In this document: positions 1-64,000 of the stretch, piece after piece
Layout of the letters: each line of letters opens with the position of its first letter
Position numbering within the stretch: the stretch's first letter is position 1
Virus record (IMG/VR): IMGVR_UViG_3300046616_000314
Coordinates: 434,001-498,000 of that record
Length of the DNA stretch: 64,000 bases
Reading direction: 5' to 3' (one strand)
The notes under the pieces: generated by a model
The model's database searches: none
What the model was told of the DNA's origin: nothing
The model's input: only the letters and a program-made list of their open reading frames with translations
Position numbers and translations under genes: made by a program

Positions 1-2657
1 GGACCGCGCCCGATGGCGTAGGAATATGCGCTAGACGGTTGGACATTCCAGCCGTTTTCGTTTCCCGAGGTTGCAGTACGAACCCAGAACGTATTGGAAC
101 GAACTTCAACATCACTGTCGATTTGGAACGCCAGGGTTCCAACCGGAGCAATTGTTGCGTTCGCATTGCGACGATCTGTTTCGGTGTCGAACAAATGAAC
201 GTTGTAAATCGGCATTGTATCGTTAGACGCGGTTTGCCAGAACAGATAATTTGAGTGATCTTCGACAGGTTGAAGAATAATGTTGTTATAGGTATCCGGG
301 TTATCGGGATGCCCATTCAGGTTCGCATCAGCAAAACGAACAACGGTACGAGCCGGGTTAGGTGTGCCATCACGATTTAGGTAGATAGCTCCGGTGTATA
401 GTTCGTAATCCTTGCCAATCGAGCTACCGGTGTTGCTGTTCAGGTCTTCGTTATACTTCAAGACGCTGATCAAATCGTTTTGTTCATTGCCGGTTTCGTT
501 GTCGATAGAACGACGCCCGTCATTGTAGAATTCAACGTTCTTCAAGCTTTCGAAGATATAGCGAATGCCGTTTGCGTTCACACCCCATGTTCCGCCAGCC
601 GAATAGCTCACGGTCATGACTTCGTACACGTCACCAGCTTCGGGACCAATCAGACCCCAAGCACGAACACCGTCGTTGGGGTTCACGGAAGAGTCGAAGT
701 AAAGCGAGAACGATTGGTTGTCGTTGATCTTATCTTGGATTTCAGAAATCGTTGTCGAATCCAGGGTAGGAGAGAAACGCGGAACAATTTCAATAACTTC
801 CCAGCCTGTAGGGATAGCCAATGACAGGGTGACAGGTCCAGGCGTGTTTGCAGCAGGCGGATTGTTTACGGCGCCGATGATGCTGACGACAGTTGCCCAT
901 TTGAATGAGGTCGGATGGGCAGGGTCTTGGAACTTCAATGTCGCGCCTGAAGCGATATAATCAATAGAGCTTGCGCCCGCGCCAGGGAAACTACCGGTGC
1001 TGCTATAAGCAGCCGATGTTGCAGCTTCCCACGGAATCGGAGGGGAAGGGAACTTAGAATCATCCAACAGACGATCTTGCATATAGTTGAGCGTTTCCTG
1101 ACGATCCAAGATCGGCTGGATAAACGACGTAACCAATTGCGGCGCGGTCTGGTTCAAAGTGATCGGAATTTCGACGTAGGTGTTGTACTTTTCTTTGAAG
1201 AAAATACCATCGTCCGAGAACACGTTCACGTCTTGATAGTTGCCGGTCGGATCGTTCAAATCAATAAAACGGGAGTGCCCCGAATAGACACGGTTCAATG
1301 CCTTCAGCTTTACAGCCAAATTGCTTTGCAGCGGGAAGGTGTTGTAGTCTTCGCCCGAGACCATGCGGTTTTGGGTAGCGTAGACGGATGGGGCACGTGC
1401 CTTGATTTGAGCTTCGGTTTCACGCGGTGTGGAATTCGAAACAGTTTCTTCAAGAGCGAACACCATCGTAAGGGTCTTCTGGACGCCATTACGATTGTAA
1501 TACTTCAGAGGAATTTCAACACGGCTGATGTCTGATGGCTTGATTTGATAGGTCAGACCGTTCGACACGCGATACCAGACGCGCAAGTTGCCGGTTGGAA
1601 CCGAGCCGAAACGACCGTCCGAGAAACGTAGGGACACGGCATCGTTATCGCGAGTGATCACCGAATAAATGTCACGCACGCTGGCTTCATAGTTGTTGTA
1701 GGTGATGTTCTGGTTATAGATAGCCGGAACCTTCGACCATTCTGTTAGAACCGAGCCGTTGTCATTGATCGTCTGAACCCAAACGTCTGTTTCGTTGACG
1801 TTGTTGTTGCCCAGGTCGATGACTTGGTTTTCGATAGGGGTCGAAATGAAGAACGATTCCGTGAAGGTGGAGCCTTGCTTGAACAGGAAAAAGAAACCTG
1901 TATTCGCGCTGGAATTACCCGTACCGTCATTGCGGTAGAAAACATTTAGCGAATTGCCGTAGCCAGGAGTACGCTCATAGAAGCCACCACCATCGTCAAA
2001 GTCGGCATTGACGACTTCGAAGTTCATGGATGTACCGGAGACCTTGGCAGAGAACGACAAATTGGCTTCAGCCATCACATTGTTGAAGCGATAGCTTTGG
2101 GTCAACACGTCACCAACAGTTCCCTTTTTCAGAGGCACGCCATATTGGTGATTGGCATTGAACGCGCTGTTCATGATCGTCGTGAAACGTTCGAACCAAT
2201 CAGCATCGTCGGGATTGTCCCACTGGACGGGGACGTTGTTCAAGCTGGCGCCGAAGCTGTCAGTTAGATCATCATCGGTCGAGACTTCAACGAGCTTAAG
2301 CAAACCGGTGGCGGGTTGGTTGCGGCGAGGATTGTAGGAGATAAAGCGAGCAAGGCGCAAAATGCTTTCGCGCGTCTCTGCATTCTCAAGGAAATTCTCG
2401 CGAGCGTTGATATCGGTCTTGAATGCCAGAGTACCGGCGAGCCAGGACAGCAATTCAATGATGGCGATGAATTCAGACGATTCGATCCAGTCGTTGAAAT
2501 TTTCTGGATAGTTGGTTTGGATGTAGGAACGTAGCGAATCGTTGATCGATGCCGGGTCCGAGGCATTGAAGTTGACTTCCGTGAACGCACGGTAAAGGAC
2601 GAGCCAGTCTTGACCCGCGAACAACTCAGATTGTCTAATTGAAGAAGAAATGGCTAG
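1..2657 (-). CDS. Baseplate wedge subunit, T4 gp6-like (3' end runs off the window; start codon uncertain)
   Basis: Manual translation gives AISSSIRQSELFAGQDW...LRSYIQTNYPENFNDWIESSEFIAIIELLSWLAGTLAFKTDINARENFLENAETRESILRLARFISYNPRR, a typical gp6-like N-terminus. The same frame is still coding at position 1. It follows the gp25-like gene. Confidence 0.85.
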
Positions 2658-2663
2658 GACCCC

Positions 2664-3056
2664 TTAAATATTGTTGGCTGTTTGGCGAGAATCAAAATCA
2701 ACAGCAAAAGTATTAATTACATCGTATGGTTTATATAATAGCGTAAGTTCGATACGAATGCCATTTTCTGATGCGAATACTTGCACATTTTGTACAGTTA
2801 CTCGGCTATCCGATTGACAAATGCGTACGGCTTCAGCAACGATCACGTCTCGCGTGCCCGTTACGAGCGGTTCCATAAGATAATCCCAGATTTTGCAGCC
2901 ATAGGCAGGGCGCATCACGCGCTCACCAACCTTGGTATTGAAATGGTTCATCAAGTCGCGTTTGATCAAAGCAATGTCGTAATAGGTATAGTTCTGACTG
3001 ACTAGACCCCCGGCGGTGCTGAAACCCTTGAATACAATATTGCTCGATGACGCCAT
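2664..3056 (-). CDS. Baseplate wedge / sheath initiator, gp25-like
   Basis: DIALIKRDLMNHFNTKVGERVMRPAYGCKIWDYLMEP...DSRV matches the GPW/gp25 pattern; adjacent to the gp6-like gene. Confidence 0.9.
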   Translation of the reverse strand: MASSSNIVFKGFSTAGGLVSQNYTYYDIALIKRDLMNHFNTKVGERVMRPAYGCKIWDYLMEPLVTGTRDVIVAEAVRICQSDSRVTVQNVQVFASENGIRIELTLLYKPYDVINTFAVDFDSRQTANNI

Positions 3057-3109
3057 GTGAAATAAACACCTGTGATTTAAGATATTTATTCCACCATTAA
3101 GGCGGGGCT

Positions 3110-4039
3110 TTAACAGACGACGATTTTGCCTCTGGCTTCTTTCAAGATAGTTTGGAAGATGCCTTCGTAATGTTCGCGGGCTTGATTGATCATTCGTTGT
3201 ACATCGGCTTGAGTACCCGGCTTGATCGGATATTCGTTGCGCGGATGTTTAAGGGTTTCATCGCCATACTGTAGAACAGTAGGGGCAGGCTTAAATGTAA
3301 TCTTACCCGTCAGGATGTATTGGGTAAACATTTCGGCTTTCAACTCATAGTAATAATCACCCGAATCATACAGTTTCAGGATTTTGTTATTACGAACAGA
3401 TGCCATAGTACATAGAGACATCAACATGACCCCGGCGGCTGTTTCACCTTCGGCGACATGAAAATCATAATATTTCTTGGCGATATATTCTAGATCACGA
3501 TCAGTGCTGGTGATTTCATTTTGCCAATTATATCGCCCGATTTTGCCGTTGATCGACATCAACGCATGAACCATGCGGTGAGCAATTGTCCAGGGAGTCA
3601 AGGCGTGTCTATGTTCGCCACCTTCATTGTGCGCGAGAACAACTTGAATTGACATTGGATAATTTTCCAACACCTGTTCAATCTTGGCAGTCATGGGCTT
3701 GGGGAATTCATGTGCCGCTTGCTTAAGTGTGATCTCACCATAATCAACGTTCTTCAAGAAATACAACATCTTGGGATCATTGATGAAATACAGATAGAAA
3801 TCTTCGGCTCTGGCTTCGAATTTCTTCTTAAGAATATCTAGATTTTTTGGATCGGTTGCTAGAGTGCGATCCACCTTAGAGACAAACGAATTTTTAGCAA
3901 AAGCATTTCGCCCGATGTCGTTGGTTGAATCTTGCCCAGTAATAGGCTTGTGGTTAGACGTAGTATCTGACCAATCGCCATAGTGACTCACGTCAGCCAA
4001 TGGAGCTTCAAACAAATCCATAAAGCGGCGCATGTCCAT
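3110..4039 (-). CDS. Hypothetical protein, possible internal head protein
   Basis: 309-aa ORF coupled to the upstream fibre gene (TAATG overlap); leader MDMRRFMDLFEA. Confidence 0.7.
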   Translation of the reverse strand: MDMRRFMDLFEAPLADVSHYGDWSDTTSNHKPITGQDSTNDIGRNAFAKNSFVSKVDRTLATDPKNLDILKKKFEARAEDFYLYFINDPKMLYFLKNVDYGEITLKQAAHEFPKPMTAKIEQVLENYPMSIQVVLAHNEGGEHRHALTPWTIAHRMVHALMSINGKIGRYNWQNEITSTDRDLEYIAKKYYDFHVAEGETAAGVMLMSLCTMASVRNNKILKLYDSGDYYYELKAEMFTQYILTGKITFKPAPTVLQYGDETLKHPRNEYPIKPGTQADVQRMINQAREHYEGIFQTILKEARGKIVVC

Positions 4040-6015
4040 TACTTAAGCTTGTCTTTCAGTTCATCAACTTCTGCGCTCAGTTCCTTAATCGCTTCGACCA
4101 ATAGACCAACGAGGACGCCATAGGCGACCAGTTTCTTACCTTGTTCGTTTTCAGTGATGGCTTCGGGAGCGACTTGTTCAACGTGTTGCGCGATCAGACC
4201 CATCTTGCGAGGATAGCCTGCCATGTCATTACGATTGAAGGTAACACCTTGAAGTTGCTTAACTTTAGCCAAGGCATCTTCAATTAGATCGACATTTTCC
4301 TTGACGGATTCATCGGACAGACCTGAAACGTCGCCATCGGCATTGATGCTACCGATTGTCTTAATATCACCCGTGTCGCGTGAGAACACGATTGGGTGGT
4401 TTGTGGCATTACCGATGAAGACCTTGGCGCCCGTAATGTTGGGAACGCGCCCGGCGTCTACACCAGAGAAGCCAGGGTTCAACCAAAGGTGTGCAGCGGG
4501 CTCAAGAGCCATGCTGTCATCGTTGACGCCGTTTGGTTGGTCATTTGTTGTACCGATACGAAGGGCAGAATATTCATAATGCGAATTGGTGTTAGCAACA
4601 CCATTTGCAATAATGCTGTTAGCAATGGCGTTGGCAATAGCAGTATTGGTGATGTAGGCGTAATTGAAGTTGTTTTGATCCAACATCAGGAAGCCACCAT
4701 CACCGGCGCCGACTGTATTTGGAAGCTTCTGGAACTTAATGCCGTATGTTTCGCCATAACTGTTGGCGTCGATGATGACGTTGGTGTTTGCCAAAGTCGT
4801 GTCGCCAGGAGTGGTCAGCGTTACATCAACCCATGTTGAAGTAGCGTTGTCGAACACGCGCAAATAATCATTACCGGTATTGGCAATCGAGTTGGCGTTG
4901 TCGATCCACAAATCACCATCCTTAGCGCCACCAGTGGAAGGCTCAATAGCGGTATAATAGACCGTAGAACCAACTGCTACGACCAGGGCGTCAATCTGCG
5001 TTTGCAGGTTGCCGTCGCCATCTTGGCGGGCTTGTGCTTCATCAGCAATGGCAACGTAAACGTTAGAAATCGATTGGTTTACGGTTGTAATCGCATTTTG
5101 TCGGTTGGTAATTTCTTGAGCAATGGCGTTCGCGTTGAGGCTTGTAGCCGAAGAAACCGCGTTGATTTCATTTCGCAGCAGGGCATCGTTAGCGATACGA
5201 TAGGTCGCCTCTTGGTCCAGCTTCAGTTGGAACGAAACGGAGTTGCTTTCGAGCACGCCAATTCGGGTTTCCAGACCAGTTGCATAGGTCGTGAGACTTT
5301 GGTCGGCACTTTGACGAGCATTGATTTCGTTAGTCAAATCAGTGCCTAGGTCGGTCAACGATTGATTGAACGTGACGCCATTGGCTTCTAGGTTAGAAAT
5401 GCGAACTTCGGCATTGCCGATGCGGAGACCCAACGCGAGATCGCCGTTCTGGCGATTGGTGATCTCTTGAAGCAGAAGTGCCGAATTAGAATTGATTTGG
5501 GTTTGCAGGAAAGAATACGCAGCATTGGAATTGCTACCCGAAGAAGCAATCAATCCATCAACATACGTCTTATTCGTAGCTTGTGTACCCGAGGTTGGAT
5601 TGTAGTTCAAAATCAACGAGCTAGAAACGGTTGCATTAACAAATGAAACGTTATTGTTGGCATCTTCGCTGATGACCTTGCGCCATCCGCCCGATGTTCC
5701 ATTGTCATTGAATTCTAGAATGGTAGTACCGGCATTGAAGCGAATCATACCCGCTACGGCATTACCAGTAGGAGCACCAATCGGAAGAACTAACCCATTG
5801 TTCTTATACGAGATATTGATAATAACTTCGCCCGCCGAATTCAGCGACGTGGCTAGATTAGCAATCGATAGCGCATTCGACTTCGCGACGTGCAAATTTT
5901 CAATTGCCGTTTTGATGACGCCGAAATTGTCGCGGAACTGTTGAGACGGTTGGTCAACGTTCGGAACGGGGAAATTTTGCGCGTAAATTAGGGATTGACC
6001 TGTATCGATGCTCAT
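4039..6015 (-). CDS. Tail fibre/spike with coiled-coil shaft and C-terminal intramolecular chaperone (peptidase S74-type)
   Basis: N-terminal NFPVPNVDQPSQQFRDNF; EITNRQ/EINARQ/EAQARQ repeats; C-terminal LSDESVKENV...GLIAQHVEQVAPEA...LLVEAIKEL. Confidence 0.85.
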   Translation of the reverse strand: MSIDTGQSLIYAQNFPVPNVDQPSQQFRDNFGVIKTAIENLHVAKSNALSIANLATSLNSAGEVIINISYKNNGLVLPIGAPTGNAVAGMIRFNAGTTILEFNDNGTSGGWRKVISEDANNNVSFVNATVSSSLILNYNPTSGTQATNKTYVDGLIASSGSNSNAAYSFLQTQINSNSALLLQEITNRQNGDLALGLRIGNAEVRISNLEANGVTFNQSLTDLGTDLTNEINARQSADQSLTTYATGLETRIGVLESNSVSFQLKLDQEATYRIANDALLRNEINAVSSATSLNANAIAQEITNRQNAITTVNQSISNVYVAIADEAQARQDGDGNLQTQIDALVVAVGSTVYYTAIEPSTGGAKDGDLWIDNANSIANTGNDYLRVFDNATSTWVDVTLTTPGDTTLANTNVIIDANSYGETYGIKFQKLPNTVGAGDGGFLMLDQNNFNYAYITNTAIANAIANSIIANGVANTNSHYEYSALRIGTTNDQPNGVNDDSMALEPAAHLWLNPGFSGVDAGRVPNITGAKVFIGNATNHPIVFSRDTGDIKTIGSINADGDVSGLSDESVKENVDLIEDALAKVKQLQGVTFNRNDMAGYPRKMGLIAQHVEQVAPEAITENEQGKKLVAYGVLVGLLVEAIKELSAEVDELKDKLK

Positions 6016-8048
6016 GTAAGGCTTCCACCTGAAAGTTTTGGATTTATTCTATAGTATTTACCCTCATCGAAACCGAAGGTGTCAAAATTCGTTAAGCCGT
6101 TATCAAATGTAGTTGTGTTCTCATCAAACGTAGTTGGGAAAGCAACGGTTTGGAATACAACGTAATATTGATCGAAATCGACTTGGTGTCCGTAGACGAT
6201 AGGATTACCCGGTTCCAGTTCTGTTGACTGCACCGGAGGATTCAATTTAATTTGGTCGAGGACCGCTTGACCAGTACCCGGCTTTAGGTATGCAAGGGCG
6301 ACCGCCGGGATATAACCCAGTGCGCTATTGGTTGCCGAAGTCTGCGGGCTACTCATCCACAACGGCATATTTTCCACGACGGGATTGCCGGGTACGAATT
6401 CTTGCGAGGGATCGATAGCCGGAAAGCCGATCTTCGTAATGAAATCGTAGCGAATGTTTTTGATGCTGGACGGGTGAATATAAGTCGGGGGAGCGACCGA
6501 TTGCGGATAGCGCAATGGTTCTGCTACGGGAACTTTATTAATGACCTTAAAACCACCGGCTTTGGCGATAGGATCGATGACATCGCGGTACAGCACTTCA
6601 TAAATCGTGACACCATTTTGCTTGGCGTACGCGATCTTATGGGCGCCCAGTTGAACAGTAATTGGACCGCCATACGGAGAATTCTGAATAGTGGTTCGCA
6701 TTTCATCAATGTCGCCCCGAATGCCTGAGACGATATAGATGTTTAAGTCGCGACCAACTGTTCCAAAATTTTCGTCTGTGGAACGGAAATAGTACGTGGG
6801 ATCAATGCGAGACGAATAATATTCGTACATCGGACGAATTTCTTTGACTCGGAGGTTGAACATTACTTCCGAGAGATACGCCGAATTGTATCGTGGTTGC
6901 ACGGTCATAGAGAACGTACGATCTTCGTACGTGTCGCCCACATATGCACGGATACGGAAGATATATGTCTTCGTCAGGGCTATGTGTGAAAATTTACCTT
7001 CCAAATCCCCTGTGAACGTATTTAAGGTGATTCCAGGGGGTAGAACGCTCGATGAATGCAATGCGTATGAAACCGCTTCACCGGTCGTACACGTGGCTAG
7101 GACGCTCGCTGAACAGGGTTGTTGCTCATAGAATGTACCAATGTCGCCAGCCGGTGTGACCCAGCGAATGAAACGGAGGGGTTCTAGGACATCGACGGGA
7201 GGCGCAATTTCGATCCCAAAAATGCGTGTCGAATTAGCGACCGGAGTACCATTTACCTCTAGACGAATTTGGAAATAATAATTACCTAACTGGTTCGAAG
7301 GATCGACATCACCCGAGAGCAGCCCTGTCGAAGGATTGAGCACGACGTTATGAGGCAGATAGTCGAATGGAGCCACGACTTCATCTAGAGAAATGAAATG
7401 CTCTAGAATGAACGTGGGGTTGGGACCGCCGTTGTTATAAACTTGAAGCTGATATTCGAAGGTATCACCACGGGTTGCTCTACCTAGCGGAACATATGCA
7501 TATCGTTCATCATCCGGTCCAAAGAAACTTTGAGACGGGAGATTCCAAGAAGGCGGAACGAGAATTACGGTGGCAGACGATGCGGTGACAGAAAATTCCC
7601 GGTCAACTGAATTCAGATTGTCAGAGGCGCGAACGGCGAAGGGGTAAACCAGAGCGTTGCTTACAACGGGTAGTGTACCAATCGTCCCAGAAATCGTGCC
7701 CGAATTTGAGAAGGTAATCCCAGGCGGGAGGCTATTATACAGCATCGTATAGGTGATAGGTTGCTCTGCGATGACTTCCACAATATCGGTTGTGGTCAGA
7801 GCATTTGACAGAACGATGGTATTAGAAACGATGGTGTAGTTGGTCGGGTTTACAAGCGTTGCTGTATTGACCTTCAAGGTGACGTTAGCAACATCTTCAC
7901 TTGGGTCAATATCGATAACTGTTTGCCCAGGAGCACCCATGAATGTTGCCACACGTTCGGCGTGTAGAACACTACTAATAGTGCTCCCTTCCGAGCCCGA
8001 GGCTAGGTTGCCGCTTGGGGTTTTCCAAATGGGGAAAAATTCGATCAT
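6012..8048 (-). CDS. Virion structural protein with putative Ig-like (He_PIG-type) domains
   Basis: Repeated LPPGITxxxxGxxxG...YxFxxRA units, WxTPxG motifs and a C-terminal TTFDxxTTTFD; lies in the baseplate cluster. Confidence 0.75.
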   Translation of the reverse strand: MIEFFPIWKTPSGNLASGSEGSTISSVLHAERVATFMGAPGQTVIDIDPSEDVANVTLKVNTATLVNPTNYTIVSNTIVLSNALTTTDIVEVIAEQPITYTMLYNSLPPGITFSNSGTISGTIGTLPVVSNALVYPFAVRASDNLNSVDREFSVTASSATVILVPPSWNLPSQSFFGPDDERYAYVPLGRATRGDTFEYQLQVYNNGGPNPTFILEHFISLDEVVAPFDYLPHNVVLNPSTGLLSGDVDPSNQLGNYYFQIRLEVNGTPVANSTRIFGIEIAPPVDVLEPLRFIRWVTPAGDIGTFYEQQPCSASVLATCTTGEAVSYALHSSSVLPPGITLNTFTGDLEGKFSHIALTKTYIFRIRAYVGDTYEDRTFSMTVQPRYNSAYLSEVMFNLRVKEIRPMYEYYSSRIDPTYYFRSTDENFGTVGRDLNIYIVSGIRGDIDEMRTTIQNSPYGGPITVQLGAHKIAYAKQNGVTIYEVLYRDVIDPIAKAGGFKVINKVPVAEPLRYPQSVAPPTYIHPSSIKNIRYDFITKIGFPAIDPSQEFVPGNPVVENMPLWMSSPQTSATNSALGYIPAVALAYLKPGTGQAVLDQIKLNPPVQSTELEPGNPIVYGHQVDFDQYYVVFQTVAFPTTFDENTTTFDNGLTNFDTFGFDEGKYYRINPKLSGGSLT

Positions 8049-8317
8049 GAAACCAGACTCCTAATCGTTTATTTATCGGCAAAAAAATCGCAGTAACCCT
8101 ATTGCAATTGGTACGAAAAAACGGTAAGTTATCCACAGGTTTATAAAAAACGCTTATTTCTGGAACGAAAATGGTTTTTCGTCGTTTGGTTAGGTACGTA
8201 TTTTCTAGAACCCATTGGGGTATAAAAATCACCCGAAGGTATCCACGGTGGATGCTTTCAACCAAGTGAGAGGTTTTGTGCATAAGTGCGCAGGACCAGA
8301 AGGATACGAGAGTCCAA

Positions 8318-8938
8318 ATGACTTTCAAGTTGACACTGAATAAGCCTGCCGCGAAATCATTCTTTGATGCCGAAAAAACCAAAGGTGTTCGGATCAAAAT
8401 TGATAACGGCGCAATGTTCTTCCAACCTGTGGACGAACTGACCAACGATTCGGTAGCTGTCGAATTCCCGGCTCGCGGAAGCGCGACGATGACGATTGGC
8501 GGCAAGGGCGAAAAAGCTCTCCGTAAGCTGTTCGATGTCGATCAGCCCTATCATGTCGTCACGCCCGCCGAAGACGGTTGGCTACGAGCCACGCCCTTCG
8601 GCGAAGGTGTTCCCGCCCGCAATATTCCTCAAGTTCGCTTGTGGGATAAGACCGTTCAGGAAGCCGTGCCCAAGGTCAAGAAGGTTCGGGGCGAAATGCC
8701 TTTCAATCCCGAAACCTTCGGTGATCGAATTCGTAATATCTTCGAACTCGCCAACTCGGAACGTAGACCAGGGCGCCCGTCTCTGGAATATGTCGCCGCT
8801 GTCGCCATCAAGGCAGAATTCGAAAAGCTGGCGGAAGAACTGGTGTTCAGTCAGAACCCCGCTTCCAAGGTCGATCTTGACCAAATCCTCGCGGCTCACA
8901 AGACGCTTGGTAATCTGGTTGAGGCAGCTAAACACTAG
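8318..8938 (+). CDS. Hypothetical protein
   Basis: ORF with ATG at 8318 after GAGAG; followed by a terminator; contains RRPGRP (AT-hook-like). Confidence 0.7.
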   Translation: MTFKLTLNKPAAKSFFDAEKTKGVRIKIDNGAMFFQPVDELTNDSVAVEFPARGSATMTIGGKGEKALRKLFDVDQPYHVVTPAEDGWLRATPFGEGVPARNIPQVRLWDKTVQEAVPKVKKVRGEMPFNPETFGDRIRNIFELANSERRPGRPSLEYVAAVAIKAEFEKLAEELVFSQNPASKVDLDQILAAHKTLGNLVEAAKH

Positions 8939-8968
8939 ACTTGCAAGAATACTTCATGTGAAGTATCA

Positions 8969-9000
8969 TGGGCGGGTCTTCGGGCTCGCCCACTTTTTTT
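8969..9000 (+). terminator. Intrinsic terminator
   Basis: TGGGCGGGTC-TTCG-GGCTCGCCCA followed by a T7 tract. Confidence 0.85.
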
Positions 9001-9224
9001 GGTGTCTAATGTTTGGTCAATTAAAACAAAATTTAGCTATGGGCACCTTGGTTCGGCTTGGTCAAACCGGGGGTAGTATGGATGGCTTGACCGGGCGTAT
9101 TGCTGGCGTCACCACCGAAACCGCCCAGGCTGATTTTTACATCGTGCTCATGATCGACAGAATACCGGGCATGAATCCTGCGATAACTATTATCGAAAGC
9201 TGCATTGAACCGATCTAGGTTCTC

Positions 9225-9301
9225 GGCTCCTTAGCTCAGCGGATTAGAGCACGTGCCTTCTAAGCACGGGGTCGTTGGTTCGAATCCAACAGGAGTCGCC
9301 A
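9225..9301 (+). tRNA. tRNA-Arg (anticodon UCU) with encoded CCA
   Basis: Acceptor stem GGCTCCT/AGGAGTC, D arm GCTC..GAGC, anticodon arm CGTGC-CTTCTAA-GCACG, T loop TTCGAAT, 3' GCCA. Confidence 0.97.
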
Positions 9302-9306
9302 AACAA

Positions 9307-9332
9307 GAAAGCCCCCATTTCTGGGGGCTTTT
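9307..9332 (+). terminator. Intrinsic terminator after the tRNA
   Basis: GAAAGCCCCCA-TTTC-TGGGGGCTTTTT. Confidence 0.85.
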
Positions 9333-9462
9333 TCGTGATCTATTCTGTTTCAACGGGATCAAACGCATACCTCGTTTGGTTTATGCAACCAAAGTCATCG
9401 GTGATGAGCAATTATCATTGGCTTCTAATCAATACTTAGTATCGATGAAGCCAAATGTCAAG

Positions 9463-9825
9463 TTAGACGCCGAATTTTAGCTTAAAAAATCCTGCATCGG
9501 CTGCATCATTGAACCCGACATCAACATAATTGGTATAGCGATGGATGGTCGGAGGACCGCCAGGGAAGACAGAATGTTCATAACAAGGTTCTTTGAGAAT
9601 AGAATAATGTATTCTATTCTCAACGATATACGAAGCCATTTTGACTAAAGGCGAAACGCTCTTATCGTCGGGAGCCATCCATCTAGTTTCCACTCGAATT
9701 TGGTGTGGAAGAGGAACCGGGCTCAGATATGGACCATATTGTTCTAATCCATTACAAAATTTGGCGGCACAAAGGTTATGCTCCTGCATTCGTAGAACGC
9801 GGAGAGAAGGGGGAGTATCACACAT
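9463..9825 (-). CDS. Small hypothetical protein (FxDxxDAxxFKL family)
   Basis: C-terminal VGFNDAADAGFFKLKF. Confidence 0.7.
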   Translation of the reverse strand: MCDTPPSLRVLRMQEHNLCAAKFCNGLEQYGPYLSPVPLPHQIRVETRWMAPDDKSVSPLVKMASYIVENRIHYSILKEPCYEHSVFPGGPPTIHRYTNYVDVGFNDAADAGFFKLKFGV

Positions 9826-9834
9826 AGTATCTAC

Positions 9835-10212
9835 TTAGTTGAAAATTTTGATAGCTTTTAGATCGGCACCAATATGCTTGACGTTGATCGGACCCAGACC
9901 CAGGCAAGTCAACGTGGGTTCCTTGAACACGGTGTGAGCCGCATCAACGATCATATCCACACCGCACACCGACTTGTAAGCGGCGAGCAATTGGTGAAGT
10001 TCAGCTTCGGGGGCGATCAGCGCAATCTTGGCGACGCCGCCTGATTCCATATATGCCTTGGCATCCTTGGGGAAGCGGCGCATAGAATCGAGTAGCGCGC
10101 CCACAAAGGCATGACCACCTTGTGCCACCATCTTACCACGGGCACCATTCATCTTCTCAATGGCTTCAGCACTGAAGATTGTATAAAGTTTAATATTGTA
10201 TGGGCTTGCCAT
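9835..10212 (-). CDS. Peptidyl-tRNA hydrolase, Pth2 family
   Basis: GKMVAQGGHA, KIAL and DAAHTVF...TLTCLGLGP are Pth2 signature motifs. Confidence 0.9.
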   Translation of the reverse strand: MASPYNIKLYTIFSAEAIEKMNGARGKMVAQGGHAFVGALLDSMRRFPKDAKAYMESGGVAKIALIAPEAELHQLLAAYKSVCGVDMIVDAAHTVFKEPTLTCLGLGPINVKHIGADLKAIKIFN

Positions 10213-10784
10213 TATCTACACTTTGCCGATCTATACTTGTTTTTGTTTTCTTTTCGCACCGGAGTCACGAAACGATTTGGTAATGCTTCGGCGCCGCCCG
10301 AGGGATAGTATATGTGACGATAGCCCATAAATTCGACAACGAAAAAAGCAGTCACAAGGTATGGTGTTTCCCGGTTCGGGAATTTGACCGTGACTGTATC
10401 TCCACTCTTGAGCGGACCTTTTTTCGTAATGATCGGCTCAGTCACGGTTTTCTTCGGACCAATGTCCTTGTAAATCTGATCATAACGGAACGTGGCGGTG
10501 AATAGCTCATCGCGATCATTGTATTCGGTGGCGGACATGAACGTTGTGCCGTTGCATTTCCCAACGACGATCAAGCCTTGCATATGAATGCTACCATCAC
10601 TGAAGACGATCATGACTTGATCGCCAATTTCGTGCGGTCCACCAACATACGTTGCCAGGGCGGCAAGCTTGGCTTTCTTTTCTTCGATCTCTTCGGGAGT
10701 ATCATCTTTGCGGAAAGGATACTTGAAATCGGTAATTTCGTGGCGTGGAAAAATTTTATTCCACATAGATGCTATCGGATTCAT
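10212..10784 (-). CDS. Hypothetical protein
   Basis: 190-aa ORF in a tightly coupled operon. Confidence 0.7.
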   Translation of the reverse strand: MNPIASMWNKIFPRHEITDFKYPFRKDDTPEEIEEKKAKLAALATYVGGPHEIGDQVMIVFSDGSIHMQGLIVVGKCNGTTFMSATEYNDRDELFTATFRYDQIYKDIGPKKTVTEPIITKKGPLKSGDTVTVKFPNRETPYLVTAFFVVEFMGYRHIYYPSGGAEALPNRFVTPVRKENKNKYRSAKCR

Positions 10785-11242
10785 GAGAACATTCCAAACG
10801 GGTCGTCACCAGCGGGTTTCCACGACCAATCTTTCATGAATTCATGAGCCCAGAATTGACGATAGTCACAGTGGGGACAAGACCAGCCAGTCTTGGAAGC
10901 GACGAGATTTTCTCCATCGCCTTTCTTATGCTTTTCCTTAGTCCCGCACGTAAACGGGTGAAAGCGACCCTTGGTCTGATACTCGTTCAAGGATAGAATT
11001 TCATCTTCCTTGAAAATCGGGTGAGCATCGGAGAACGCCTCAAGTGATTGTTGGTCAGGGAATGATACCTTGACGTTAACGACATTGATGTCACCCGCAC
11101 TTGAACTGACGGTAACATATGCGTCGTCAACCGTGGCTTTGTCGGGCATGTAATTCTTGATCCAATCTTCGATGATTGCGCGCATGTCAATCGCCAAAGT
11201 GACCTGATCTCTGTTCTGAACGATGGTGTAGAATTGGGTCAT
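10781..11242 (-). CDS. Hypothetical protein with C-terminal Zn-binding motif
   Basis: HPFTCG...CPHCDYRQ; ATGA overlaps on both sides. Confidence 0.7.
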   Translation of the reverse strand: MTQFYTIVQNRDQVTLAIDMRAIIEDWIKNYMPDKATVDDAYVTVSSSAGDINVVNVKVSFPDQQSLEAFSDAHPIFKEDEILSLNEYQTKGRFHPFTCGTKEKHKKGDGENLVASKTGWSCPHCDYRQFWAHEFMKDWSWKPAGDDPFGMFS

Positions 11243-11607
11243 AATTTTAGAATCTCGATATTGGTCCCGTGACCATCGTTATTATGAGTAGTCCAGATAG
11301 AATGTTTCATCAATGGATGATCGGCAAATGCAGACTTCGTAGTTTCAAGATAGGCTTTAGCCCGCGAGGGCGGCATCTGCCCAACGTTAAGCTTGAACCA
11401 CGCGAATTCTCGTTGATCTTCATCCGAAGTGGGAGGTTCAAATTCGATAACCTCAACCGAGCATTCGGGGACGATCATGGCTTCTTTCCCGATCAGTTTG
11501 AATCGGGTGATAATTTTGTCATATCCGTCTTTGACGATAGGATTCAGCGTTCCATCTTGGTACGCGATCCATTCAGCAATCGGAAGTTTGACGAGAAAAA
11601 CGTTCAT
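11239..11607 (-). CDS. Hypothetical protein with a portal-like motif
   Basis: FKLNVGQMPPSRAKAYLE; ATGA overlaps. Confidence 0.65.
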   Translation of the reverse strand: MNVFLVKLPIAEWIAYQDGTLNPIVKDGYDKIITRFKLIGKEAMIVPECSVEVIEFEPPTSDEDQREFAWFKLNVGQMPPSRAKAYLETTKSAFADHPLMKHSIWTTHNNDGHGTNIEILKL

Positions 11608-11849
11608 TGTTTTTCGGGAAGCGGAGGAAGGGGATTGAGGCGATAGTGTTTTGCTAGCGACGCGGCTCCCCCAGAAGAGTTTTTGGAGGATTCTTCTGGG
11701 GTCACGCGCTTCATATAAAACGTCTTCGCAAATGATTGATCAAAGACGTAGAAACACTCCCAACCTTCAGCACCACGTGCATTAAGAATGGAAATGGGGT
11801 TATTTCCATTCTTAACTTGAATTTCGAGATATTCCCACGTCGTTGACAT
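11604..11849 (-). CDS. DUF4177-like small protein
   Basis: MSTTWEY...ILNARGAEGWECF...FYMKR; ATG 1 nt after the upstream stop. Confidence 0.7.
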   Translation of the reverse strand: MSTTWEYLEIQVKNGNNPISILNARGAEGWECFYVFDQSFAKTFYMKRVTPEESSKNSSGGAASLAKHYRLNPLPPLPEKQ

Positions 11850-11850
11850 C

Positions 11851-13167
11851 TTAGGCGAGAGCCTTTTGGACGATGTTGCCGTAATCAATCGTCGCGTCGA
11901 TGTTGCCGTAAACAACGACGGTCGGAACGCTTTCGACAATCGCCTTAGCCGCTGCGATCACGTCTTCCTTGGTCACGTCAGCGAAGTCTTGGGCGATTTC
12001 AGCCAGACCGCGAACTTCGCCGTTGTGGAACAGATCGGAAGCGATCTTTTGCGCCATACCGGTCGAACGATCTTCGATCTTGAAGATTTGCGTCACGACT
12101 TGGTTGCGAACGCGGTTCCAATCGGCATCAGCGATGATGCCCTTGGCAACCTTCGCCAGTTCACCAGCCGAGGATTCAAGGAATTCCGCAACCTTCGGAG
12201 CCGTGGTGGCGCCGTCGATGTAGAACAGGCTTCCTTGCGAGGACAGCGGATAGATGCCGGTTTGGACCGAATAGCAAAGCGAACGGGCTTCGCGAACTTC
12301 TTGGAACATGGGCGAGGACATGCCGCCGCCCAGCAGCAGAGCCAGCATCTTGTAGTTCAGGTGCGTCTTTTCGTACGGACCAGGGATGTACCACGAGGTA
12401 GTCACCGAGGGCTGTTCGAAGCGATCATCCACGACAGCAGCCGTGCCACCGACATATTGCACGGTTTCTTGCGGTTGTTGATTGCTGGCAGGAATGTCCG
12501 AGAAACGTTCGGCGGCTTCCTTCACGAACGTATCGTGATCGACATTACCCACACCGATCACGATCAGAGTGTCAGCGTGATAGTTGCGAGCCATGTAGTC
12601 GGTGATCATTTCGCGAGTGAACGACGCGACATTTTCGGTCGAACCCAGGATCGGACGACCAGCGGCTTGCGCCGGGAACGCGGTTCGGAACCACGTATCC
12701 ATGGCTTGCGAATCGAGTTGGTCGGCGTATTCGTTGATTTCCTGATGAACCACGATCTTTTCCGAGGCGATGTCGGCTTCGGTGAATGTGGAATTCGTCA
12801 GCACGTCGGACAGGATATCCAGGGCGACCGGAATATGCGACGCCAGACCGGTGACATGGTAGGCAGTCAGGTTGCGAGACGTGAAGGCGTTGATATCGGC
12901 GCCGATGGATTCGACTTCGTAGACGATATCCTTGGACGAACGGGCATTCGTGCCCTTGAATGCCATGTGTTCAAGGAAGTGCGAGATACCGTTTTCGGCT
13001 TCGACTTCGTTGTTGGCGCCGGTGTTGGCGAAGACAGCGACAGTGACGGTATTGATTGGCTTGGCGTATGTGGCGACGCGCAGACCATTGGGAAGGCGGC
13101 TAACCTTCACTTCGGTTGCGGTCGAAGCGAATTCTGCCAATGTGGCATTAAAATTTTTCGTAGTCAC
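11851..13167 (-). CDS. M16 family zinc peptidase (insulinase / processing-peptidase-like)
   Basis: GISHFLEHMAFKGT (HxxEH), INAFTS, GRPILG, LGGGMSSPMFQEVRE; AGGAG before a GTG start. Confidence 0.95.
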   Translation of the reverse strand: MTTKNFNATLAEFASTATEVKVSRLPNGLRVATYAKPINTVTVAVFANTGANNEVEAENGISHFLEHMAFKGTNARSSKDIVYEVESIGADINAFTSRNLTAYHVTGLASHIPVALDILSDVLTNSTFTEADIASEKIVVHQEINEYADQLDSQAMDTWFRTAFPAQAAGRPILGSTENVASFTREMITDYMARNYHADTLIVIGVGNVDHDTFVKEAAERFSDIPASNQQPQETVQYVGGTAAVVDDRFEQPSVTTSWYIPGPYEKTHLNYKMLALLLGGGMSSPMFQEVREARSLCYSVQTGIYPLSSQGSLFYIDGATTAPKVAEFLESSAGELAKVAKGIIADADWNRVRNQVVTQIFKIEDRSTGMAQKIASDLFHNGEVRGLAEIAQDFADVTKEDVIAAAKAIVESVPTVVVYGNIDATIDYGNIVQKALA

Positions 13168-13233
13168 TGAGACTCCTAACTCAAGAATGAACCCTTATCA
13201 TAGGGCTTTACGCTAATTTTCGTCAACTAAAAT

Positions 13234-13473
13234 TTAGATCGATTCACCAGCCATCAATTCGGCTTGAGCCATCCCTTCGGCGTCCGCAGCCGCATCCGTC
13301 AGCACCCGGAGGGCGTCTATAACTTGTTTTTCAGGTCCGCCATGCTGCGTCACCAGAAAATCATAGGCGGCGCGTAGCTTCACCGCCTTTTTGGCATTGT
13401 CCTTCCAATGCAAAAATTCGTCGGTGGCATGAGGCTCCAAGCCCAACCAATTAGAATCGGGTATCGTAATCAT
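13234..13473 (-). CDS. Hypothetical protein
   Basis: Short ORF in a co-oriented run; start approximate. Confidence 0.55.
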   Translation of the reverse strand: MITIPDSNWLGLEPHATDEFLHWKDNAKKAVKLRAAYDFLVTQHGGPEKQVIDALRVLTDAAADAEGMAQAELMAGESI

Positions 13474-13843
13474 CCTTGTATGGGCGAAACAGCGACAGCA
13501 GTTCCGGTTCCGACCATCCGAACGTGCGCTGCACATACTTGATAGCGAGGGCATATTCGCGGAAACGATTGTGCAGGTTGCCGTTGATCAACACGTGAAC
13601 CCAGCCACCGGGGTCCGATTCGCGCAGGGACAGTTCGTCGCCGGGGTTCAGGACAGCGGGAACCCCTTGGACCGGAGCCGGGGCGCGCAACTCCGCGCTC
13701 AGTTCGGCAGCGGCGACCAGCAGCGGATTGACCCGAACATCCGGGGAGCCGAGTTGGGCAACGAAATCGATGGCTTCGGCGAGCGTAGGCGTGTGTGTGC
13801 CAGGAAGGTCCGACCAGACGCCGTTTTGCTTAATCTGAATCAC
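13451..13843 (-). CDS. Hypothetical protein
   Basis: ORF with probable GTG start just after the upstream stop. Confidence 0.6.
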   Translation of the reverse strand: MIQIKQNGVWSDLPGTHTPTLAEAIDFVAQLGSPDVRVNPLLVAAAELSAELRAPAPVQGVPAVLNPGDELSLRESDPGGWVHVLINGNLHNRFREYALAIKYVQRTFGWSEPELLSLFRPYKDDYDTRF

Positions 13844-13845
13844 GT

Positions 13846-14280
13846 TTAGACCTTCTTCTTTTCGAGGTAATCGCTCAGAGCCATGGCGACACACAGGACG
13901 CCCACGATCAACCAGCCCGCCACGCCGCCGATGATGGCGACACGCGATGCCAGCCTATCCAGGTCAGAGAAATCGAAGCGAATGAATTCGGCGTTTTCCA
14001 GCATCCCGCCGACGATGAGCGTCAGGAACCAGCCGACAAAGCCGATGAAGAGACCGGCGAGGGGCGGTGTGAAGAAATAGAACGCGAAACCCGGCTTATC
14101 GTTGGTCGGAACTTCCTTGTAGCCCAGGCGCGAGCGAACTTGGTCCAGCAGGGCGTTGGCGGTGTCAGCCGTAGCGGATTCGACCTGAACGCGCACCTTA
14201 CCGGTCGAAGTCTCAAAATTGGCTTCGACGGTTTGTGTGGGAGCCGAGCGGCTGACCGGAACGATGATGACAGTGTTCAT
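13846..14280 (-). CDS. Hypothetical membrane protein (2 TM)
   Basis: Two long hydrophobic segments; TAATG coupling. Confidence 0.7.
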   Translation of the reverse strand: MNTVIIVPVSRSAPTQTVEANFETSTGKVRVQVESATADTANALLDQVRSRLGYKEVPTNDKPGFAFYFFTPPLAGLFIGFVGWFLTLIVGGMLENAEFIRFDFSDLDRLASRVAIIGGVAGWLIVGVLCVAMALSDYLEKKKV

Positions 14281-14639
14281 TAGAGGCACCCCGAGGCGTT
14301 GACGATCTTGTCCAGTTCGGCTTGCGAGAAGCCACCGACCGAATCAACATCATCGGTGTCCGTACCATTCAGCATGTGATGCTTGGTCGCTTCGATGATG
14401 TCGAGAATGATGCTGCAATCGCGCAGCGCGATTTGTTGCCAGAAATTATAGCGAGCGACCGAGCCGCCGAAGAAGCTGGCGATGCCGTGGCTCAAGCGCA
14501 GCGACTTCGGAGCTTTCATCAGGCGTTCTTGGATCACGAACTGAACCAGCAGCGTGGCATCCTTCAGTTCCAGATCGTAAATGTGACGAGCGACCAACTT
14601 GAGGTCTTCGATGTTGGAAGCTTTGAAACCCTGCGACAT
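14280..14639 (-). CDS. Hypothetical protein
   Basis: GAGGG RBS and an upstream TTGACA promoter-like sequence. Confidence 0.7.
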   Translation of the reverse strand: MSQGFKASNIEDLKLVARHIYDLELKDATLLVQFVIQERLMKAPKSLRLSHGIASFFGGSVARYNFWQQIALRDCSIILDIIEATKHHMLNGTDTDDVDSVGGFSQAELDKIVNASGCL

Positions 14640-14737
14640 GAAGCCCTCAAAAAATGTGTTGAATCGATATAATCAAAATACCAGAACAATCCTTTCTGTC
14701 AAGCATAAATATTAGATCGCCTATAGAGACAGAACTT

Positions 14738-15286
14738 ATGCCTATTGATCTGGATAAAATTCAGGAATCCCCACACCTTTTGGATATTCTTATTCAAATG
14801 GAAGATGTCTTGGATTCGTTGGACATTTACGTTTTTAAGAATTGGTATCGCGGCGAAGTTGTCGAGGGTCCGGTTGTGCGCCGTTATTGGCTAGACATGA
14901 CTTTGAAATACGCCAAAGACAAAATGCCAGACCCCAAGGCTGCTTATCGATTACTCAAGCACGGTGTTCGGGTAGACTTTTGGCAAGCCACCATGAACGA
15001 TGGTTCCTATACCGAAATCTCAAATCAGACTGAAGAACAGGCTGAAGAAGAAGATAAGGGCGAATCTGTGTGGATGGTTCGCATCAGCATCCCACGTCGA
15101 TTGATCACGCAAATGTCCGCTGAAGAAATGGATATGTACGACGACGACGTTGACGTTGATGACGTTGAAGACGCCAAGGACACCGGTATTGATGACGAAT
15201 CTGCCTACAAGTCCGAAGATATGCCAGGAATGGAAGATGCACCGCCCGGCGGTGAAGAACTCCCGCCTCAAGGGGGTGGTTTCTAA
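14738..15286 (+). CDS. Hypothetical protein with acidic tail, probably late
   Basis: 182-aa ORF with upstream TAAATA at 14706. Confidence 0.8.
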   Translation: MPIDLDKIQESPHLLDILIQMEDVLDSLDIYVFKNWYRGEVVEGPVVRRYWLDMTLKYAKDKMPDPKAAYRLLKHGVRVDFWQATMNDGSYTEISNQTEEQAEEEDKGESVWMVRISIPRRLITQMSAEEMDMYDDDVDVDDVEDAKDTGIDDESAYKSEDMPGMEDAPPGGEELPPQGGGF

Positions 15287-16056
15287 TGTTTAAACTCACC
15301 GAAGGTATGCGCGCGGGTGACTTGGAAGACTTGGTTCTGCCTTTGCTCACAGTTGATGAATTCGTTAGTAAGCTAGATGATGACGCTATCGTTATTGGCT
15401 TTTATGTGCATGACAAAGATGCAGCCGACGACTTGAACCGTTTCTTGCAAAAATCACCTACCCAATACCTTGACACTGACATTTCCCCTGCCCCCGATCA
15501 GCACGGTTACTACCTCGTATTCGTGGAATTGATGAATGACAACACGATTGTCAAAAATATTGAAGACATTCTTCTTGAAGTTACTCCGTTGGTCAGTATC
15601 AAGGAATGGCAAATCCGTGTTCGCGGTCAGGAAAAAATCATGCCGTTCTCAAATAAATTCCTTGCAAAATATTTCACTCGTCTGCGAAATGAAAATGTCG
15701 AGAACGCGACACATGATACGGATGCCGGTGCTAGCGGAGACGACGAGATCGTTGAATTTTTGGAAGCCAGTGACCTTCTTGGAGCAAGTATCCAGGGTGG
15801 AAAGTTGATTCTAGAGGGCGCGTACACGAGCATTGAGGCGCAAGTTGTTGGATTTGGTGCGGTTGATGATCTAATAAAGAATCATAAACTTTTGGAGACT
15901 GCACTTAGCTTTGACTTTACTGGTGCAGCAGAATCCAGACGAATCACGATTATGATGGGCGAAGGTTGGGGCTACGTCCGTGCCGGTGACTTGTCAATCC
16001 TTGAAAAAAATGATTCTGGTCAAGCTATCTTGTTGCAAAACGCACGTTTGAGATAA
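15286..16056 (+). CDS. Hypothetical protein, probably late/virion
   Basis: 256-aa ORF with TAATG coupling; N-terminal LTEG. Confidence 0.8.
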   Translation: MFKLTEGMRAGDLEDLVLPLLTVDEFVSKLDDDAIVIGFYVHDKDAADDLNRFLQKSPTQYLDTDISPAPDQHGYYLVFVELMNDNTIVKNIEDILLEVTPLVSIKEWQIRVRGQEKIMPFSNKFLAKYFTRLRNENVENATHDTDAGASGDDEIVEFLEASDLLGASIQGGKLILEGAYTSIEAQVVGFGAVDDLIKNHKLLETALSFDFTGAAESRRITIMMGEGWGYVRAGDLSILEKNDSGQAILLQNARLR

Positions 16057-16159
16057 AGTCAATAGTGAAAATTCCTAACGCATGTTAATTTTCCCCCTTC
16101 CCGCCCGACATCGATAATGCAACTATCGGGTATGTAACGAGTTGGGAGGGGATAACCCC

Positions 16160-16513
16160 GTGTCACAAGCCGACGTTTTCAATGTGCCGTGTAACTGGCG
16201 CAATATCGTACGTTGGAGCGGCTTCAAAGAAAGTGTCGTTCCGTCAGCGTACGATTTCAGTGAAATCGATCAGCGTCCTCGTGTGGCAGTCCATGACAGT
16301 GATGTTTTGTTGCGAGTCCAACGGTTGGAGCATTGCCCGACCAAGGTCCGCGATTGGCTTAAACAACACGATATTGAGCATGTCACGTTCGGGCGTTTCG
16401 AAAAGAAAGATTTAGATTGGCGCACAGATTGTGCGTTTTTGGGGGTGAATTTCCGCCTTTCGTGCGATAGCGACGCCACATTCTTCAAAATGCGATGGCG
16501 TTGCTTCTGTTAA
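16160..16513 (+). CDS. Small hypothetical protein (FxDxxDAxxFKL family)
   Basis: GGGAGGGG RBS before GTG at 16160; C-terminal LSCDSDATFFKMRW. Confidence 0.7.
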   Translation: MSQADVFNVPCNWRNIVRWSGFKESVVPSAYDFSEIDQRPRVAVHDSDVLLRVQRLEHCPTKVRDWLKQHDIEHVTFGRFEKKDLDWRTDCAFLGVNFRLSCDSDATFFKMRWRCFC

Positions 16514-16599
16514 CAGCGATTACCGAATAAAATCCATACCAAAGTAGAAGATGGCTCTCAATAAATACTTGAGGGTCATTTTTTACATTTGGGTGTGGC

Positions 16600-16854
16600 G
16601 TGGATTTCATTATGGCATTACTGGAAGGGGCGGCGAAAGCTAAGAGCGGTTCGGAAGCTCTTATCGTCGTACTCGGGCTTGGCATAGCTTATTTTTATAC
16701 TGAGAACCGCTCACTACGAGCGGATATCAAGAAAAAAGATGAGAAGATGGACAAGATCATCGATGAATATTACAAGGGTAATATGACGCTAACCGAAGCG
16801 TTGAATTCCTTGAAACTAGTCCTATACGAACTGAAGGGTAAATTCAGAGTATAA
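16600..16854 (+). CDS. Single-TM coiled-coil protein, possible holin (BhlA-like topology)
   Basis: One TM segment then a charged coiled coil; upstream TAAATA; downstream terminator. Confidence 0.5.
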   Translation: MDFIMALLEGAAKAKSGSEALIVVLGLGIAYFYTENRSLRADIKKKDEKMDKIIDEYYKGNMTLTEALNSLKLVLYELKGKFRV

Positions 16855-16856
16855 GT

Positions 16857-16887
16857 AAAGCCCCGGTGAAAACCGGGGTTTTTCTTT
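16857..16887 (+). terminator. Intrinsic terminator
   Basis: AAAGCCCCGGT-GAAA-ACCGGGGTTTTT. Confidence 0.85.
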
Positions 16888-16977
16888 ATAGCATAACTCT
16901 ACCTATACATTTAGCGTGATATAATTTCATCAGTGTCACAATAAATAAATCTAGTTACCCCGACTGAGGTTAGTGTT

Positions 16978-18117
16978 GTGATTTGGCCCTTTAACGATTG
17001 GACGAAAGCACGCGAGAAACGCGAACGCGAAATATTGCGTGATATCAAGGTACTCGAAAGCCAACACGCCCTCTTGAACGCGGCGACGGAAACAGCCGAC
17101 GCAGCAAATGTTGTTACCCACACACTTAAGCAGCGTCTTGAAGATGCTGTTCATCAATTCCAAAGCACTGCACGTATCCTAAACGACGCCCTGATCATTT
17201 GTGATGCTACGGGTGCCATTCAAGCATTTAATCCAGCCGCCGAACGTTTGTTCGGCTTGTCAGCAGACGACGTACGCTCAACGCCGATTGGTGACTTGAT
17301 TTTATCGGATTGGCTGAATCTCACTGAGAACGATGAAGGCGTAGGAAAGCACTCGTCGGGTGAATTCCTACGCCTCGATATCAACCACACCCGTCTAGAA
17401 CGTTCAGACGGAAGCCTTATCGATCTGTTCGTGCTACGTCAGCGCATGACCGAACTGGAAAATTATAAATCAGTTTTCGAAACATCCTTCGACGGCATCC
17501 TTGTCGTCAAAAATCGCATGATCGTCGCCGCCAACTCTTCCATCGGAAAATTGTTCGGTTACGAAATTGACGATCTGCTTTCGAAGAACGTTGATATTCT
17601 TATCGCAGAGAAAGACCGGATGCTCTTGGGCGACCACATTGTCAACAGCAAGCTTCAAGGAACCCACCACGACGGCGGCAACCTGAACGTCTATTTCGCT
17701 GCGACACCGATCAAATGGGACTCCGAACCGGCGAGCCTCATTACGATCAAAAAGATTGCGGAAAGCCGCATGACCGCTCCTAGCTCACGTTTGATTTGTG
17801 GCTTCGGAGAAGATTTCAAAATCACTTTTGCTAACGCCGCGTTCGCGAAGCATTACAATGTCCAAAAGACCGATCTGCCAGGGATGGATATCCGAACCCT
17901 TCTCCCCGACAACGAGTGTGATCCATTCCTGATTCACATTTCCAGCCTCACTCCCGAAGAACCTAGCCGTAGAATGCAGCTTCAAACGAATGCCGCTGAC
18001 GGTACGTCTCGTTTACATGAGTGGACAGATTACGCCACGTTCGATGAAGATGGCGTAGAATATCAGCGCATCGGCAAAGATATTTCCAAGCGTTTCAATA
18101 CCAAAGATAATTTTTAA
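16978..18117 (+). CDS. Multi-PAS-domain protein with no output domain
   Basis: Three PAS-like segments: DALIICDATGAIQAFNPAAERLFG, FETSFDGILVV...ANSSIGKLFGY, ICGFGEDFKITFANAAF. Confidence 0.85.
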   Translation: MIWPFNDWTKAREKREREILRDIKVLESQHALLNAATETADAANVVTHTLKQRLEDAVHQFQSTARILNDALIICDATGAIQAFNPAAERLFGLSADDVRSTPIGDLILSDWLNLTENDEGVGKHSSGEFLRLDINHTRLERSDGSLIDLFVLRQRMTELENYKSVFETSFDGILVVKNRMIVAANSSIGKLFGYEIDDLLSKNVDILIAEKDRMLLGDHIVNSKLQGTHHDGGNLNVYFAATPIKWDSEPASLITIKKIAESRMTAPSSRLICGFGEDFKITFANAAFAKHYNVQKTDLPGMDIRTLLPDNECDPFLIHISSLTPEEPSRRMQLQTNAADGTSRLHEWTDYATFDEDGVEYQRIGKDISKRFNTKDNF

Positions 18118-18730
18118 TCTTTAGCAATGCTTCCTGCATAGCTATGTCTTCCATAGCATTGAACTTATCGATGACATGACGCTGATTACCTACGCCCAGT
18201 GGGCGATTAGGTCTTTCGTACATCCACCAATTATACAAAGTTCTAAACACCTTGGCGTCTTCAACTTCGAATATATCCTTCAGACCTTCTTCACACTGAA
18301 TTTCGAGATCAGCGAGTTTCTTGGTCGGAACCTTTAGTTTATTGCGTCGAACGTGGTTCAAGCCGATGTCGTGATAGAAATCAACAAACATATCGAAGCT
18401 GAAATGCATGATGCGTTCGGGAAAGCGTACCTCATATGGGTATTTTTTCCACGAAAGCGATTTCGCTTCGTAGATATCTTGGCGGTCAATAAATCTAAGT
18501 TTGGTAGATTCGGCGCGCAACTTGAACCGATACAACCATCTGCTACATCCGATGGGTAGTTCATGTTCTAGGAAATAGCGAATCGGGAACTGGCGTTTGA
18601 CACGTCGGTTGTAAGTCTTCCACTGTGTGGTTGTCGCCATAGAGAACGTGCGAAGTCTTTTCTTAAAAAAGAAAAGCATCTTCCCATCGGCTTCTCTGAG
18701 ATAAAGAAAACTTCTAGCCATTATCGACAA
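18095..18730 (-). CDS. Hypothetical protein
   Basis: ORF in a co-oriented run; start uncertain. Confidence 0.6.
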   Translation of the reverse strand: MSIMARSFLYLREADGKMLFFFKKRLRTFSMATTTQWKTYNRRVKRQFPIRYFLEHELPIGCSRWLYRFKLRAESTKLRFIDRQDIYEAKSLSWKKYPYEVRFPERIMHFSFDMFVDFYHDIGLNHVRRNKLKVPTKKLADLEIQCEEGLKDIFEVEDAKVFRTLYNWWMYERPNRPLGVGNQRHVIDKFNAMEDIAMQEALLKIKNYLWY

Positions 18731-19145
18731 CCACGAAATTCGGACCTTCTAACCGAAGGGTCACGCTTTTAGCCCCTTCGGAAATATTCGTTCTGGTGTA
18801 ATCTCGACCGCCGTCTACCGAAACGGTTTCATCTTCTGATGCTCGATAGTCGTGGCGATAACGAGAGAAAATGATTTCGCCATTGGCAGCTTGAGCACCA
18901 TACCAATCTCCCAAGACGCTCATGGCATCGCAGAAGAAAGCATTGCCGCCTTCTAGATAATATCCAAAATAGTGCTGATTCCCAGGTTTCGGATTGGGAT
19001 GCCAGAATACAGAGATCGGAATATCAGTCCAGGCACCGTGCTTGTTCTTCAGACACAGGTCAGCAACGTATTGACCGCCCGTGTGTCGCTCAACCTTGGC
19101 TACGTCTACGTTCGTTTCTTTGAAGCCAAGGTTGATCCAACGCAT
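18714..19145 (-). CDS. Conserved phage hypothetical protein
   Basis: SRYRHDY...VSVDGGRDY motif, familiar from T4-like phages. Confidence 0.7.
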   Translation of the reverse strand: MRWINLGFKETNVDVAKVERHTGGQYVADLCLKNKHGAWTDIPISVFWHPNPKPGNQHYFGYYLEGGNAFFCDAMSVLGDWYGAQAANGEIIFSRYRHDYRASEDETVSVDGGRDYTRTNISEGAKSVTLRLEGPNFVVVDNG

Positions 19146-19393
19146 TATTGGTAAGAGCCGCCGTCTACTTTGAATTCCATATTCGTCAAATCTTGCAATA
19201 TTTTTAGCTGTTCGACAAGCTTTAAATTTCGTGCAAGCAATTGCCCGATTGCGGAAGCCAGTTCGTAGCCTTCCGGCATGGGAACCTTGATCTCTTTGGA
19301 ACCCAGGCGGGAGGCTTGGCGGGCGCGGGTCATGAACGACTCGACAACCGAGAAATCGATATTATCGGTAGGGGGCTTTGAGGTAGGCGGCAT
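19145..19393 (-). CDS. Hypothetical protein
   Basis: 82-aa ORF ending DGGSY, overlapping the RNase H gene. Confidence 0.65.
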   Translation of the reverse strand: MPPTSKPPTDNIDFSVVESFMTRARQASRLGSKEIKVPMPEGYELASAIGQLLARNLKLVEQLKILQDLTNMEFKVDGGSYQ

Positions 19394-20579
19394 GATCGTG
19401 CGCTTCTTTGGTTAGGTTGGGTAGTTGATTGCGATCACAGAATCGCATGAAGTGAATGCCGACGTTGCCGATGGCGCCTTTTTCAATCGCCGCCATGATC
19501 GTTTCATCCATCATGGTAATGACATCATCAGGTTGCTTGGACAGATCAATCAACAATTCATTGAATCGATATTGATCCAGCACCCGAACTTGTTCGGTAA
19601 TCGGCTGTCCATCGGGAGTTGTTTCGACCAGCTTTTCCCAACGTTGGAGCATGAAATTGTTCCAGTTGAAACCTTGCGTCTTGCGATCTTCCCAGGCTTC
19701 TTGGATGCCAACCTTGGACTTAGATGTCCAACGCACGCCAGGATACGCCGAGAAAATACCGTCGCCAGTATCACCACGGATGAGCTTGACGAACAGAGCT
19801 AGGCGCCACCATTCCGGTTCAGGGGTGAAATCGTACTCGACCCATTCGTAAGTAGACGGGACGAAAATTTGCGGAACGTACTCAGGATCATCATTCTTCT
19901 TGGACTTTTCCGAAGCTGCAAATGACACGCCACGGGCTTTTTCGGAGGCAATGTGAGCCTTCTCAAGTTCCTTTTGAGCCTTGTCGTGCTTCTTCTTCAT
20001 TTCCTCGATAGTGCCAGGAACTTTGATCTTGCCATCGCTAGGGTTCACGTGGAATTCCATCGGCGTACCCTTACCATCGAAGACACCATCTTGTGTCAGC
20101 AGGCGGTCATCAACGCCGTTGTAGATCGACACGTTAGGAGCGATCAGTTGAACGAAATCGCTATCGCCTGACAGGATGATATGGTCATCATCCTTATGGA
20201 CCTGAATCCATCGTGCAACGAAATCATCGCCTTCCACCTTCGGGTGGTGCAGGACGGTACAGCGGGTCTTGTCCTTGAGGAATTCGGTGAAGTCATTCAG
20301 CACCGAGAAGAAAGCTTCGTCTTCTTCTTTATCGGCGGTGCTCTTGGACATACGGTCCAGGCGACGCTTTCCCTTGTATTGTGGGAAGACATCGTATCGC
20401 CAGCTTTTGCCTTCAACGCAGAACACCATGTGATCGACTTGATAATCACGGTGTAGTTTGCGGAGGCTGCGGAATACGATATGGAGGGACATGCCTGCTT
20501 TCATGAAAGCATCACCACGAACGACGTGGCGAGCGCGGTGAAAGAGATTGGCAATGTCGATAATTGCGTAACGAGCCAT
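19362..20579 (-). CDS. rnh: T4-type RNase H / 5'-3' flap exonuclease
   Basis: IIDIANLF, SWRYDVFPQYKGKR, EGDD, ILSGDSDFVQL, IRGDTGDGI, NELLIDL. Confidence 0.9.
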   Translation of the reverse strand: MARYAIIDIANLFHRARHVVRGDAFMKAGMSLHIVFRSLRKLHRDYQVDHMVFCVEGKSWRYDVFPQYKGKRRLDRMSKSTADKEEDEAFFSVLNDFTEFLKDKTRCTVLHHPKVEGDDFVARWIQVHKDDDHIILSGDSDFVQLIAPNVSIYNGVDDRLLTQDGVFDGKGTPMEFHVNPSDGKIKVPGTIEEMKKKHDKAQKELEKAHIASEKARGVSFAASEKSKKNDDPEYVPQIFVPSTYEWVEYDFTPEPEWWRLALFVKLIRGDTGDGIFSAYPGVRWTSKSKVGIQEAWEDRKTQGFNWNNFMLQRWEKLVETTPDGQPITEQVRVLDQYRFNELLIDLSKQPDDVITMMDETIMAAIEKGAIGNVGIHFMRFCDRNQLPNLTKEAHDHAAYLKAPYR

Positions 20580-20640
20580 CTAAAAATCCTAAATCAATAA
20601 CTGATTTTAGAATCTTTAGATGGCATTTACCATAATTTTC

Positions 20641-21378
20641 TTACGAAAATTCGCTTGATCCGTCATCGTCGTTACGATGGATGCGGGTGATGCGAGCCGA
20701 GTTGAACGGCGTATTGTCTTGTTCAACCGGAGTCATTTCGGCTTGTGAGCGACACACGTCCGAGAACCATTGTTCCACGACTTGTTCGTCATCGTGACCC
20801 ATGTAACCGTTCTGGCGTAGGAAGCTGACCCATTGTTCATTCCAATCCAGTTCGAAGTATAGACCGTTGATGCCTTGCTTTTGGTCAAAGCCGTTGTCAA
20901 CTACACCTACCCACGGTTCGTTCTTCAGAGTAGCACATTCTTTTTCAAACTTTTGTTCGGTCAGATGTCCAAATTCGAGATCGACATCAAGCATGGCAAT
21001 TTTATGAGCCACGCTTTTTTCGTCAGGGAATTCATCTTTGACTTGAAGGCGAGCAAACGCTTCCGGTTCGATCTTACCGTGTTCGTTTTGGATGTTTGCA
21101 ATCAGCATAGCCGGAACGTCGTCCAGGGTTCCGTGATTGGCGATTGCGAGTTGGATTTCGTACTCATAAGGATCGGTGATCAAACCTTCCTTACGGTCGA
21201 TAGCGAGCAACTTGATCTTTTGCTCTTTTTCATCCTTCGCCGTGATCTTCACAAGCTCGCGCTCTAGATCGGCGCCATCATAGTAGTAGTTTGCTTCGGC
21301 GAGTCGCAAAGGATCGCCCGCAAGACCCCACGCAGCCGGGAGCCAGCTAAAGGGGATCAGTTTACGTTTTCTTGCCAT
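20641..21378 (-). CDS. Conserved phage hypothetical protein
   Basis: 245-aa ORF; C-terminal EPWVGVV...YFELDWN...GY...WF domain. Confidence 0.75.
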   Translation of the reverse strand: MARKRKLIPFSWLPAAWGLAGDPLRLAEANYYYDGADLERELVKITAKDEKEQKIKLLAIDRKEGLITDPYEYEIQLAIANHGTLDDVPAMLIANIQNEHGKIEPEAFARLQVKDEFPDEKSVAHKIAMLDVDLEFGHLTEQKFEKECATLKNEPWVGVVDNGFDQKQGINGLYFELDWNEQWVSFLRQNGYMGHDDEQVVEQWFSDVCRSQAEMTPVEQDNTPFNSARITRIHRNDDDGSSEFS

Positions 21379-21658
21379 GTTTTCCTTCTAACATTTTCAA
21401 TGAAAATAAAAATTCGTCCCACTGGTCTTTCAGCATGGGGCTTTCGTTGATAGCTTTCATAATAACAGCAAAGTCGTGACCAATGTTAATATGATAGAGT
21501 AGAGCCTTGACAATCGCATCCGCATGTTGCGTTGGTGTCTTCCCATCAGGGATTGACCGCATGTCTGGGATGTAAAAGCCGCGACTATTTAGAATACCGA
21601 TAAGATCAGTGACGATCTTAGTATTCAAAGACAGAGAATGTTTGGAGTAATCAGACAT
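21362..21658 (-). CDS. Hypothetical protein, LKDQW paralog family
   Basis: SPMLKDQWDEFLFSLKM. Confidence 0.75.
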   Translation of the reverse strand: MSDYSKHSLSLNTKIVTDLIGILNSRGFYIPDMRSIPDGKTPTQHADAIVKALLYHINIGHDFAVIMKAINESPMLKDQWDEFLFSLKMLEGKHGKKT

Positions 21659-22154
21659 TTTTACCCATCAACTTATCTTCTTTTAACTTGAGCATCATCA
21701 TGAAATCATCCCATTGTGCTTTAACAGTGGGGTCTTTTTGGACATATTCACGTAACTGACTGAACCGTTGTGATGCAAGCATGGTATCAACCAAGTAGAT
21801 CAACATTTTATTTTGCATTTCACCAGTCCACAATTCTGGTGGAGGGGTTGCACCCTTCGGTACCCATGCCGTCTGTGGTTTAAAATATCGTGTCAGTTCA
21901 TACAATTCGGGTTCCGTTACACTCAGATTACTCATATAGAACGGATTACCCTTGGTTCTTGATCGTTCGATTTCATGGAACAAATTTTCAAGAACAACGG
22001 CTCGGGCGGCAGCAATCTCGTACTGCTTAGTCATGTGTTTGAGTTGATGAGCATACCGTATTTTGTATTCTTCAATCGCTTCTTCGCGAATAATGGCGTC
22101 CCATTCGCGAAGTTGTTCCATGCGTTCTTCTACAGTTTGGGGCGCATTATCCAT
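21651..22154 (-). CDS. Hypothetical protein, LKDQW paralog family
   Basis: DPTVKAQWDDFMMMLKL. Confidence 0.75.
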   Translation of the reverse strand: MDNAPQTVEERMEQLREWDAIIREEAIEEYKIRYAHQLKHMTKQYEIAAARAVVLENLFHEIERSRTKGNPFYMSNLSVTEPELYELTRYFKPQTAWVPKGATPPPELWTGEMQNKMLIYLVDTMLASQRFSQLREYVQKDPTVKAQWDDFMMMLKLKEDKLMGKNV

Positions 22155-22626
22155 TTTTCATGGACTCCCGAAGGCGCATAGCAGCCATCATTTCTTCCCA
22201 TTGGTCTTTGAGCATTACGCTCTCTTCCATATGGCTTGCTAGGCGCAAGAAATGATCCCCGCGTTGAATTGCAGAAATCATTTCGTCTAACACCACTTGC
22301 TGAGTTTGAGCGCACCATTCACCCTTGAACCCAAACTTAAACGGCTCAAGCTCCGATGCAGTCAATTTTGCATTGATGCTTTTATATGTTTCGCTTGCTG
22401 AATCCGTGGAGCCATATACAGGTCTAGACCCAGACCGTATATACTCAAGTACACGTTCTATGACCAAAGCTTTGGGGGACACTTCATCAAGTCGCTTTTG
22501 AAGTAACTCTACACGTTCGTCCATTTTAGCTTCAAAATCGGCAATGGCTTCGGCGCGAATTTCTGCTTCCCAGAGACGCATCTTATCCATATGATCGATT
22601 TGTTCTTGGGTCAGATGATCAGACAT
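22147..22626 (-). CDS. Hypothetical protein, LKDQW paralog family
   Basis: SVMLKDQWEEMMAAMRL. Confidence 0.75.
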   Translation of the reverse strand: MSDHLTQEQIDHMDKMRLWEAEIRAEAIADFEAKMDERVELLQKRLDEVSPKALVIERVLEYIRSGSRPVYGSTDSASETYKSINAKLTASELEPFKFGFKGEWCAQTQQVVLDEMISAIQRGDHFLRLASHMEESVMLKDQWEEMMAAMRLRESMKNG

Positions 22627-23122
22627 TCTTTTCTGCCTCCAAAGCCAACATCATCATCATTTCTTCCCACTGATCTTTCAATCGCGGGTTAGCCTTGATG
22701 GATTGAATGAGTTGTTGGAAATCATACCCAATGACAACTTGTTTCATCATTGCCTGAAATGCGATATCAACTTTATCGTCCAAAGACTTCATGTAATCCG
22801 GGTTCTCGGAATCAAGAACCAGATGAGCAAGTTGAATGTCGGACGTGTCAACTCCGCGAACGTAGAATGCATGAACGAGTCTGCGATAAACCTTGCTTTC
22901 AAGAACCACGGCATGATAACGACTGCGCATAATAGAACGTTCGTTCTCCAAAGCCTCATTATATGCAGCAGACACCCGCGCTTCAACTTGGCGTTCGATT
23001 TCAAAAACGTCGTCGGATGTTAGAACTTTGGGCGCAGAATCCTTAAATTCTTTTATGAATTCGTGCGACAAATCCTTGAATTCTTGATCCAATTCGGCAT
23101 CTGATTTTGGTATATCTGACAT
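22619..23122 (-). CDS. Hypothetical protein, LKDQW paralog family
   Basis: NPRLKDQWEEMMMMLAL; upstream TAAATA at 23150-23145. Confidence 0.75.
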   Translation of the reverse strand: MSDIPKSDAELDQEFKDLSHEFIKEFKDSAPKVLTSDDVFEIERQVEARVSAAYNEALENERSIMRSRYHAVVLESKVYRRLVHAFYVRGVDTSDIQLAHLVLDSENPDYMKSLDDKVDIAFQAMMKQVVIGYDFQQLIQSIKANPRLKDQWEEMMMMLALEAEKNV

Positions 23123-23152
23123 ACAATTCCCTAAACTACGGATTTATTTAGT

Positions 23153-23180
23153 AAAAAGGGGAGAGCTTTCGCCCTCCCCC
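23153..23180 (-). terminator. Intrinsic terminator
   Basis: Minus strand GGGGAGGGC-GAAA-GCTCTCCCC followed by T5. Confidence 0.8.
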
Positions 23181-23288
23181 GAAAAACGCAGCGAGCCATC
23201 TGTGAGACTTCCCGCCACTTCCATTGCCCGCAAGTGATTTGGATCACCTCCCGATTCTGTAAGATTGGCAGGCAACAGCCCGTATTTC

Positions 23289-24020
23289 TTAGCGAGAAGC
23301 GCGGAGGAAATACGTGTAGTTACCGTGTGGGGTTTCTACGGAGACTGAGAAAACGCCACGACCGGTAATGCTGAACTTCACGGGATTAGACCCGCTCAGT
23401 TTAACGGCTGAAAGCAGATGTTGGACGTTGAACTTGACCGAACCACGGATATCACCCGTGACACCTGTTTCGAAAATCATGCTGGCACGGTGCGACGCAG
23501 AGTCGTCGTCACCGATGTAGAATTCCAGATTGCCATCTACGGTACGCACACCAAATTGGGGATCGATGTTGGCATACAGGTTCGCCAGTTGGGCAAACTC
23601 AGTCAGCTTCGACTTTGACGGTGTGAATTCAACATCCCAGGGGATGTTGGCGATGGTGGCTTGTTCAGGAGCAAGCTTGGGGTCCATCAGGCGAAACACG
23701 GCTTGGTTGCCTGTCACCTTGTTGCTGAATTCGAACTGATCGATGATCGAACGCTCGTCACGCTTCACGGTCTTAACGTTGAACGTGGCGTCATCGGTGC
23801 AGTAATTCGAGAAATTCAGCAAGCCATTCAGCAAGCTCATGTTAGCAATGGCAAACTCGCCATTGAATTCAGGGATTGCCTTCTTTAGACGGGCTTCAAT
23901 GAAGAATGCCTTATCCTTATCGCAAGCCTTGATAGTCGTCTCATCGGCGGAACCCAGGACGCGAAGCACGTCAACAAGTCCGCTTGTCTGCTTAAGCAGA
24001 TCGATCAATACATCACGCAT
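23289..24020 (-). CDS. Probable DNA polymerase sliding clamp (gp45-like)
   Basis: 243 aa with a beta-rich two-domain pattern, a clamp-like C-terminal YTYFL, and a position next to the DNA polymerase. The assignment rests on size, context and pattern. Confidence 0.6.
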   Translation of the reverse strand: MRDVLIDLLKQTSGLVDVLRVLGSADETTIKACDKDKAFFIEARLKKAIPEFNGEFAIANMSLLNGLLNFSNYCTDDATFNVKTVKRDERSIIDQFEFSNKVTGNQAVFRLMDPKLAPEQATIANIPWDVEFTPSKSKLTEFAQLANLYANIDPQFGVRTVDGNLEFYIGDDDSASHRASMIFETGVTGDIRGSVKFNVQHLLSAVKLSGSNPVKFSITGRGVFSVSVETPHGNYTYFLRASR

Positions 24021-24083
24021 TAATCTGTAACTCCAAATAATATCTAATTTTAACTATGTGAGGGTAGGAAAGCAATATTTTTG

Positions 24084-24467
24084 TTAAGTAGTTTTGAAAC
24101 GAAGAAAAAATTCCAGTAAGGCTTCTTCGTTAGAAAAAGCGAAAGTAATAGCTATAGTCTTGGAAGAAAAATCCATGACTGCACTTCTAACGCTCCATCT
24201 GGAATCAACACGATCACCCACCGAGATAGCATGTAAGACTGTATCAGCAGCGTCTTTGCCTGCTTTTACTGTGACCGTGTGTTGATGCTTACGAATAGTC
24301 TTGGAATAAGTTTTGAGGTAAGCATCAATATCTGTTTTGGTAGAGCCCTGAACTACGGGGAATTTACCGATGTAATCACCGTTACCGTTGGTGATCGGGC
24401 AAAACAAACCATAAGTTTCGGTAGAGGTATAAAGTGCTCCACCGACATGACATTCAACTGTTAACAT
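24084..24467 (-). CDS. Small hypothetical protein (FxDxxDAxxFKL family)
   Basis: C-terminal FAFSNEEALLEFFLRF. Confidence 0.7.
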   Translation of the reverse strand: MLTVECHVGGALYTSTETYGLFCPITNGNGDYIGKFPVVQGSTKTDIDAYLKTYSKTIRKHQHTVTVKAGKDAADTVLHAISVGDRVDSRWSVRSAVMDFSSKTIAITFAFSNEEALLEFFLRFKTT

Positions 24468-24470
24468 TCA

Positions 24471-27272
24471 TCACCATGAGAAAAATTCATCAGCGGGCGC
24501 ATCCTTAGTCTTGGATAGGTCCCACTTCAGCACGCCAACGAGGTTGTCGAGCTTGTTGTCAATGATCACGTCTTCCATGGCGCGGTGATCGAAGGGCAGA
24601 GCCTTGAACCATGCCGGAATGTGAGGTTCGTCAATCGGATAAGCCACACTCGTCATACCCATGAGGTTTGCCTTGAGCTTACAAACGATGATCTTGGCGC
24701 CATCACCGATCCGCATAGAATAGCGGTCGTTGTTGCTTTCGCAGAGTTGGTTCCAGTTCATCGACGCGCGGACGTGTCCAGGCACGTTGACCTTTGCCTT
24801 TTCGCCCTTGGTCATCTTCAGCGATTGCTCAAGAGTCATATCGCGACCCTTTTGGAAACGTTGAGTGTAGTCCATCAGAGCGGACACCTTCTTAGGCGAG
24901 CCCTTTTCCCAGCCAGGACGGTTCACAAATTCCTTGCGGAACTTACGAATATCTTCGAACATATCTTCTTTCTTCGCACCGGTTAGGATGTTCATCAGAA
25001 GGGATTCTAGGAATTCCTGCATGTACTTCGGGGTATCCGAACGCTTCAGATCGAGACCCATAGCCTTCAGCTTGCCCGGCTTGCCATCCTTATCCAGGCG
25101 CTTGCCGTCCTTGTCATACATCAGCACCGCATACTTTTTCTTCTTGATGAAGAGAGCGGTAGACGCAACAAGTTCTCGACCAGCCTTAATAATCCCGCCA
25201 CGCTCAAGCGTCGTGTTGAACGTCTTGTGCATGAATTCGGGGAAGCTGTCATTTGCGGAATCCGCGATCACGTCATACAAACTGATGATGTTCTCGCGGG
25301 TCCATTCGAAGTCCACATAACGAGGATCATTCTTCAGGATTTTAGCAGCAGAGAAATAGCAGGAGTCGGTATCGGCGTAGCAGATTGCGTCGCCCATGTA
25401 GTCATATTCGCCAGCAATGATTTCGTTGATCTTAGCGTTCATGTGCCGAACGATAGAGCGACCGGTTAGAGTAACCGATTGACCCAGACGTTCATCATAG
25501 AAGCGAAGACCTTCGTTCAGCAACGCGCCGTACAGCGAGTTGAGCAAAATCTTACGAGCTTGTTGACGCTGATTCCAGAACCCAGCCCAATATTTGTAGT
25601 CGGCTTTCTTGTCAGCGTCCGTTTCGGCAGCAGCCAAGTCTTCAAACTCAACTTGCTTGCCTTGCATTTCCTGACGTTCGGCATACCACTTCGCCAGGAG
25701 CATCGGAATGATGCCATCCTTGCGGGTAGAGAAGAGAGTACCGTTGGCAGTGATGCAGACTTGGTTACGTGGGTTATACACGTAATCGAACAGATCACGC
25801 CCCGACATGGTACGAGTAACACCATCTTCGAAGTCGATAGTCAGAGGCGCACCATCGCGGGCGTGCATATGATCGACTTCTAGAGCGCAGAAAATACCAT
25901 CCCAGGCTTCAGCGCGAGGCACGCCACGGGCGATACGTTCGGCGACCAGAGCCATTGTTTCGTCAATACGAACCTGACCGACGATGGTTTCGGGGCTCAT
26001 GTTCAGAGCACGAATGCACGACGGGTACAGCGAGTTGATGTCAACGCAGCCGACTTCTTCATGGATGCCGGTCTTAGGCTTAGCTACATAGGCGCCGACG
26101 ACGGGTGTACGACCTTCATCGTCCTCATCGTCTTCGTCACGATCTTCGGGAGAATATTCTTCATCGAACTTGGGTTTGCGGTCAGGAACCACGAAACCCA
26201 TGGCGTGCATTTCGTTGATGATCGCGGTTTCCACCAGGGAAACCGAACCCATCGTCGTCTTCAGCAGAACGCAGTTTGCGTGAGCAATTTGGTTCGCCAG
26301 TTCAATGAACTTCTTCTTCGCGTCGATCTTGACCAACAGCATAGTATCTTGGCGGTTATATTCAATAAACCGCTTGAAATCATAGTTGTATAGTTGGTCA
26401 AGCGTGCCTTCGTAGACAGTCTTGTTGTCACCAACTTCAACTTCCGCCACATAATCCAGACGATACGAGTGGAGTTGTTGCGGGTTATGCTTCTGATACA
26501 GGTCCAGATAGTCAAGGTGGACCCGACCAACCAAGTCGTAAGTCTTGTGCTTACGCTTGAACTTCAGATACTCGCGTTCACGGGGCTTCTGGTTCCACAA
26601 GCACAACGCGCGAGTGGTATCGGAGTCCATGATGCGTTGAATGCGGTTGACGATATAGGGAATATCGAAACCCGTGCTGTTCCAGCCCGACAGTACGTCG
26701 GCTTCATCGATCAGTTCTAGGAAGGTTCGTAGCAGTTCTTTTTCATCATTGAAAAGGAACGTGTCTTCGAATTCTTCACAGATTTTCGTACCTTCAGCGA
26801 AATCCACGGTCTTAGGGCATAGAACCAAGCTGATGAGCCGGTTGATATGCGATAGGTGCAGAGAGATCGCTGTAATCGCGTTGAAGGGGTCTGTGACGGG
26901 CGCAAAGCCGCGATCTGGGTCAAAGTCCACTTCAATGTCGAAAAAGCCTACGTTAAGCTTAGGAGCGTCAACACCCATGTAGTTGTCAGCGAGACAACGA
27001 AACACGGGGTTGATATCGCTTTCGAAAATCTTGACGGGATTCTTTGCGCCGAAGGGTGAGCGCGTCCGCATCAGTTCCTTGCGGAACTTCTTGCTATCGG
27101 TCGTAGTGAATTTGCGGCAGGGATCACCGAAGATGCTCAGGTTAGAGCCTTGCGGGTGATCGTAGTAGAAAACGTAATTGGCGTCGAATTCGGTTAGAAT
27201 ACGTTCGCCATTGATCCGTTCTGCGACAAGGATTTTATCTTTTTTTCTATCGATTATCGCGTCAACAAACAT
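24471..27272 (-). CDS. Family B DNA polymerase (gp43-like) with 3'-5' exonuclease
   Basis: Exonuclease motifs DIEVD, WNSTGFD, YNRQD; polymerase motifs DINSLYPS, KILLNSLYG, YADTDS, KKKYA. Confidence 0.97.
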   Translation of the reverse strand: MFVDAIIDRKKDKILVAERINGERILTEFDANYVFYYDHPQGSNLSIFGDPCRKFTTTDSKKFRKELMRTRSPFGAKNPVKIFESDINPVFRCLADNYMGVDAPKLNVGFFDIEVDFDPDRGFAPVTDPFNAITAISLHLSHINRLISLVLCPKTVDFAEGTKICEEFEDTFLFNDEKELLRTFLELIDEADVLSGWNSTGFDIPYIVNRIQRIMDSDTTRALCLWNQKPREREYLKFKRKHKTYDLVGRVHLDYLDLYQKHNPQQLHSYRLDYVAEVEVGDNKTVYEGTLDQLYNYDFKRFIEYNRQDTMLLVKIDAKKKFIELANQIAHANCVLLKTTMGSVSLVETAIINEMHAMGFVVPDRKPKFDEEYSPEDRDEDDEDDEGRTPVVGAYVAKPKTGIHEEVGCVDINSLYPSCIRALNMSPETIVGQVRIDETMALVAERIARGVPRAEAWDGIFCALEVDHMHARDGAPLTIDFEDGVTRTMSGRDLFDYVYNPRNQVCITANGTLFSTRKDGIIPMLLAKWYAERQEMQGKQVEFEDLAAAETDADKKADYKYWAGFWNQRQQARKILLNSLYGALLNEGLRFYDERLGQSVTLTGRSIVRHMNAKINEIIAGEYDYMGDAICYADTDSCYFSAAKILKNDPRYVDFEWTRENIISLYDVIADSANDSFPEFMHKTFNTTLERGGIIKAGRELVASTALFIKKKKYAVLMYDKDGKRLDKDGKPGKLKAMGLDLKRSDTPKYMQEFLESLLMNILTGAKKEDMFEDIRKFRKEFVNRPGWEKGSPKKVSALMDYTQRFQKGRDMTLEQSLKMTKGEKAKVNVPGHVRASMNWNQLCESNNDRYSMRIGDGAKIIVCKLKANLMGMTSVAYPIDEPHIPAWFKALPFDHRAMEDVIIDNKLDNLVGVLKWDLSKTKDAPADEFFSW

Positions 27273-27275
27273 AAT

Positions 27276-27548
27276 TCACTTAATTCTATGGGACCAATAT
27301 ATCTTAAAATGCGTCATATCGTCGGATGACTCGAAGTAAACCTTCGCGCCAAAAGCCCAACGATCATAATTACCGGTGGAATGTGGGGGTCTGACTGAAT
27401 ACCGAAGCGTTGTGTGCTTCTTTAGCCAAGCGCGCATATCAACAAGGTCAGCGGAATAGCGAAGAATATCGCCATCCGCTTCCTTGAAGTGGAGCGCGCC
27501 CGCAGGACCCAGGTTTGAATTCCAGCGTCTTAGGTCGTGCTCCATCAT
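27276..27548 (-). CDS. Small hypothetical protein (FxDxxDAxxFKL family)
   Basis: C-terminal VYFESSDDMTHFKIYW. Confidence 0.7.
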   Translation of the reverse strand: MMEHDLRRWNSNLGPAGALHFKEADGDILRYSADLVDMRAWLKKHTTLRYSVRPPHSTGNYDRWAFGAKVYFESSDDMTHFKIYWSHRIK

Positions 27549-27553
27549 CTTTA

Positions 27554-27817
27554 TTAACGACGGTTGGTCAGGACGAGGATTTCTTCAACGATGTCGAAGG
27601 CTTCCTTTTCGTCTTCAATCGACGCCTTGTAGGCAGTACGTGCAGCCTTGATCAGTTGACCAGCCTTCCAACCAAAATCTTCAGCCAGAGCCTTAGCGGC
27701 GTCCTTGGTGCTCAGTTGAAGGTCTTCGATGTCTTGGAAGTTCTTCAGAGCGGCATCCATGAATTGGTTCAGACGGATTTTGTCGTTTTGCGAGAGAGTT
27801 TGATCAGCGATAGCCAT
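27554..27817 (-). CDS. Small dsDNA-binding protein, T4 DsbA / GapR-like
   Basis: 87-aa helical protein, IEDLQ..KDAAKALAEDFG...LIKAARTAYK pattern. Confidence 0.65.
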   Translation of the reverse strand: MAIADQTLSQNDKIRLNQFMDAALKNFQDIEDLQLSTKDAAKALAEDFGWKAGQLIKAARTAYKASIEDEKEAFDIVEEILVLTNRR

Positions 27818-27984
27818 GATAAATTTGCCTGTAAATTGTGTTTAAAATGTTTGGTAAAAAATAGTGGTAAACCACCTATTAACCAAAGATAGCGGATTGG
27901 ACCCCCGTTTGTCAAAATGATTCTGCTACGGTTGCGCTTTTTGATTAGTGTGGTATAGTCGAGTATTAATTTAAGGATAGGTGG

Positions 27985-28359
27985 ATGACGATAGACCTAA
28001 CGCTAAGGCGTCTTGCCTGTGACCTTGTTTTGAAAGCGAAGAAATTGCCCAAAATCGATTGGAAACAAGAAGTTATTGATACCCAAAAAGGTTTAGAGCG
28101 TATCGGCTTTGTCGATATTCTTGCGGGGCAAGAAGTCGAACCCGAGCACGTCGAAATTCATCTTCGCAGCTTGGGTTTCTGTGACATTACCAAATTCGAG
28201 CGCGCCAGAGAAAATAGCTTCTATTTTCTCAAGCGGCTAAGTCAGTCCAAGCGCAAAATGCGTGAATGGACCTTCGTAGATCGGTCCAGTCAAGATTATT
28301 TGCTGTTTGCGTTTTCGAATCCCGAAGACGGCGTTTGGTTCAAGATGAAGTTTCTGTAG
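27985..28359 (+). CDS. Small hypothetical protein (FxDxxDAxxFKL family)
   Basis: C-terminal FAFSNPEDGVWFKMKF; upstream TTGCGC-N16-TATAGT. Confidence 0.75.
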   Translation: MTIDLTLRRLACDLVLKAKKLPKIDWKQEVIDTQKGLERIGFVDILAGQEVEPEHVEIHLRSLGFCDITKFERARENSFYFLKRLSQSKRKMREWTFVDRSSQDYLLFAFSNPEDGVWFKMKFL

Positions 28360-28360
28360 C

Positions 28361-28717
28361 TCAGTCGTCGTCTTCGTCTGGTTCCGGCTTGAAATTTTCG
28401 GCGACCACTGGTCCAGCATAATGCTTAACAAATGCTTTGATCATCAACCCCATGATAATGAACGGAGCTAGAACTACGCCGATCATCAGACCAAACGGAG
28501 AGACGGTACCGACGACTGCACCTATGACAAAACCAAGCATAGGTTGACCAACGCAATCACCCAAGGATGGCTCAATATTTTTCTTGGCGTTGTCTACAAT
28601 GCCGCCGATGGCGATACAGAAACCAAACATACCAGCAAAAAATATCAAAAATTGCCAAACGTGAGTGGCACTTTCAGTCTTAGACCATTCAAGTGCCGCA
28701 GTAAGAATCGAATCCAT
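28361..28717 (-). CDS. Hypothetical membrane protein
   Basis: 2-3 hydrophobic segments and an acidic tail. Confidence 0.7.
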   Translation of the reverse strand: MDSILTAALEWSKTESATHVWQFLIFFAGMFGFCIAIGGIVDNAKKNIEPSLGDCVGQPMLGFVIGAVVGTVSPFGLMIGVVLAPFIIMGLMIKAFVKHYAGPVVAENFKPEPDEDDD

Positions 28718-28778
28718 AGAAACCTCGTAAACTGGCTGTCAGATTAGCACAACCAATTTACGAGGGCAAAGACGAAAA

Positions 28779-29753
28779 TTAAGCCGCGTCGTCCGCGACC
28801 AGTTTCCAACGCGAAACGAAATCGCGCAGTTCGCGGAGGTTCAAGCCGTTAGCTTCGGCATAAGCCTTTTCACCACCGGCTTCCGCCAGGGCATCCGCAT
28901 AAGCTTGGCGAGCCGGGACGTTAGATGTCAGCAGGCTAACCAGAACATTGACTTCCATACGAGAATTGGTTGTCGCGTCACGGATATAATCGTCAAACGC
29001 TTCCACGGTAGCCGGGAACAACGGTTGGATCAGATCGTAAACGGCTTGGGCGAACACTCGAATTTCGTATTGGGCGTGCGGGTCAGCGCGCAGCTTAATC
29101 AGGTGCAACAGGTTGTGTAGGTTCTGCGACCAGTAAAGTTCGCTGTAGATACCTACCGGAAGAATGGTACGAGCCATTTCGCGAGCGACACCATCAAAAT
29201 CCTTGCCGAACACCGGATCATCTTCGCTGAACACGTCGTAGGCGACTTCACCTTGCGCGTTCGGCTCACGGTCGCCCAGAAGCGCGCGGTAGGCGTCATA
29301 GGCTTGACGATTGGTTTGTTCGATCATCCAACGAACACCCGTGGCATTCTCGGCAGACATTTCACCAGCGCGACCTTGTTTGTTATCCGAGCTTTGCGGC
29401 TTGATAACATCCATTTCCGGCAGATAGAAATCGTCGTCCAGAACCGAGTAGCGTGCGCTTTCTTCGTTCAGAGAAGCCGTGCGGTGACGGTTCCATTGAC
29501 GTAGAACAAAGATAGGAGCCTTGATATGCAGCTTCACTTGGCATTGTTCGATAGGGCTAGTGTGTTTGTGGCTCACCAGATAACGAATCAAGCCACGGTC
29601 CTCGCGGACAGTCTTGGTTCCGGCGCCATAGGACACGCGGGCGGCTTGGACGATTGCGGCGTCCGAACCCATGTAGTCTACTAAGCCTAGAAAACCATGA
29701 TCCAAGACAGCAATGTACTTAGGATCGTTCAAAATATCAGCTTGTTTAGTCAT
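28779..29753 (-). CDS. thyX: Flavin-dependent thymidylate synthase
   Basis: AARVSY, HTSPIE, RHRTASLNEESARYS (RHR-x7-S), REMARTILP, HAQYEIR. Confidence 0.97.
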   Translation of the reverse strand: MTKQADILNDPKYIAVLDHGFLGLVDYMGSDAAIVQAARVSYGAGTKTVREDRGLIRYLVSHKHTSPIEQCQVKLHIKAPIFVLRQWNRHRTASLNEESARYSVLDDDFYLPEMDVIKPQSSDNKQGRAGEMSAENATGVRWMIEQTNRQAYDAYRALLGDREPNAQGEVAYDVFSEDDPVFGKDFDGVAREMARTILPVGIYSELYWSQNLHNLLHLIKLRADPHAQYEIRVFAQAVYDLIQPLFPATVEAFDDYIRDATTNSRMEVNVLVSLLTSNVPARQAYADALAEAGGEKAYAEANGLNLRELRDFVSRWKLVADDAA

Positions 29754-29762
29754 TGAAAACTC

Positions 29763-30038
29763 TTAATAGAAATTAGAAATATCATATGGAGAAGCCGCCA
29801 CCGGGGAGGCTTCAAAAATCTTTTCGTCTTCGGGACGCTTGAGCTTCCACATAGTGACGAAATCCATCCAATTTTGGAGGATGATCGGGTCTTTCTTGAT
29901 TGCGTCTTGCATCGCTCGATATATAGCAGCCTGTTTCTTGGCTTCGGCATACTGGCGTTGCATCGTACGAATTTCTTCATTCAAGCGGCTAATTAGCTCC
30001 GCTTGCTTCTGGATCATACGTTGATCTTGGCTAGGCAT
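29763..30038 (-). CDS. Hypothetical protein, distant member of the LKDQW family
   Basis: AIKKDPIILQNWMDFVTMWKL. Confidence 0.7.
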   Translation of the reverse strand: MPSQDQRMIQKQAELISRLNEEIRTMQRQYAEAKKQAAIYRAMQDAIKKDPIILQNWMDFVTMWKLKRPEDEKIFEASPVAASPYDISNFY

Positions 30039-30087
30039 ATGAAACGATTATTCCTTAACGAATAACCCATCATAGCAAATGGTATGG

Positions 30088-30375
30088 TTAAATGTCTTTA
30101 TTTTTCTGAAAATAAAGTTCGTCAACCTCGTGCCAAATGGCGTTTAATTCCGCCAGGAGAGCACGTTTGATTTTTCGAGAATCGAACGTTGCGCGAGCCG
30201 ATACGATGTTTTTCCCATCAGGGCTTTTCATCAGACGTTCAAGTTCGGCGCCATCTACGATCTTAGTAATACCATGGATGTCGGTGATCTTCGCCATGAA
30301 AATGTATTCAGAGGGAATTAATTGCGGATCAAGTTCGCGGATGACTTCATCAATAAGATCGTCGTTCATGTCCAT
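30088..30375 (-). CDS. Hypothetical protein
   Basis: 95-aa ORF with TAAATA 5 nt before the ATG. Confidence 0.7.
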   Translation of the reverse strand: MDMNDDLIDEVIRELDPQLIPSEYIFMAKITDIHGITKIVDGAELERLMKSPDGKNIVSARATFDSRKIKRALLAELNAIWHEVDELYFQKNKDI

Positions 30376-30383
30376 AAAAATAT

Positions 30384-30725
30384 TTATCTAAGCATGGTCC
30401 CTGATTGAACCATAGCGTCCAAATTTTCTAGAGCGGCGAGGATGACGGCAGCAGCTTTGATAAGCTCGTCTTCAAACTCTTCTGCGTTCGGCTTTGAATG
30501 TTTTCTGGTGACAGCCCCGAGGCAATACGAAGAGGCAATTGCTAGCCAATCATTAGGCGTGTTGCGGGCGTCATATTCCGAGTTAGGGAGACTTAGCTGT
30601 CTCAACCGTTCGGCTTTAATTTTGGCAATAAATTCTTCCCGGCGATCCGGGGCAGAAATGGTCCGCCCATCCGAAAGCCCTGATAGTAAGGCTCCTAGAA
30701 TTTCTTCATCGGATGGGCGGGTCAT
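30384..30725 (-). CDS. Hypothetical protein (MazG-like helical pattern possible)
   Basis: ERLRQ...NDW...FEDELIKAAAVILAALE; ATG 1 nt after the upstream stop. Confidence 0.65.
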   Translation of the reverse strand: MTRPSDEEILGALLSGLSDGRTISAPDRREEFIAKIKAERLRQLSLPNSEYDARNTPNDWLAIASSYCLGAVTRKHSKPNAEEFEDELIKAAAVILAALENLDAMVQSGTMLR

Positions 30726-30726
30726 T

Positions 30727-31389
30727 TTACTTCTTTGCAGTCGGACGCTTCGCGGTAGTGCGAGTCGTCTTAGGCGCCGAAGCGGTCTCGGCGGTAGCAG
30801 CCACCAGACCTTCATTTGCGGTTGAACCTAGCAGGTTTGCCACGGTATCACCGGTCTTGCGCAGATTCGGAGCCAGCGAGTAAGCTTGGTCGCGCTTTTG
30901 GCGCGCGGTTGCTTCAAGCATTTCAGCTTCGATCAGCAGGTTGTTTGCGATACCAGCCTTACCTTCAGCCGAGGCGACTTGTTGGTTGGCGGTATGCGGG
31001 TTGTACTTGGATTCCAGAGGCTTTGAGGACTCGTTCTTTTCCAGGCGACCCATTTGTTCCAGAATGCCGCGCAGCGGGAAGCCTTGGGCAGCGGTCGGGA
31101 ACATCATGACGTTATCAATCGGAACAGCAGCCATCAGACCTTGTTCGTGGAATGCCTGAAGAACACTCGTGGTGTCATTCGGCATCATGCGACGGTTCAG
31201 AACCGAAGCGAGATCGCCAGCCGATTGACCTTCGGGGCTTTCCAGAATTTGCATCAGAACATGCTCTAGTTGACCCGGCAGGTTGTCGGTCGGGATAACG
31301 AGGGCGTGATCAGCGCGTCCAGGGATTTGCATAAAAGCGATAACGACTCGTTGGTCGGTATTCACCATTCGTCCAGTATGTTTCTTCAT
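30727..31389 (-). CDS. Conserved phage hypothetical protein
   Basis: 220-aa ORF starting MKKHTGR with a basic C-terminal tail. Confidence 0.75.
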   Translation of the reverse strand: MKKHTGRMVNTDQRVVIAFMQIPGRADHALVIPTDNLPGQLEHVLMQILESPEGQSAGDLASVLNRRMMPNDTTSVLQAFHEQGLMAAVPIDNVMMFPTAAQGFPLRGILEQMGRLEKNESSKPLESKYNPHTANQQVASAEGKAGIANNLLIEAEMLEATARQKRDQAYSLAPNLRKTGDTVANLLGSTANEGLVAATAETASAPKTTRTTAKRPTAKK

Positions 31390-31392
31390 AAT

Positions 31393-31668
31393 TTAGCCTT
31401 CTTGTGCAGCTTGTTGATCAGCGTAGTCAATGAAAGCTTGGAACTTATTGCGAACCGCTTGAACTTGGTTAATGATGCTCCACGACTTGAAGGCACCTTG
31501 TTCGGCGGCGTGGTCGATAATCTTGACCACGTTCTTCAGATCAGTGATGCCCAAGCCTTCACCTTCGGTGGCAGTAGTAGTGGCTTCCACATGCTCAACA
31601 TGCGGTGCGACTTCTTCAACTGCTTCAACGACGGGAGCTTGCTTGGTGGATTTAGATGTCTTAGTCAA
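31393..31668 (-). CDS. Hypothetical protein
   Basis: LGITDLKNVVKIIDHAAEQGAFK; AGGAG RBS and TAAATA upstream. Confidence 0.75.
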   Translation of the reverse strand: MTKTSKSTKQAPVVEAVEEVAPHVEHVEATTTATEGEGLGITDLKNVVKIIDHAAEQGAFKSWSIINQVQAVRNKFQAFIDYADQQAAQEG

Positions 31669-31824
31669 AATACTTAACTCCTAATAGGATTATATTTACT
31701 ATAATATGCTCTACGACCACCTAAAGTCAAAATTAAATTAACTATATTCGTAAATTATATTAGGTACTTGCTTGACAGATTGAATTTTAGATGTATAGTG
31801 AAGTCATCATTTAAGGAGATTTTT

Positions 31825-31932
31825 ATGAGCCAATCAGCCCAGAATGCCGGTGTTGCCATTCTCTTCGTGATCATGATCGTCGCTGGTGCTGGTCAAATGG
31901 TGCTCAACATCATGACCCTGTGTGGCAAGTAA
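31825..31932 (+). CDS. 35-aa single-TM peptide (not in the ORF track)
   Basis: TTGACA-N16-TATAGT, then AAGGAG RBS, then MSQSAQNAGVAILFVIMIVAGAGQMVLNIMTLCGK. Confidence 0.7.
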   Translation: MSQSAQNAGVAILFVIMIVAGAGQMVLNIMTLCGK

Positions 31933-31944
31933 GGGAGAGTTAGA

Positions 31945-32217
31945 ATGGTGACGTTTCTATGGGTATCCTTGGGTATCATCGTTTTCATCATCGCTTTTTC
32001 GATTTTTATGTCGGTAAAGTACGGATGCGATCATGAATATGGTCCATGGAGTGACGAGCAAACCCACAAGCGGTTTATTCCGTTCGACTACAACCACCAA
32101 TACGACGGCGATCCCGGTTATGACTATTTTGTCGTGACTAAGTTCCGGTCGCGGTTCTGTGAAAAATGCGGGAACGTCCACAAATCAATTCTGGACGAAA
32201 GTCAAGAACGAGCATAA
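31945..32217 (+). CDS. Small membrane-anchored protein with Cys/His motif
   Basis: N-terminal TM segment, CDHEY...CEKCG; GGGAG RBS. Confidence 0.7.
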   Translation: MVTFLWVSLGIIVFIIAFSIFMSVKYGCDHEYGPWSDEQTHKRFIPFDYNHQYDGDPGYDYFVVTKFRSRFCEKCGNVHKSILDESQERA

Positions 32218-32219
32218 CA

Positions 32220-32254
32220 GAAAAAGCCTCCGCACCGAAATGCGGAGGCTTTTC
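32220..32254. terminator. Bidirectional terminator
   Basis: AAAAGCCTCCGCA-CCGAAA-TGCGGAGGCTTTT between convergent genes. Confidence 0.85.
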
Positions 32255-32827
32255 TTATGCGGCTTTCAGCGAAATGGCTGGCGCCTTACGCTTTCTAAGC
32301 ACAACGTTTTCTTCATCCCAGCCCAGGTACGGGAACCACGATTCGTGGGGGATGTAGATCGGGTATTGTCGTCTCTTTTCCAACATTTCGTAGTATGTCG
32401 GTTGGTACGGAGCGATCTTCGGTTGGATGCTTTGGTTGTTACCCCGCTTGTTGTTGCAGGGCGAGCAAGCCGAAACAAGGTTCTTCCACGACGAACCGCC
32501 GCCACGCGATTGTGGAATAACGTGGTCCCACGTCAACAAATCTTCAGGGAAGCGTTGAGTGCAGTATTGGCAACGGTGTCCATCGCGCAGGAACAGGTTT
32601 TCGCTAGACAGACGGATTGAGCGTCTGATCTTAACTTGCTTCTTAGCCATCACGATACAGGGCACGCGCATTTCGAGGCTTGGACTGCGAACAATCCAAT
32701 CATCATAATGCTCGACCACTGTAACCTTTTCCTTCCAAATGAGCTTGATGGCATCTTGCCACGCCCAAGCGGAAACGGGGAAAAGGCTCATGGGCATTCC
32801 GTCTGCGTTCAAAAGCAACGTGTCCAT
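32255..32827 (-). CDS. HNH endonuclease (McrA-like)
   Basis: LLLNAD...RDGHRCQYC...TWDHVIPQSRGG..WKNLVSACSPCNNKRG. Confidence 0.92.
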   Translation of the reverse strand: MDTLLLNADGMPMSLFPVSAWAWQDAIKLIWKEKVTVVEHYDDWIVRSPSLEMRVPCIVMAKKQVKIRRSIRLSSENLFLRDGHRCQYCTQRFPEDLLTWDHVIPQSRGGGSSWKNLVSACSPCNNKRGNNQSIQPKIAPYQPTYYEMLEKRRQYPIYIPHESWFPYLGWDEENVVLRKRKAPAISLKAA

Positions 32828-32861
32828 TACATACCTCTTTTACTTCCTTTCTATATTTAAC

Positions 32862-34061
32862 CTAGTGAATATTGAAGTTTTCTAGTCTTAGTCTATCGTC
32901 TTCGAATTTAAAGTCAACCGAAGACAAGCGACCGCCCTTACCCGATCCAGTATCCAAAAAGATTGCTTTGCCGCCGTTCTTATTGGTAACAACTACTGGA
33001 CTGAACTTGGATCGAGCATCATGCCCGACCACTACTGTTTCAGTAGCCGGAATGGCGTCTACCCACTTATAAGTTCGGATCGCGGAATATTCATTGCCTT
33101 CTAACGTTTCTATCTCGCCGTAGAGACTAAAATTTTCATTCGCTCGAAAATCAACATCCCCTGTGGACCACTTTTGAGGGTGAACCGCAGCGTGGACCAT
33201 ATGCACGTTTTTAATTGACATGGAAAGACCCGAATACGAAATTAAGCCACGAAAACGACCTTCCCACTTTTCGCGGTCGCCATGAGATAGCTTTTCCAGG
33301 GCGTCAATGGTCACGCGGTTGCCATCACTCAAGCGCATCGCGTTTTTGTGTTTTTCGGTTTGGTCGATCCAGCGCGCGATTTTACGTTCGTGGTTTCCGA
33401 TCACCAGGGCGGCTTTTCCATCCATGACTAGATCATAAACCCGATCAGCCACGTCCAGGGTGTCATAGCCATAGTCGATGATGTCACCCAACGAAATCAG
33501 GAAGTGATTCCGCGACCGCGCCCAGCCATAAGCCATGTTGAAGGCATCTAGCTCGCCGTGAACATCACCAACGATAGTGATGCCGCTGTACCGAGTACGG
33601 ATGTCTGCGAATGGATCAGAAATTTTCTTTGTGAAAAAAGGCTGATCCCGGCGGGTATCTAGAACCGTGGCGACTTCATCACCGTTCAGGATGTCCCGTT
33701 CGGCGGAAAGGAAACGCTGGCGAAGGATGGTGTTCGGTTCTGTGGGATCGGCTACGACCAGATAAATGATCGGAACACCGTAAGTCTCACCAATACCCGT
33801 TAGGGCAAGGCGAGATTCTTTACGGAGGTTTGTAGCGACCACAACGGCACGTTCTCCCAAACGAAGCTTGGTGTGAACACGGCGATGGATTTCGGAGAAC
33901 ACGACAGCATCGATATCCTGTCGGTCACTGTCGCCAACTAGGTCATATCGTACTTTGCGTACGTTCAGTATCTCATGCTCTGGGACCGAAGTCGTAGCCT
34001 TTTCTATGGCTGCAACGTTCGGTCCCACACAGATGACTAAAGAGTGTAGAGGAATATTCAT
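32862..34061 (-). CDS. Pnkp-like protein: degenerate kinase domain plus calcineurin-like metallophosphoesterase
   Basis: GDVHG, GDIIDYG, GNHE, HA, GH and DTG motifs; N-terminus resembles a bacterial Pnkp kinase (SLVICVGP...RLGERAVVVATNL). Confidence 0.8.
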   Translation of the reverse strand: MNIPLHSLVICVGPNVAAIEKATTSVPEHEILNVRKVRYDLVGDSDRQDIDAVVFSEIHRRVHTKLRLGERAVVVATNLRKESRLALTGIGETYGVPIIYLVVADPTEPNTILRQRFLSAERDILNGDEVATVLDTRRDQPFFTKKISDPFADIRTRYSGITIVGDVHGELDAFNMAYGWARSRNHFLISLGDIIDYGYDTLDVADRVYDLVMDGKAALVIGNHERKIARWIDQTEKHKNAMRLSDGNRVTIDALEKLSHGDREKWEGRFRGLISYSGLSMSIKNVHMVHAAVHPQKWSTGDVDFRANENFSLYGEIETLEGNEYSAIRTYKWVDAIPATETVVVGHDARSKFSPVVVTNKNGGKAIFLDTGSGKGGRLSSVDFKFEDDRLRLENFNIH

Positions 34062-34099
34062 TACAATAATATAGTCAATCCAACTATATTATGCATTAT

Positions 34100-34339
34100 T
34101 TAAAGTTCAGGAAGACTTGATTTCAGTGACGAAATATTGTCGATGATGGCTTGTAGAGCTTCTTGTTGGCTTTTGATCGTAGACTGGAAATCCAGCAATT
34201 GGATTTTCAACATTTCGTTGATCCCTCGCACCGTAGCCATCCGGGTTTTGAGATCAGCGTTTTCAAGTTCCAACTCTTTGAGACGTGCGGCAAAGTCACG
34301 CTCAAGACGCATCAGGGGCGTGTCGATGCCGATTGGCAT
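34100..34339 (-). CDS. Coiled-coil hypothetical protein
   Basis: Heptad pattern; TAATG coupling. Confidence 0.65.
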   Translation of the reverse strand: MPIGIDTPLMRLERDFAARLKELELENADLKTRMATVRGINEMLKIQLLDFQSTIKSQQEALQAIIDNISSLKSSLPEL

Positions 34340-34677
34340 TATTGAGCCACCTTGGGCTTACGACCGCGACGTTTGCCTTGGTAGACCTTCTCGCCATCGT
34401 CGTCCATGTCATGCGAGGCAATCAGACGGTCATAGTCCATACCGTCGATCAGTAGAACGTCTGAGGCTTCGATATTTTTCTTGGAGCCATCAACGGTGCT
34501 GACGGTTTCGAAGATGGCAACGCCCTTGATGATCTTGATATTTCTAACGAGGAAGATGCCGCGCGCCTTAACAATCGGACTACCCGAAATGTCATAACCG
34601 CGATAGTGAGCCTCGATTTCAGTATTTTCCCGAAGGATGCCGCGTTGTACTAGTTGTTTAATCAGTGATACTTGCAT
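34339..34677 (-). CDS. Hypothetical protein
   Basis: IDGMDYDRL...GKRRGRKPK; probable ATG at 34677. Confidence 0.7.
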   Translation of the reverse strand: MQVSLIKQLVQRGILRENTEIEAHYRGYDISGSPIVKARGIFLVRNIKIIKGVAIFETVSTVDGSKKNIEASDVLLIDGMDYDRLIASHDMDDDGEKVYQGKRRGRKPKVAQ

Positions 34678-35377
34678 CAATATTCTCGTCAATATACGCT
34701 TTATGAATTTTATGAATGTGTTGTCCAAGGGCTAGCTTGGTCAAATAAATGTCCATTTCATCTTTGAGGTAAAGACGGCGAACGTCTCCCTCATAGAGAT
34801 ACATGGCGTCTTTATTTTTTAGTTGTTCTTCGAAACGATTGGTGATGACGTGATCAATATGAGCCAGGGCATCTTGGTCGTACACGCGCTTGAACAGAAT
34901 CGACCATTCAAACTTATTCCAGAACAAGGACTTTCGAATAATAACGAAAGTGTCGGAGAGTAGCAGATTTACGTAGTCGTCATTATCTGGACGAAAAACT
35001 TCGCGAATGTGCTTTGTGTGTAGGTCTATAAAATCTAGGGCTTCCTCTTTTGATTTGAAGAAAAACGAGAAACCCGCTTGGTTGTCCATGACTTTCCAAT
35101 TTTCGGAAAGACAAGACTTTTTCAATTTCGCCAGGAAATTGTTACGCTTTCGCCGATCCTTGGCTACGCGCTCTACAATGCTATTACCGGAGCCTACAAC
35201 GAAACGAGATAATGAGCCGCCGGGTGTGACCGGGAAATAATGTTGGCTGTTCGCGCTACGCTTGGGATAGGAAATCACAACTTTGTAAGGGTACTCTCCC
35301 CAGTATAATGCGGAGATAGGCTTATAGTTAACAGACTCATGTCTGTCAAAATCCATTGCACTCATTAAAAATCTCAA
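34658..35377 (-). CDS. Hypothetical protein with two related half-domains
   Basis: LYWGEYPYKV and LFWNKFEWSI, each followed by an FF/YL-K-x-E-x-D helix. Confidence 0.7.
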   Translation of the reverse strand: MRFLMSAMDFDRHESVNYKPISALYWGEYPYKVVISYPKRSANSQHYFPVTPGGSLSRFVVGSGNSIVERVAKDRRKRNNFLAKLKKSCLSENWKVMDNQAGFSFFFKSKEEALDFIDLHTKHIREVFRPDNDDYVNLLLSDTFVIIRKSLFWNKFEWSILFKRVYDQDALAHIDHVITNRFEEQLKNKDAMYLYEGDVRRLYLKDEMDIYLTKLALGQHIHKIHKAYIDENIDASITD

Positions 35378-35498
35378 AAAATAACTTGGGTAGTGCGTCG
35401 CCCATTAACCATAATTTTTAGTGGGCGAAATAGGCGTCCCCTCAAAATGTGAGAAGGACGCCTATTAAGTATGTCAGAAAATTATCGTTCTGACAATT

Positions 35499-37826
35499 TT
35501 ATTCAGCAATTTCGGCGACTACCGCGACTTCAGGCGGCTTGGTAGCCGCGATAGGGGTCACGACGATCTTGTCTTCGACCACTCGCACCATGGCGATGCC
35601 GCCGTACGGAGTCAGTTCGCCGATCAGCATCATCTTGGAAAGCGGCTTCTTGATCGTTTCCTTGATCAGACGGTTCAACGGGCGGGCGCCCATCGCACGG
35701 TCGTAGCCGTTCTTGGCGAGCCACTGAACAGCAGCTTCATCAAGGTCCAGGGTGACGTTGCGTTCCTTCGCCATGTCTTCCAACTGACCGATGAACTTAT
35801 GGACAATCTTTTCCATATTTTCAGGAGCCAGGAAGTTGAACATGACCGTGGCGTCGAGGCGGTTGCGGAATTCGGGGCTGAAACGCTTCTCGATAGCCTT
35901 TTCCGCATCCTGCGTTTGTTGCTGACCACCGAAGCCCAGAGGGTTCTTAGCCAGCATTTCCGCGCCCGCGTTCGAAGTCAGGATCAGAATAATATTCTGG
36001 AACGAGACCGTCTTACCCGTCGAGTTGGACAGGCGACCATCGTCCATGACTTGAAGCAGGATGTTTTGAATGTCGGCGTGAGCCTTTTCAAATTCGTCCA
36101 GCAGGACCACGGCGCGCGGGTGATTATCCACTTCGTTGACCAGCTTGCCACCAGCCGCGCCACCTTCGCCGTGACCGACGTAGCCAGGAGGCGAGCCTAT
36201 CAGCTTAGCGACCGAATGCTTTTCCATGTATTCCGACATATCGTACTTGAGCATCGGAACGCCCAGCGTGTCAGCCAGGGCACGAGCGGTTTCGGTCTTA
36301 CCCGAACCGGTCGGACCAGCGAAGAGGTAGCAACCCGCCGTCTTGTTGGCTTCGCGCAGACCGGCACGGGCAATGTAAACGTCGGTTTCCAGGGCTTCGA
36401 TGGCTTGATCTTGACCGAAGACGCGAGCCCGAAGGTTCTTTTCCAAGTCCTTCAGGTTGTCTTGTTCATCACCCGAGACCTGTTGAGCCGGAATGTTGGC
36501 GACTTCGGAAATCTCGTACTCGATTTGCGCAACATCGATGATCTTGATGCGCTCGGCTTCCGGGGTGATACGCTGACGGGCGCCCGCGCCGTCGATCAGA
36601 TCAATCGACTTGTCGGGGTTCTTTTGACCGGTGATGTAGCGAGTCGAGAGATCAACCGCCGCATCAAGGGCTTCGTCGGTGTACGTAACTTCGTGGAACT
36701 TTTCGAAGGTTTCACGCAGACCGCGCAGGATCAGCTTGGTTTCCGCGATGGTCGGCTCATCAGCCGTGACCTTCTGGAAACGACGACGAAGGGCGGCGTC
36801 CTTGTCGAAATGCTTCTGATATTCGTCCAGGGTGGTCGAACCGATGCAACGCAGCGTGCCGCGAGCCAGGGCGGGCTTCAGCAGGTTCGCAACGTCCATG
36901 GTACCTTGGCTCGATGCCCCGGCGCCCATGATGTTGTGAATTTCGTCCACGAACAGAATGGAGCCTTCCACCATTTCCAGGGACTTGATGACTTGCTTCA
37001 TACGTTCTTCGAAATCACCACGGTACTTTGTACCGGCGATCAGATCAGCGATTTCGAGCGAATAGACCGTCGAAGCCTTCAGATTGTCGGGGACTTCGCC
37101 CTTGACGATCTTATATGCCAGACCTTCGGCGATGGCAGTCTTACCCACGCCAGCGTCACCGACGATCAGCGGGTTGTTCTTGCGGCGACGCGAAATGATT
37201 TGTTGGATGCGCAGTAGTTCGACCGAACGACCAATCAGCGGATCGATGCGACCAGCGACAGCTTCGGCGTTCAAATCCTTGGTGTACTTCTTCAGGATTT
37301 CCTTGGCGTCTTCCAAGGTCAGAACTTCCTTGGATTGCTGGATCGGCTCGCCATCGGGACCGACTTCACCATTGGGGCTCAGAATGCGGGCGATCTTGAG
37401 TTGAACGTCGGCGCCGCCGAACTTCTTGAGGACAGCGATAGCGTGGCTGTCGTCGTCATCGTGGCTGACCAGATGATAGAGAATGTGACCAGCCGTGGTG
37501 GCATTGGGCTGACCCTCGCGTTGCGAGAACATCGCGTGCGACACGGCGCGGGCGATAATGTGGTTGAAACCTTCCGAGGCGACCGGGCGACCACCCGAGA
37601 CCGGAATGATGCCGCTTTTTAGAATGCTTTCCAGAATCGGCGTCAGGTTGGTATCCGCCGGGGTCAGCACCTTGGACAAAATGTCCTGAACTTGCGGTTC
37701 TGCCAGGAGAGCCAGCAGAAGGTGTTCGGGAGTCACGTACTCATGGCGGTGCTTGACGGCAATGGCTTCGGCGCGGTGAATGTTCGCCAAAATTTCTTGA
37801 TGTTGGGGAGGCTGATTTTTAGACAT
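35499..37826 (-). CDS. clpA: ATP-dependent Clp protease ATPase subunit, ClpA-like
   Basis: [62 protein letters not shown] ClpP-docking loop; no ClpB middle domain. Confidence 0.93.
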
Positions 37827-38332
37827 TAATTAGCACCTTTAACCTTTTTACTACGACGTGTCTTCGCTCGCGTGAGAACCAAACGGCTTACCCGAGTTGT
37901 GAAACGAACCCCGTTCACATGATCATATTCGTGAGCATAGCACCGGGCGTTCATATCCGCAAACTTTTCGTTCACGAAAATTCCTTCCGCATTTTGGTAG
38001 CGGACTTCGATCCACGACGGACGATCCACGTCCAGCCAGAGATCGGGAAAGCTCAAGCATCCCTCTGCACCCTTGACGATATCATCACTGGTAGCCAGGA
38101 TTTCGGGATTGAAACAAGCGATAATTTGTTCCGAATCAGCCGGTTGCATGATGAACATACGAAACGGGAGACCGACTTGCGGTGCGGCAAGACCCATGCC
38201 GTTGAATTCGCGCATCACGGTAGTCATGGATTCTACCAGATACGACACGTCAAACGACGTGACTGAAAAATCGAACGGGTCGGTAGGTTCCTTGAGGATC
38301 GGATCATCCTCACTGACGAGCTTAAGCACCAT
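37826..38332 (-). CDS. def: Peptide deformylase
   Basis: GMGLAAPQVG, EGCLS, HEYDHVNG. Confidence 0.97.
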   Translation of the reverse strand: MVLKLVSEDDPILKEPTDPFDFSVTSFDVSYLVESMTTVMREFNGMGLAAPQVGLPFRMFIMQPADSEQIIACFNPEILATSDDIVKGAEGCLSFPDLWLDVDRPSWIEVRYQNAEGIFVNEKFADMNARCYAHEYDHVNGVRFTTRVSRLVLTRAKTRRSKKVKGAN

Positions 38333-38829
38333 TATCGCATACCATTCGCGTAGGTTTGGTTGACCATGGCGATACCACGGTCACGAAGGGCGTTGCACTG
38401 TGACACATTGCCCATGCTGATGTTCGCCTGCAAACTGCGACGAATATAATAGGTGTCGTTGAAGATCGCGTTGCGGATGTTTTGAGCTTCTTCGAAAGTC
38501 AGGACACCGCCCGAAGTGCGTTCATTCTTGGTGACACGGCGTGCCGCAGTACCGATGGCTTCACCCAGAGCATCTTCAGCGTGAATGCAGGCGATGATAT
38601 CTTGTTGGCTGACCGGGCGACGTTCCGAAATCGGACCCAGCGGGCGATTTTGATTTTCGTAGTCGATCTGGCGACGAGCGTGGTTGCATTGAATAGTGAC
38701 GCAACGACCAGCATCAATGGCATCGCCGAGAGATTCCGCGTCACTGATCCGCACCTGACCATGGGCTCGACCAGCGTTGGCGAGACCGATGAGGGCGATG
38801 AGAATCAGGACCGGAGCGGCAATACGCAT
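38332..38829 (-). CDS. Exported hypothetical protein
   Basis: Signal peptide ending AHG; four cysteines. Confidence 0.7.
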   Translation of the reverse strand: MRIAAPVLILIALIGLANAGRAHGQVRISDAESLGDAIDAGRCVTIQCNHARRQIDYENQNRPLGPISERRPVSQQDIIACIHAEDALGEAIGTAARRVTKNERTSGGVLTFEEAQNIRNAIFNDTYYIRRSLQANISMGNVSQCNALRDRGIAMVNQTYANGMR

Positions 38830-38885
38830 TAAAACCTCGTGAAAAATTTATCGTATGATCAAATTTAACACGAAATTCTCGTTTG

Positions 38886-39716
38886 TCAAGAGTTGGGAGG
38901 GTTTTTAAATGAACGAAGTATCGTTTTTTGTTCTTCTGATACATTATTAGGCAAAATAATGTTAACAACGATATGTAATGGACCAAAGATGTCAGTACGT
39001 CCCAAGGCAGGCATACCTTTACCATCAATAGTAATCATTGTTCCAGTTTGAACATCCGCCGGTAATTTGTACTGAATGTTTTCTCCACTCAGGGTGCGAA
39101 CCCAAAATGTGTCATTGATCATCGCGTCAACCGCATCAATGTCAGCACGGGTAAACAACTCGGTTCCCTGACGTTGGAACATACCATGTTCAGCAACGTG
39201 GATGATGACATACAAGTCGCCGGGAGGTAGTGACTTGTCGGCATCATCACCTAGACCCGTCATTTTCAATCGGGCTCCTGATTCAATACCGCGAGGAATG
39301 TTGAATTTGATTTCCCGATTCGCGGGAGCCCCTAGATTCATGGAAACCTCACCACCTTCAAACGCTTGTAAGAGCGTGACTTGATAATGAGTGGTGTAAT
39401 CCCGATTGGTGGGCTTAGGGGGCGGTCCAGGGTGTTGTTGATGCCAGAAATTCCGAAGGATGTCTTCAAAACTCGGGTTGTTCATATCAAAATGGAACTG
39501 GCGATTTCCACCCGATGATTGTTGGCGAAGACTATCGCGCGAAGCTTGATCTTTGATTTGATTATAAGCGTGCGTGACTTCTTCAAATTTTGCGCGAGCT
39601 TCATCAGTATTGTTAAGATCAGGATGATACTTCTTAGCCAAACCACGATAAGCGGTCTTGATAACATCATCGTTCGCATCTTGGGGAACGCCCAAGACGG
39701 CATAAGGATTGGTCAT
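38886..39716 (-). CDS. DnaJ/CbpA-type co-chaperone without zinc finger
   Basis: J domain with HPD; C-terminal GDLYV and GKGMP. Confidence 0.93.
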   Translation of the reverse strand: MTNPYAVLGVPQDANDDVIKTAYRGLAKKYHPDLNNTDEARAKFEEVTHAYNQIKDQASRDSLRQQSSGGNRQFHFDMNNPSFEDILRNFWHQQHPGPPPKPTNRDYTTHYQVTLLQAFEGGEVSMNLGAPANREIKFNIPRGIESGARLKMTGLGDDADKSLPPGDLYVIIHVAEHGMFQRQGTELFTRADIDAVDAMINDTFWVRTLSGENIQYKLPADVQTGTMITIDGKGMPALGRTDIFGPLHIVVNIILPNNVSEEQKTILRSFKNPPNS

Positions 39717-39733
39717 ATTATAACTTTAAAAAA

Positions 39734-40117
39734 TTATTTCTTTGGTTCTTCGGGCTTCTCGGAATTTTTCTTGGCATCCTTCGTCGCAGTTTCATGCGAA
39801 GCGATAGCCTTTTCGAGAAAATCGATTACCGCATTTTGTTGACCAATATGAGTGTTGATGTCAACCAAATTATCGGACAGAGCCTTGAAATTTTTTTCGT
39901 CCAGGGCGAGCAACAACACGTCATCGTCTTTCAAGGTAGCCAACAGTTCTGTCAAGCGTGCCTTGTTATATGCCTTCCATTGGACATCACGGACTTGAAG
40001 TGGGTCAACAACCGGGGCAGTAACCGGGGCGTTGGGGTTCACGACCACATCCGGCTTACGACTAATATCGCATCCGGTTAGTAATACACAGAACAGAATT
40101 ACTTTGAAAATTTTCAT
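39734..40117 (-). CDS. Outer-membrane spanin (o-spanin, lipoprotein)
   Basis: Lipobox LLTGC, Pro-rich linker, overlaps the i-spanin-like gene. Confidence 0.75.
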   Translation of the reverse strand: MKIFKVILFCVLLTGCDISRKPDVVVNPNAPVTAPVVDPLQVRDVQWKAYNKARLTELLATLKDDDVLLLALDEKNFKALSDNLVDINTHIGQQNAVIDFLEKAIASHETATKDAKKNSEKPEEPKK

Positions 40118-40518
40118 TTCTTCGAAGTCTCGTTGATGTTAGCCAGATTTTTATTGCTGGTTGCGTTTGCCCATTTTTCAACGTCATCAATATTAGTCTT
40201 CGCTGCTTTTCCAGCGTCATAGCTATTGACTTCGTTCTTACGAGTGGTTCCCGCTGTACGCAGAGCCGACATCTTGTCGTTGGTCTCTTTGGTCAGACGA
40301 GCAATTTCCTGCACATTGGCAGACAATGCGTTCAAAGCCGCATTCGTTGTGCGCAGTTGGGTTTCTGCAACAGCCTTATCCACGGCAAGCTTCTTGATTT
40401 CAGCTTGCGACGATTTGAAATACCAGACAGCCGAACCCACAATCGCCAGTAAGAGAACACCGACAATGGCTCCGACAATAAGTTTGGCTTTAATTTCTGC
40501 AATATTTGGAATATTCAT
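40114..40518 (-). CDS. Inner-membrane spanin (i-spanin)
   Basis: N-terminal TM segment plus coiled coil; TAAATA 5 nt before ATG 40518. Confidence 0.75.
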   Translation of the reverse strand: MNIPNIAEIKAKLIVGAIVGVLLLAIVGSAVWYFKSSQAEIKKLAVDKAVAETQLRTTNAALNALSANVQEIARLTKETNDKMSALRTAGTTRKNEVNSYDAGKAAKTNIDDVEKWANATSNKNLANINETSKK

Positions 40519-40591
40519 ACTCGTATTTAGCGTTGACAAATCTCTATTCTAGGATAGTATGAAGTCATTGATTTGATAGAGGATTGCTAAA

Positions 40592-41080
40592 ATGATTGGT
40601 TTCATCATCGGCGGCGTGTTCTTTAGCATTCTGTTTTTTGTGTTCCGCAAGGCGATCTTCTGGTTTCTGATCATCACAGTTGTCCTCACGGCAATCGCCA
40701 TGATGTTCAACTCGACGCTCGGCGGCGCCCAGAAAAATCAACCTCTCGATAAAGTTATTTCGACGCTGCACCCCACGGAACACACGGATAAATCCCTGTC
40801 GGCTATCCTTACGGTCACGAATAACTCGAATTATTCGGTCAAGACGATTAACGTTCGCTGCACAGGCACGACCTTCGGCGGTGAAAATGTCTCGGAAATC
40901 ATGCTTCTTCCTATCTCGTTCGAAGTGGCTCCGCACGAAATCAAGAGCACGACTTTGAGCGGTGCTATCTTGACGAGCCAAAGCGTGTGCGAGACTACGG
41001 CGTTTGCAAGCTGGAATCGCAACAAGAAAGACGCTGGTAGTTATATCGATGATATGACTGCATGGATGAATGCACACTAA
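40592..41080 (+). CDS. Hypothetical membrane protein
   Basis: Two N-terminal TM segments and a beta-rich domain; promoter-like TTGACA at 40533. Confidence 0.7.
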   Translation: MIGFIIGGVFFSILFFVFRKAIFWFLIITVVLTAIAMMFNSTLGGAQKNQPLDKVISTLHPTEHTDKSLSAILTVTNNSNYSVKTINVRCTGTTFGGENVSEIMLLPISFEVAPHEIKSTTLSGAILTSQSVCETTAFASWNRNKKDAGSYIDDMTAWMNAH

Positions 41081-41084
41081 GAGT

Positions 41085-41780
41085 CATAAGGGAGGCTTAG
41101 CCTCCCAATGAGACTGGACAAACGCTAACGCGCCTATCCAGTCTCTATCTCTTAATGAGTAATATTTCTTTTTATATCATGCACAGGAAGTAATTCACTT
41201 TCTCTCCCCCTTGAAAACAATACACCTGTAGAAAGGTATAATGCTCCAAGGGGAAGAAATAAGATGATGCACTCTCGCTCATCGCTCAATAAGCGGCTAA
41301 CCCACTTTACGTAGGTAGATGGCGGTTTCCCTGTACCATCATGTTGCCGCCCAATCTCGATATTCTAACTCACCCTATCTAAGGGGCTTTGGGGCTGTTG
41401 CTGGTGTGCGTCGATACGCCTTTTTCACCAACAGACCTTGTGCTCTGGTAGTTATTTTATAATCAAACGGTTATGAAATGTAATTTCACTCTTATACGCC
41501 GCGCTATTGAGGGACGGGCGTATACGGATAGTTGCCAAACTGTTGAAGGCATAGCTATCCTCTTTATTAAGTGCCTTTTTGCGAAAACTCTGTTCGCTGA
41601 GCAGCCGTCAATACATCACCCCTGCTATGGTGTGTAGAATCCGTCTCATTCGGTCGCGTTCCTATCGGGCTCGGTCTATACTTCCCGGCTGGATGGTTGG
41701 GTCGGAGTGAAACCCTTTTAACTCCTACGCGAATTATGGCTAGACAACAGAACCAAATGGTTCTATAAATTTCTAGAGTC
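41085..41780 (-). ncRNA. Candidate large structured non-coding RNA (~700 nt), family unknown
   Basis: No ORF of 60 aa or more lies within it; at least ten stem-loops; wobble pairs resolve as G-U on the minus strand; upstream TTGACA-N18-TATTAA. Confidence 0.65.
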
Positions 41781-41813
41781 CTTTAATAGAATCCTTTGGG
41801 GTATCCTGTCAAT

Positions 41814-42185
41814 ATGAATCGTGTAATTCTCGGTAAATTCGAACAAGGACGCCAAGCTAAGTGGATTTGTACTGCTGATATGGCAGGAATGCCGAAAAAT
41901 AGGCTCGAATATTTTTGCGATCTGATGTTCTTGTACGACGACGATCCCGATCAAGTCGCGATCCGAGGCGGCGTTTTCTTCCGGGTCATCAAGAATCGGA
42001 ACAGTGATCCCGAAACGGCTGCGGTGTTTGAGAAGTTCTCCCGCGCGTTTCCCACCATGCCGGTATATTACCTAGGATCATCGATAGGCACTGATCCCAA
42101 AGATTTCACGAAAAATTTGATGCCCTCGTTCCTCATCACCACCGATGAGCAACGGACCTATTTCAAACTGCTGTTTGGAGTTTAA
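41814..42185 (+). CDS. Small hypothetical protein (FxDxxDAxxFKL family)
   Basis: C-terminal LITTDEQRTYFKLLFGV; probable ATG at 41814. Confidence 0.7.
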   Translation: MNRVILGKFEQGRQAKWICTADMAGMPKNRLEYFCDLMFLYDDDPDQVAIRGGVFFRVIKNRNSDPETAAVFEKFSRAFPTMPVYYLGSSIGTDPKDFTKNLMPSFLITTDEQRTYFKLLFGV

Positions 42186-42229
42186 ACCATAGATAAATAG
42201 TATTAACGCCTAATATAAAGGAAAATACT

Positions 42230-42412
42230 ATGGCTAAGGTTGTTGAAGAAGTATACGTAGTTCGTTTGAGCAAGCTTGTTAAGGGCGACAGTGTTGACGC
42301 ACTTTCCCCGAAGGGCTTCGTTGATAATGTCGAAGCGATTCTAGGCGAACTCGTTGGGGACGCGGGCGTTATTGTCGAAGTTGAGGTACTGGATTCCGGC
42401 GATAGCGAATGA
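42230..42412 (+). CDS. Small conserved phage protein
   Basis: MAKVVEEVYVVRLSKLVK; AAGGA RBS and TAAATA upstream. Confidence 0.7.
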   Translation: MAKVVEEVYVVRLSKLVKGDSVDALSPKGFVDNVEAILGELVGDAGVIVEVEVLDSGDSE

Positions 42413-42880
42413 TCTGACATACTGACGTTCGATATCTTCGACCATCAATTTGAAATTGATAGCGGCTTCGCCAGGGATATCGGACTTCAGTTTGTTAAAA
42501 TAATCGCCAATGAGGGATTGCCAGACCTGACGAATGCTGTTCGCTAGGTCTGCCTCTGACTTGGAATCTTCAATCTCGGCGTGCGACGACGGCAACTTAA
42601 GATGCTCGATCACCTTTTCACGGGTGCGAGTATCCACCAGTTTCCATAGATGACTCAGAAGATCAGTTTCCGTGTAGAATTTCGGCGGGTCTTCTTTAGA
42701 CAGGCGCCGTGTCAAAAAAATACAGAACATGCGATACGGGATCGGAATGCCTCTCATAAAGATGAGCGTTTCGATCTCGCCGCTTTCGCATACGAGGGTA
42801 TCGACTACCAAACCCTTATCGCGCACGATGCTACCGATCATGCCATTTTCGAGCATTTCTGAAGTCAGTTCGGTAATCAT
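42341..42880 (-). CDS. Hypothetical protein
   Basis: ATGA-coupled to the nucleotidyltransferase gene. Confidence 0.6.
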   Translation of the reverse strand: MITELTSEMLENGMIGSIVRDKGLVVDTLVCESGEIETLIFMRGIPIPYRMFCIFLTRRLSKEDPPKFYTETDLLSHLWKLVDTRTREKVIEHLKLPSSHAEIEDSKSEADLANSIRQVWQSLIGDYFNKLKSDIPGEAAINFKLMVEDIERQYVRSFAIAGIQYLNFDNNARVPNEFA

Positions 42881-43500
42881 CCGTAATCTTCTTCTTTACC
42901 GCACGTAAGATCGTCTTCAAACATAGTCCCGAAGGCGGGATCATTGATATTCATGATCTGAGCCAACATCCCCGGCGTGGGTGTAAAACCATAGCTGCAA
43001 TATTTTCCCAAACGCTTAGGCTTAGGCTTCGAATATTTCAATTTCGAAGTCAGCAACTTATTCTTCAAATGCGGCAAGCACTCGGGATCATAAAGAATTT
43101 CTTCCCCATCCGTGACGAATTTGGTCACGCTGAAGTCGTATCGATACAGAATCTCTTCCGCCGATTTCGGGAAATGCTTGCAATGGAGTTGAACGTTGAA
43201 GGGTTCACGCCCACCGACTGCGGTTGTCGTGCCATTCGTGCCGCCAGGAAACGGATATAAGTTCGGTGCGAACTGGCGCAAAAATTCCGCGCCCCAATTA
43301 TACATTTCAAGCGACGGAAAATAGACATCAATGTCCCCGCCGCTCTCGCATTCTGAGTTTTGAAAGACACGACGCGCAGCCCCACCGGCAATCCACGGAC
43401 CATTGTCCATGGTGAGGTACGGGAAAAACAACCGGATAGCCTTTAGGTGCTTCCGATCATGAAATTCCGGGTCAATCGCGGCGCGGATAAAATTCGTCAT
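42877..43500 (-). CDS. Nucleotidyltransferase (CCA-adding/poly(A) polymerase head-like)
   Basis: WIAGGAARR...GDIDVYF...YDFSV matches the class II NTase GG-x-R, DxD, RDF-like layout. Confidence 0.75.
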   Translation of the reverse strand: MTNFIRAAIDPEFHDRKHLKAIRLFFPYLTMDNGPWIAGGAARRVFQNSECESGGDIDVYFPSLEMYNWGAEFLRQFAPNLYPFPGGTNGTTTAVGGREPFNVQLHCKHFPKSAEEILYRYDFSVTKFVTDGEEILYDPECLPHLKNKLLTSKLKYSKPKPKRLGKYCSYGFTPTPGMLAQIMNINDPAFGTMFEDDLTCGKEEDYG

Positions 43501-43544
43501 TTTCTTCAATTACGGAATTATCGCAGGGGTGTCAAGCATTTCGG

Positions 43545-43552
43545 TATAAATA
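43545..43552 (+). promoter_or_regulatory. T4-type late promoter TATAAATA (representative of about 18 TAAATA sites upstream of genes)
   Basis: TAAATA lies upstream of the starts at 3056, 8048, 14738, 16600, 23122, 30375, 31668, 32827, 40518, 42230, 43577, 44037, 50273, 53211, 56977, 59155 and 62839. Confidence 0.8.
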
Positions 43553-43576
43553 TCCCTAATAATACGGAGAGAATTC

Positions 43577-43978
43577 ATGAGCTACCGGAGTTTAGTATTG
43601 ATGAGTAGTCCTCCGATGGTACCGTTCTATATCAGCGATCCTATCAAAGTAGATCGCATGTGGTACACAAGTGCGGACCATTTGCACACCATTGCTATTG
43701 CTACATCTTGCTTCACCGGTCGTCTAACTATTCAAGCTTCTCTGTCGAATGATCCGGGTGAAGGTGATTGGTTCTCGGTTTTGCTCAATGGACAACCCTT
43801 CATTGATTATCCGAGAATGTCATTTTCGGGAGAAACTTCTACAATATTTTTTAATTTCAAAGGGCGTTTCACGTTCTTGCGAGTCAAAATTGATAAGACC
43901 CGGCTCCTACCGATGAATGCTCCTGAAGAAGTAGTAGCTAAGTATGGCGCGGTAGACCGAATTCTTATTAATATCTAA
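43577..43978 (+). CDS. Small beta-rich virion-type protein
   Basis: HTIAI...FTGRLTIQASL...DWF...NFKGRFTFLRV; full TATAAATA upstream. Confidence 0.7.
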   Translation: MSYRSLVLMSSPPMVPFYISDPIKVDRMWYTSADHLHTIAIATSCFTGRLTIQASLSNDPGEGDWFSVLLNGQPFIDYPRMSFSGETSTIFFNFKGRFTFLRVKIDKTRLLPMNAPEEVVAKYGAVDRILINI

Positions 43979-44036
43979 AGAATACCGCTCTGGGTTTTGA
44001 CTAAATATCAAGGCGTACCACCCGGAGTGTAAACCC

Positions 44037-45938
44037 ATGCCATCAGTTGATAATAGTCGTATCAGTACACCTACGGGTGAAATCGATTACGCAGAAGATG
44101 ACGCAACCGCAAATGCGTCTACCACGTCCTCTTCTTCGCTAAATTCCTCTTCCACAACAAATCCTGATCAAACTATTTCTGGTTTGAACATCGGTGGTGG
44201 CTACGGTGTGTTCGCCGGAACCAACGGTCAATATGATGTTGTCATGGAATTCAAAACGCTGATTCCTGGCGTTGGTATTGAATTGATCCAAGATGCTTCA
44301 ACCATCACTATCAAAAATGTTGGTCAAAGCTCGGGTAACGGCACGATCATCGGTGACGGTTTTGACATCGATCTAGGTGATTCGAACACGGTCGTTTGGT
44401 CCGGTGGCGCCTTGCCATTTACAAATACGACGGTTGTTTCTGAAGCCATTGACGATCTCAATAAGCTTCTTGCCCTTCTGGTCCCTTCTGCCCCGCCTGC
44501 ATTCCCTAACGCAAATGCGCTGGTCATCACCAACACAACGGGTTCGACTCCGTACCTGTGTTCGGGTGTAACAAACAACTCGGGCACAACCGCTCCCACC
44601 GCTGGTACCGCGATCAACCGCATTACTACAACGGGCGCAACTTCCAACGTTTTCAATGACATGGGTCCTGGCAATTCGGGAACCATTCAATTGCGTGTCA
44701 ATGGCGCGGTCGCCAACTCGCATGTCATGACTGGTACAGGCGACAATGGCAACTACGGCGGTCTGTTGATTGCTGACCAAAAAGATTTCCCGGTTGCGAC
44801 CCCTGGTTTCTATAAATCAGTTGATGTCTCGGCTCTGCTGGCTGCTGCACCATTCGGTCTGAATCGTATTAGCTTAAACCATACTGGTGCTGGTGCAACT
44901 GCGGACGTGTTCTTTGTCCGCGATGCAATGACTAGCATGGCTTCGCTGAATTCTTCTACAGTTACCGAAGCTGCACTTGGTACTGTTGCGTACTCTTCAA
45001 GTGTTCCGCACTACAATACCGGTGCATCATTGACTGTTGGTACAACCGCTACGAACATTTCGGGCGATACATACTACGGTGGCACTGATCCTCTGGTTAT
45101 TTCTTCTCCGGTTATCGCTTCTCAATCGTTTGCTTATGGGACATTGGGTATCACGACACCGATTACTAAAGATTTGACTACTGCGACTATCAGCCCCGTA
45201 ACTGTCAACATCGACGGCACTGGTCACACTTCGGGTGTGATCCAGGGTTCGTTCAAGAACGTCAACGGCGCAAGCACACTGACGACACTATCACCGACCA
45301 CTGTCTTGATTAAGCGTGGCTCTGCTGGTTCGCGCATTGACGAAATGAGCGTCCCCGTTTCGGGTCTGGGTTCATCTCCGAACACCAACAACGCACTTCG
45401 CGTGGGTCAAGCCGCTGGTGACACACCGGCTGGCTCTCCTGCGGCTTGGGTTTCGTCAGCTTCGATTGCTACGCATGAAGCCGCCGTGGTCGCTGGTATT
45501 CTGAAGCATGACCAAACAAATTATAGTGTAAATTATTTGCCAGTTGGACCGGACCTGTCTTCAGGTCGTTCCGGTGCTCAATATGTCACGTTCTCGTTCA
45601 ATCGTGCAACCGTGTCTACCTTCAAGATCGCCATCACTGGAAATTATGCTGGCTGCTGGATCAAGCTTCCGGGTGTTTCGGATAACAACTCTATTTCACC
45701 GAATGCCGCGAACGGCTGGTGGAATATGTCTCAATCGTACATCGGCGCGGGCGTCCCCGGCGGTCCTGGCGACACAAACGCGGGTTGCGCGGTTGGTTCG
45801 GTCATGACCGGTTCGACGGGAACATATACCGTCACATTCGGTACACAAACTTCAACAAATGCAACGGGTAATCAGATTTTGGTTCGTATTCGCTTGAATG
45901 CTGGACAAACAATTTCGGCACTCGCGTTCACGAACTAA
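44037..45938 (+). CDS. Large virion fibre/appendage protein (module B)
   Basis: G/S/T/N-rich; about 520 C-terminal residues are paralogous to 61013-62839. Confidence 0.8.
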   Translation: MPSVDNSRISTPTGEIDYAEDDATANASTTSSSSLNSSSTTNPDQTISGLNIGGGYGVFAGTNGQYDVVMEFKTLIPGVGIELIQDASTITIKNVGQSSGNGTIIGDGFDIDLGDSNTVVWSGGALPFTNTTVVSEAIDDLNKLLALLVPSAPPAFPNANALVITNTTGSTPYLCSGVTNNSGTTAPTAGTAINRITTTGATSNVFNDMGPGNSGTIQLRVNGAVANSHVMTGTGDNGNYGGLLIADQKDFPVATPGFYKSVDVSALLAAAPFGLNRISLNHTGAGATADVFFVRDAMTSMASLNSSTVTEAALGTVAYSSSVPHYNTGASLTVGTTATNISGDTYYGGTDPLVISSPVIASQSFAYGTLGITTPITKDLTTATISPVTVNIDGTGHTSGVIQGSFKNVNGASTLTTLSPTTVLIKRGSAGSRIDEMSVPVSGLGSSPNTNNALRVGQAAGDTPAGSPAAWVSSASIATHEAAVVAGILKHDQTNYSVNYLPVGPDLSSGRSGAQYVTFSFNRATVSTFKIAITGNYAGCWIKLPGVSDNNSISPNAANGWWNMSQSYIGAGVPGGPGDTNAGCAVGSVMTGSTGTYTVTFGTQTSTNATGNQILVRIRLNAGQTISALAFTN

Positions 45939-45950
45939 GGGATTTGAAAG

Positions 45951-48182
45951 ATGGCTATTAGCGATTCAGAAAAGTTAGATACGCTCTGGAAAAAGATTAC
46001 GTACGGCAAATCCAAGACGGGTTCGGCAACAGCTAAGACAGGTTCGAACGAAGCGATTTCTTCGCCGTTGCCTGTTGTTCCCGATAACATTTGGGCACAA
46101 GCAAACGCAACAACCATTCCGTTGACCCCGCCGGTCTCCACCACGGGCTTTGTAAAGCGTTGGGTTGGTGTTGATCGCATTCGTATGACGAATGACGTTA
46201 CATCGTCGCCGAACCAAACTTGGCTGGCTACCCTAACCTACAACAGCGCGATCACCCGCCTGCGGGATTTCATTACGCCTGAATTTGGTCCGCAATATAT
46301 TGCTGCGGTCTACATTGGTGATCCGAATGGCGGTCCTGCTGCGCGTTTGTTCCCCGATACGACCAACGAAGAATGGGTTTTTGACTATTCGGCTGGCGTT
46401 CTGATTTTCTTGAACAACATCCCCGGATCGAAGACGGCTACCGTTGGCTCGGGCTCGGTTTCTATTGGTTCTAACGGAATCTATATTGAACTGTATCAAT
46501 ACATTGGTACAAAGGGTCTGGGTTCGGGCTCTGGTGGCGGCGGAAGCGGCGACTTCGTTGAACGAACTGGCGACACCATGTCGGGTACTCTGTCGTTTGG
46601 TGATTATGCCCCGAACGATGGTCAAACTCTTCTAATTCAAGAAGACGGCAACCTGCGCTCTGGTATGGGCGTCTCGGGTAGCGAAGTTCGTGTATTTGCT
46701 TCGCAAAACTCGACGCTATCCTTTGGACACGTTTCGTCCACCGATGGAATTGCTTATACCGAACGTGCGCGTTTTGATGAAAATGGTATGTTCACCGTTA
46801 CTGGTGCTGATGATGGTTATATCAGCACTGATGCTGGTAAGAGCCTAATTCTGGGTCATATTGACCAAGGTGTATTTGTTGAACGAGTTAAGATCAATGC
46901 CAACGGTGTTCTGACACGCGCTGGATACATGGTCTATGACACCAACAATTTCTCTCTGCAAAATACTACAGTAATTCCAGGCACTTACACTAGTGCAAAC
47001 ATTATCGTTGATGAGAAGGGTCGTATTCTTCAAGCGTCGAATGGTACGGGCTCTGGCGGCGGTGGTGGTGGAACCGTAACTAGCGTTGCTATCGCCAACG
47101 GCTCGGCTGCATTGTCCGTTTCGGGCGGTCCAATTACACTCGCGGGCACGATTACTGTTGATCTTACAAATACTGGTGTTACGGCTGGTCATTATACGAA
47201 CGCCGATGTTACGGTTGACCGTCAAGGACGTGTCACGGCTATTACCAATGGTACAGCAAGCGTCGGCGGTAATGGTACGGTTACGAGCGTTGGTTTATCG
47301 GGCTCGCCGGATGTATTGGTCTCGGGTGCTTCTCCGATCACAACTAGCGGCGCATTCGCTCTCAGTTTGTCCAACACGGGTGTTGCGCAAGGTACCTATA
47401 CCAAGCTCACCGTTGACACTAAAGGGCGTGTAACGGGTGCTGGAACGCTTGCAAACACCGACGTTACCGTGGCTCTGGGTTATAGCCCACTACGCATCAA
47501 CGAAACGATTACTCTATCTGGTGCAATCACTGGTTCGGGCGCAAATGCCATCGTCACTACACTGACAAACACCGTTGTCATCCCTGGTAGCTACACCAAT
47601 GCCAACATTACTGTTGGTCCCGATGGTCGTCTTACATCCGCATCGAACGGAACTGGTGGCGGTGGTGGTGGAGCCGTGGCTGTCAGCAAGAACGGTACGC
47701 AAGTTCTGGCGTCGGCTGCTAATCTGAACTTCACTGGTAACGGCGTTACCGTGACGGATGGTGGCTCGGGTACTGCAACAATCAATATTCCTGATTATCT
47801 GGAATATGTGCATTTCCAATATACAAGCGGTGGTTCGGGTACATTCTCTCAAGCGGATTGCGTTATCGCCAACTCTGCTGGTGTAGCTGTTTCATTCGTT
47901 GATACCCTCAACAGTATTGTTAAGTTTACATTTACTGGTCGTCCTTTCCCGCCCGCCTCGGTTGCTATCATGGGTCAATCTTATACTACTAACGAATTCC
48001 TGCACAAAAACTTGGGCGCGGAAATCGGAACACGTAAGATGCCCGGCGGCGGAACTGCTGCTGTCCCAACGGTCTTCGGTAATTTCACAGAAATGACTAT
48101 TCAGCTTCGTCAACAAGACACCGGGGCTTCTGGCGCCGCGCTTGGTCAACGTGCTCATGGTGCCATTATCTTTAAATTCTAA
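45951..48182 (+). CDS. Fibre protein (module C plus TxVxxGxYTxxxxxVDxxGR repeats)
   Basis: Four phage fibre repeats and poly-Gly hinges; N-terminus paralogous to 59912-60994. Confidence 0.8.
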   Translation: MAISDSEKLDTLWKKITYGKSKTGSATAKTGSNEAISSPLPVVPDNIWAQANATTIPLTPPVSTTGFVKRWVGVDRIRMTNDVTSSPNQTWLATLTYNSAITRLRDFITPEFGPQYIAAVYIGDPNGGPAARLFPDTTNEEWVFDYSAGVLIFLNNIPGSKTATVGSGSVSIGSNGIYIELYQYIGTKGLGSGSGGGGSGDFVERTGDTMSGTLSFGDYAPNDGQTLLIQEDGNLRSGMGVSGSEVRVFASQNSTLSFGHVSSTDGIAYTERARFDENGMFTVTGADDGYISTDAGKSLILGHIDQGVFVERVKINANGVLTRAGYMVYDTNNFSLQNTTVIPGTYTSANIIVDEKGRILQASNGTGSGGGGGGTVTSVAIANGSAALSVSGGPITLAGTITVDLTNTGVTAGHYTNADVTVDRQGRVTAITNGTASVGGNGTVTSVGLSGSPDVLVSGASPITTSGAFALSLSNTGVAQGTYTKLTVDTKGRVTGAGTLANTDVTVALGYSPLRINETITLSGAITGSGANAIVTTLTNTVVIPGSYTNANITVGPDGRLTSASNGTGGGGGGAVAVSKNGTQVLASAANLNFTGNGVTVTDGGSGTATINIPDYLEYVHFQYTSGGSGTFSQADCVIANSAGVAVSFVDTLNSIVKFTFTGRPFPPASVAIMGQSYTTNEFLHKNLGAEIGTRKMPGGGTAAVPTVFGNFTEMTIQLRQQDTGASGAALGQRAHGAIIFKF

Positions 48183-48191
48183 AGGATTACA

Positions 48192-50165
48192 ATGCGATAT
48201 ATTGATGTACCGGCAAAAGTAATTGAGTGCGTAGTATCATCCCAAACTGGTTTAGGGGCATGGCCCTATGACGATGGAACGGGTGATCCTTATTGGACAG
48301 GCGGATCAACACCGCGTGATTACCAATGGCGCATTACTATGTCGGTCACACCGCAAACGCATTCGAGTCCAAAGACACGTCAGCCTAAAATTTTTGATGG
48401 TATGGATATTTCCGTTGGTGATTATATCGCTGATCGCGAAGAAGGTGTTGCTCTAAAGATCATCAGTATTGACAGCAAGACTTCGACATCGGTTACGTGT
48501 GTTGTCGAAGATTTTCTTCGATACAACACTTATCGTTTCGTCGGTGGAACTGGCGTAGGTATTTTCAGTGTTCCAAACACATGCTTTGTGTTCTCGTTGA
48601 ATGAGCAATCGCTACCGGTTGTTGACCCGATTCCTTCTTCGGGAGCCGGATCGAATTTCTATGCAAATTTGATGTCGCGTTTCCAAAATATCGAAGAAAC
48701 AGAAAATTTTTTGCTGGATAAAGTAGCTCATGGATTTGTTGTCGATGATCTGATCTCGGCTGATCCGGCTACCAATTCGTTTGAAAAAACAGATTCGGCT
48801 CACCCGTATGTTGTTGGCTCGGTTTCGTACGTTGCTACGGGACCGGATCAATTCATGATCAATCCGATTCAAAAGATTAACAACTATCCCGATTTGATTG
48901 GTGATGTCGGTGATATAATTTACGCCGATCCAAACAATCCAGGGCAATACGCTTTGAATGGCGTTGTCCCAATCTTGATCAAACTGCGTAACAGCACACC
49001 TTCTCAATCGGTTGGACAAATCGCGGGAGGTACATCAGCTAGCGGGTCTATATTCAATGTAAACGAAGTTGCTTGTACTCTCGTGGGAACAACCGCTTTG
49101 GATTGTGCCAACGCGATCAATTTGACAACTAGCCAACATGGTATTGTTGCTTCGATGCAAGCGGCATCGTCATTTGCTCAAAGTGATGTTGGTCAGTGGG
49201 TTTATGGTGAGCCTGCGTTGATGACTCCGACTGCTGGACCATATGCTAATGCTACCATCAATGGCGTAAACGTTATTTTTTCTACAAATACAAATGGTCT
49301 GTCGCAATATAGTGCAGAATATTCGCTTGAAGAAGATATGGCTATCGATATCAATGCGGCAAACATTCCGAATATCGTGGCGACTACTGATAGTAACAAA
49401 CTGATTATTACGAACACTCAAGGTGGAAGCATCACCATCGTCAATGGCAATGCTGACATTTCTGGAAATTATTTCGCCGGTTCCATGTCTGGATCGGGTG
49501 TTCCTCTATTCACGGCTGCATCGAGCAATCAATATATTAAATTGGTTGCCCCGGATGCCCGCGCAATTAGTTTGTCGGATATCAGTGGCTCGGCTGTTTA
49601 TGATTTCGGTCTTGTTAGTGTTGAGAACGGCGTAAAGGCTGCTGGACTGTATATCGAACAAGGTATTCGTCAGGCTGCTACTTATGTTGTGCCTAACATC
49701 CCTGCCCGTGATGGTCTAACCGCCCTATTTGGCGACCAATGCTATGTTCAAGATGCCGGTAACGGTGAATGGGCATTCTATATCTACACTCTAGATAGCG
49801 AGTGGATTCAATTGGTCAACAAAGACGCCTCGGATACTGATGCTAAGACCATTGAAATCGAAGTCGATCATACAAGTGCTGTTAGTGGAGCCATCCACAC
49901 GATTTCTGATGGAAGCCGCGTGAGCTTTGTTACAGTTACCGTGACCGAAGCGTTTGATGATCCGGCTGCAACTATTACGGTTGGTGATACAGGAAATCAA
50001 TCTAGACTAATGTCAGATTACCAAAATGACATCACCGCGCTTGGTGATTACTCAACAACACCGTCATACGTGTATAATTTTGGGTCTGACACAACTGTAA
50101 GTTTTTATTTGGCGACCGGAAATTCTACCACAGGTCATGCCACGATTTCAATAACTTATAGCTAA
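48192..50165 (+). CDS. Virion structural protein (C-terminal module D)
   Basis: C-terminus paralogous to that of 59912-60994. Confidence 0.75.
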   Translation: MRYIDVPAKVIECVVSSQTGLGAWPYDDGTGDPYWTGGSTPRDYQWRITMSVTPQTHSSPKTRQPKIFDGMDISVGDYIADREEGVALKIISIDSKTSTSVTCVVEDFLRYNTYRFVGGTGVGIFSVPNTCFVFSLNEQSLPVVDPIPSSGAGSNFYANLMSRFQNIEETENFLLDKVAHGFVVDDLISADPATNSFEKTDSAHPYVVGSVSYVATGPDQFMINPIQKINNYPDLIGDVGDIIYADPNNPGQYALNGVVPILIKLRNSTPSQSVGQIAGGTSASGSIFNVNEVACTLVGTTALDCANAINLTTSQHGIVASMQAASSFAQSDVGQWVYGEPALMTPTAGPYANATINGVNVIFSTNTNGLSQYSAEYSLEEDMAIDINAANIPNIVATTDSNKLIITNTQGGSITIVNGNADISGNYFAGSMSGSGVPLFTAASSNQYIKLVAPDARAISLSDISGSAVYDFGLVSVENGVKAAGLYIEQGIRQAATYVVPNIPARDGLTALFGDQCYVQDAGNGEWAFYIYTLDSEWIQLVNKDASDTDAKTIEIEVDHTSAVSGAIHTISDGSRVSFVTVTVTEAFDDPAATITVGDTGNQSRLMSDYQNDITALGDYSTTPSYVYNFGSDTTVSFYLATGNSTTGHATISITYS

Positions 50166-50272
50166 ATTATCGATATCTCCGACTAAATATAGTTACCTGA
50201 CGCGGCAGAGTCTCGACTTGATATTTTGCTGTGAATATTCATCAAACGGGTACTTTTTTCTAGGAGAAATAC

Positions 50273-53122
50273 ATGGCTAATATCAAGAACTTCGGTATGA
50301 TTGGTGTTGGCTCGGACGTTCAGTTTGGTAAGGGCGGCGTAAAGCTCGTCTCGACCAACGGAACATTCGCTGCCAAGGACGCACAAGGTAATGCCTTTGT
50401 TCGTTTCCAAATCGCCGATGGTAACAGCGCATCCGACGCCGTTACATATTCGCAGTTGCAAGCGACTGCGAACGCCGTTGCTGATAGCGTAGCAAACGCT
50501 GTCGATGGCGTTCAAAATGAACTGGACCTGACTCAAGCGGGTGCTGGTCTGGATACCGATGGTTCGTATATCGCCCCAGTCGGTTCGTTCTATCTGAACA
50601 ACACCACAAGCCTCGCCAACGCAATTTTCGCGTTGGACACTCAAGCATTCAACGAAGCCAACGCCCGCGCGACTGCGGACGCTGAATTCGCTAACGCCCT
50701 GGCTGATGCGACCGCGAACGCGCTGTCGTTGCAAGCTGAAATCGACCAAATCGAAACTTCGGTTGGTCTGGGTCTTGATGGCACTCTGACTCTGGCTGCT
50801 GGCAACTATCTCGCCAACGCAGTTGATATCGTCAACGCAATCGAAACTTTGGATGGCGTTCTGGGTAACACCGCCACTGAAGCCGCTGCTGCCAACGCAA
50901 CTGCTACCGCTGCTAACGCCGCTGTCTCCGCTGTCGTTTCTGATCTGGCTAACACCAATGCAGAAGTTGCATCGGTTAATGCTACTGTTGAAGCTCTTTC
51001 GACCACTGTTACTGCTATTGCTGACAGCCTTGACGCTCTGAGCGACAACGTTGCAACCAACACTGCTGACATCGCAACCAACGCTGCTTCGATTGCAAAC
51101 ACCAATGCCGACGTTGCTAATACCAACGCTGACGTTGCTGCCCTGACCGCAAACGCTGTCCTGAAGGACGGTTCGGTTGCTTTCACTGGCGCAATGAGCA
51201 TGGGCAACAACGTCATTCACGACGTTGCTACTCCGGTTCTGGGTACTGATGCCGCTAACCGCGACTTCGTTATGCAAACAGTTGGCGAACTGGGTAACGC
51301 ATTCAACTACGTTGGATCGCTACCTGAACTGTTCGGTACCTTCCCGGTTTCGGGCGATGGTTTGACCGCTAACACCGCGTTCGATCTGGGTGAATTCCCG
51401 CCGGAAGGTCAAAATGCCGGTGACTACTATAAGGTTACTGCTGAAGGTTTCTATAAGGTCGGCGCCAATACTGCTGTCCTGTTTGAACCGAACGATGGTC
51501 TCGTATTCAACGCCATCGGTGATATCGATAAGATCGACAACCAATCGTCGGTCGTTCTGGGTACTCCTGGCGAAATCGACGTTACTGGTAGCGCATCGAC
51601 CGGCTTCACCGTTGGTATCGATGATAGCTATACACTAGCTCGCCAACAAGAAGTTTCGGATTCGGCTAACGTTGCTGCTACTGCTACTGCTGCGGTTGCT
51701 TCTGATCTGGCTAACACCAATGCCGACGTTGCTGCTGTTGTTTCCGATCTGGCAAACACCAACGCTGACGTTGCTGCGGTTGCTGCTGATCTGGTAAGCA
51801 CTAATGCAAACGTTGTCACTCTGACAGGTGTTGTTTCCGGTAACTCGGCAAACATCGCTCTGCTGCAAGGCGACATCGCTAACGCTGCTGGTGATTTGGC
51901 TGCTGAAACTGCTGCCCGTATCCAAGGCGACAGCGACAACGCTAACGCGATTGCTTCGACCAACGCCAACGTCACTTCGCTGGCTGGTAACGTTGCTACG
52001 ATCAGCAACAACGTTGATGCATTGATTCTTGAACTCAATACCGTCGAAACCGGCGCCGGTCTGGAAACAGACGGTTCGTATTCGGCTAATGCACTGTCGC
52101 ACTATCTGGCTAACGCTACAAGCCTGAAGACTGCTGACGAAGCTCTGGATACTGCGATCTATGATCTGGCTCAATCGCTGACCACTCTTTCGCAAGACGA
52201 AATCAAGACTGAAGACAACCTCAACTCGGTTAAGGTCGAAGCTGACAAAATCGGTTTCAATCTGAACGTTGGTGGTGTTAAGACTGAAGTTGGTTCGATC
52301 CTCGCTGATGCAAACACCAACACAACCGCTACCCTCGATCTGACCACTGCTGGTGAAGTTCACCTTGCGGCTGGCGGTGCAAGCACAGACGTTGATCTGC
52401 GCCTGTCGGGTAAGGGTGCTGGTCAAGTCATCATCGGTGAAACCGGAACTGGTTTCATTCAAGCTGACGCTGGTTATGACCTGAACGTTGCTGGTGGTGA
52501 TGGTGCTGCGCTGAACCTGATGGGTACAGCGGTCAACATTTCCTCGGGTGAAGGCGATGCGATCATGTCGTTCGTTGGCGTTGCCAACGCAACTGCTTCG
52601 TTCGTTGCCACAAACGGTACAACTGACGTTACTTTCGCCGCTACTGGCGCGGGTGCAAACATCGATATCGTTCTGGACCCGAAGGGTACAGGTACTATCA
52701 ATGCTTCGTCGTCGCGCATCGTCTCGGTTGCTAACGCTGTTAGCGCAAACGACGCTGTTAACAAGGGTCAACTGGATACCGCGATTGCTACCGCAACCGT
52801 TGGTGTTGTTAAGACCGTTGTTCTGTCGATTGTTGAAGTCGATGGTACATACGACATCGGTCAAATTGCCGGTACTGTTCTGCAAACTCGTACTTTGGTC
52901 ACAGGTGGCTTCGGTCCCGGTGCTGCCATCGTCATCGGTTCGACAGCTACTCCGAACGAACTAGCGTCGGCTGCTGATATTGATGAATCTGCTGCTGGCA
53001 TCTACGTTGTAGAAACAGTTAAGGACTACGGTTCGCCGACAATGCTGACTGTTACCGTCACTGGCTCTGCCATTGCCGGAACCGGCGCCGCGAAGGTAAT
53101 CGTTGAATATCTGTCTGCGTAA
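50273..53122 (+). CDS. Long coiled-coil fibre protein (module A, ANTNADVA heptads)
   Basis: Ala/Asn-rich heptads; DAVTYSQL, DAANRDFV and DAVNKGQL neck motifs; strong RBS, TAAATA and terminator. Confidence 0.85.
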   Translation: MANIKNFGMIGVGSDVQFGKGGVKLVSTNGTFAAKDAQGNAFVRFQIADGNSASDAVTYSQLQATANAVADSVANAVDGVQNELDLTQAGAGLDTDGSYIAPVGSFYLNNTTSLANAIFALDTQAFNEANARATADAEFANALADATANALSLQAEIDQIETSVGLGLDGTLTLAAGNYLANAVDIVNAIETLDGVLGNTATEAAAANATATAANAAVSAVVSDLANTNAEVASVNATVEALSTTVTAIADSLDALSDNVATNTADIATNAASIANTNADVANTNADVAALTANAVLKDGSVAFTGAMSMGNNVIHDVATPVLGTDAANRDFVMQTVGELGNAFNYVGSLPELFGTFPVSGDGLTANTAFDLGEFPPEGQNAGDYYKVTAEGFYKVGANTAVLFEPNDGLVFNAIGDIDKIDNQSSVVLGTPGEIDVTGSASTGFTVGIDDSYTLARQQEVSDSANVAATATAAVASDLANTNADVAAVVSDLANTNADVAAVAADLVSTNANVVTLTGVVSGNSANIALLQGDIANAAGDLAAETAARIQGDSDNANAIASTNANVTSLAGNVATISNNVDALILELNTVETGAGLETDGSYSANALSHYLANATSLKTADEALDTAIYDLAQSLTTLSQDEIKTEDNLNSVKVEADKIGFNLNVGGVKTEVGSILADANTNTTATLDLTTAGEVHLAAGGASTDVDLRLSGKGAGQVIIGETGTGFIQADAGYDLNVAGGDGAALNLMGTAVNISSGEGDAIMSFVGVANATASFVATNGTTDVTFAATGAGANIDIVLDPKGTGTINASSSRIVSVANAVSANDAVNKGQLDTAIATATVGVVKTVVLSIVEVDGTYDIGQIAGTVLQTRTLVTGGFGPGAAIVIGSTATPNELASAADIDESAAGIYVVETVKDYGSPTMLTVTVTGSAIAGTGAAKVIVEYLSA

Positions 53123-53143
53123 TTCTAGATAACTCAGACAACA

Positions 53144-53176
53144 GGGAAGGCGGGGGAAACCCCGCCTTTTCTATTT
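53144..53176 (+). terminator. Intrinsic terminator
   Basis: AAGGCGGGG-GAAA-CCCCGCCTTTT. Confidence 0.85.
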
Positions 53177-53210
53177 CATAAATAAATGTATCCAATGGAA
53201 TAAATGTCTC

Positions 53211-53840
53211 ATGTCTACACCCTCAAACATTCAATTTTATGTAAAATTAATTGTCTCCAAGGAACTAGATAAAAGTTCTGCGAAAGAGTGGTTTGCGTGC
53301 GTTCGTGATTTGGGTCCTAATGGTGTTTTGTCCACCATTCAAACTCCTGATGACAAGGGAACGCTACGTAGTGTGTCCATGGTATGTCGTGCAGTTGGTG
53401 AAAAATTCGAATATATTGTTCCGTTGACACGCGATCTGATCGAACGAGAAGTTGAACCCATCATTCAATGTTTTGTCGCGGAACACCCCGAAGTCGATTT
53501 CGATGTTGAAACCTCGGTGGCAGTCATTCGCGGCTTCGAAGATTCCGCAAAAATTAAAGATTCAAAATACGTTGAGCTTTGCACCTTGTGGGCTAAGCAG
53601 CGTCACGACGAATGGTATAAAGATCGCACCGACAATGGTTGGTCGTATGGTACCTCGGTTAGCCTGAAAGATAAGAAGCATCCCTTGCTTCGTCCCTGGC
53701 ATGAACTTTCTGATCAGCATCGCAAGATCGATCTGGACCAACCGAAGCAGATGATGAAGATGCTAGCCGATAGCGGTTACGCCGTTCTCGACAAGGACGA
53801 ATTTGATAGCATGGTCCGACTTCTTAAGGGTGGATTGTAA
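53211..53840 (+). CDS. RyR-domain protein
   Basis: AKQRHDEW...GWSYG......KKHPLLRPWHELS...RKID is the ryanodine-receptor repeat signature. Confidence 0.85.
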   Translation: MSTPSNIQFYVKLIVSKELDKSSAKEWFACVRDLGPNGVLSTIQTPDDKGTLRSVSMVCRAVGEKFEYIVPLTRDLIEREVEPIIQCFVAEHPEVDFDVETSVAVIRGFEDSAKIKDSKYVELCTLWAKQRHDEWYKDRTDNGWSYGTSVSLKDKKHPLLRPWHELSDQHRKIDLDQPKQMMKMLADSGYAVLDKDEFDSMVRLLKGGL

Positions 53841-53883
53841 TAAAATATTGAAATGGGGTTAACGTAACCGGTATAATCTGGTT

Positions 53884-55242
53884 ATGAATTCTGTTTCAAT
53901 TATCAAAGACCTTTCCGCTACCACGTCGCGCATCGACAAAGAGCAAATCCTAATCAATGCCTTCATGACAGGGCAACGAGAATTTTTTAAGGGCGCCCAA
54001 CTCGCCTATGATCCGCTCATCACTTTCGGTGTTAAGAAAGTAGCGTTGATCGAAGAAGCCGATGACGAACCCGGTGATTATACGTTCGCAGACTTTCTTG
54101 CCCTCGCGAACGATCTACGCACTCGGAAGCTAACCGGACATGCCGCCCGTGATGCTATCAACGCCGCTGCAATGCGTTGCCATGTCGAAACATGGAATAT
54201 GTTCTATCGCCGTATTCTTCTAAAAGATTTCAAGGCTGGTGTTGAACAGTCCACCATCAATAAAATTTTAAAGAAGCTGGCATCGGAAGATGACGCTAAG
54301 GATTTCATCGTTCCTGAATTTTCGTGCCAACTAGCCGAAGATGGAATGAAGCCAGTTCACCACAAGAAGGTGAGCGGTCGCAAGATGCTAGACATCAAGT
54401 TGGATGGTATGCGTCTTCTTACGGTTTTGGACAAAGAACAAGGTACCGTAAACCAGTACACGCGCACGGGTAAGCTCAACGAAAACTTCAGTGAGATTCG
54501 TGAAGGTTTGTTGAAACTTCTACCTGAACTTAAGACATCGTTGGTGCTCGACGGCGAAGTGATTTCAACAAGCTTCCAAGATTTGATGACACAGGTCAAC
54601 CGCCGTGAAGGTGTTGACACGAAAGCTGCGCGCCTAGCACTTTTTGACATCATTCCTCTTGATGCATTTCGTGCCGGAAAATGGAATGTAGAACAAGTTC
54701 TTCGCCAAGAAATTCTTGCCGAAATGGAAACGAGTGGGCTTTTCAAGAAGTATTGTAACGGATTGGTCTACGTAATTCCCAAAGTAACGGTGGACCTAGA
54801 TACGGACGCTGGACAAGAAACCTTCAAGGAATTCAACAAACAAGCAATCGAGTCTGACTATGAAGGTATCATGGTCAAGGACCCGAAGGCTCCATATATT
54901 TGTAAGCGTAACGTCGGATGGCTTAAGATCAAGCCCTTCATCGAAGTTAGCCTTGAGGTAATTGGTATTGAAGAGGGTGAACCCGATGGAAAGTATAAGG
55001 GCAAGCTTGGTGCGCTGAAGTGTCAGGGCGAAGACGACGGGAAAGAGATTGAGGTTTTCGTTGGTAGTGGTATAAGTGATATTCAACGTGACCTATGGTG
55101 GAAAAATCCTGCCTTGGTTATGGGTATGATTGTTGAAGTCCGCGCCGATTGCTTTACCTTAGAGGCAGGCGGCACGGTATATTCCTTGCGGTTCCCTCGT
55201 TTGAAGGGCTTCCGTGGCACGGTTCCAGGCGAGAAATTATGA
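53884..55242 (+). CDS. ATP-dependent DNA ligase
   Basis: KLDGMR, VLDGE, LFDII, EGIMVK, WLKIK, SLRFPR. Confidence 0.96.
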   Translation: MNSVSIIKDLSATTSRIDKEQILINAFMTGQREFFKGAQLAYDPLITFGVKKVALIEEADDEPGDYTFADFLALANDLRTRKLTGHAARDAINAAAMRCHVETWNMFYRRILLKDFKAGVEQSTINKILKKLASEDDAKDFIVPEFSCQLAEDGMKPVHHKKVSGRKMLDIKLDGMRLLTVLDKEQGTVNQYTRTGKLNENFSEIREGLLKLLPELKTSLVLDGEVISTSFQDLMTQVNRREGVDTKAARLALFDIIPLDAFRAGKWNVEQVLRQEILAEMETSGLFKKYCNGLVYVIPKVTVDLDTDAGQETFKEFNKQAIESDYEGIMVKDPKAPYICKRNVGWLKIKPFIEVSLEVIGIEEGEPDGKYKGKLGALKCQGEDDGKEIEVFVGSGISDIQRDLWWKNPALVMGMIVEVRADCFTLEAGGTVYSLRFPRLKGFRGTVPGEKL

Positions 55243-55637
55243 AATTTGCGGTACGTGCTTCGGGTCTAGAACAAATCTCCTTTAAAGCCGGATGGTATGG
55301 TGATTTTCATGATGATCTAGGGCACGTCGAGTTTGATGAGCATTTTTCAATTTACGAAGGGAAACTAGTGTTCCCTGAACCATGGCTAGAGACCGCATAT
55401 ATTATTTCTGCGGAATGGTATTCAGGTATCGAAGCCGACGCTCTTTCTTTCATCAATCGGCTTCATGCACACCGGCACGAATTTTCAAAATGGACGAGTG
55501 CTCGGTTTTGGGATTTCTCCAAAAAGGCGGGTGCTACTGGTCACAATTTGAATCTTGGGATGTTTTTTACGAATGAGGATGACGCCGTTCTTGCTCTATT
55601 CATCCTCTCTACCTGTCTCCAATTTCCTCGTAAATAA
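55239..55637 (+). CDS. Small hypothetical protein (FxDxxDA family)
   Basis: ATGA overlap with the ligase; MFFTNEDDAVLAL. Confidence 0.65.
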   Translation: MKFAVRASGLEQISFKAGWYGDFHDDLGHVEFDEHFSIYEGKLVFPEPWLETAYIISAEWYSGIEADALSFINRLHAHRHEFSKWTSARFWDFSKKAGATGHNLNLGMFFTNEDDAVLALFILSTCLQFPRK

Positions 55638-55732
55638 AAATTCAGTAAGGGTATTGACTAGGCATAAAAATCGAGTATCCTATGCAAATCAGATACGGGA
55701 TTAGCCCGTTAATTTTGAATGGGAATTGATTT

Positions 55733-56323
55733 ATGACCGAAGCTACTTACTCCCCCCGCGAAGAATTTTTTGGTGTTCGCGAAGATGAGCGCGTTGGCGT
55801 TTTCATCGACGGTCCCAATTTCTTCTCGGCTGCGAAGGCTATCGGGCTCCGCGTGGACTACGCCAAGCTGATCGAATATCTGGACGAAATGTCGAACTTC
55901 GTCCGCGCCAACTACTACACCGCGCTCAGCACCGATCAAGAAACGCACGATCCGATTCGTCCGATGATCGACTTCCTCGAATACAACGGCTACAATCTCG
56001 TCACCAAGCCGGTGAAGACCTTCGAAGACTCGGAAGGTCGTCGTCGCTTCAAGGGCAACATGGACATCGAGATCGCCATCGACGTTCTGGAAGCCGCCGA
56101 ACACCTGAACCACGTCATCATGTTCACGGGCGACGGCGATTTCCGCGCCCTGGTGGATCGCGTGCAACGCAAGGGCGTCCGCGTCACCGTGGTTTCGACC
56201 ATGAACAAGGACGGTACCGGTGGTCCGATGATCGCTGACGAACTGCGTCGCAAGGCTGACAGCTTCGTTGAACTGGCGACCCTGAAGCCGCTGCTGACCA
56301 AGGCTGAACGCACCGACCGATAA
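55733..56323 (+). CDS. NYN-domain (LabA/DUF88) putative RNase, alphaproteobacterial type
   Basis: FIDGPN, KGNMDIEIAID, FTGDGDF, VTVVST, MIADELRRKAD. Confidence 0.92.
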   Translation: MTEATYSPREEFFGVREDERVGVFIDGPNFFSAAKAIGLRVDYAKLIEYLDEMSNFVRANYYTALSTDQETHDPIRPMIDFLEYNGYNLVTKPVKTFEDSEGRRRFKGNMDIEIAIDVLEAAEHLNHVIMFTGDGDFRALVDRVQRKGVRVTVVSTMNKDGTGGPMIADELRRKADSFVELATLKPLLTKAERTDR

Positions 56324-56346
56324 TCGGCGCCAAAACCTAGAATGAG

Positions 56347-56376
56347 AAAAGGGCGGGGAATTTCCCCGCCCTTTTT
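56347..56376. terminator. Bidirectional terminator
   Basis: AAAAGGGCGGGGA-ATT-TCCCCGCCCTTTT. Confidence 0.85.
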
Positions 56377-56377
56377 G

Positions 56378-56977
56378 CTATACCCATTTGATGACTGGAT
56401 CGCCGGTATACCCGTGTTCCCATACTAACCAACAGAATGCAATCATTCCAGAATTCTTCATTTTCTCACCATTGCGCGTCATCGTTAGACGTTTAGAGAA
56501 AACATAAACTCTCGCCAGGGGAGTTTCTTCAAACATGATTTTTCGTTTTGCGCCTTCAAGAAATTGAAGCTTGCATAGCATGACCACTTTGCCCGTGGTT
56601 CTCTGTAACGAAAGCCTCACGAATTGTTCTGCCATCGTGAAGGGTGGATTGGTCACAATATTTTCAGCCTTCAAATCCGAAGTCAGAAAATCATGATCAC
56701 CCTGACCCCAACCTCTATCGATGAGATCGGTTGCCAAAACTTCGTAGCCGTGGCTTTCAAGAACCTTGCAAATGGCTCCGTCACCACAAGCCGGTTCCCA
56801 AATCACGCCCTCGAATTTTTCATGTTTCAATAGAGCATCTACCGCATCGGAAGGTGTCGGATAGAAATCATTCTCCGGTCTCCCGGCTGATGTTCCAACT
56901 AAACTTTGCGCTCGTTTGAGATTGCGATTAACTTCCGTGGGCTCAGTCACGGGAAACGAAAAAATATCATCATCCAT
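56378..56977 (-). CDS. DNA amino-methyltransferase (N6-adenine/N4-cytosine), orphan
   Basis: DFYPTP, WEPACGDG (SAM binding), TNPPF (catalytic). Confidence 0.88.
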   Translation of the reverse strand: MDDDIFSFPVTEPTEVNRNLKRAQSLVGTSAGRPENDFYPTPSDAVDALLKHEKFEGVIWEPACGDGAICKVLESHGYEVLATDLIDRGWGQGDHDFLTSDLKAENIVTNPPFTMAEQFVRLSLQRTTGKVVMLCKLQFLEGAKRKIMFEETPLARVYVFSKRLTMTRNGEKMKNSGMIAFCWLVWEHGYTGDPVIKWV

Positions 56978-57039
56978 ACACTTATTTAGTGCGTAGTTAA
57001 TTACTTTGTGATATAAGCAAAATATTAATGGAGGTTGGT

Positions 57040-57360
57040 ATGCAACTCGATTTTACTGATCTTTCCGGTGACGATTGTCTTCAAAAACTCTACGATATTG
57101 AAGACATGCCCGGCTCTTTGGATTTTGGTTCCGATGGAAAATTGTACATCAAACTCGGAACCTACAGTGTCATTAATCGTAAGCAGATGAAAACTATCAT
57201 GGCGTTGTCATACGTCCGTGATGGTAAGTATTATGCATTTAGTGAAATAGAAATCGATAGCCGTGTTGAAGGCGACTACGGATACGATGGTGAATATACG
57301 TCTACGACGTATTCACACATGGTGATTACTTTCGATGAAGTTGATCCACTGACTATTTGA
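57040..57360 (+). CDS. Hypothetical protein
   Basis: GGAGG RBS before ATG 57040. Confidence 0.7.
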   Translation: MQLDFTDLSGDDCLQKLYDIEDMPGSLDFGSDGKLYIKLGTYSVINRKQMKTIMALSYVRDGKYYAFSEIEIDSRVEGDYGYDGEYTSTTYSHMVITFDEVDPLTI

Positions 57361-59155
57361 CTTTAAGTTGAAACTGGGGAAATTCGTCAAAGAAGCTGGA
57401 AACCCCGGATTCCTTATCCCATCCGTCCCAACCGTAATGCGGAACGGAGATTGAGAATTCTTGATCTTCGAACCAGCCTTCGCTTTCGATTTCTTCTAGT
57501 TTTTCTGGTTTGTCGATAATGTGTTCCATAGCATATGGCATGGGCAGAGCGAGATTTGCTGGCATATCCCAGTCAAACGCAGTTCCGTATGCCTCTTGAT
57601 CTTTGTCACCATAAATGACTACCAACGGTAAATTTCCCGGTGGGGAATCCAGTGTAGCTTTCAGAGCCTTGAACATTTGAGATTGTGCGCCATTTTCTTG
57701 GGCAGTCATCGAAGCTGAACGTAGAGCATCCATAATATCGCCGTCCTCGTATTTCACAAGGTTCCAAACATCGTCAAGATGATTAGGATCAAATTCTTCA
57801 TCCTCTTCTTCTTCCCAACTAGCGACCAAATCGGGTTGTTCCTTGGCATAATATGCTCCAATCATTTTGATTGAATCATTTGGAAGATCATCCCATAGCG
57901 AGTCGGGAATAGGTTCAAAGTTCATGTCCTGGGTATCATCAATATTGTCGGCGCAATATTCGGTCTCTCGATCACCGTATTCTTTTAACAAATCTACCCA
58001 TGATGCGAAGTGTTCAATAATCAAATAGTCTTTCGTTGCGTGTCTACAACGAATGTCTGCATTAGCAAGACTATTGATGACTTTCTTACCAAGTTCTTCG
58101 GACCAACCAAATTTCTTATATTGATACGAGGTAGTAGCCAGATTAGGTTTCTTTTCGAACAATTCATTCTGGGTTTCTTCGGGCAGATCGGAAACGGCAA
58201 AGTTATTCTCGGGCATGTAGCCCCCGCCCTTGATGCCCTTGACGTACTTGCTTTCGAGAAGCTTGATAATCATCGGATGATAACGAGCCGCAGGCTTATC
58301 GTTGCCGCGCCCTTTCATTTCACCAAGATATTGATTCTCGTCTAGGATGAACGTCAGGTACGGAACCCAACTTAATTTTTGATCTTCTTTAATTAGGCGG
58401 CGTAGACTGATGATACGATCACCCGAAGATGCACCCGCATTACCACAGTGACCCATGGCTTTTGCTTCTACATCGCAGTAGCCGCGTGGAAGCAAGACCC
58501 AGTAATATTGATCGCCGCAATTGATAATTTTTTCACCATCATTTTCATCATGATCGATGTATCGCGAGCCCTTTTCTTTCCACTCTTCTTCATCAGAAGC
58601 AAAAATCCGCATTAGATCATCGGGCGTCTCACGTCCCCATTGATAATTTTGAATTTTGGGAACAGGCAAAGACAAATAGTGGCGTAACATAGAGTCCAAG
58701 CGATACATTCTCCGTTGTATAGCTTGTAAACTTTCGCCTGTTAGATTTGTGCCATTTTTGTAATTGAAGTCTTTAAGCTCAGTCTTGATTAAATCCTCAC
58801 CCACCTGTCTCATGCCATCCTTGGCACTACGGCAATGATCGTAATATACATAAGCTAGAGTGATGCGTTTCCAACGAAGATACCAAGTGATCCGATCACT
58901 TTTCTTCAAATATTGCTTAGCCCACGCAATCGGTGAATCGGCTTGTGTAATATTTTTTGCACGATCCTGTTGGATGCCTCGTAAGACATCTTCCTTATCG
59001 GTGACGTTTGGATTGGCTTGAACCAATTTGGTCATGCGATTGAACAAGCTATCAAGCATTTCTGCATAATTAATAGCTTCGGTCAAAACAGCTTTGTTCT
59101 CTGTTAAAACGGCTTTGCCTTCAATGGCATTCATCAAATCGCGGAAGTTTTTCAT
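57353..59155 (-). CDS. Large hypothetical protein with PcfJ-like domain; possible internal head protein
   Basis: EAKAMGHCG...IISLR...EMKGRGN; N-terminal KAVLTE tandem; TAAATA 5 nt before the ATG. Confidence 0.7.
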   Translation of the reverse strand: MKNFRDLMNAIEGKAVLTENKAVLTEAINYAEMLDSLFNRMTKLVQANPNVTDKEDVLRGIQQDRAKNITQADSPIAWAKQYLKKSDRITWYLRWKRITLAYVYYDHCRSAKDGMRQVGEDLIKTELKDFNYKNGTNLTGESLQAIQRRMYRLDSMLRHYLSLPVPKIQNYQWGRETPDDLMRIFASDEEEWKEKGSRYIDHDENDGEKIINCGDQYYWVLLPRGYCDVEAKAMGHCGNAGASSGDRIISLRRLIKEDQKLSWVPYLTFILDENQYLGEMKGRGNDKPAARYHPMIIKLLESKYVKGIKGGGYMPENNFAVSDLPEETQNELFEKKPNLATTSYQYKKFGWSEELGKKVINSLANADIRCRHATKDYLIIEHFASWVDLLKEYGDRETEYCADNIDDTQDMNFEPIPDSLWDDLPNDSIKMIGAYYAKEQPDLVASWEEEEDEEFDPNHLDDVWNLVKYEDGDIMDALRSASMTAQENGAQSQMFKALKATLDSPPGNLPLVVIYGDKDQEAYGTAFDWDMPANLALPMPYAMEHIIDKPEKLEEIESEGWFEDQEFSISVPHYGWDGWDKESGVSSFFDEFPQFQLKVK

Positions 59156-59179
59156 AGCTATATTTAGCCGTATAAGGAT

Positions 59180-59207
59180 TTGACCATTTACGAAAATCTG
59201 GTATAAT
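59180..59207 (+). promoter_or_regulatory. Sigma70-like early promoter (representative)
   Basis: TTGACC-N16-TATAAT; similar TTGACA/T-N16-TAnnnT at 31772, 40533 and 55654 (+) and 14702 and 38889 (-). Confidence 0.7.
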
Positions 59208-59237
59208 GCCTAGTCATTAATCCTTTTGGAGATATAA

Positions 59238-59834
59238 ATGCGTCGTTTTGCAATGGCTCTCGTAGCCGCATCGCTTCTGTTCGTTCCCGCCATGGCTTCG
59301 GCTCAAGCCACCACGGCTCCTGCCAAGGTCGATACCGCCGGTCTGTCGGATGCCCAAATCGCCGAAGTCGCTGCGACCGCCGAACGTCTGAAGGCGGAAA
59401 CCCCCGAAGACCTTCGCAACGCGCGCGAGACCGTCGAGCGCATGAACCAGTATGTCGAGATCGGCAAGGGTCTGGGTTCGGGCATCGGCGCCGCTGCGAA
59501 GGAATTGGGCGTCGCGGTCAACGACTTCGCCAAGACTCCCGTGGGCAAGATCACCATGGCTCTGATCGTCTTCAAGGTCGCGGGCGGTCAGATCATCGGC
59601 ATCCTGGGCGGCTCGATTTGGTTTCTGGTGATGATCCCGCTCTGGATTCATTACTTTAACCGTATCTGTAATCCGATCACGGTTGAAACCGAATACGACA
59701 AGGAAAGCGGCAAGCGCATTCGTACGACGAAGCGCGGTCCCGAACCCGGCAACGGCGACATCGCTGCTTATCGCGGCATCATGCTTCTGGTGTTGATCGT
59801 CATTTCCATCGCCGGTTTCGTCATGGTGTTCTAA
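59238..59834 (+). CDS. Exported/membrane hypothetical protein
   Basis: Signal peptide ending ASA; C-terminal TM segments; TTGACC-N16-TATAAT upstream. Confidence 0.75.
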   Translation: MRRFAMALVAASLLFVPAMASAQATTAPAKVDTAGLSDAQIAEVAATAERLKAETPEDLRNARETVERMNQYVEIGKGLGSGIGAAAKELGVAVNDFAKTPVGKITMALIVFKVAGGQIIGILGGSIWFLVMIPLWIHYFNRICNPITVETEYDKESGKRIRTTKRGPEPGNGDIAAYRGIMLLVLIVISIAGFVMVF

Positions 59835-59855
59835 ATCCAAACGGATTTAGGAACG

Positions 59856-59892
59856 AAAAAAGCCCCGGCAGTTTTGCCGGGGCTTTTCTTTT
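59856..59892. terminator. Bidirectional terminator
   Basis: AAAAGCCCCGGCA-GTTT-TGCCGGGGCTTTT. Confidence 0.85.
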
Positions 59893-59911
59893 ACGCTTTA
59901 CTTACGCGAAC

Positions 59912-60994
59912 TTATGCGTAAGTGATGATGATTGTTGCGTTACCAAGAGTAGCAGTTCCGGTGACATAGATCGAAATCGCTGTCTCGGAACCGGCTGGAT
60001 ATTGGTAGATCGGTGTAGTTACGTAAGCACCTTCCGATTGCAAATCGTTTTGATCATCGCCCATTAGACGAAGATTGTCACTAGCGTCACCGACGCTAAT
60101 TGCCATGTCGCCATCAAAACCATCGGTGACTTCAACGCTAACTTCAACGACACGAGCACCATTGCCAACGTTGCCGATGGAGATTGTACCGGTCGAAGCT
60201 GCGTCAATTTCAACCTTTGTAGTCAGGCTGTCCGAACGAGCCGAATCTTGGGTTGCAGTTAGAACCCATGCACCTGTCCACAGGTATTCAGCCCATTCAC
60301 CAGCCGCCGCATCAGTGGGGTTGCCACTTGCGTCGATTACGTGAACGACTTGACCAGTGAACGGTGTCAGTGCGTCGCGCGCAGCAATATTGGCAACAAC
60401 GGTGGTACCCGAAGTGATGCCGCTAAAGCCCTTGCTACCAACGTAGCGATAACCCTCAATGTAGATGCCGTTCGAAGCAACCGAAACGGTTGTAGCCGTA
60501 CCGATTGTTGCCGTGCGGCTTGCCGGGATGGTGTTCGGGAAAGTCAGAACACCAGCAACGTAGTCGAAAATCCATTCTTCGTTAGTTGTATCCGGTAGGA
60601 TACGTGCAGCAGGACCGCCGTTCGGATCACCGATATATACCTTAACGGCATAACCAGCACCGAAAGCCGAAGGAACGAAGTCACCGGTACGCGATGCAGT
60701 TGTTCCAAAAGTCGAAGTTGTGAACCAAGTGAGGTTTGACGGAGCGGTCGGGTCATTCGTACAACGATAGCGATTAGCTCCGGTGTAAACGCCGACGTTA
60801 GCAGTTGTCGAAACCGGCGGGGTTTCTGGAATGCTAGTGCTGTCGGTGTTTGCCCAAATGCTTGACGCATAAACAGTTGTCGGCGAAGCGACGGTTTCGT
60901 TAGACGCAAGCTTTGTGCCCGAACCAGCGGTCTTAGAAGTACCGAAGTTCTTTTTCCACAAAAGGTCTAGTTTTTCTGTATCTGAAATAGCCAT
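59912..60994 (-). CDS. Virion fibre-associated protein (modules C+D)
   Basis: N-terminus like the 45951 product, C-terminus like the 48192 product. Confidence 0.8.
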   Translation of the reverse strand: MAISDTEKLDLLWKKNFGTSKTAGSGTKLASNETVASPTTVYASSIWANTDSTSIPETPPVSTTANVGVYTGANRYRCTNDPTAPSNLTWFTTSTFGTTASRTGDFVPSAFGAGYAVKVYIGDPNGGPAARILPDTTNEEWIFDYVAGVLTFPNTIPASRTATIGTATTVSVASNGIYIEGYRYVGSKGFSGITSGTTVVANIAARDALTPFTGQVVHVIDASGNPTDAAAGEWAEYLWTGAWVLTATQDSARSDSLTTKVEIDAASTGTISIGNVGNGARVVEVSVEVTDGFDGDMAISVGDASDNLRLMGDDQNDLQSEGAYVTTPIYQYPAGSETAISIYVTGTATLGNATIIITYA

Positions 60995-61012
60995 AATAAA
61001 TCTATACCTTTC

Positions 61013-62839
61013 TTAGTTTGTGAAGCTTAGAGCACTGATCGATTGACCAGCATTCAGGCGAATGCGAACCAAGATTTGATTGCCTGTAGCGTTAGTGGAC
61101 GACTGAGTACCGAAAGTAATCGAGAAGGTACCCGAAGCACCCGACATCGCAGAACCTTGAGCACAACCGGCTAGAGTATCACCAGATTTACCGGGGACGC
61201 CAGCACCGTCGTACAGTTGGAAAGCATTCCACCAGCCGTTAGCAGCGTTCGGAGAGATTGTGCCATTGTCGGAGACGCCCGGTAGACCGATCCAGCAACC
61301 CGCGTAAGTGCCGGTGACTACGATCTTGAATGCCGATAGAGCCGAACGATTGAACGAGAAGGTTACGTATTGCGCACCAGTACGACCCGAAGACAGGTTC
61401 GGACCAGCAGGCAGATAACCCGACGAATAGTTCGTTTGGTCATGCTTCAAAGTACCGCCAACAACGGTTGCATCGTAGGTTTGGATTGCAGCAGTAGCAT
61501 CCCAAGCCGATTGAGTTTGAACCGGGGTGTCGCCACCAGCAGCCAGACCCATACGAATTGCGTTATTTGTGTTCGGAGAAGAACCCAGACCGGTGACTGT
61601 AACGCTCAGTTCATCAATACGACCAGCAGCAGTACCGCGCTTAACGAGAACAACGCCAGTAGCGGTTGTGCCTGTCGAGCCATTGACGTTGCGACCGGTA
61701 AGAGTAACGGTACCCATATTGTGGATATTTGTGCCGTTAACGCTTAGTGATTGTTGAGAAATATTTGTAGCAGTAGTTGTGTTCGCATTGATCGGAGTAG
61801 AAATACCCAAAGTGGCGTATGTCAGAGTTTGCGAAGTTAGAATGCTGTTAGAGGCTGAAATAACCAGCGGGTCGGTGCCGCCGTAGTATGTTTGACCAGC
61901 GAGGTTGCTGATAGAACCGTTGACGTTCAGAGACGCGCCGCTGTTGTAGTGAGGAACGCTGGACGAATACGCCAGAGTACCCGCAACACCTTCAACGACG
62001 TTGGCGGTGACAGCCGGAACGGCGGTCAAATGGTCACGAACAAAATAAATTTCAGAAGTTTGACCGGCGCCTGTGTGGTTCAGTCGGAATTTGTTGACGC
62101 CAAGCGGTGCAGCCGCCAGGGTAACAGTAGTATCAATGGACTTCCAAAAACCAGCAGTCGAAAGCGGATAATCTTTCTGATCGGCAAGGACCAGACCGGA
62201 ATATGTACCGCCGTCGCCTGTACCTGTCAGAGCCTTAGAGCCAAGGACCGAACCGTTCAGCAAGAGTTGCATGGTACCCGAATTGCCCGGTCCCATGTCT
62301 TGGAAGGTGTTGGAAGAAACGCCAGCCGCCGTGATACGCGAAACAGCGTTGGTAGGAACGAGAGTAGAAGTACCGCTGTTATCAACGACACCGTTAGCCA
62401 GGACCGGAGTAGTACCGGCGGTGTTGGCAACGGTCAGGGCGTTGCCGTTCGGGAACGCGGGAGGCGCAGCCGGTGTGAGCAAAGCCAAGATTTCGTTCAA
62501 GCCATCAATGGCATCCGAAACCTTTGTTGTTTCTGTGATAGTGATTGCACCCGGCGAGAACGATCCGTCGCCCTCAGTCGCGGCATTACCCATGACAAGG
62601 TGAAAGCCATCAACTGGACCGGCGTTTGCGACGGCGTTGCTGATGGACGTGTTAAGTTGGTTCAGGGTCACAACGTCGTTGTTTCCAACGCCGGGAGCCG
62701 CACGAACAACCGCCAACGAACTATCGTCAGCGGTACGAGCCTCGATTGTTTCCGCATTTTTCTTCAGGCGCGGACCTGACTTACCTAGTTGTACGTTGCT
62801 GCCAACGCCAACCAGACCGAAATTTTTAATATCAGCCAT
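61013..62839 (-). CDS. Virion fibre/appendage protein (modules A+B)
   Basis: N-terminus like the 50273 product, remainder like the 44037 product. Confidence 0.8.
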   Translation of the reverse strand: MADIKNFGLVGVGSNVQLGKSGPRLKKNAETIEARTADDSSLAVVRAAPGVGNNDVVTLNQLNTSISNAVANAGPVDGFHLVMGNAATEGDGSFSPGAITITETTKVSDAIDGLNEILALLTPAAPPAFPNGNALTVANTAGTTPVLANGVVDNSGTSTLVPTNAVSRITAAGVSSNTFQDMGPGNSGTMQLLLNGSVLGSKALTGTGDGGTYSGLVLADQKDYPLSTAGFWKSIDTTVTLAAAPLGVNKFRLNHTGAGQTSEIYFVRDHLTAVPAVTANVVEGVAGTLAYSSSVPHYNSGASLNVNGSISNLAGQTYYGGTDPLVISASNSILTSQTLTYATLGISTPINANTTTATNISQQSLSVNGTNIHNMGTVTLTGRNVNGSTGTTATGVVLVKRGTAAGRIDELSVTVTGLGSSPNTNNAIRMGLAAGGDTPVQTQSAWDATAAIQTYDATVVGGTLKHDQTNYSSGYLPAGPNLSSGRTGAQYVTFSFNRSALSAFKIVVTGTYAGCWIGLPGVSDNGTISPNAANGWWNAFQLYDGAGVPGKSGDTLAGCAQGSAMSGASGTFSITFGTQSSTNATGNQILVRIRLNAGQSISALSFTN

Positions 62840-62919
62840 GATTGTCTCCGAACAAGGGAAAACCCCTCGCCTTTATTTATGGAGACACGGACCAATTTAT
62901 CTGTAGCTTAATCATAAAC

Positions 62920-63087
62920 ATGGTTAACAACCATGATAATATTCATGGTTGTAACGTCTTGAAAACATTCAATTTTGAGTAGTGGGAGCTTTCTGTTGAC
63001 AGGCTATAAGTCCGAAGACTTGGCTCCCTGGAGGCGCCGCTTTTGAGGTCGGGTCTTGCTCGGGTAGTAACTCAAGTCAACAATTCA
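62920..63087 (-). ncRNA. Candidate small structured RNA
   Basis: Promoter-like sequence upstream, C(UUCG)G hairpin inside a GGGAGC/GCTCCC stem, terminal inverted repeat. Confidence 0.4.
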
Positions 63088-63117
63088 ACTCTATTTAACC
63101 ACGGGATACCGCGCGCG

Positions 63118-63407
63118 TCAACAATAATATGAATTATCGCCAACGCCGAATAAAATTTTGAAACCGATGAACAGCCACCAACCAAGACCGATGCAGAAAC
63201 CAAGTCCAACAACGATAACGAAAAGAACTTTGAACAGTATCAAATATTTGATGAGCGCAAGAGCGATCACTACCGTCGCGATGGCGGTGAAACCTATCAC
63301 GGCGAACACAAAAATTTTGTTCCAGAAAGGAAGATTGTCCACTTTACGAACCCATTGCTTAGTCGGATGTTCGAATAGAAGTTCCCATTCTTCTTTCTTC
63401 GTAGCCA

Positions 63408-63408
<1 letters not shown>
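63118..63408 (-). CDS. Hypothetical membrane protein (2 TM)
   Basis: Two hydrophobic segments; TAATG-coupled to serS. Confidence 0.7.

Positions 63409-64000
<592 letters not shown>

What the first reader, a model, noticed from the sequence alone, without database searches (positions are those of the whole stretch)
20575..53884. Recurring switch: promoter embedded in a hairpin whose 3' arm masks the RBS or start codon
Seen at six sites. (i) 28723-28765 minus: a 17-bp stem with 2 G-U pairs on the mRNA strand, the -10 TAATCT in the loop, -35 TTGCCC at the 5' base, and the 3' arm covering GAGG. (ii) 20575-20624 minus: a ~22-bp stem burying AGGA and the rnh ATG; no clear promoter found here. (iii) 38837-38873 minus, downstream of TTGACA. 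(iv) 40539-40585 plus: the spacer AATCTCTAT pairs with the RBS region ATAGAGGATT. (v) 53865-53884: TAACCGG-TATAAT-CTGGTTA, with the -10 as the loop and the ligase ATG at the base. (vi) around 31787-31814. Established: T4 genes e, soc, 49 and I-TevI use this geometry with late promoters, so only the proximal transcript is translated. Inference: here it is used repeatedly with sigma70-like promoters, which would silence these genes on read-through transcripts.
Basis: partly seen in the sequence, partly recalled or inferred. Interest (0 to 1): 0.6.

Follow-up and report, generated by a model that had tools for sequence, protein, structure and literature searches.

The report
Promoters built into translation-masking RNA hairpins
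In this 561-kb T4-related jumbo phage, about one promoter in six lies inside an RNA hairpin that buries the next gene's ribosome-binding site or start codon, so the gene should be translated only from its own promoter; this is a known T4 late-gene trick, here extended to early promoters and leaderless genes.

Summary
The window is part of a 561,116-bp IMG/VR jumbo phage whose PolB is 52-54% identical to Sinorhizobium phage Phosso and Agrobacterium phage Atu_ph07.

Four of the six sites are real hairpins:
- (i) dG -26.6, z -7.2
- (ii) dG -26.3, z -7.9
- (iii) dG -16.3, z -4.1
- (v) dG -22.7, z -6.2; this is really a 23-bp stem at 53847-53900.

Sites (iv) and (vi) fold no better than shuffled sequence.

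The promoter evidence does not line up with the hairpin evidence. Strong sigma70-like promoters sit at iii, iv and vi. Site v has a plausible one that would give a leaderless mRNA. Site i has only an extended -10, and ii has none by my matrix.

- 13 of 76 predicted early promoters, against 0-3 in re-pairing permutations, carry upstream sequence that masks the TIR by at least 8 kcal/mol. For late promoters it is 11 of 67 against 1-5.
- These hairpins occur almost only behind a co-directional gene (12/47 against 1/29).
- They favour the mRNA strand.
- They recur upstream of rnh and ligase in distant relatives, with different sequences and some compensatory changes.

No TSS or translation data could be obtained. 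I read this as a new variant of the T4 e/soc/49/I-TevI mechanism.

The parts
28723..28765 (-). Site (i): 17-18 bp hairpin between thyX (stop 28779) and a 118-aa ORF (ATG 28717). The 3' arm pairs GAGG (28726-28723). The loop holds TGcTAATCT (TG at 28749-28748, TAATCT at 28746-28741), an extended -10-like element.
   Evidence: dG -26.6, z -7.15. Antisense folds at only -18.4. TIR opening energy 19.0 kcal/mol. Promoter PWM score 5.3. The proximal transcript from about 28734 is unstructured.
20575..20624 (-). Site (ii): about 22-bp hairpin between a 245-aa virion-structural-like gene (stop 20641) and the rnh/5'-3' exonuclease gene (ATG 20579). AGGA (20590-20587) and the ATG are paired. TAAAAT (20609-20604) lies at the end of the 5' arm. 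The position matching the -35 of relatives reads TGGTAA.
   Evidence: dG -26.3, z -7.86. Opening energy 25.1. PWM score -1.4. Relatives keep TTGACA plus a hairpin at the same place. Pfam 5_3_exonuc_N.
38831..38889 (-). Site (iii): early promoter TTGACA (38889-38884), N16, TAAATT (38867-38862). Its spacer forms the 5' arm of a hairpin (38879-38831) that pairs GAGG ahead of the ATG at 38829.
   Evidence: PWM 19.2; dG -16.3, z -4.09; opening energy 11.4 in the long transcript against 3.7 from the TSS; permutation percentile 0.018.
53847..53900 (+). Site (v): 23-bp hairpin containing a whole promoter, TTGAAA (53848-53853), N18, TATAAT (53872-53877), 6 nt, then the ligase ATG (53884). There is no SD, so the proximal mRNA would be leaderless. 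The 3' arm is the ATG plus 17 nt of ORF.
   Evidence: dG -22.7, z -6.18. Antisense folds at -6.2. PWM 8.1, one of 13 early-type promoters ending 4-6 nt before an ATG. Ligase N-terminus confirmed by homologues of the same length. Relatives L002/L003/L004 keep the -10 at N6-7 before the ATG plus a bridging stem.
40533..40596 (+). Site (iv): a real early promoter (TTGACA 40533-40538, N16, TAGTAT 40555-40560) but no significant hairpin and no masking.
   Evidence: PWM 19.5; z +0.34; mask gain -1.4, rank 70 of 76.
31772..31830 (+). Site (vi): a real early promoter (TTGACA 31772-31777, N16, TATAGT 31794-31799) ahead of a 35-codon ORF (ATG 31826), but no significant hairpin.
   Evidence: PWM 18.8; dG -4.4, z +1.12.
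16534..16598 (+). It ends 1 nt before the start of an 84-aa ORF (16600-16854) that has a hydrophobic stretch suggesting a membrane segment (by eye, not tested). This is the textbook T4 gene-e geometry.
   Evidence: dG -33.0; opening energy 18.3.
55668..55732 (+). A further early promoter (TTGACT, N16, TATCCT) whose upstream part pairs with the TIR of the gene starting at 55733.
   Evidence: dG -20.3; mask gain 7.7, permutation percentile 0.018.
53143..53172 (+). Canonical intrinsic terminator (13-bp stem closed by a GC-rich core, then a T-run), followed at once by a late promoter (predicted TSS near 53190) for the RyR-domain gene 53211-53840. That gene reads into site (v). It shows what real terminators look like in this phage.
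   Evidence: (dG -24.6).
23157..23180 (-). Canonical terminator followed by a late promoter (predicted TSS near 23140). That promoter heads the tightly packed gene run 23122-20641, which ends at site (ii).

Best explanation
These are cis-acting mRNA hairpins at junctions between co-directional genes. The RNA copy of the downstream gene's own promoter region (spacer, -10 and discriminator) pairs with that gene's Shine-Dalgarno sequence and/or start codon.

A transcript that reads through from the upstream gene contains both arms. Its TIR then costs 15-25 kcal/mol to open, so the gene stays untranslated. A transcript that starts at the embedded promoter begins at or near the apical loop and lacks the 5' arm. 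Its TIR is open (about 5 kcal/mol), or in the leaderless variant such as the ligase it begins at the AUG itself.

Translation of each such gene is thereby tied to the activity of its own promoter and insulated from upstream transcription. This lets early and late genes be interleaved on one strand without terminators.

Shown here: the hairpins, their excess, their placement relative to promoter motifs, gene orientation and strand, and their conservation. Inferred: the TSS positions, the existence of read-through, and the effect on translation.
For: (1) TIR opening energy of at least 15 kcal/mol is found in 52 of 866 genes, against 11 and 11 in two dinucleotide shuffles.

(2) The masked TIRs are concentrated at tandem junctions with 40-90-nt gaps: 24/111, against 12/402 for gaps under 40 nt and 3/148 for divergent junctions.

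(3) For 76 early promoters, real upstream/downstream pairs bridge the TSS with mean ddG -7.96, against -4.5 to -5.0 in 12 re-pairings. Mask gain of at least 8 kcal/mol occurs 13 times against 0-3. Opening energy is 9.8 in the long transcript against 5.4 in the proximal one. Late promoters give 11 against 1-5.

(4) Hairpin loops sit at the predicted TSS.

(5) Masking needs a co-directional upstream gene: 12/47 against 1/29, p=0.0012.

(6) The sense strand folds better than the antisense at 82 of 110 tandem junctions, p=8e-11, with selection symmetric between strands.

(7) Proximal transcripts of i, ii, iii and v are unstructured, z +0.2 to +1.6.

(8) Upstream of rnh, 17 of 75 relatives have a masked TIR beaten by 0 of 20 shuffles. 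The sequences are unrelated between subclades, a TTGACA promoter spacer typically forms the 5' arm, and there are compensatory changes. Ligase shows the same.

(9) The same excess appears at 49 other promoters in related phage loci: 12 against 1-4.

(10) The mechanism is experimentally established for T4 e, soc, 49 and I-TevI (PMC3014915).
Against:
- Sites i and ii, the strongest hairpins, have weak (5.3) or no (-1.4) early-promoter score. If they truly lack promoters, the genes would be permanently masked unless something opens the stem.
- In a roughly 60-nt gap any 45-nt hairpin must overlap both the promoter and the TIR, so the geometry is partly forced by compaction.
- About 4 of the top 15 are terminator-like (T5-6 after the stem).
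- Masked early genes are no more often downstream of late promoters than unmasked ones (6 late/7 early against 31/30), so a simple early-versus-late rationale is not demonstrated.
- Gene calls, start codons and TSSs are my own predictions.
Confidence: 0.58

Rival explanations
1. The hairpins are 3'-end structures of the upstream gene (intrinsic terminators or 3' stabilisers). They overlap the next promoter and TIR only because the genome is compact, and TIR masking is a by-product.
For: They occur only behind co-directional genes. A subset has a GC-rich stem followed by T5-6 and then C/A-ATG, for example at genome positions 57181, 231317, 17691 and 239433. A weak terminator-like stem also sits at the thyX end just before site i.
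Against: Sites i, ii, iii and v and about 11 of the top 15 have no U-tract, and their 3' arms run into the SD, the ATG or the coding sequence. The phage's clear terminators look different: GC-rich with a T-run, at 53143-53172 and 23180-23157. Hairpins are more frequent where an early promoter is present than at promoter-less junctions (p=0.009). In relatives the conserved feature is anti-SD/SD pairing.
Confidence: 0.15
2. The long stems (17-28 bp) are host RNase III processing sites. Cleavage would separate the cistrons and could even unmask the downstream TIR on read-through transcripts.
For: Stem lengths at ii, v, 16534-16598 and genome 527012 reach the roughly 20 bp typical of RNase III substrates. 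This would explain how i and ii could be expressed without their own promoter.
Against: No phage RNase III gene was found (PF14622). Many members of the class, and the conserved rnh stems in relatives, are only 8-12 bp. This reading does not explain the association with promoters.
Confidence: 0.08
3. Translational coupling: a ribosome terminating at the upstream stop codon melts the stem and licenses initiation downstream.
For: The hairpins start 6-16 nt after the upstream stop at v, i and ii. The start codon pairs with the base of the 5' arm, which is the part nearest the stop.
Against: The bases that pair with the TIR begin 14-26 nt after the stop codon in 9 of 12 short junctions. That is beyond the reach of a terminating ribosome. 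Several masked sites have gaps of 245-1020 nt.
Confidence: 0.06
4. Gene-specific RNA operators for protein repressors (as for T4 gp43 or gp32), or DNA-level palindromes bound by regulators at promoters.
For: The rnh hairpin is conserved across a wide clade. A CGAAAAT/ATTTTCG motif, sometimes palindromic, accompanies early promoters.
Against: Every hairpin has a different sequence, so there is no shared operator. G-U pairs and a strong sense-strand bias argue for RNA rather than DNA. No Rfam family matches.
Confidence: 0.05

Closest known systems
T4 genes e, soc, 49 and I-TevI: a late promoter inside an RBS-sequestering hairpin (Uzan & Miller 2010, PMC3014915, section 29)
   Same: The SD and/or AUG lies in a helix on long transcripts. 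A promoter in the DNA that encodes the 5' strand or loop yields short transcripts that lack the 5' arm. The window holds one textbook case at 16534-16598, with ATAAATA in the loop.
   Different: The device is used at roughly 24 promoters genome-wide rather than a handful. Some cases are leaderless. The masked genes are replication, repair and translation enzymes (rnh, DNA ligase, RNA ligases, an aaRS) rather than lysis or endonuclease genes.
RBS-sequestering hairpin of the homing endonuclease gene mobE in Aeromonas phage Aeh1 (cited as refs 105-106 in PMC3014915)
   Same: A hairpin masks the RBS of a gene embedded in a co-directional transcription unit of a T4-related phage.
   Different: That is a single mobile gene. 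Here it is a genome-wide architecture at core genes. I read only the citation, not the paper.
Lambda cI: leaderless from PRM, leadered from PRE (from my own knowledge, not checked here)
   Same: Promoter choice decides whether the mRNA starts at the AUG. This is relevant to site v and to the 13 early and about 40 late promoters that end 4-6 nt before an ATG.
   Different: In lambda both transcripts are translated. Here the internal AUG on read-through RNA has no SD and is additionally buried in a 23-bp stem.
Intrinsic (Rho-independent) terminators overlapping the next gene's start
   Same: A minority of the hairpins (GC-rich stem plus T5-6, then ATG) fit this, and may do both jobs.
   Different: Sites i, ii, iii and v have no U-tract.
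Hairpin-controlled RBS access in RNA phages (for example the Q-beta coat RBS, PMC2978339)
   Same: Stem stability at the SD sets initiation.
   Different: There the stem is opened by ribosome traffic or long-range folding. Here relief comes from starting transcription inside the structure.

Membership tests
T4-type promoter-in-hairpin translational masking (e, soc, 49, I-TevI) | SD and/or AUG sequestered in an RNA helix on the longer transcript | tested here: met
   Met in silico for i, ii, iii and v (opening energies 19.0, 25.1, 11.4 and 16.4). Not met for iv and vi (z +0.34 and +1.12).
T4-type promoter-in-hairpin translational masking (e, soc, 49, I-TevI) | A promoter lies within the DNA encoding the 5' strand or loop, so proximal transcripts lack the 5' arm | tested here: inconclusive
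   Met by motif prediction for iii (PWM 19.2), for v (8.1, leaderless class) and for 13 early plus 11 late sites elsewhere. Site i has only an extended -10 (5.3) and ii scores -1.4. No TSS data.
T4-type promoter-in-hairpin translational masking (e, soc, 49, I-TevI) | The embedded promoter is a late, gp55-type promoter (TATAAATA) | tested here: not met
   None of the six sites has the phage's late motif [AC]TAAATA in the stem or loop. It is met at 16534-16598 and at other late promoters. The motif is validated by 70 of 86 ATAAATA copies lying upstream of genes, and by its presence 15 nt before the Gp23 capsid gene.
T4-type promoter-in-hairpin translational masking (e, soc, 49, I-TevI) | Co-directional upstream transcription reads through into the gene | tested here: inconclusive
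   Gene order fits: 12/47 tandem against 1/29 divergent promoters are masked. There is no terminator between the upstream late promoters and sites ii, iii and v. The RNA itself was not observed.
T4-type promoter-in-hairpin translational masking (e, soc, 49, I-TevI) | Long transcripts are poorly translated and short ones well translated | not testable with these tools
   This needs reporters, toeprinting or ribosome profiling.
Intrinsic terminator | GC-rich stem followed directly by a U-tract | tested here: not met
   The tails after the stems of i, ii and v are not T-runs, and one search lists no terminator at i or ii. The feature is met at a minority of other masked junctions.
RNase III processing site | About 20 bp or more of near-continuous dsRNA, with cleavage by RNase III | tested here: inconclusive
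   The length criterion is reached by ii and v and nearly by i. No phage RNase III was found. Cleavage cannot be tested.
Leaderless mRNA (site v) | No SD, and transcription starts at the A of the start codon | tested here: inconclusive
   No SD upstream of 53884. The -10 TATAAT ends 6 nt before the ATG, the same spacing as in 12 other early-type promoters. Late motifs peak sharply 4-5 nt before the ATG (37 genes). The TSS is unmapped.
Any curated RNA family (Rfam 15) | Covariance-model match at gathering score | tested here: not met
   The only hit in the window is a tRNA at 9225-9298.

The most novel reading that the evidence does not exclude
Translation in this clade of jumbo T4-related phages is licensed by promoter of origin as a general design rule. 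Roughly one promoter in six, early and late alike, is embedded in a TIR-masking hairpin, and about 50 further genes are leaderless. Read-through RNA is therefore largely untranslatable, and temporal classes can be interleaved on one strand without terminators. The rnh and ligase masks are ancient, being maintained by compensatory evolution across phages that share only 36-70% protein identity.
Probability: 0.35. Interest if true: 0.7.

Novelty: new variant of a known kind. Interest (0 to 1): 0.58.

Why it matters
If confirmed, a regulatory device known from four T4 late or mobile genes becomes a genome-wide insulation system in giant phages. It would work with host-type early promoters and with leaderless starts.

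It would change how transcriptomes of such phages are read, because RNA coverage would not equal expression. It would help explain how a 561-kb genome packs hundreds of independently timed genes with few terminators. It also offers compact, portable promoter-plus-mask modules for synthetic biology.

Cultured relatives exist (Phosso on Sinorhizobium meliloti, Atu_ph07 on Agrobacterium tumefaciens), so the idea is directly testable.

Tried and rejected
- Megablast and blastn of the window against the phage collection found no near relative.
- The search for related loci with the single ligase protein found nothing. Alignment-based scans worked.
- The genome search by 'relatives' and by locus handles is not available for this virus record or for the metagenome loci.
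No reads were laid, so there is no RNA evidence. I did not try to get around this.
- RNALfold energies alone did not discriminate: structures of -20 kcal/mol are common in 48% GC coding sequence. A metagene plot of hairpins of 10 bp or more showed no peak at starts. I replaced it with TIR opening energies and re-pairing permutations.
- The generic sigma70 scan is at chance level in this region, 15 hits against 15.5 expected. I therefore used a genome-specific matrix.
- Site i cannot be compared by synteny, because the 118-aa gene is absent from the three closest relatives' neighbourhoods and has no PHROG match.
- A direct alignment of the rnh leader with the closest relatives is not alignable. 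Each sequence folds on its own.
- E. coli jumbo phage E9.1 and the RB49-like phage kvi show no clear rnh mask.
- I tested whether masked early genes lie preferentially downstream of late promoters. They do not.
- The first sense/antisense comparison on the top 20 was biased by selecting on the sense strand. I redid it with symmetric selection.
- The Miller 2003 T4 genome review is not held. No paper was found on promoters of Atu_ph07-like phages or on leaderless late genes in T4-like phages.

Full report
**Context**

The window is bases 434001-498000 of a single 561,116-bp contig with 48% GC and 36 tRNA genes. It is an IMG/VR virus record rated 97% complete.

Its family-B DNA polymerase is 52-54% identical to those of Sinorhizobium phage Phosso and Agrobacterium phage Atu_ph07. 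It also has a T4 Gp23-type capsid gene, a 5'-3' exonuclease related to T4 rnh, an ATP-dependent ligase, ThyX and a ClpB-like ATPase. It is therefore a T4-related jumbo phage known only from a metagenome.

No annotation was available, so I called 867 genes with a hexamer model and refined the starts. Every gene start, promoter and TSS below is a prediction.

**The six sites**

| Site | Coordinates | dG (kcal/mol) | z | Shuffles as good | Early-promoter score |
|---|---|---|---|---|---|
| i | 28765-28723 (-) | -26.6 | -7.15 | 0/200 | 5.3 |
| ii | 20624-20575 (-) | -26.3 | -7.86 | 0/200 | -1.4 |
| iii | 38879-38831 (-) | -16.3 | -4.09 | 1/200 | 19.2 |
| iv | 40534-40596 (+) | -8.7 | +0.34 | 119/200 | 19.5 |
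| v | 53847-53900 (+) | -22.7 | -6.18 | 0/200 | 8.1 |
| vi | 31773-31830 (+) | -4.4 | +1.12 | 179/200 | 18.8 |

The folding figures come and the promoter scores.

- Sites i, ii, iii and v are far more stable than shuffled sequence. Sites iv and vi are chance pairings.
It is a 23-bp stem that contains the ATG and 17 nt of the ligase ORF.
- In i, ii and iii the 3' arm covers the SD (GAGG or AGGA), and in ii it also covers the ATG.

*How the promoters were scored.* I first learned the phage's own signals.

- K-mer enrichment upstream of genes gives two motifs. One is GCTTGACAA. The other is [AC]TAAATA, for which 70 of 86 ATAAATA copies lie within 100 nt upstream of a gene.
- [AC]TAAATA precedes the capsid gene by 15 nt, so I take it to be the late promoter.
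- TTGACA-N16-18-TAnnnT is 91% intergenic (62 of 68 perfect copies) and ends 21-38 nt before start codons. I take it to be the early, host-sigma70-type promoter. It has a preferred 16-nt spacer and a TG extended -10.
- The scoring matrix built from these sites has a training median of 18.2 and a 5th percentile of 9. Random 75-nt windows have a 99th percentile of 8.8.

*What the scores mean.*

- Site v reads TTGAAA-N18-TATAAT and ends 6 nt before the ATG.
- Site i has a poor -35, but TGcTAATCT is a good extended -10.
- So iii and v have both a hairpin and a promoter. Sites i and ii have a hairpin only, and iv and vi have a promoter only.
- Transcripts started at the predicted TSSs of i, ii, iii and v are unstructured, with z from +0.2 to +1.6.

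**Is the architecture recurrent beyond chance?**

*Masked TIRs.* I computed the free energy needed to open positions -15 to +5 of every gene, folded in a -70 to +35 context.

- 52 of 866 genes need at least 15 kcal/mol, against 11 and 11 in two dinucleotide shuffles.
- Listing them shows one repeated layout. A gap of about 55-70 nt after a co-directional gene holds an early promoter, and the promoter's spacer or -10 region forms the 5' arm.
- Strongly masked TIRs are concentrated in tandem junctions with 40-90-nt gaps:

| Junction type | Masked (opening energy at least 15 kcal/mol) |
|---|---|
| Tandem, gap 40-90 nt | 24/111 |
| Tandem, gap under 40 nt | 12/402 |
| Divergent | 3/148 |

*Re-pairing test.* For 76 early promoter-gene pairs I split the sequence at the predicted TSS. 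I compared each real upstream/downstream pair with 12 permutations that re-pair upstream parts with other genes' downstream parts. This keeps promoter and TIR composition but breaks any specific complementarity.

| Measure | Real | Permuted |
|---|---|---|
| Mean bridging ddG (kcal/mol) | -7.96 | -4.5 to -5.0 |
| Pairs with ddG of -10 or lower | 16 | 1-6 |
| Mean TIR opening energy, long transcript | 9.8 | 6.7-7.5 |
| Mean TIR opening energy, proximal transcript | 5.4 | same |
| Mask gain of at least 8 kcal/mol | 13 | 0-3 |

- Late promoters with a leader (n=67) behave alike: 11 against 1-5.
- In the strong cases the apical loop coincides with the predicted TSS.
- Site iii ranks 17th (gain 7.7, percentile 0.018). 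Site iv ranks 70th (gain -1.4).

**Tests that separate explanations**

- *Orientation.* Masking at early promoters occurs at 12 of 47 promoters behind a co-directional gene and at 1 of 29 divergent promoters (p=0.0012). This is expected if the partner is read-through RNA.
- *Strand.* With selection symmetric between strands, the sense strand folds better at 82 of 110 tandem junctions (p=8e-11), and at 34 against 8 among the most structured. This argues for an RNA-level rather than a DNA-level function. The sense strand is slightly G+T-rich (0.529), which accounts for part of the effect.
- *Terminators.* About 4 of the top 15 have a GC stem, then T5-6, then ATG, and may double as terminators. 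The rest, including i, ii, iii and v, have no U-tract.
- *Ribosome coupling.* The bases that pair with the TIR start 14-26 nt after the upstream stop codon in 9 of 12 short junctions, which is too far for a terminating ribosome to reach.
- *RNase III.* No phage gene was found. Host RNase III cannot be excluded for the longest stems.
- *Known RNA families.* No Rfam family matches.
- *Temporal logic.* In the window, sites i, ii, iii and v all lie downstream of late promoters on the same strand with no canonical terminator in between (one search lists only a weak terminator-like stem at the thyX end before site i). Site ii directly follows a gene matching a PHROG annotated as virion structural protein. 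Genome-wide, however, masked early genes are no more often preceded by late promoters than unmasked ones. The early-versus-late rationale is therefore plausible locally but not demonstrated.

**Comparative evidence**

The phage belongs to a large, mostly uncultured clade with contigs of 400-640 kb.

*rnh.*

- Three close relatives (66-67% protein identity) keep a 55-60-nt gap with TTTTGACA at the position where our phage reads TGGTAA. In each, an anti-SD (CCTCCG-like) in the promoter spacer pairs with the SD. The sequences are unrelated to our AT-rich stem.
- Among 75 IMG/VR relatives, 17 have a masked rnh TIR that none of 20 shuffles matches, where about 4 would be expected.
- These fall in several subclades at only 36-40% identity. 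Some have perfect TTGACA-N17-TATTAT promoters whose spacer pairs with the SD.
- One subclade of seven sequences gives a 16-bp consensus helix in which three pairs change on both sides and many change in G-U-compatible ways.
- Phosso shows a weaker version, TTGACT-N18-TAAAAT. An E. coli jumbo phage and an RB49-like phage show none.

*Ligase.*

- Relatives L002/L003 and L004 keep a TAnnnT element 6-7 nt before an SD-less ATG, plus stems that bridge the TSS.
- More distant relatives have TTGACA promoters whose spacers pair with the ligase SD.

*Other promoters.* Pooling 49 other perfect-(-35) promoters from the fetched loci reproduces the excess, 12 against 1-4 with ddG of -10 or lower. Two of the top five turned out to be rnh sites that my filter missed.

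**Interpretation**

The best reading is the one established for T4 genes e, soc, 49 and I-TevI, where long transcripts sequester the TIR and transcripts from a promoter inside the structure do not. In T4 gene e this gives a 100-fold effect (PMC3014915).

Three things are new here. The embedded promoter is early-type. The device is used at about 24 promoters genome-wide. There is also a leaderless variant: 13 early-type promoters end 4-6 nt before an ATG, and the late motif peaks sharply 4-5 nt before the ATG of 37 genes.

A leaderless gene is switched by its promoter even without a hairpin, because an internal AUG with no SD is not an initiation site. The ligase adds a 23-bp stem on top of that.

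Annotated masked genes are rnh, DNA ligase, one clear RNA ligase and one weak RNA-ligase-like hit, a class II aminoacyl-tRNA synthetase, an RlaP nucleotidyltransferase and a weak PTH2-like hit.

For sites i and ii the promoter is the weak link. By positional homology ii sits where relatives have a promoter, and i has an extended -10. If these are inactive, RNase III or another opener would be needed.

**Limits**

- Everything rests on predicted genes, motifs, TSS offsets and nearest-neighbour folding.
- Permutation numbers are small (8-12), although the separations are large.
- In a 60-nt gap the overlap of hairpin, promoter and TIR is partly forced. The evidence therefore lies in the excess of hairpins, their dependence on orientation and strand, and their conservation, not in the geometry alone.
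- No RNA data could be obtained.

Noticed in passing
Genome-wide. In the window: motifs at 30387-30381(-) with ATG 30375; 40530-40524(-) with ATG 40518; 56989-56983(-) with ATG 56977; 59167-59161(-) with ATG 59155.: The late-promoter motif [AC]TAAATA ends exactly 4-5 nt before the ATG of 37 genes, with no SD. This implies leaderless late mRNAs. A second group of genes has the motif 23-33 nt upstream with an SD. I found no paper describing this for T4-like phages.
   Followed up: partly
Genome-wide (13 genes). In the window: 53848-53886(+).: Thirteen early-type promoters (TTGACA-like, N16-18, TAnnnT) end 4-6 nt before an ATG, most often 6 nt. This suggests leaderless early mRNAs too. In several of them (genome 287375, 379332, 11700) the promoter region, in two cases the spacer, is complementary to the ATG region or the first codons.
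   Followed up: partly
window 16534-16854 (+): A 28-bp hairpin (dG -33) has the late motif in its loop, directly before an 84-aa ORF with a hydrophobic stretch that suggests a membrane segment. I did not test that. The geometry is that of T4 lysozyme gene e, and a lysis-related role is only a guess.
   Followed up: partly
Genome-wide. Examples: window 20652-20644(-) and 28779-28771(-); genome 328137 (palindrome).: The motif ATTTTCG/CGAAAAT is enriched in intergenic DNA (66 of 209 copies). It often abuts the -35 of early promoters (ATTTTCGTTGACA, TTGACGAAAAT) and is sometimes part of a palindrome between divergent promoters. It could be an UP-like element or a regulator site. In relatives AATTTTCGTAAA precedes the rnh promoter.
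   Followed up: partly
Genome-wide, for example genome 154228, 118230, 116429 and 10032 (-): Many leaderless late genes begin ATGCGCG... directly after ATAAATA-N4. This looks like a multi-copy gene family that shares promoter and N-terminus.
   Followed up: no
window 35499-37826 (-): A 775-aa ClpB/ClpA-like double AAA+ chaperone lies in a locally GC-rich stretch (55.6% against 48%). It may have been acquired from a host.
   Followed up: no
genome 264204-265469 (+), 165112-166299 (+), 187545-188441 (-): The phage encodes a class II aminoacyl-tRNA synthetase, an RNA ligase and an RlaP-type nucleotidyltransferase, besides 36 tRNAs. All three genes have masked TIRs.
   Followed up: partly
all 867 called genes: More than half of the called genes (489 of 867) have no SD match of 4 nt or more. 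Upstream regions are AT-rich instead, which fits heavy use of leaderless or SD-independent initiation. Some of this may reflect errors in my start calls.
   Followed up: no
relatives L086-L088 (downstream of rnh) and L088:48-281: Relatives carry PAS-domain and HWE/HisKA_2 histidine-kinase-like genes near rnh. One carries a protein with an Acb2/Tad1-hairpin domain, which is an anti-CBASS/Thoeris sponge family.
   Followed up: no
window 9225-9298 (+): A tRNA gene (Rfam). It corresponds to the tRNA-Arg(tct) that ARAGORN finds at genome 443225-443301.
   Followed up: no

What the first reader, a model, noticed from the sequence alone, without database searches (positions are those of the whole stretch)
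41085..41812. Candidate novel ~700-nt structured non-coding RNA on the minus strand
Seen: this is the only long ORF-free gap in an otherwise wall-to-wall coding window, and it is tiled with stem-loops (41090-41106, 41110-41145, 41205-41254, 41318-41340, 41393-41437, 41493-41524, 41526-41560, 41581-41597, 41612-41636, 41704-41725, 41749-41764, plus a longer-range TCGCGT/ACGCGA pairing around 41654/41732). In three stems the imperfect pairs are G-U on the minus strand and A-C on the plus strand. An example is GAGACTGGATAGGCGC-GTTA-GCGTTTGTCCAGTCTC, a continuous 16-bp stem with 3 G-U pairs. A TTGACA-N18-TATTAA element (41812-41783) points into the region on the same strand. Established: phages carry large ncRNAs of this size with unknown function (GOLLD, ROOL classes). 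Inference: this is a folded RNA gene, and I did not recognise tmRNA, RNase P or group I/II intron hallmarks in it.
Basis: partly seen in the sequence, partly recalled or inferred. Interest (0 to 1): 0.85.

Follow-up and report, generated by a model that had tools for sequence, protein, structure and literature searches.

The report
Non-coding gap with one hairpin cluster
A 733-base gene-free gap in a giant soil phage is truly non-coding, but only its left ~200 bases fold unusually well (best on the minus strand), so it is a small hairpin-rich RNA element of untested function, not a shown 700-base giant RNA.

Summary
The gap 41081-41813 is real. It is the only ORF-free stretch over 260 nt in the window, has stops of all three kinds in all six frames, and has negative codon scores throughout. 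No Rfam family, tRNA or tmRNA matches it.

The claim that it is tiled with significant stem-loops holds for only one quarter of it. Measured against this phage's own sequence, 41275-41812 folds no better than average (z -0.1 minus, -0.4 plus). The left end, 41086-41275, is the most extreme 190-nt stretch of the window on the minus strand (z -6.4, 0 of 660 as low).

That left module consists of four hairpins, from about 41295 down to 41090. They carry 10 G-U pairs on the minus strand and none on the plus strand. None has the U-run that this phage's clear terminators have.

The contig is a 561-kb rhizosphere megaphage with no close relatives. Both flanking proteins are orphans, so covariation could not be tested. 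No RNA run was listed, so transcription could not be tested either.

Best reading (confidence 0.38): a leftward non-coding or antisense transcript that ends in a stable hairpin domain, inside an orphan accessory island. A GOLLD/ROOL-like giant RNA is not supported.

The parts
41081..41813 (.). Non-coding gap between two rightward orphan genes
   Evidence: No ORF of 60 aa or more. Stops of all three kinds in all six frames. Codon LLR negative in all frames. No gene called by JGI.
41090..41106 (-). H_C: 7-bp G+C-rich hairpin with a 3-nt loop, 9 nt past the stop codon of the 162-aa gene. It folds equally well on both strands.
   Evidence: -13.6 kcal/mol (minus) and -13.9 (plus); 1 of 200 shuffles as good. 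No U-run on either side.
41110..41145 (-). H_B: continuous 16-bp hairpin with 3 G-U pairs on the minus strand. On the plus strand it is a 9-bp stem plus an internal loop.
   Evidence: -29.0 (z -10.0) on minus against -18.8 on plus.
41146..41197 (-). A+U-rich, mostly unpaired linker between H_A and H_B
   Evidence: Largely unpaired in the MFE and centroid folds.
41198..41262 (-). H_A: 25-bp hairpin with 5 G-U pairs, one U-U mismatch and one bulge. There is no U-run after it.
   Evidence: -33.5 (z -7.3) on minus against -19.4 on plus.
41276..41295 (-). H0: 8-bp hairpin with 2 G-U pairs, just 5' of the domain
   Evidence: Present in both the MFE and centroid folds of 41060-41300.
41067..41274 (-). 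Predicted closed domain. Two closing helices (41268-41274 with 41067-41073, and 41149-41157 with 41075-41083) enclose H_A, H_B and H_C. The 3' side overlaps the last codons and the stop codon of the 162-aa gene in antisense.
   Evidence: 41060-41300 minus folds at -105.5 kcal/mol, z -9.1. The 190-nt core has z -6.4 against the phage background, with 0 of 660 windows as low. The closing helices are prediction only.
41783..41812 (-). Sigma-70-like promoter candidate pointing into the gap. It has a perfect TTGACA, then TCTATT after 16 nt or TATTAA after 18 nt.
   Evidence: Read. Not listed by the promoter scan. It is one of about 8 TTGACA sites with a 4-of-6 or better -10; by my reading most of these lie in or near intergenic DNA.
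41753..41799 (.). 17-nt inverted repeat (41753-41769 / 41783-41799) and an 11-nt direct repeat (41774-41784 / 41787-41797), just upstream of the 123-aa gene. Operator-like, or a 5' hairpin.
   Evidence: I2, D2. The hairpin 41735-41780 scores -13.7, with 2 of 200 shuffles as good.
41517..41667 (.). Stretch identical to a 151-nt contig from an estuary metagenome (run X2)
   Evidence: 0 differences in 151 nt. The same run's contig on the neighbouring gene (41934-42080) has 7 differences in 147 nt. Fisher p = 0.0066. This rests on one contig each.
41403..41425 (+). First plus-strand terminator-like site after the 162-aa gene (6-bp stem followed by UUUUU)
40592..41080 (+). Left flank: 162-aa orphan protein with two predicted N-terminal membrane helices (my reading of the sequence). 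It has its own TTGACA-16-TAGTAT promoter at 40533-40560.
   Evidence: Codon LLR +36.1 against -20.0 for the overlapping minus-strand ORF. Only itself in the protein library. Promoter.
41814..42185 (+). Right flank: 123-aa orphan protein with a weak ribosome-binding site
   Evidence: Only itself in 5.8 billion clusters and 1.84 billion representatives. Codon LLR +7.8.

Best explanation
The gap holds a leftward (minus-strand) non-coding transcription unit inside an island of orphan accessory genes.

The solid part is a hairpin domain of about 210-230 nt at the left end (about 41295 down to 41067). In RNA 5'-to-3' order it runs H0, H_A (25 bp), an A+U-rich linker, H_B (16 bp) and H_C (7 bp). It is well formed only as minus-strand RNA.

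I infer that transcription starts near 41776 from the TTGACA promoter-like site. It would run antisense between the two rightward genes and end in this domain. The domain would act as the 3'-end-forming and nuclease-resistant element, possibly with RNase III processing at the 25-bp stem. The product would be either a roughly 710-nt RNA whose 5' 500 nt are loosely folded, or a stable 3' fragment of about 200 nt.

The most likely action is in cis by antisense pairing. One target would be rightward read-through from the 162-aa membrane-protein gene, which has no canonical terminator before about 41425. The other would be the leader of the 123-aa gene.

Shown: the stretch is non-coding; the left end is exceptionally structured; the structure is biased to the minus strand; no known RNA family matches.
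Inferred: transcription, the transcript ends, processing and the antisense role.
For: - Non-coding.
- The left module is the strongest local fold of the whole 64 kb. The 70-nt window minimum is -42.6 on the minus strand. The 190-nt GC-corrected z is -6.4, with 0 of 660 windows as low. The 241-nt fold has z -9.1.
- Strand: H0, H_A and H_B carry 10 G-U pairs on the minus strand and none that would be G-U on the plus strand, p = 0.002. Energies are -85.1 (minus) against -61.4 (plus) for the 190 nt.
- These are not ordinary terminators. The six clear terminators of this phage (23151-, 32191-, 35431-, 53101+, 56301 both strands, 59821 both strands) all have a G+C hairpin followed by a U-run. H_A, H_B and H_C do not.
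- A perfect -35 hexamer points into the gap at 41812.
- The gap is about three times longer than any other ORF-free stretch in a tightly packed genome.
- One read-length contig of a related phage is identical over 41517-41667, while the neighbouring gene differs at 7 of 147 positions.
Against: - There is no transcript evidence. No RNA run was listed.
- There are no homologues, so no covariation test was possible.
- The -10 element is poor and the site is not significant by the scan.
- The 500 nt between the promoter and the hairpin domain fold no better than average sequence.
- The plus-strand fold of the left module is itself unusual (z -2.9, rank 2 of 660), so a role in the 3' UTR of the 162-aa mRNA is not excluded.
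- Strand differences of 8-18 kcal/mol in 70-nt windows are common among the window's strongest folds, and by my reading of the gene map they do not track the coding strand. The energy asymmetry alone is therefore weak, and the G-U count carries the strand argument.
- G-T wobble pairs would also favour this strand as single-stranded DNA.
Confidence: 0.38

Rival explanations
1. There is no dedicated RNA gene. The gap is a regulatory spacer in a variable accessory island. The left hairpins are the 3' UTR and end-forming structure of the rightward 162-aa mRNA, possibly acting in both directions. The right part carries the promoter and operator of the 123-aa gene.
For: - Both flanking genes are rightward.
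- H_C sits 9 nt after the stop codon and folds equally well on both strands.
- On the plus strand the 9-bp base of H_B is followed by UAUCUCUU.
- The plus-strand fold of the module ranks 2 of 660.
- An inverted repeat, a direct repeat and a TATAAAT string lie 15-60 nt upstream of the 123-aa start codon.
- The remaining 538 nt have only background-level structure.
Against: - All 10 wobble positions in H0, H_A and H_B are mismatches on the plus strand.
- This phage's clear terminators, including the bidirectional ones, have A- and U-runs that are missing here.
- 733 nt is far more than promoter-plus-terminator spacers need. Other intergenic gaps in the window are 260 nt or less at the 60-aa ORF threshold.
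Confidence: 0.27
2. This is the reader's model: one large (about 700 nt), globally folded ncRNA of the GOLLD/ROOL type on the minus strand.
For: - Whole-region z is -8.4 on the minus strand.
- The region is non-coding and lies in a phage.
- A promoter-like site and the hairpin cluster bracket about 710 nt.
- The central 151 nt are identical in one read of a related phage.
Against: - With the left 190 nt removed, the fold is ordinary. z is -2.9 against a background mean of -1.46 (sd 1.27), and the GC-corrected rank is 105 of 232.
- No Rfam family scores better than E about 0.6, and the few hits are hairpin-shaped microRNA models far below their thresholds.
- No conserved relatives were found anywhere searched.
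Confidence: 0.08
3. It is a DNA-level element. The hairpins would form in single-stranded DNA of one strand, as at a single-strand initiation site, an origin or a packaging signal, at the junction between the leftward and rightward gene blocks.
For: - Folded with DNA parameters the module is still significant: z -5.6 (minus) and -4.3 (plus).
- G-T wobble pairs would give the same strand bias in single-stranded DNA.
- The gap lies where gene orientation switches.
- An A+T-rich stretch lies between the hairpins.
Against: - There are no iterons or tandem repeats.
- There is no GC-skew turn at 41 kb.
- G-T pairs add little stability in DNA, and the DNA-parameter strand difference is small: -34.5 against -30.2.
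Confidence: 0.08
4. It is a small hydrophobic peptide gene, or a type I toxin-like mRNA. The 45-codon minus-strand ORF 41289-41152 lies inside the closed fold, and its product has an apparently membrane-spanning hydrophobic stretch.
For: - The ORF starts in H0 and ends in the closing helix.
- The tight fold is reminiscent of translationally silenced toxin mRNAs such as hok. That comparison rests on established knowledge and was not tested here.
- The site is next to lysis genes.
Against: - Codon LLR is -22.6 over 45 codons.
- The start codon is TTG with no Shine-Dalgarno sequence.
- The hydrophobic-then-charged pattern follows automatically from a pyrimidine-rich 5' arm and a purine-rich 3' arm.
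- There are no Pfam or PHROG hits.
Confidence: 0.05
5. It is decayed or recently acquired DNA with no function, for example a remnant of a lost gene or a mobile element, with hairpins that arose by chance.
For: - It lies in an island of orphan genes (40592-42880) with no relatives.
- Most of the gap is statistically featureless.
Against: - The 16-bp and 25-bp hairpins have z of -10.0 and -7.3, with all wobble pairs on one strand.
- There is no trace of protein similarity.
- The centre of the gap is identical in a related phage whose adjacent gene has diverged 5%.
Confidence: 0.1

Closest known systems
GOLLD and ROOL large ncRNAs (phage- and prophage-associated, about 580-800 nt)
   Same: Located in a phage, hundreds of nucleotides without an ORF, function unknown.
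   Different: No covariance-model match of any strength. Excess structure is confined to about 200 nt. No family of relatives exists to show a conserved multi-domain fold.
Phage cis-antisense and small RNAs (lambda OOP, P22 sar, P1/P7 c4 type; named from established knowledge)
   Same: A short non-coding transcript opposite to, and overlapping the end of, a neighbouring gene. Hairpin-rich, and placed in a regulatory intergenic region.
   Different: Those RNAs are 70-200 nt and end in a canonical terminator. Here no U-run terminator is present, the candidate unit would be about 710 nt, and no transcript has been shown.
RNase III processing hairpins of T7-type phage transcripts (from established knowledge)
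   Same: Long (20 bp or more), imperfect intergenic hairpins without a U-run. H_A has 25 bp with a small internal mismatch.
   Different: T7 sites lie between genes on the coding strand. Here the hairpins are optimal on the strand opposite to both neighbours. Cleavage was not tested.
Intrinsic (including bidirectional) terminators
   Same: A G+C-rich hairpin directly after a stop codon (H_C), stable on both strands.
   Different: It has no U-run and no A-run. This phage's six clear terminators have them, and the scan lists no terminator at 41090-41262.
Type I toxin-antitoxin mRNAs (hok/sok-like)
   Same: A compact fold closed between its 5' and 3' ends, around a short ORF with one hydrophobic segment.
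   Different: Codon score is strongly negative and there is no ribosome-binding site. No antitoxin promoter was identified.

Membership tests
Any Rfam 15 family (including large phage ncRNAs, RNase P, tmRNA, group I/II introns, riboswitches, ribozymes) | Covariance-model score at or above the family's gathering threshold | tested here: not met
   Only a tRNA at 9225-9298 passes in the whole window. With permissive filters on the gap, the best hits are microRNA-precursor and CRISPR-DR57 models at 14-16 bits against thresholds of 39-245.
tRNA / tmRNA | Cloverleaf or tRNA-like domain with a tag reading frame, as detected by ARAGORN | tested here: not met
   ARAGORN finds only tRNA-Arg at 9225-9301.
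Structured ncRNA gene (generic) | Folding energy beyond the genomic background over the whole proposed gene | tested here: not met
   41275-41812 has z of -0.1 and -0.4 against the phage background, and its shuffle z lies within the coding-window range. Only 41086-41275 is exceptional.
Structured ncRNA gene (generic) | Compensatory base changes (covariation) among homologues | not testable with these tools
   No homologue was found in the phage collection, viral contigs, metagenome contigs or genome contigs. The flanking proteins are orphans.
Structured ncRNA gene (generic) | A discrete transcript on the proposed strand | not testable with these tools
   No RNA run was listed for this sequence. 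The two DNA runs show presence only.
Intrinsic terminator | G+C-rich stem-loop followed directly by a U-run | tested here: not met
   The scan lists no site at 41090-41262 on either strand. The phage's own terminators do show the U-run.
Protein-coding gene (standard or stop-recoded) | An open frame, or a frame interrupted by only one kind of stop, with the phage's codon usage | tested here: not met
   12-17 stops per frame, of all three kinds. Codon LLR is negative in all frames. There are no family hits for the stop-free pieces.
CRISPR array / type III toxin-antitoxin RNA / iteron origin | Regularly spaced direct repeats | tested here: not met
   No tandem repeats. Only 9-12-nt two-copy matches were found.
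Sigma-70 promoter for the minus-strand unit | -35 and -10 hexamers with 16-18-nt spacing, including the conserved A at position 2 and T at position 6 of the -10 | tested here: inconclusive
   The -35 is perfect. The -10 is TCTATT (no A at position 2) at 16 nt, or TATTAA (no T at position 6) at 18 nt. The site is not listed by the scan, whose overall yield equals that of shuffles.

The most novel reading that the evidence does not exclude
The gap might encode a previously unseen phage RNA, either a large ncRNA or a stable hairpin RNA of about 200 nt, that acts in trans. One possibility is a decoy or inhibitor of a host defence. This reading draws on its position in an island of orphan genes, about 1.1 kb from a Gad2-family (anti-Gabija-like) nucleotidyltransferase gene (Gad2 is described in bioRxiv 10.1101/2023.05.01.538930). 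Nothing here tests it. It is simply not excluded.
Probability: 0.07. Interest if true: 0.7.

Novelty: new member of a known kind. Interest (0 to 1): 0.3.

Why it matters
If a minus-strand RNA is made here, it would be one of very few non-coding RNAs described for megaphages. It would also lie in a counter-defence-type accessory island, which would make it worth a Northern blot or RNA-seq look.

As it stands, the useful result is a correction. The impressive whole-region z-score comes from about 200 nt. The rest of the gap folds like ordinary phage sequence. The lineage is so isolated that the usual comparative proof of an RNA gene is out of reach.

Tried and rejected
- **Recoded or broken gene:** rejected.
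- **Known RNA family:** none found. No tRNA or tmRNA.
- **Homologues by DNA:** blastn against 50,697 phage records found no match. A 20-mer from 41532-41551 in metagenome contigs gave two chance hits with no further similarity. A degenerate H_B pattern found only the source contig in viral contigs and nothing in genome contigs.
- **Homologues by synteny:**
  - The 123-aa and 162-aa proteins find only themselves.
  - The 60-aa and 179-aa proteins have no phage match.
  - The DnaJ-like and 210-aa proteins find only the source contig in viral contigs.
  - The nearest DnaJ-like relatives (34% identity; L007, L008) and Phosso have no gap beside the DnaJ/ClpA genes.
  - Atu_ph07 has two unannotated stretches at the matching place. 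One holds a tRNA-Ser and an apparent HNH-type ORF (my reading of the sequence, not searched). Neither resembles our region or folds well.
- **Paralogues in the window:** none.
- **RNA-seq:** no run was listed. The DNA runs gave only the source sample and two read-length contigs from an estuary sample.
- **Shared late-promoter motif around TATAAAT:** an alignment of the five sites shows nothing conserved.
- **Target search:** pairing the A+U-rich linker against 64 translation-start regions gave no convincing outlier, and the analysis was crude.
- **Origin-type features:** no repeats or skew turn.
- **Not done:** a covariance model of the left module was not built, because there were no sequences worth scanning with it.

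Full report
**Source and setting**

The window is part of IMGVR_UViG_3300046616_000314 (JGI Ga0495668_0000005), a 561-kb phage contig from a rhizosphere metagenome. Its ClpA-like protein is 47% identical to those of the jumbo phages Atu_ph07 and Phosso. The best relatives of its DnaJ-like protein reach only 34% identity. The lineage is therefore isolated.

The gene order around the finding is as follows:
- ClpA, peptide deformylase, a 165-aa protein, DnaJ-like protein, o-spanin and i-spanin, all leftward, ending at 40539.
- A rightward 162-aa membrane protein (40592-41080).
- The gap (41081-41813).
- A rightward 123-aa protein (41814-42185) and a rightward 60-aa protein (42230-42412).
- Leftward 179-aa and 207/210-aa proteins.
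- Rightward structural genes from 43577.

JGI's gene calls agree with this map and leave the gap empty.

**Is the gap really non-coding?**

Yes.
- At a 60-aa threshold the gap is the only ORF-free stretch over 260 nt in 64 kb.
- Each of the six frames has 12-17 stops, and all three stop codons occur in every frame. Stop-codon reassignment cannot rescue a gene.
- A codon-usage score trained on 22 long genes is negative in every frame from 41050 to 41800. It is positive in the expected frames of the flanking genes.
- The nine stop-free pieces of 38 aa or more hit nothing in PHROGs and only noise in Pfam.

**Is it tiled with significant structure?**

Only in part. The whole 728 nt fold at -249.9 kcal/mol on the minus strand (z -8.4) and -227.5 on the plus strand (z -5.4).

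Splitting the region changes the picture. For 41275-41812 (538 nt), shuffle z is -2.9 (minus) and -2.0 (plus). Twenty ordinary coding windows of the same size give mean -1.46, sd 1.27 and minimum -4.7. On a GC-corrected comparison with all same-length windows, this part ranks 105 and 71 of 232, with z of -0.1 and -0.4.

In contrast, 41086-41275 (190 nt) has z -6.4 on the minus strand, with none of 660 windows as low, and z -2.9 on the plus strand. In a 70-nt scan of the window, the lowest energy anywhere is at 41071-41180 on the minus strand (-42.6). The next window, 41191-41270, gives -33.5. Nothing else in the gap passes -27.

- 41090-41106, 41110-41145, 41198-41262 and 41490-41526, each with at most 1 of 200 shuffles as good.
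- 41735-41780, with 2 of 200 as good.

The other seven, including the long-range TCGCGT/ACGCGA pairing, are matched or beaten by 4 to 33 of 200 shuffles.

**Anatomy of the left module on the minus strand**

In RNA 5'-to-3' order the module contains:
- H0 (41295-41276): 8 bp, 2 G-U pairs.
- H_A (41262-41198): 25 bp, 5 G-U pairs, one U-U mismatch and one bulge.
- An A+U-rich linker of about 50 nt.
- H_B (41145-41110): 16 continuous bp, 3 G-U pairs.
- H_C (41106-41090): 7 bp, G+C-rich.

The 241-nt fold (z -9.1) also predicts two closing helices that reach into the last codons and the stop codon of the 162-aa gene. Those are prediction only.

All 10 wobble positions are G-U on the minus strand and A-C mismatches on the plus strand (sign test p = 0.002). 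Accordingly, H_A drops from -33.5 to -19.4 and H_B from -29.0 to -18.8 on the plus strand.

One caution applies. Among the strongest 70-nt folds elsewhere in the window, strand differences of 8-18 kcal/mol are common. By my reading of the gene map they do not follow the coding strand. The G-U count, not the energy gap, is therefore the real strand evidence. G-T wobbles would give the same bias for hairpins in single-stranded DNA.

**Are the hairpins just terminators?**

This phage's clear terminators are textbook ones, each a G+C hairpin plus a U-run. They lie at 23151 (minus), 32191 (minus), 35431 (minus), 53101 (plus), 56301 (both strands) and 59821 (both strands).

H_A, H_B and H_C have no such run, and the scan lists no terminator there on either strand. 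The first plus-strand terminator-like site after the 162-aa gene is at 41403-41425. Rightward transcripts may therefore cross the whole module.

**Promoter**

The -10 is TATTAA at 18 nt or TCTATT at 16 nt, and both lack an invariant position. The scan does not list the site, and its overall yield equals that of shuffles.

It is one of about eight TTGACA sites with a usable -10, and by my reading most of these lie in or near intergenic DNA. Another of them is a good one in front of the 162-aa gene. It counts as a candidate only.

Just inside it lie a 17-nt inverted repeat and an 11-nt direct repeat (41753-41799), upstream of the 123-aa gene.

**Known families**

Rfam 15 gives nothing at gathering thresholds except a tRNA elsewhere in the window. 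With permissive filters, only generic hairpin models far below threshold appear. ARAGORN finds no tmRNA. There are no direct or tandem repeats.

**Relatives**

None could be found.
- blastn against the phage records found nothing.
- The 123-aa protein matches only itself in 5.8 billion clusters and in 1.84 billion representatives scored by HMMER. The 162-aa protein also matches only itself.
- The 60-aa and 179-aa neighbours have no phage match.
- Pattern scans of the metagenome, viral and genome collections gave chance hits or the source contig only.
- Distant relatives that share the DnaJ/ClpA block have no comparable element there.

The block 40592-42880 is thus an island of orphan genes between two conserved modules. 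Covariation, the decisive test, cannot be run.

**Sequencing runs**

No RNA run was listed. Of two DNA runs, one is probably the source sample. The other is an estuary metagenome that holds one 151-nt contig identical to 41517-41667 and one with 7 differences over 41934-42080. Fisher p is 0.0066.

This hints that the centre of the gap is at least as constrained as the neighbouring gene. It rests on two read-length contigs, and mosaic divergence could also explain it.

**Interpretation**

The evidence supports a real, strand-biased RNA-type hairpin domain of about 200 nt at the left end of a truly non-coding gap.

My preferred reading (confidence 0.38) is a leftward non-coding or antisense transcript that ends in this domain. 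The domain would serve as a 3'-end and stability element, with possible RNase III processing. The RNA would act in cis on the two rightward neighbours.

The main rival (0.27) is a regulatory spacer whose hairpins belong to the 3' UTR of the 162-aa mRNA. The remaining readings are:
- A DNA-level element: 0.08.
- A small hydrophobic peptide or type I toxin-like mRNA: 0.05 (codon score -22.6).
- Functionless remnant DNA: 0.10.

**Novelty and score**

There is no known family and there are no relatives. The kind of element, a phage intergenic hairpin-rich antisense or processing RNA, is familiar. The specific claim of a giant structured RNA is not borne out. Interest is 0.3.

Noticed in passing
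window 42877-43509 (-): The 207/210-aa nucleotidyltransferase-like protein carries a precomputed Pfam PF26128 (Gad2, anti-Gabija) hit in the source annotation. The local Pfam copy gives no hit. PHROGs gives phrog_4400 and a nucleotidyltransferase family. It is about half the length of the described Gad2, which is 400 aa.
   Followed up: partly
window 40592-42880: This is an island of four orphan genes (162, 123, 60 and 179 aa) plus the gap. It lies between the conserved DnaJ/ClpA/spanin block and the structural module, and none of the four has any detectable relative.
   Followed up: partly
window 16514-16600 (+): A second long, strand-biased hairpin (about 23 bp; -33.0 on plus against -14.6 on minus) lies in a short gap between rightward genes. 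It is similar in style to H_A and has no separate U-run. The surrounding 16017-17108 has the lowest GC-corrected plus-strand MFE of the window.
   Followed up: partly
window 42341-42412: The rightward 60-aa gene (codon score +20) and the leftward 179-aa gene overlap convergently by 72 nt.
   Followed up: no
window 35499-39716 (-): The megaphage carries a ClpA-like ATPase, a peptide deformylase and a DnaJ-like chaperone side by side. The same cluster is seen in Phosso, and without the deformylase in Atu_ph07 and two metagenome contigs.
   Followed up: partly
L004:11452-12745 (Atu_ph07 229450-230745): The stretch without annotated proteins in Atu_ph07 holds a tRNA-Ser(gct) at L004:12507-12599 that is not in the feature table shown. 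By my reading of the folded sequence, it also holds an HNH-type ORF and a small cysteine-rich ORF.
   Followed up: partly
window 35799-37217 (+), 51635-52885 (-), 40565-41077 (-), 11866-13170 (+): Very long 'shadow' ORFs (170-472 aa) lie antisense to real genes in this phage. Those scored (35799-37217, 51635-52885 and 40565-41077) have negative codon scores. ORF length alone is therefore a poor guide to genes here.
   Followed up: partly
window 1536-2263: This 728-nt stretch has no ORF of 80 aa or more, only 60-80-aa ORFs. It was not examined for coding potential or structure.
   Followed up: no
window 41517-41667 and 41934-42080: An estuary metagenome (run X2, 2025) holds read-length contigs of a close relative of this rhizosphere phage. 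One is identical within the gap, and the other is 95% identical within the 123-aa gene. The one difference listed there, at 42005, is synonymous.
   Followed up: partly

What the first reader, a model, noticed from the sequence alone, without database searches (positions are those of the whole stretch)
44037..62839. Six fibre-like genes built from four shared modules; the inverted two-gene operon is a compact chimera of the four-gene operon
Seen: the plus operon encodes P1 (44037, x+B), P2 (45951, C+repeats), P3 (48192, y+D) and P4 (50273, A+coiled coil+D-like end). The minus operon encodes P6 (62839, A+B) and P5 (60994, C+D). Module A: MANIKNFGMIGVGSDVQFGKGG vs MADIKNFGLVGVGSNVQLGKSG. Module B: about 520 aa, both ending STNATGNQILVRIRLNAGQxISALxFTN. 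Module C: MAISDSEKLDTLWKK vs MAISDTEKLDLLWKK, about 190 aa. Module D: VVPNIPARDGL...RLMSDYQND vs VVANIAARDAL...RLMGDDQND. The B-then-C gene adjacency is kept in both operons. Inference: the modules are docking adaptors (for example B binds C, D binds A) that daisy-chain subunits into long or branched appendages. P6 and P5 alone could then form a repeating (A-B)(C-D) polymer, such as the hair-like fibres or head filaments seen on some large phages.
Basis: partly seen in the sequence, partly recalled or inferred. Interest (0 to 1): 0.7.

Follow-up and report, generated by a model that had tools for sequence, protein, structure and literature searches.

The report
Modular, serially docked phage fibre proteins
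Six late genes of a 561-kb jumbo phage encode fibre proteins built from shuffled modules, and one joint (the end of module B to the start of module C) is kept across hundreds of phages, so these are probably multi-piece virion fibres with exchangeable tips rather than a new kind of polymer.

Summary
All six ORFs and the four shared modules are at the stated coordinates, with E-values from 1e-15 to 0.

The window lies in a 561,116-bp Atu_ph07/Phosso-like jumbo myophage.

- **Module B** is a rod of Ig-like beta-sandwiches (model pLDDT 88).
- **Module C** is an N-terminal adaptor found on many fibre proteins.
- **Module D** is a C-terminal jelly-roll.
- **Module A** is a short N-terminal root, followed by predicted helices.

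The main result is comparative. In 79 IMG/VR loci, 84 of 86 C modules start a gene that lies -1 to 27 nt behind a gene ending in B. Several phages insert C+B "link" proteins, giving chains B|C-B|C-B|C.

Atu_ph07 homologues (y1+B, C+B, C+other) are in its virion proteome, and so is the PA5oct homologue of P3.

"B docks C" is therefore well supported, though only indirectly. "D docks A" and the (A-B)(C-D) polymer have no support. The "compact chimera" reading runs the wrong way: A+B|C+D is the widespread, probably ancestral pair, and both operons are conserved in related contigs of 415 and 517 kb.

The site on the virion (tail or capsid whiskers) is unresolved. I file it as a new variant of a known kind.

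The parts
43543..43555 (+). T4-type late-promoter-like motif (TATAAATA at 43545) about 25 nt before the 43577 gene
   Evidence: One search shows the sequence. In one search, 13 of 19 scored genome occurrences (20 found) of TATAAATA lie 10-70 nt upstream of an ORF of at least 100 aa, against 1.1 +/- 1.1 for random positions.
43577..43978 (+). 133-aa gene heading the plus operon; small virion-structural-like protein
   Evidence: phrog_14467 'virion structural protein' E 8e-11 and phrog_13657. A homologue lies directly upstream of the P1-type gene in L016 and near B genes in L044, L057 and L061.
44037..45938 (+). P1: low-complexity N-terminus x (aa 1-105, 44037-44351) plus module B (aa 106-633, 44352-45935)
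   Evidence: phrog_8578 E 2e-197. 56-60% identical to phiCbK-like gp073 homologues.
45951..48182 (+). P2: module C (aa 1-195, 45951-46535) plus a shaft with four tail-fibre motif repeats and poly-Gly linkers
   Evidence: phrog_9417 E 1e-78 and tail-fibre PHROGs 38058 and 7389. Repeats are visible.
48192..50165 (+). P3: module y (aa 1-480) plus module D (aa 481-657, 49632-50162)
   Evidence: Full-length homologues of very uniform length (650-680 aa) occur in many jumbo contigs. PA5oct gp181 is annotated 'structural protein, ESI-MS/MS'. The first 160 aa (y1) are the N-terminus of the B proteins Phosso gp123 and Atu_ph07 gp326.
50273..53122 (+). P4: module A (aa 1-120) plus an Ala/Asn-rich repeat stalk plus a D-like end (aa 838-946, 52784-53110)
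   Evidence: The family has lengths from about 180 to about 3600 aa (full-length relatives mostly 700-3600) with many repeated stretches.
53149..53174 (+). Intrinsic terminator after P4 (GC hairpin plus T run)
   Evidence: Read directly from the sequence. The consensus scan missed it.
59856..59885 (-). Intrinsic terminator after P5
   Evidence: Read directly from the sequence.
59912..60994 (-). P5: module C (aa 1-195, 60410-60994) plus module D jelly-roll (aa 196-360, 59915-60409)
   Evidence: AF2 model pLDDT 85. D (aa 254-360) matches jelly-roll cement proteins at Z 9-10. More than 80 full-length homologues. SCTP-2 gp231 is 41% identical over the full length.
61013..62839 (-). P6: module A (aa 1-75, 62615-62839), helical neck, and module B (aa 77-608, 61016-62611)
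   Evidence: AF2 model pLDDT 88, pTM 0.71, with tandem beta-sandwiches from about aa 127 to 608. SCTP-2 gp230 is 35% identical over the full length. Many 600-615-aa homologues.

Best explanation
The six genes encode late-expressed, modular virion fibre proteins of a 561-kb jumbo myophage related to Atu_ph07 and Phosso.

Each protein has the plan N-terminal docking module, then shaft, then C-terminal end module.

**Two-piece fibres.** Two pairs are read as two-piece fibres.
- A root protein (P6 = A + helical neck + B; P1 = x + neck + B) ends in a conserved beta-sandwich domain.
- That domain docks the N-terminal C module of the protein encoded immediately downstream (P5 = C + D jelly-roll tip; P2 = C + tail-fibre-repeat shaft).

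**One-piece fibres.** P3 (y + D) and P4 (A + Ala/Asn-rich repeat stalk + D-like end) reuse the same root (A) or the same tip (D).

**What sharing a module means.**
- Proteins with A would use the same acceptor site on the virion.
- C always plugs into the end of B.
- Proteins with D would present the same distal domain.

In other phages, C+B proteins extend the chain by one or two links.

**Shown:**
- the paralogy between the six genes;
- the predicted folds of B, C and D (P5 and P6 models only; P1-P4 were not modelled);
- the B-then-C gene coupling;
- virion presence of homologues;
- a late-promoter motif before the plus operon.

**Inferred:**
- physical B:C binding;
- root-to-tip polarity;
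- D as the distal (ligand-binding) end;
- oligomeric state.

**Unresolved:** whether the roots sit on the tail or baseplate, or on the capsid as 'whiskers'.
For: **Paralogy and module boundaries.**

**Genome type.** DNA polymerase is 54% identical to Phosso and 52% to Atu_ph07. The genome is 561,116 bp.

**Folds.**
- B is tandem Ig-like beta-sandwiches.
- D is a jelly-roll.
- C recurs as the N-terminal domain of proteins named tail fibre, or carrying PTL_trimer or collagen domains (TM 0.63-0.72).
- P2 carries tail-fibre motif repeats and tail-fibre PHROG hits.
- The P4 family is a variable-length repeat fibre.

**The B-to-C joint.**
- 84 of 86 C modules in 79 IMG/VR loci are directly preceded by a gene ending in B. 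The stop-to-ATG gap is -1 to 27 nt, median 5.
- C always starts at residue 1, and B always runs to the last residues of its protein.
- C+B links occur in CcrColossus gp088, Phosso gp124, Atu_ph07 gp325, and loci L013, L019, L044, L057, L077. L063 has two links.
- The most conserved parts are the last ~150 aa of B (71-84% column conservation; 75-88% between P1 and P6) and the first 40 aa of C (71-78%). That stretch of C is low-confidence in the monomer model.

**Virion presence.**
- Atu_ph07 gp324, gp325 and gp326 were detected by ESI-MS/MS with 6, 13 and 9 peptides (Supplementary Table S5 of PMC6102473). Their module content is shown.
- PA5oct gp181, the P3 homologue, is annotated as detected by ESI-MS/MS.

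**Late expression.** TATAAATA lies before the 43577 gene, and the motif is strongly positioned upstream of ORFs genome-wide.

**Variable tips.** The parts after C vary: D, tail-fibre repeats, collagen, or only about 40 aa. This is what exchangeable distal tips would look like.
Against: - No direct evidence of B:C contact. The single 1:1 P6+P5 complex prediction scored 0.00, which the tool says is no evidence either way.
- The oligomeric state is unknown. B modelled confidently as a monomer, which fits Hoc-like monomeric Ig rods as well as trimers.
- D's best structural matches are capsid cement proteins, not fibre tips. If D binds the capsid, the polarity could be reversed.
- Tight gene adjacency could reflect co-regulation of a cassette without direct binding.
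- Two loci (L034, L035) have a C gene that is not preceded by B.
- phiCbK virion mass spectrometry did not report gp73 or gp74, though it found only eight proteins.
Confidence: 0.6

Rival explanations
1. Capsid-anchored whiskers. The proteins decorate the head rather than the tail. D, or part of y, acts as a cement-like capsid-binding domain. Alternatively the N-terminal roots bind capsid sites. Either way the Ig-like B rods and repeat stalks project as the hair-like, capsid-associated fibres seen on Atu_ph07.
For: - D (P5 254-360) best matches trimeric capsid cement proteins: KHP30 Z 10.2 (21% id), Pam1 Z 9.5, GP4 Z 9.3.
- Language-model features of P3 1-490 point to the Phage_cement and lambda gpD families (scores about 0.8, leads only).
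- The P3 profile weakly hits a minor capsid protein (9gay_C, E 0.079).
- In phiCbK-like phages the B and C genes lie just after the capsid genes and before the head-filament candidate gp076.
- Tandem Ig-like rods resemble T4 Hoc (my own knowledge).
Against: - The jelly-roll fold also matches fibre tips and baseplate parts: 7-7-1 tail fibre Z 7.2, R4C baseplate Z 8.0.
- phiCbK gp074 has C but no D.
- In PA5oct, Atu_ph07 and Phosso the homologues sit beside genes annotated as tail or tail fibre.
- The feature and profile hits are below significance.
Confidence: 0.25
2. B binds C and D binds A, so P6 (A-B) and P5 (C-D) alternate into an open-ended polymer (a long hair or head filament), and the other proteins branch from it.
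For: - The B-to-C coupling is supported.
- A+B|C+D is a self-contained two-gene cassette that often sits alone among non-structural genes.
- C+B link proteins show that chain extension is used in this family.
Against: - No evidence for D:A.
- D-bearing P3 homologues occur in PA5oct-like phages where no A or B was found by tblastn.
- A occurs on three proteins with different C-termini in this genome.
- Where chains are extended, evolution used C+B links rather than D:A contacts.
- The complex prediction gave no answer.
Confidence: 0.07
3. A co-inherited cassette without direct binding. B-ending and C-starting proteins are independent fibres or decoration proteins kept adjacent by co-regulation, and the shared modules merely reflect duplication and recombination among fibre genes.
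For: - Mosaic domain shuffling among phage fibre genes is common (my own knowledge).
- No structural evidence of contact.
Against: - The adjacency survives down to about 30% identity and across sipho- and myophage backgrounds.
- B is always C-terminal and C always N-terminal.
- Gaps are -1 to 27 nt.
- C+B fusions occur repeatedly in register.
- Conservation peaks at exactly the two apposed ends.
Confidence: 0.08

Closest known systems
phiCbK gp073/gp074 family (PHROGs 8578 and 9417) of Caulobacter and Brevundimonas giant siphophages, with Atu_ph07 gp324-326, Phosso gp123-125 and SCTP-2 gp230/231
   Same: True homologues. B is 52-61% identical to the phiCbK-like proteins and 29-35% to Atu_ph07, Phosso and SCTP-2. 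The gene order is the same, B then C. SCTP-2 has the same A+B|C+D pair.
   Different: None of these has an assigned function. phiCbK-like C proteins lack D. Atu_ph07 and Phosso use a y1 root and a C+B link. Here there are two parallel pairs plus two single-piece relatives.
T4 long tail fibre (gp34-gp35-gp36-gp37): serial end-to-end assembly with gene order matching assembly order (my own knowledge)
   Same: Consecutive genes would encode consecutive fibre segments, joined C-terminus to N-terminus. The distal piece is variable.
   Different: No sequence similarity of these six proteins to gp34-37. B is an Ig-like rod rather than the T4 fibre fold. A separate T4-like distal fibre gene exists at 4039-6015.
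Branched receptor-binding complexes with N-terminal anchor modules: CBA120 TSP1-4, G7C gp63.1/gp66, and the hyperbranched fibres of RaK2 and phiKp24 (PMC9700779; my own knowledge)
   Same: Several fibre proteins in one jumbo phage share N-terminal docking modules and differ in their distal parts. This phage belongs to the wider Rak2-like group.
   Different: No depolymerase beta-helix. Only a weak match to the CBA120 TSP4 N-terminal region (E 5e-4, TM 0.12). The docking modules A and C are different families.
Jelly-roll capsid cement proteins (KHP30, KHP40, Pam1, GP4) and T4 Hoc
   Same: D shares the cement jelly-roll fold (Z 9-10, about 20% identity). B is a string of Ig-like domains, as in Hoc.
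   Different: D is a C-terminal domain of 360-950-aa proteins, not a standalone protein of about 130 aa. There is no evidence of capsid binding and no sequence similarity to Hoc.

Membership tests
phiCbK gp073-like proteins (phrog_8578, module B) | Full-length profile match to the family | tested here: met
   P1 E 1.6e-197 and P6 E 8.6e-208. 52-61% identity to phiCbK-like proteins.
phiCbK gp074-like proteins (phrog_9417, module C) | Profile match at the N-terminus, and position directly downstream of a B-ending gene | tested here: met
   P2 E 1e-78 and P5 E 6e-78. Adjacency holds in the window (gaps 12 and 18 nt) and for 84 of 86 C modules elsewhere.
T4-type long tail fibre (gp34-37) | Sequence or profile homology to gp34, gp35, gp36 or gp37 | tested here: not met
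   No Pfam hit. PHROG hits are to unknown-function families, plus generic tail-fibre families for the P2 shaft.
T4-type long tail fibre (gp34-37) | Serial C-to-N joining of the products of consecutive genes | tested here: inconclusive
   The gene-order pattern fits. Physical joining is not shown (one search gave no answer).
Branched tailspike/fibre complexes with T4 gp10-like anchor domains (CBA120, G7C, RaK2 type) | gp10-like N-terminal XD domains | tested here: inconclusive
   Only a weak Foldseek match of the P5 model to CBA120 TSP4 1-335 (E 5e-4, TM 0.12). No Pfam T4_gp9_10 hit.
Branched tailspike/fibre complexes with T4 gp10-like anchor domains (CBA120, G7C, RaK2 type) | Enzymatic beta-helix depolymerase domains | tested here: inconclusive
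   Not seen in the P5 or P6 models, and no Pfam hit in any of the six. P1-P4 were not modelled.
Jelly-roll capsid cement proteins | Jelly-roll fold matching solved cement proteins | tested here: met
   P5 254-360 against 7dn2_1 Z 10.2, 7eel_H Z 9.5, 8h89_J Z 9.3.
Jelly-roll capsid cement proteins | Standalone small protein bound at capsid three-fold sites | tested here: not met
   The standalone-protein part is not met: D is the C-terminal domain of proteins of 360, 657 and 949 aa. Capsid binding itself cannot be tested with these tools.
T4 Hoc-like Ig-domain head decoration | Tandem Ig-like domains | tested here: met
   P6 model residues 127-608. The matches are only generic Ig or Fab-like, Z below 7.
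T4 Hoc-like Ig-domain head decoration | Capsid-binding domain, with location at hexamer centres | not testable with these tools
   Needs virion imaging.

The most novel reading that the evidence does not exclude
The B:C joint is a general 'root / extender / cap' construction kit. In it, C+B proteins are chain extenders that build hair-like virion filaments of set length. These would include the capsid-associated whiskers of Atu_ph07-type jumbo phages and possibly a so far unassigned head- or neck-associated appendage of phiCbK-like flagellotropic phages. The kit would have moved between giant siphophages and jumbo myophages.
Probability: 0.15. Interest if true: 0.75.

Novelty: new variant of a known kind. 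Interest (0 to 1): 0.55.

Why it matters
All four modules belong to families with no assigned function. They have no Pfam match and no solved structure. Yet the C module alone marks more than 560 loci in IMG/VR.

A conserved joint with exchangeable tips and optional extender links would help in three ways:
- It would give a rule for reading fibre architecture from gene order in jumbo phages, where most structural genes are unannotated.
- It would name candidate proteins for the unexplained whiskers of Atu_ph07-type phages.
- It would flag gp073 and gp074 as testable appendage genes in the phiCbK model system.

Module B is 52-61% identical between 66%-GC (my own recollection, not measured here) Caulobacter siphophages and this 48%-GC jumbo myophage, but only about 30% identical to the jumbo phage's own relatives. 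That points to exchange of adsorption hardware across very different phage types.

Tried and rejected
- Megablast of the plus operon against phage genomes found nothing.
- tblastn of P4 against phage genomes found nothing. P4 relatives appeared only in the exhaustive HMMER search.
- Pfam gave nothing above threshold for any of the six proteins.
- Sequence and profile searches of the PDB gave nothing significant. The best was a minor capsid protein at E 0.079.
- The complex prediction of full-length P6 + P5 (1:1) scored 0.00, which the tool calls 'no answer'. I do not use it either way.
- The consensus promoter and terminator scan was no better than shuffles, and it missed the two obvious terminators. 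I read the intergenic DNA directly instead.
- Self-BLAST found no internal repeats in P2. The short motif repeats are seen only by eye.
- The 43577 gene is not homologous to phiCbK gp072, which holds the same position.
- I rejected 'phiCbK-like phage' as the identity of the window. The polymerase, a T4-like fibre gene and the 561-kb genome size say jumbo myophage.
- I rejected the 'chimera' direction of evolution. Caveat: the B tree is a quick search, several forks are below 95% support, and the outgroups are long branches.


Full report
**1. Observation**

BLASTP among them confirms the four shared modules:
- B: P1 77-633 vs P6 49-608, 57.6% over 568 aa, E = 0.
- C: P2 vs P5, first 196 aa, 54.8%, E 4e-68.
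- D: P3 481-657 vs P5 172-360, 41%, E 2e-33.
- A plus neck: P4 1-283 vs P6 1-312, 25.6%, E 1e-15.
- D-like end: P4 838-946 vs P5 244-359, 30.5%, E 8e-7.

The quoted peptides are present.

P2's 'repeats' are four short tail-fibre-type motifs with poly-Gly linkers. P4's stalk is Ala/Asn-rich with 21- and 42-nt periodicity.

Both gene groups end in clear hairpin-plus-T terminators, at 53149-53174 and at 59856-59885 on the minus strand.

A conserved 133-aa gene (43577-43978) precedes P1. It is itself preceded by TATAAATA at 43545. In this genome 13 of 19 scored copies of that octamer (20 found) lie 10-70 nt upstream of an ORF of at least 100 aa, against 1.1 +/- 1.1 for random positions. It therefore behaves as a T4-type late promoter. 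Weaker variants lie before P1, P4 and P6.

**2. What genome this is**

The window is bases 434001-498000 of a single 561,116-bp contig.

Its family-B DNA polymerase is closest to Sinorhizobium phage Phosso (54%) and Agrobacterium phage Atu_ph07 (52%). The window also holds a T4-like distal tail-fibre gene, a ClpB-like ATPase, thymidylate synthase and a DNA ligase.

It is a Rak2/Atu_ph07-type jumbo myophage, not a phiCbK-like phage.

A scan of the whole genome found no further B, C or D copies. It did find a seventh gene with module A at genome 533979-535316, beside genes with tail-fibre-like C-terminal domains.

**3. Folds**

No Pfam family and no solved structure matches by sequence. All four modules fall in PHROGs of unknown function.

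AlphaFold2 models built with family alignments are confident: P5 pLDDT 85, and P6 pLDDT 88 with pTM 0.71.

- **B** is a run of Ig-like beta-sandwich domains from about residue 127 to 608. Its matches are only generic (Fab, adhesin, Big and fn3 arrays).
- **A** is a short beta-hairpin region followed by helices. Language-model look-alikes are N-termini of tail and head fibre proteins; these are leads only.
- **C** recurs in the ESM Atlas as the N-terminal domain of proteins named tail fibre, or carrying PTL_trimer or collagen domains (TM 0.63-0.72).
- **D** (P5 254-360) is a jelly-roll. Its best matches are trimeric capsid cement proteins: KHP30 Z 10.2, Pam1 Z 9.5, GP4 Z 9.3, at about 20% identity. 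It also resembles fibre tips and baseplate parts at Z 7-8. BFVD shows many standalone proteins of 130-150 aa with this fold.

The first 45 residues of C are the most conserved part of the P5 family, yet they are of low confidence in the monomer model. That is typical of a segment that folds on a partner.

**4. The B-to-C joint**

This is the main finding.

In phiCbK, gp073 ends in B and gp074 starts with C. The same order holds in SCTP-2 (gp230 = A+B, gp231 = C+D), Phosso, Atu_ph07 and CcrColossus.

A pattern scan of IMG/VR with the P5 family found at least 562 loci with a C module.

In the best 79 loci:
- 84 of 86 C modules begin a gene that lies -1 to 27 nt (median 5) behind the stop codon of a gene ending in B.
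- B always runs to the C-terminus of its protein, and C always starts at residue 1.
- The only exceptions are two near-identical loci, L034 and L035.

Several phages carry C+B proteins between a root+B gene and a final C gene. These are CcrColossus gp087|gp088|gp089, Atu_ph07 gp326|gp325|gp324, Phosso gp123|gp124|gp125, and loci L013, L019, L044, L057 and L077. L063, from a 543-kb contig, has two such links in a row.

Conservation peaks at the two ends that would meet. The last ~150 aa of B show 71-84% column conservation, and 75-88% identity between P1 and P6. The first 40 aa of C show 71-78%.

The simplest reading is that the last domain of B docks the C module of the next protein, and that C+B proteins extend the chain.

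This is inference. The one complex prediction allowed (full-length P6 + P5, 1:1) returned 'no answer'.

**5. Virion presence**

Its virion ESI-MS/MS table lists gp324, gp325 and gp326 with 6, 13 and 9 peptides. I show these to be C+other, C+B and y1+B.

The full-length P3 homologue of PA5oct (gp181) is annotated 'structural protein, ESI-MS/MS'. It sits beside genes annotated tail protein and minor tail protein.

phiCbK virion mass spectrometry did not list gp73 or gp74, but it found only eight proteins.

**6. Direction of evolution**

Full-length P6-type (about 600-615 aa) and P5-type (about 340-365 aa) proteins are abundant on contigs of 80-580 kb, and they occur in the distant SCTP-2.

The four-gene operon (x+B | C+shaft | y+D | A+stalk) is also conserved, together with the pair, in contigs of 517 and 415 kb (L015 and L016 alongside L009 and L010). 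The overall synteny recurs in a 578-kb relative.

In a quick maximum-likelihood tree of 128 B modules, rooted on SCTP-2, Phosso and Atu_ph07:
- A+B sequences form the basal grade.
- P1-type sequences are nested within them.
- All phiCbK-like B modules form one nested clade (SH-aLRT 88).

Several forks are weak and the outgroups are long branches, so this is only indicative.

The two-gene operon is therefore not a chimera derived from the four-gene one. If anything, the P1/P2 pair is the derived copy with replaced ends.

B is 52-61% identical to the Caulobacter and Brevundimonas siphophage proteins but only 29-35% to Atu_ph07, Phosso and SCTP-2. This suggests old exchange between very different phage types.

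**7. The D:A idea and the polymer**

Nothing supports D binding A.
- P3-type proteins (y+D) occur in PA5oct-like phages, where tblastn finds neither B nor A.
- A is carried by three proteins with unrelated C-termini.
- Where chains are lengthened, C+B links are used.

The idea is not excluded, but it is unlikely.

**8. Where on the virion**

This is unresolved.

Points towards the tail:
- neighbours annotated as tail or fibre genes in PA5oct, Atu_ph07 and Phosso;
- tail-fibre motifs in P2;
- D-like domains at solved fibre tips.

Points towards the capsid:
- D's best matches are cement proteins;
- weak cement and decoration leads for P3;
- the capsid-associated whiskers of Atu_ph07;
- the position of the phiCbK genes, between the capsid genes and the head-filament candidate gp076.

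In other jumbo contigs the pair sits alone among non-structural genes.

**9. Comparison with known systems and verdict**

The logic resembles two known systems:
- the T4 long tail fibre, where consecutive genes are joined end to end;
- the anchor-module systems of CBA120, G7C and RaK2/phiKp24.

There is no sequence membership in those families and no depolymerase domain.

The proteins are members of the uncharacterised phiCbK gp073/gp074 families.

I file this as a new variant of a known kind: a widespread, undescribed fibre joint with optional extender links. Interest is moderate (0.55).

Noticed in passing
genome 533979-535316 (+), outside the window; L004:7989-9317: A seventh gene carries module A (61% identical to P6 aa 1-70). 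It has a different C-terminus (phrog_16122 'virion structural protein'). It is preceded by TATAAATA and followed by genes with tail-fibre-like C-terminal domains (phrog_1141).
   Followed up: partly
genome 268031-278368 (-), outside the window: A giant 3445-aa ORF has weak repeated similarity (27-29% over about 170-200 aa) to the lectin-like region of phiCbK gp076, the proposed head-filament protein.
   Followed up: no
window 43545-43552 and genome-wide: TATAAATA is not over-represented overall (20 copies against about 23 expected). However, 13 of 19 scored copies lie 10-70 nt upstream of long ORFs, as expected of a T4-type late promoter in this jumbo phage.
   Followed up: partly
window 4039-6015 (-) and 6012-8048 (-): A T4-like long tail fibre distal-subunit gene (many tail-fibre PHROGs, E down to 7e-29) sits next to a 678-aa ORF with no PHROG hit. 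This is a separate fibre system from the six genes studied.
   Followed up: no
window 12001-14000 and 36001-38000: Two GC-rich islands (0.56 against about 0.48). The first holds long overlapping ORFs on both strands (11851-13167 minus, 11866-13170 plus) with no PHROG hit for the minus-strand one (the plus-strand ORF was not scanned). The second lies within the ClpB-like ATPase gene (35499-37826).
   Followed up: no
window 53149-53174 and 59856-59885: Two textbook intrinsic terminators (GC hairpin plus T run) follow P4 and P5. The consensus terminator scan did not list either.
   Followed up: yes
window 53211-56323: Between the two fibre operons lie a 209-aa ORF whose homologue in a relative carries a RyR domain (53211-53840), an ATP-dependent DNA ligase (53884-55242) and an ORF whose homologue carries an NYN domain (55733-56323). 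The same block separates the fibre genes in a 578-kb relative (L006).
   Followed up: partly
window 9225-9301: A single tRNA-Arg(TCT) gene is the only tRNA in the 64-kb window.
   Followed up: no
L063 (IMG/VR contig of 543,035 bp), 1924-8743: This is the longest chain seen: four consecutive genes reading B | C-B | C-B | C.
   Followed up: partly
Leptospira LE1-like phage records (for example KF114879.1 75778-75954): Module A (about 60 aa, about 42% identity, E 7e-7) also occurs at the start of hypothetical proteins of Leptospira LE1-like phages. This is far outside the jumbo-phage group.
   Followed up: no
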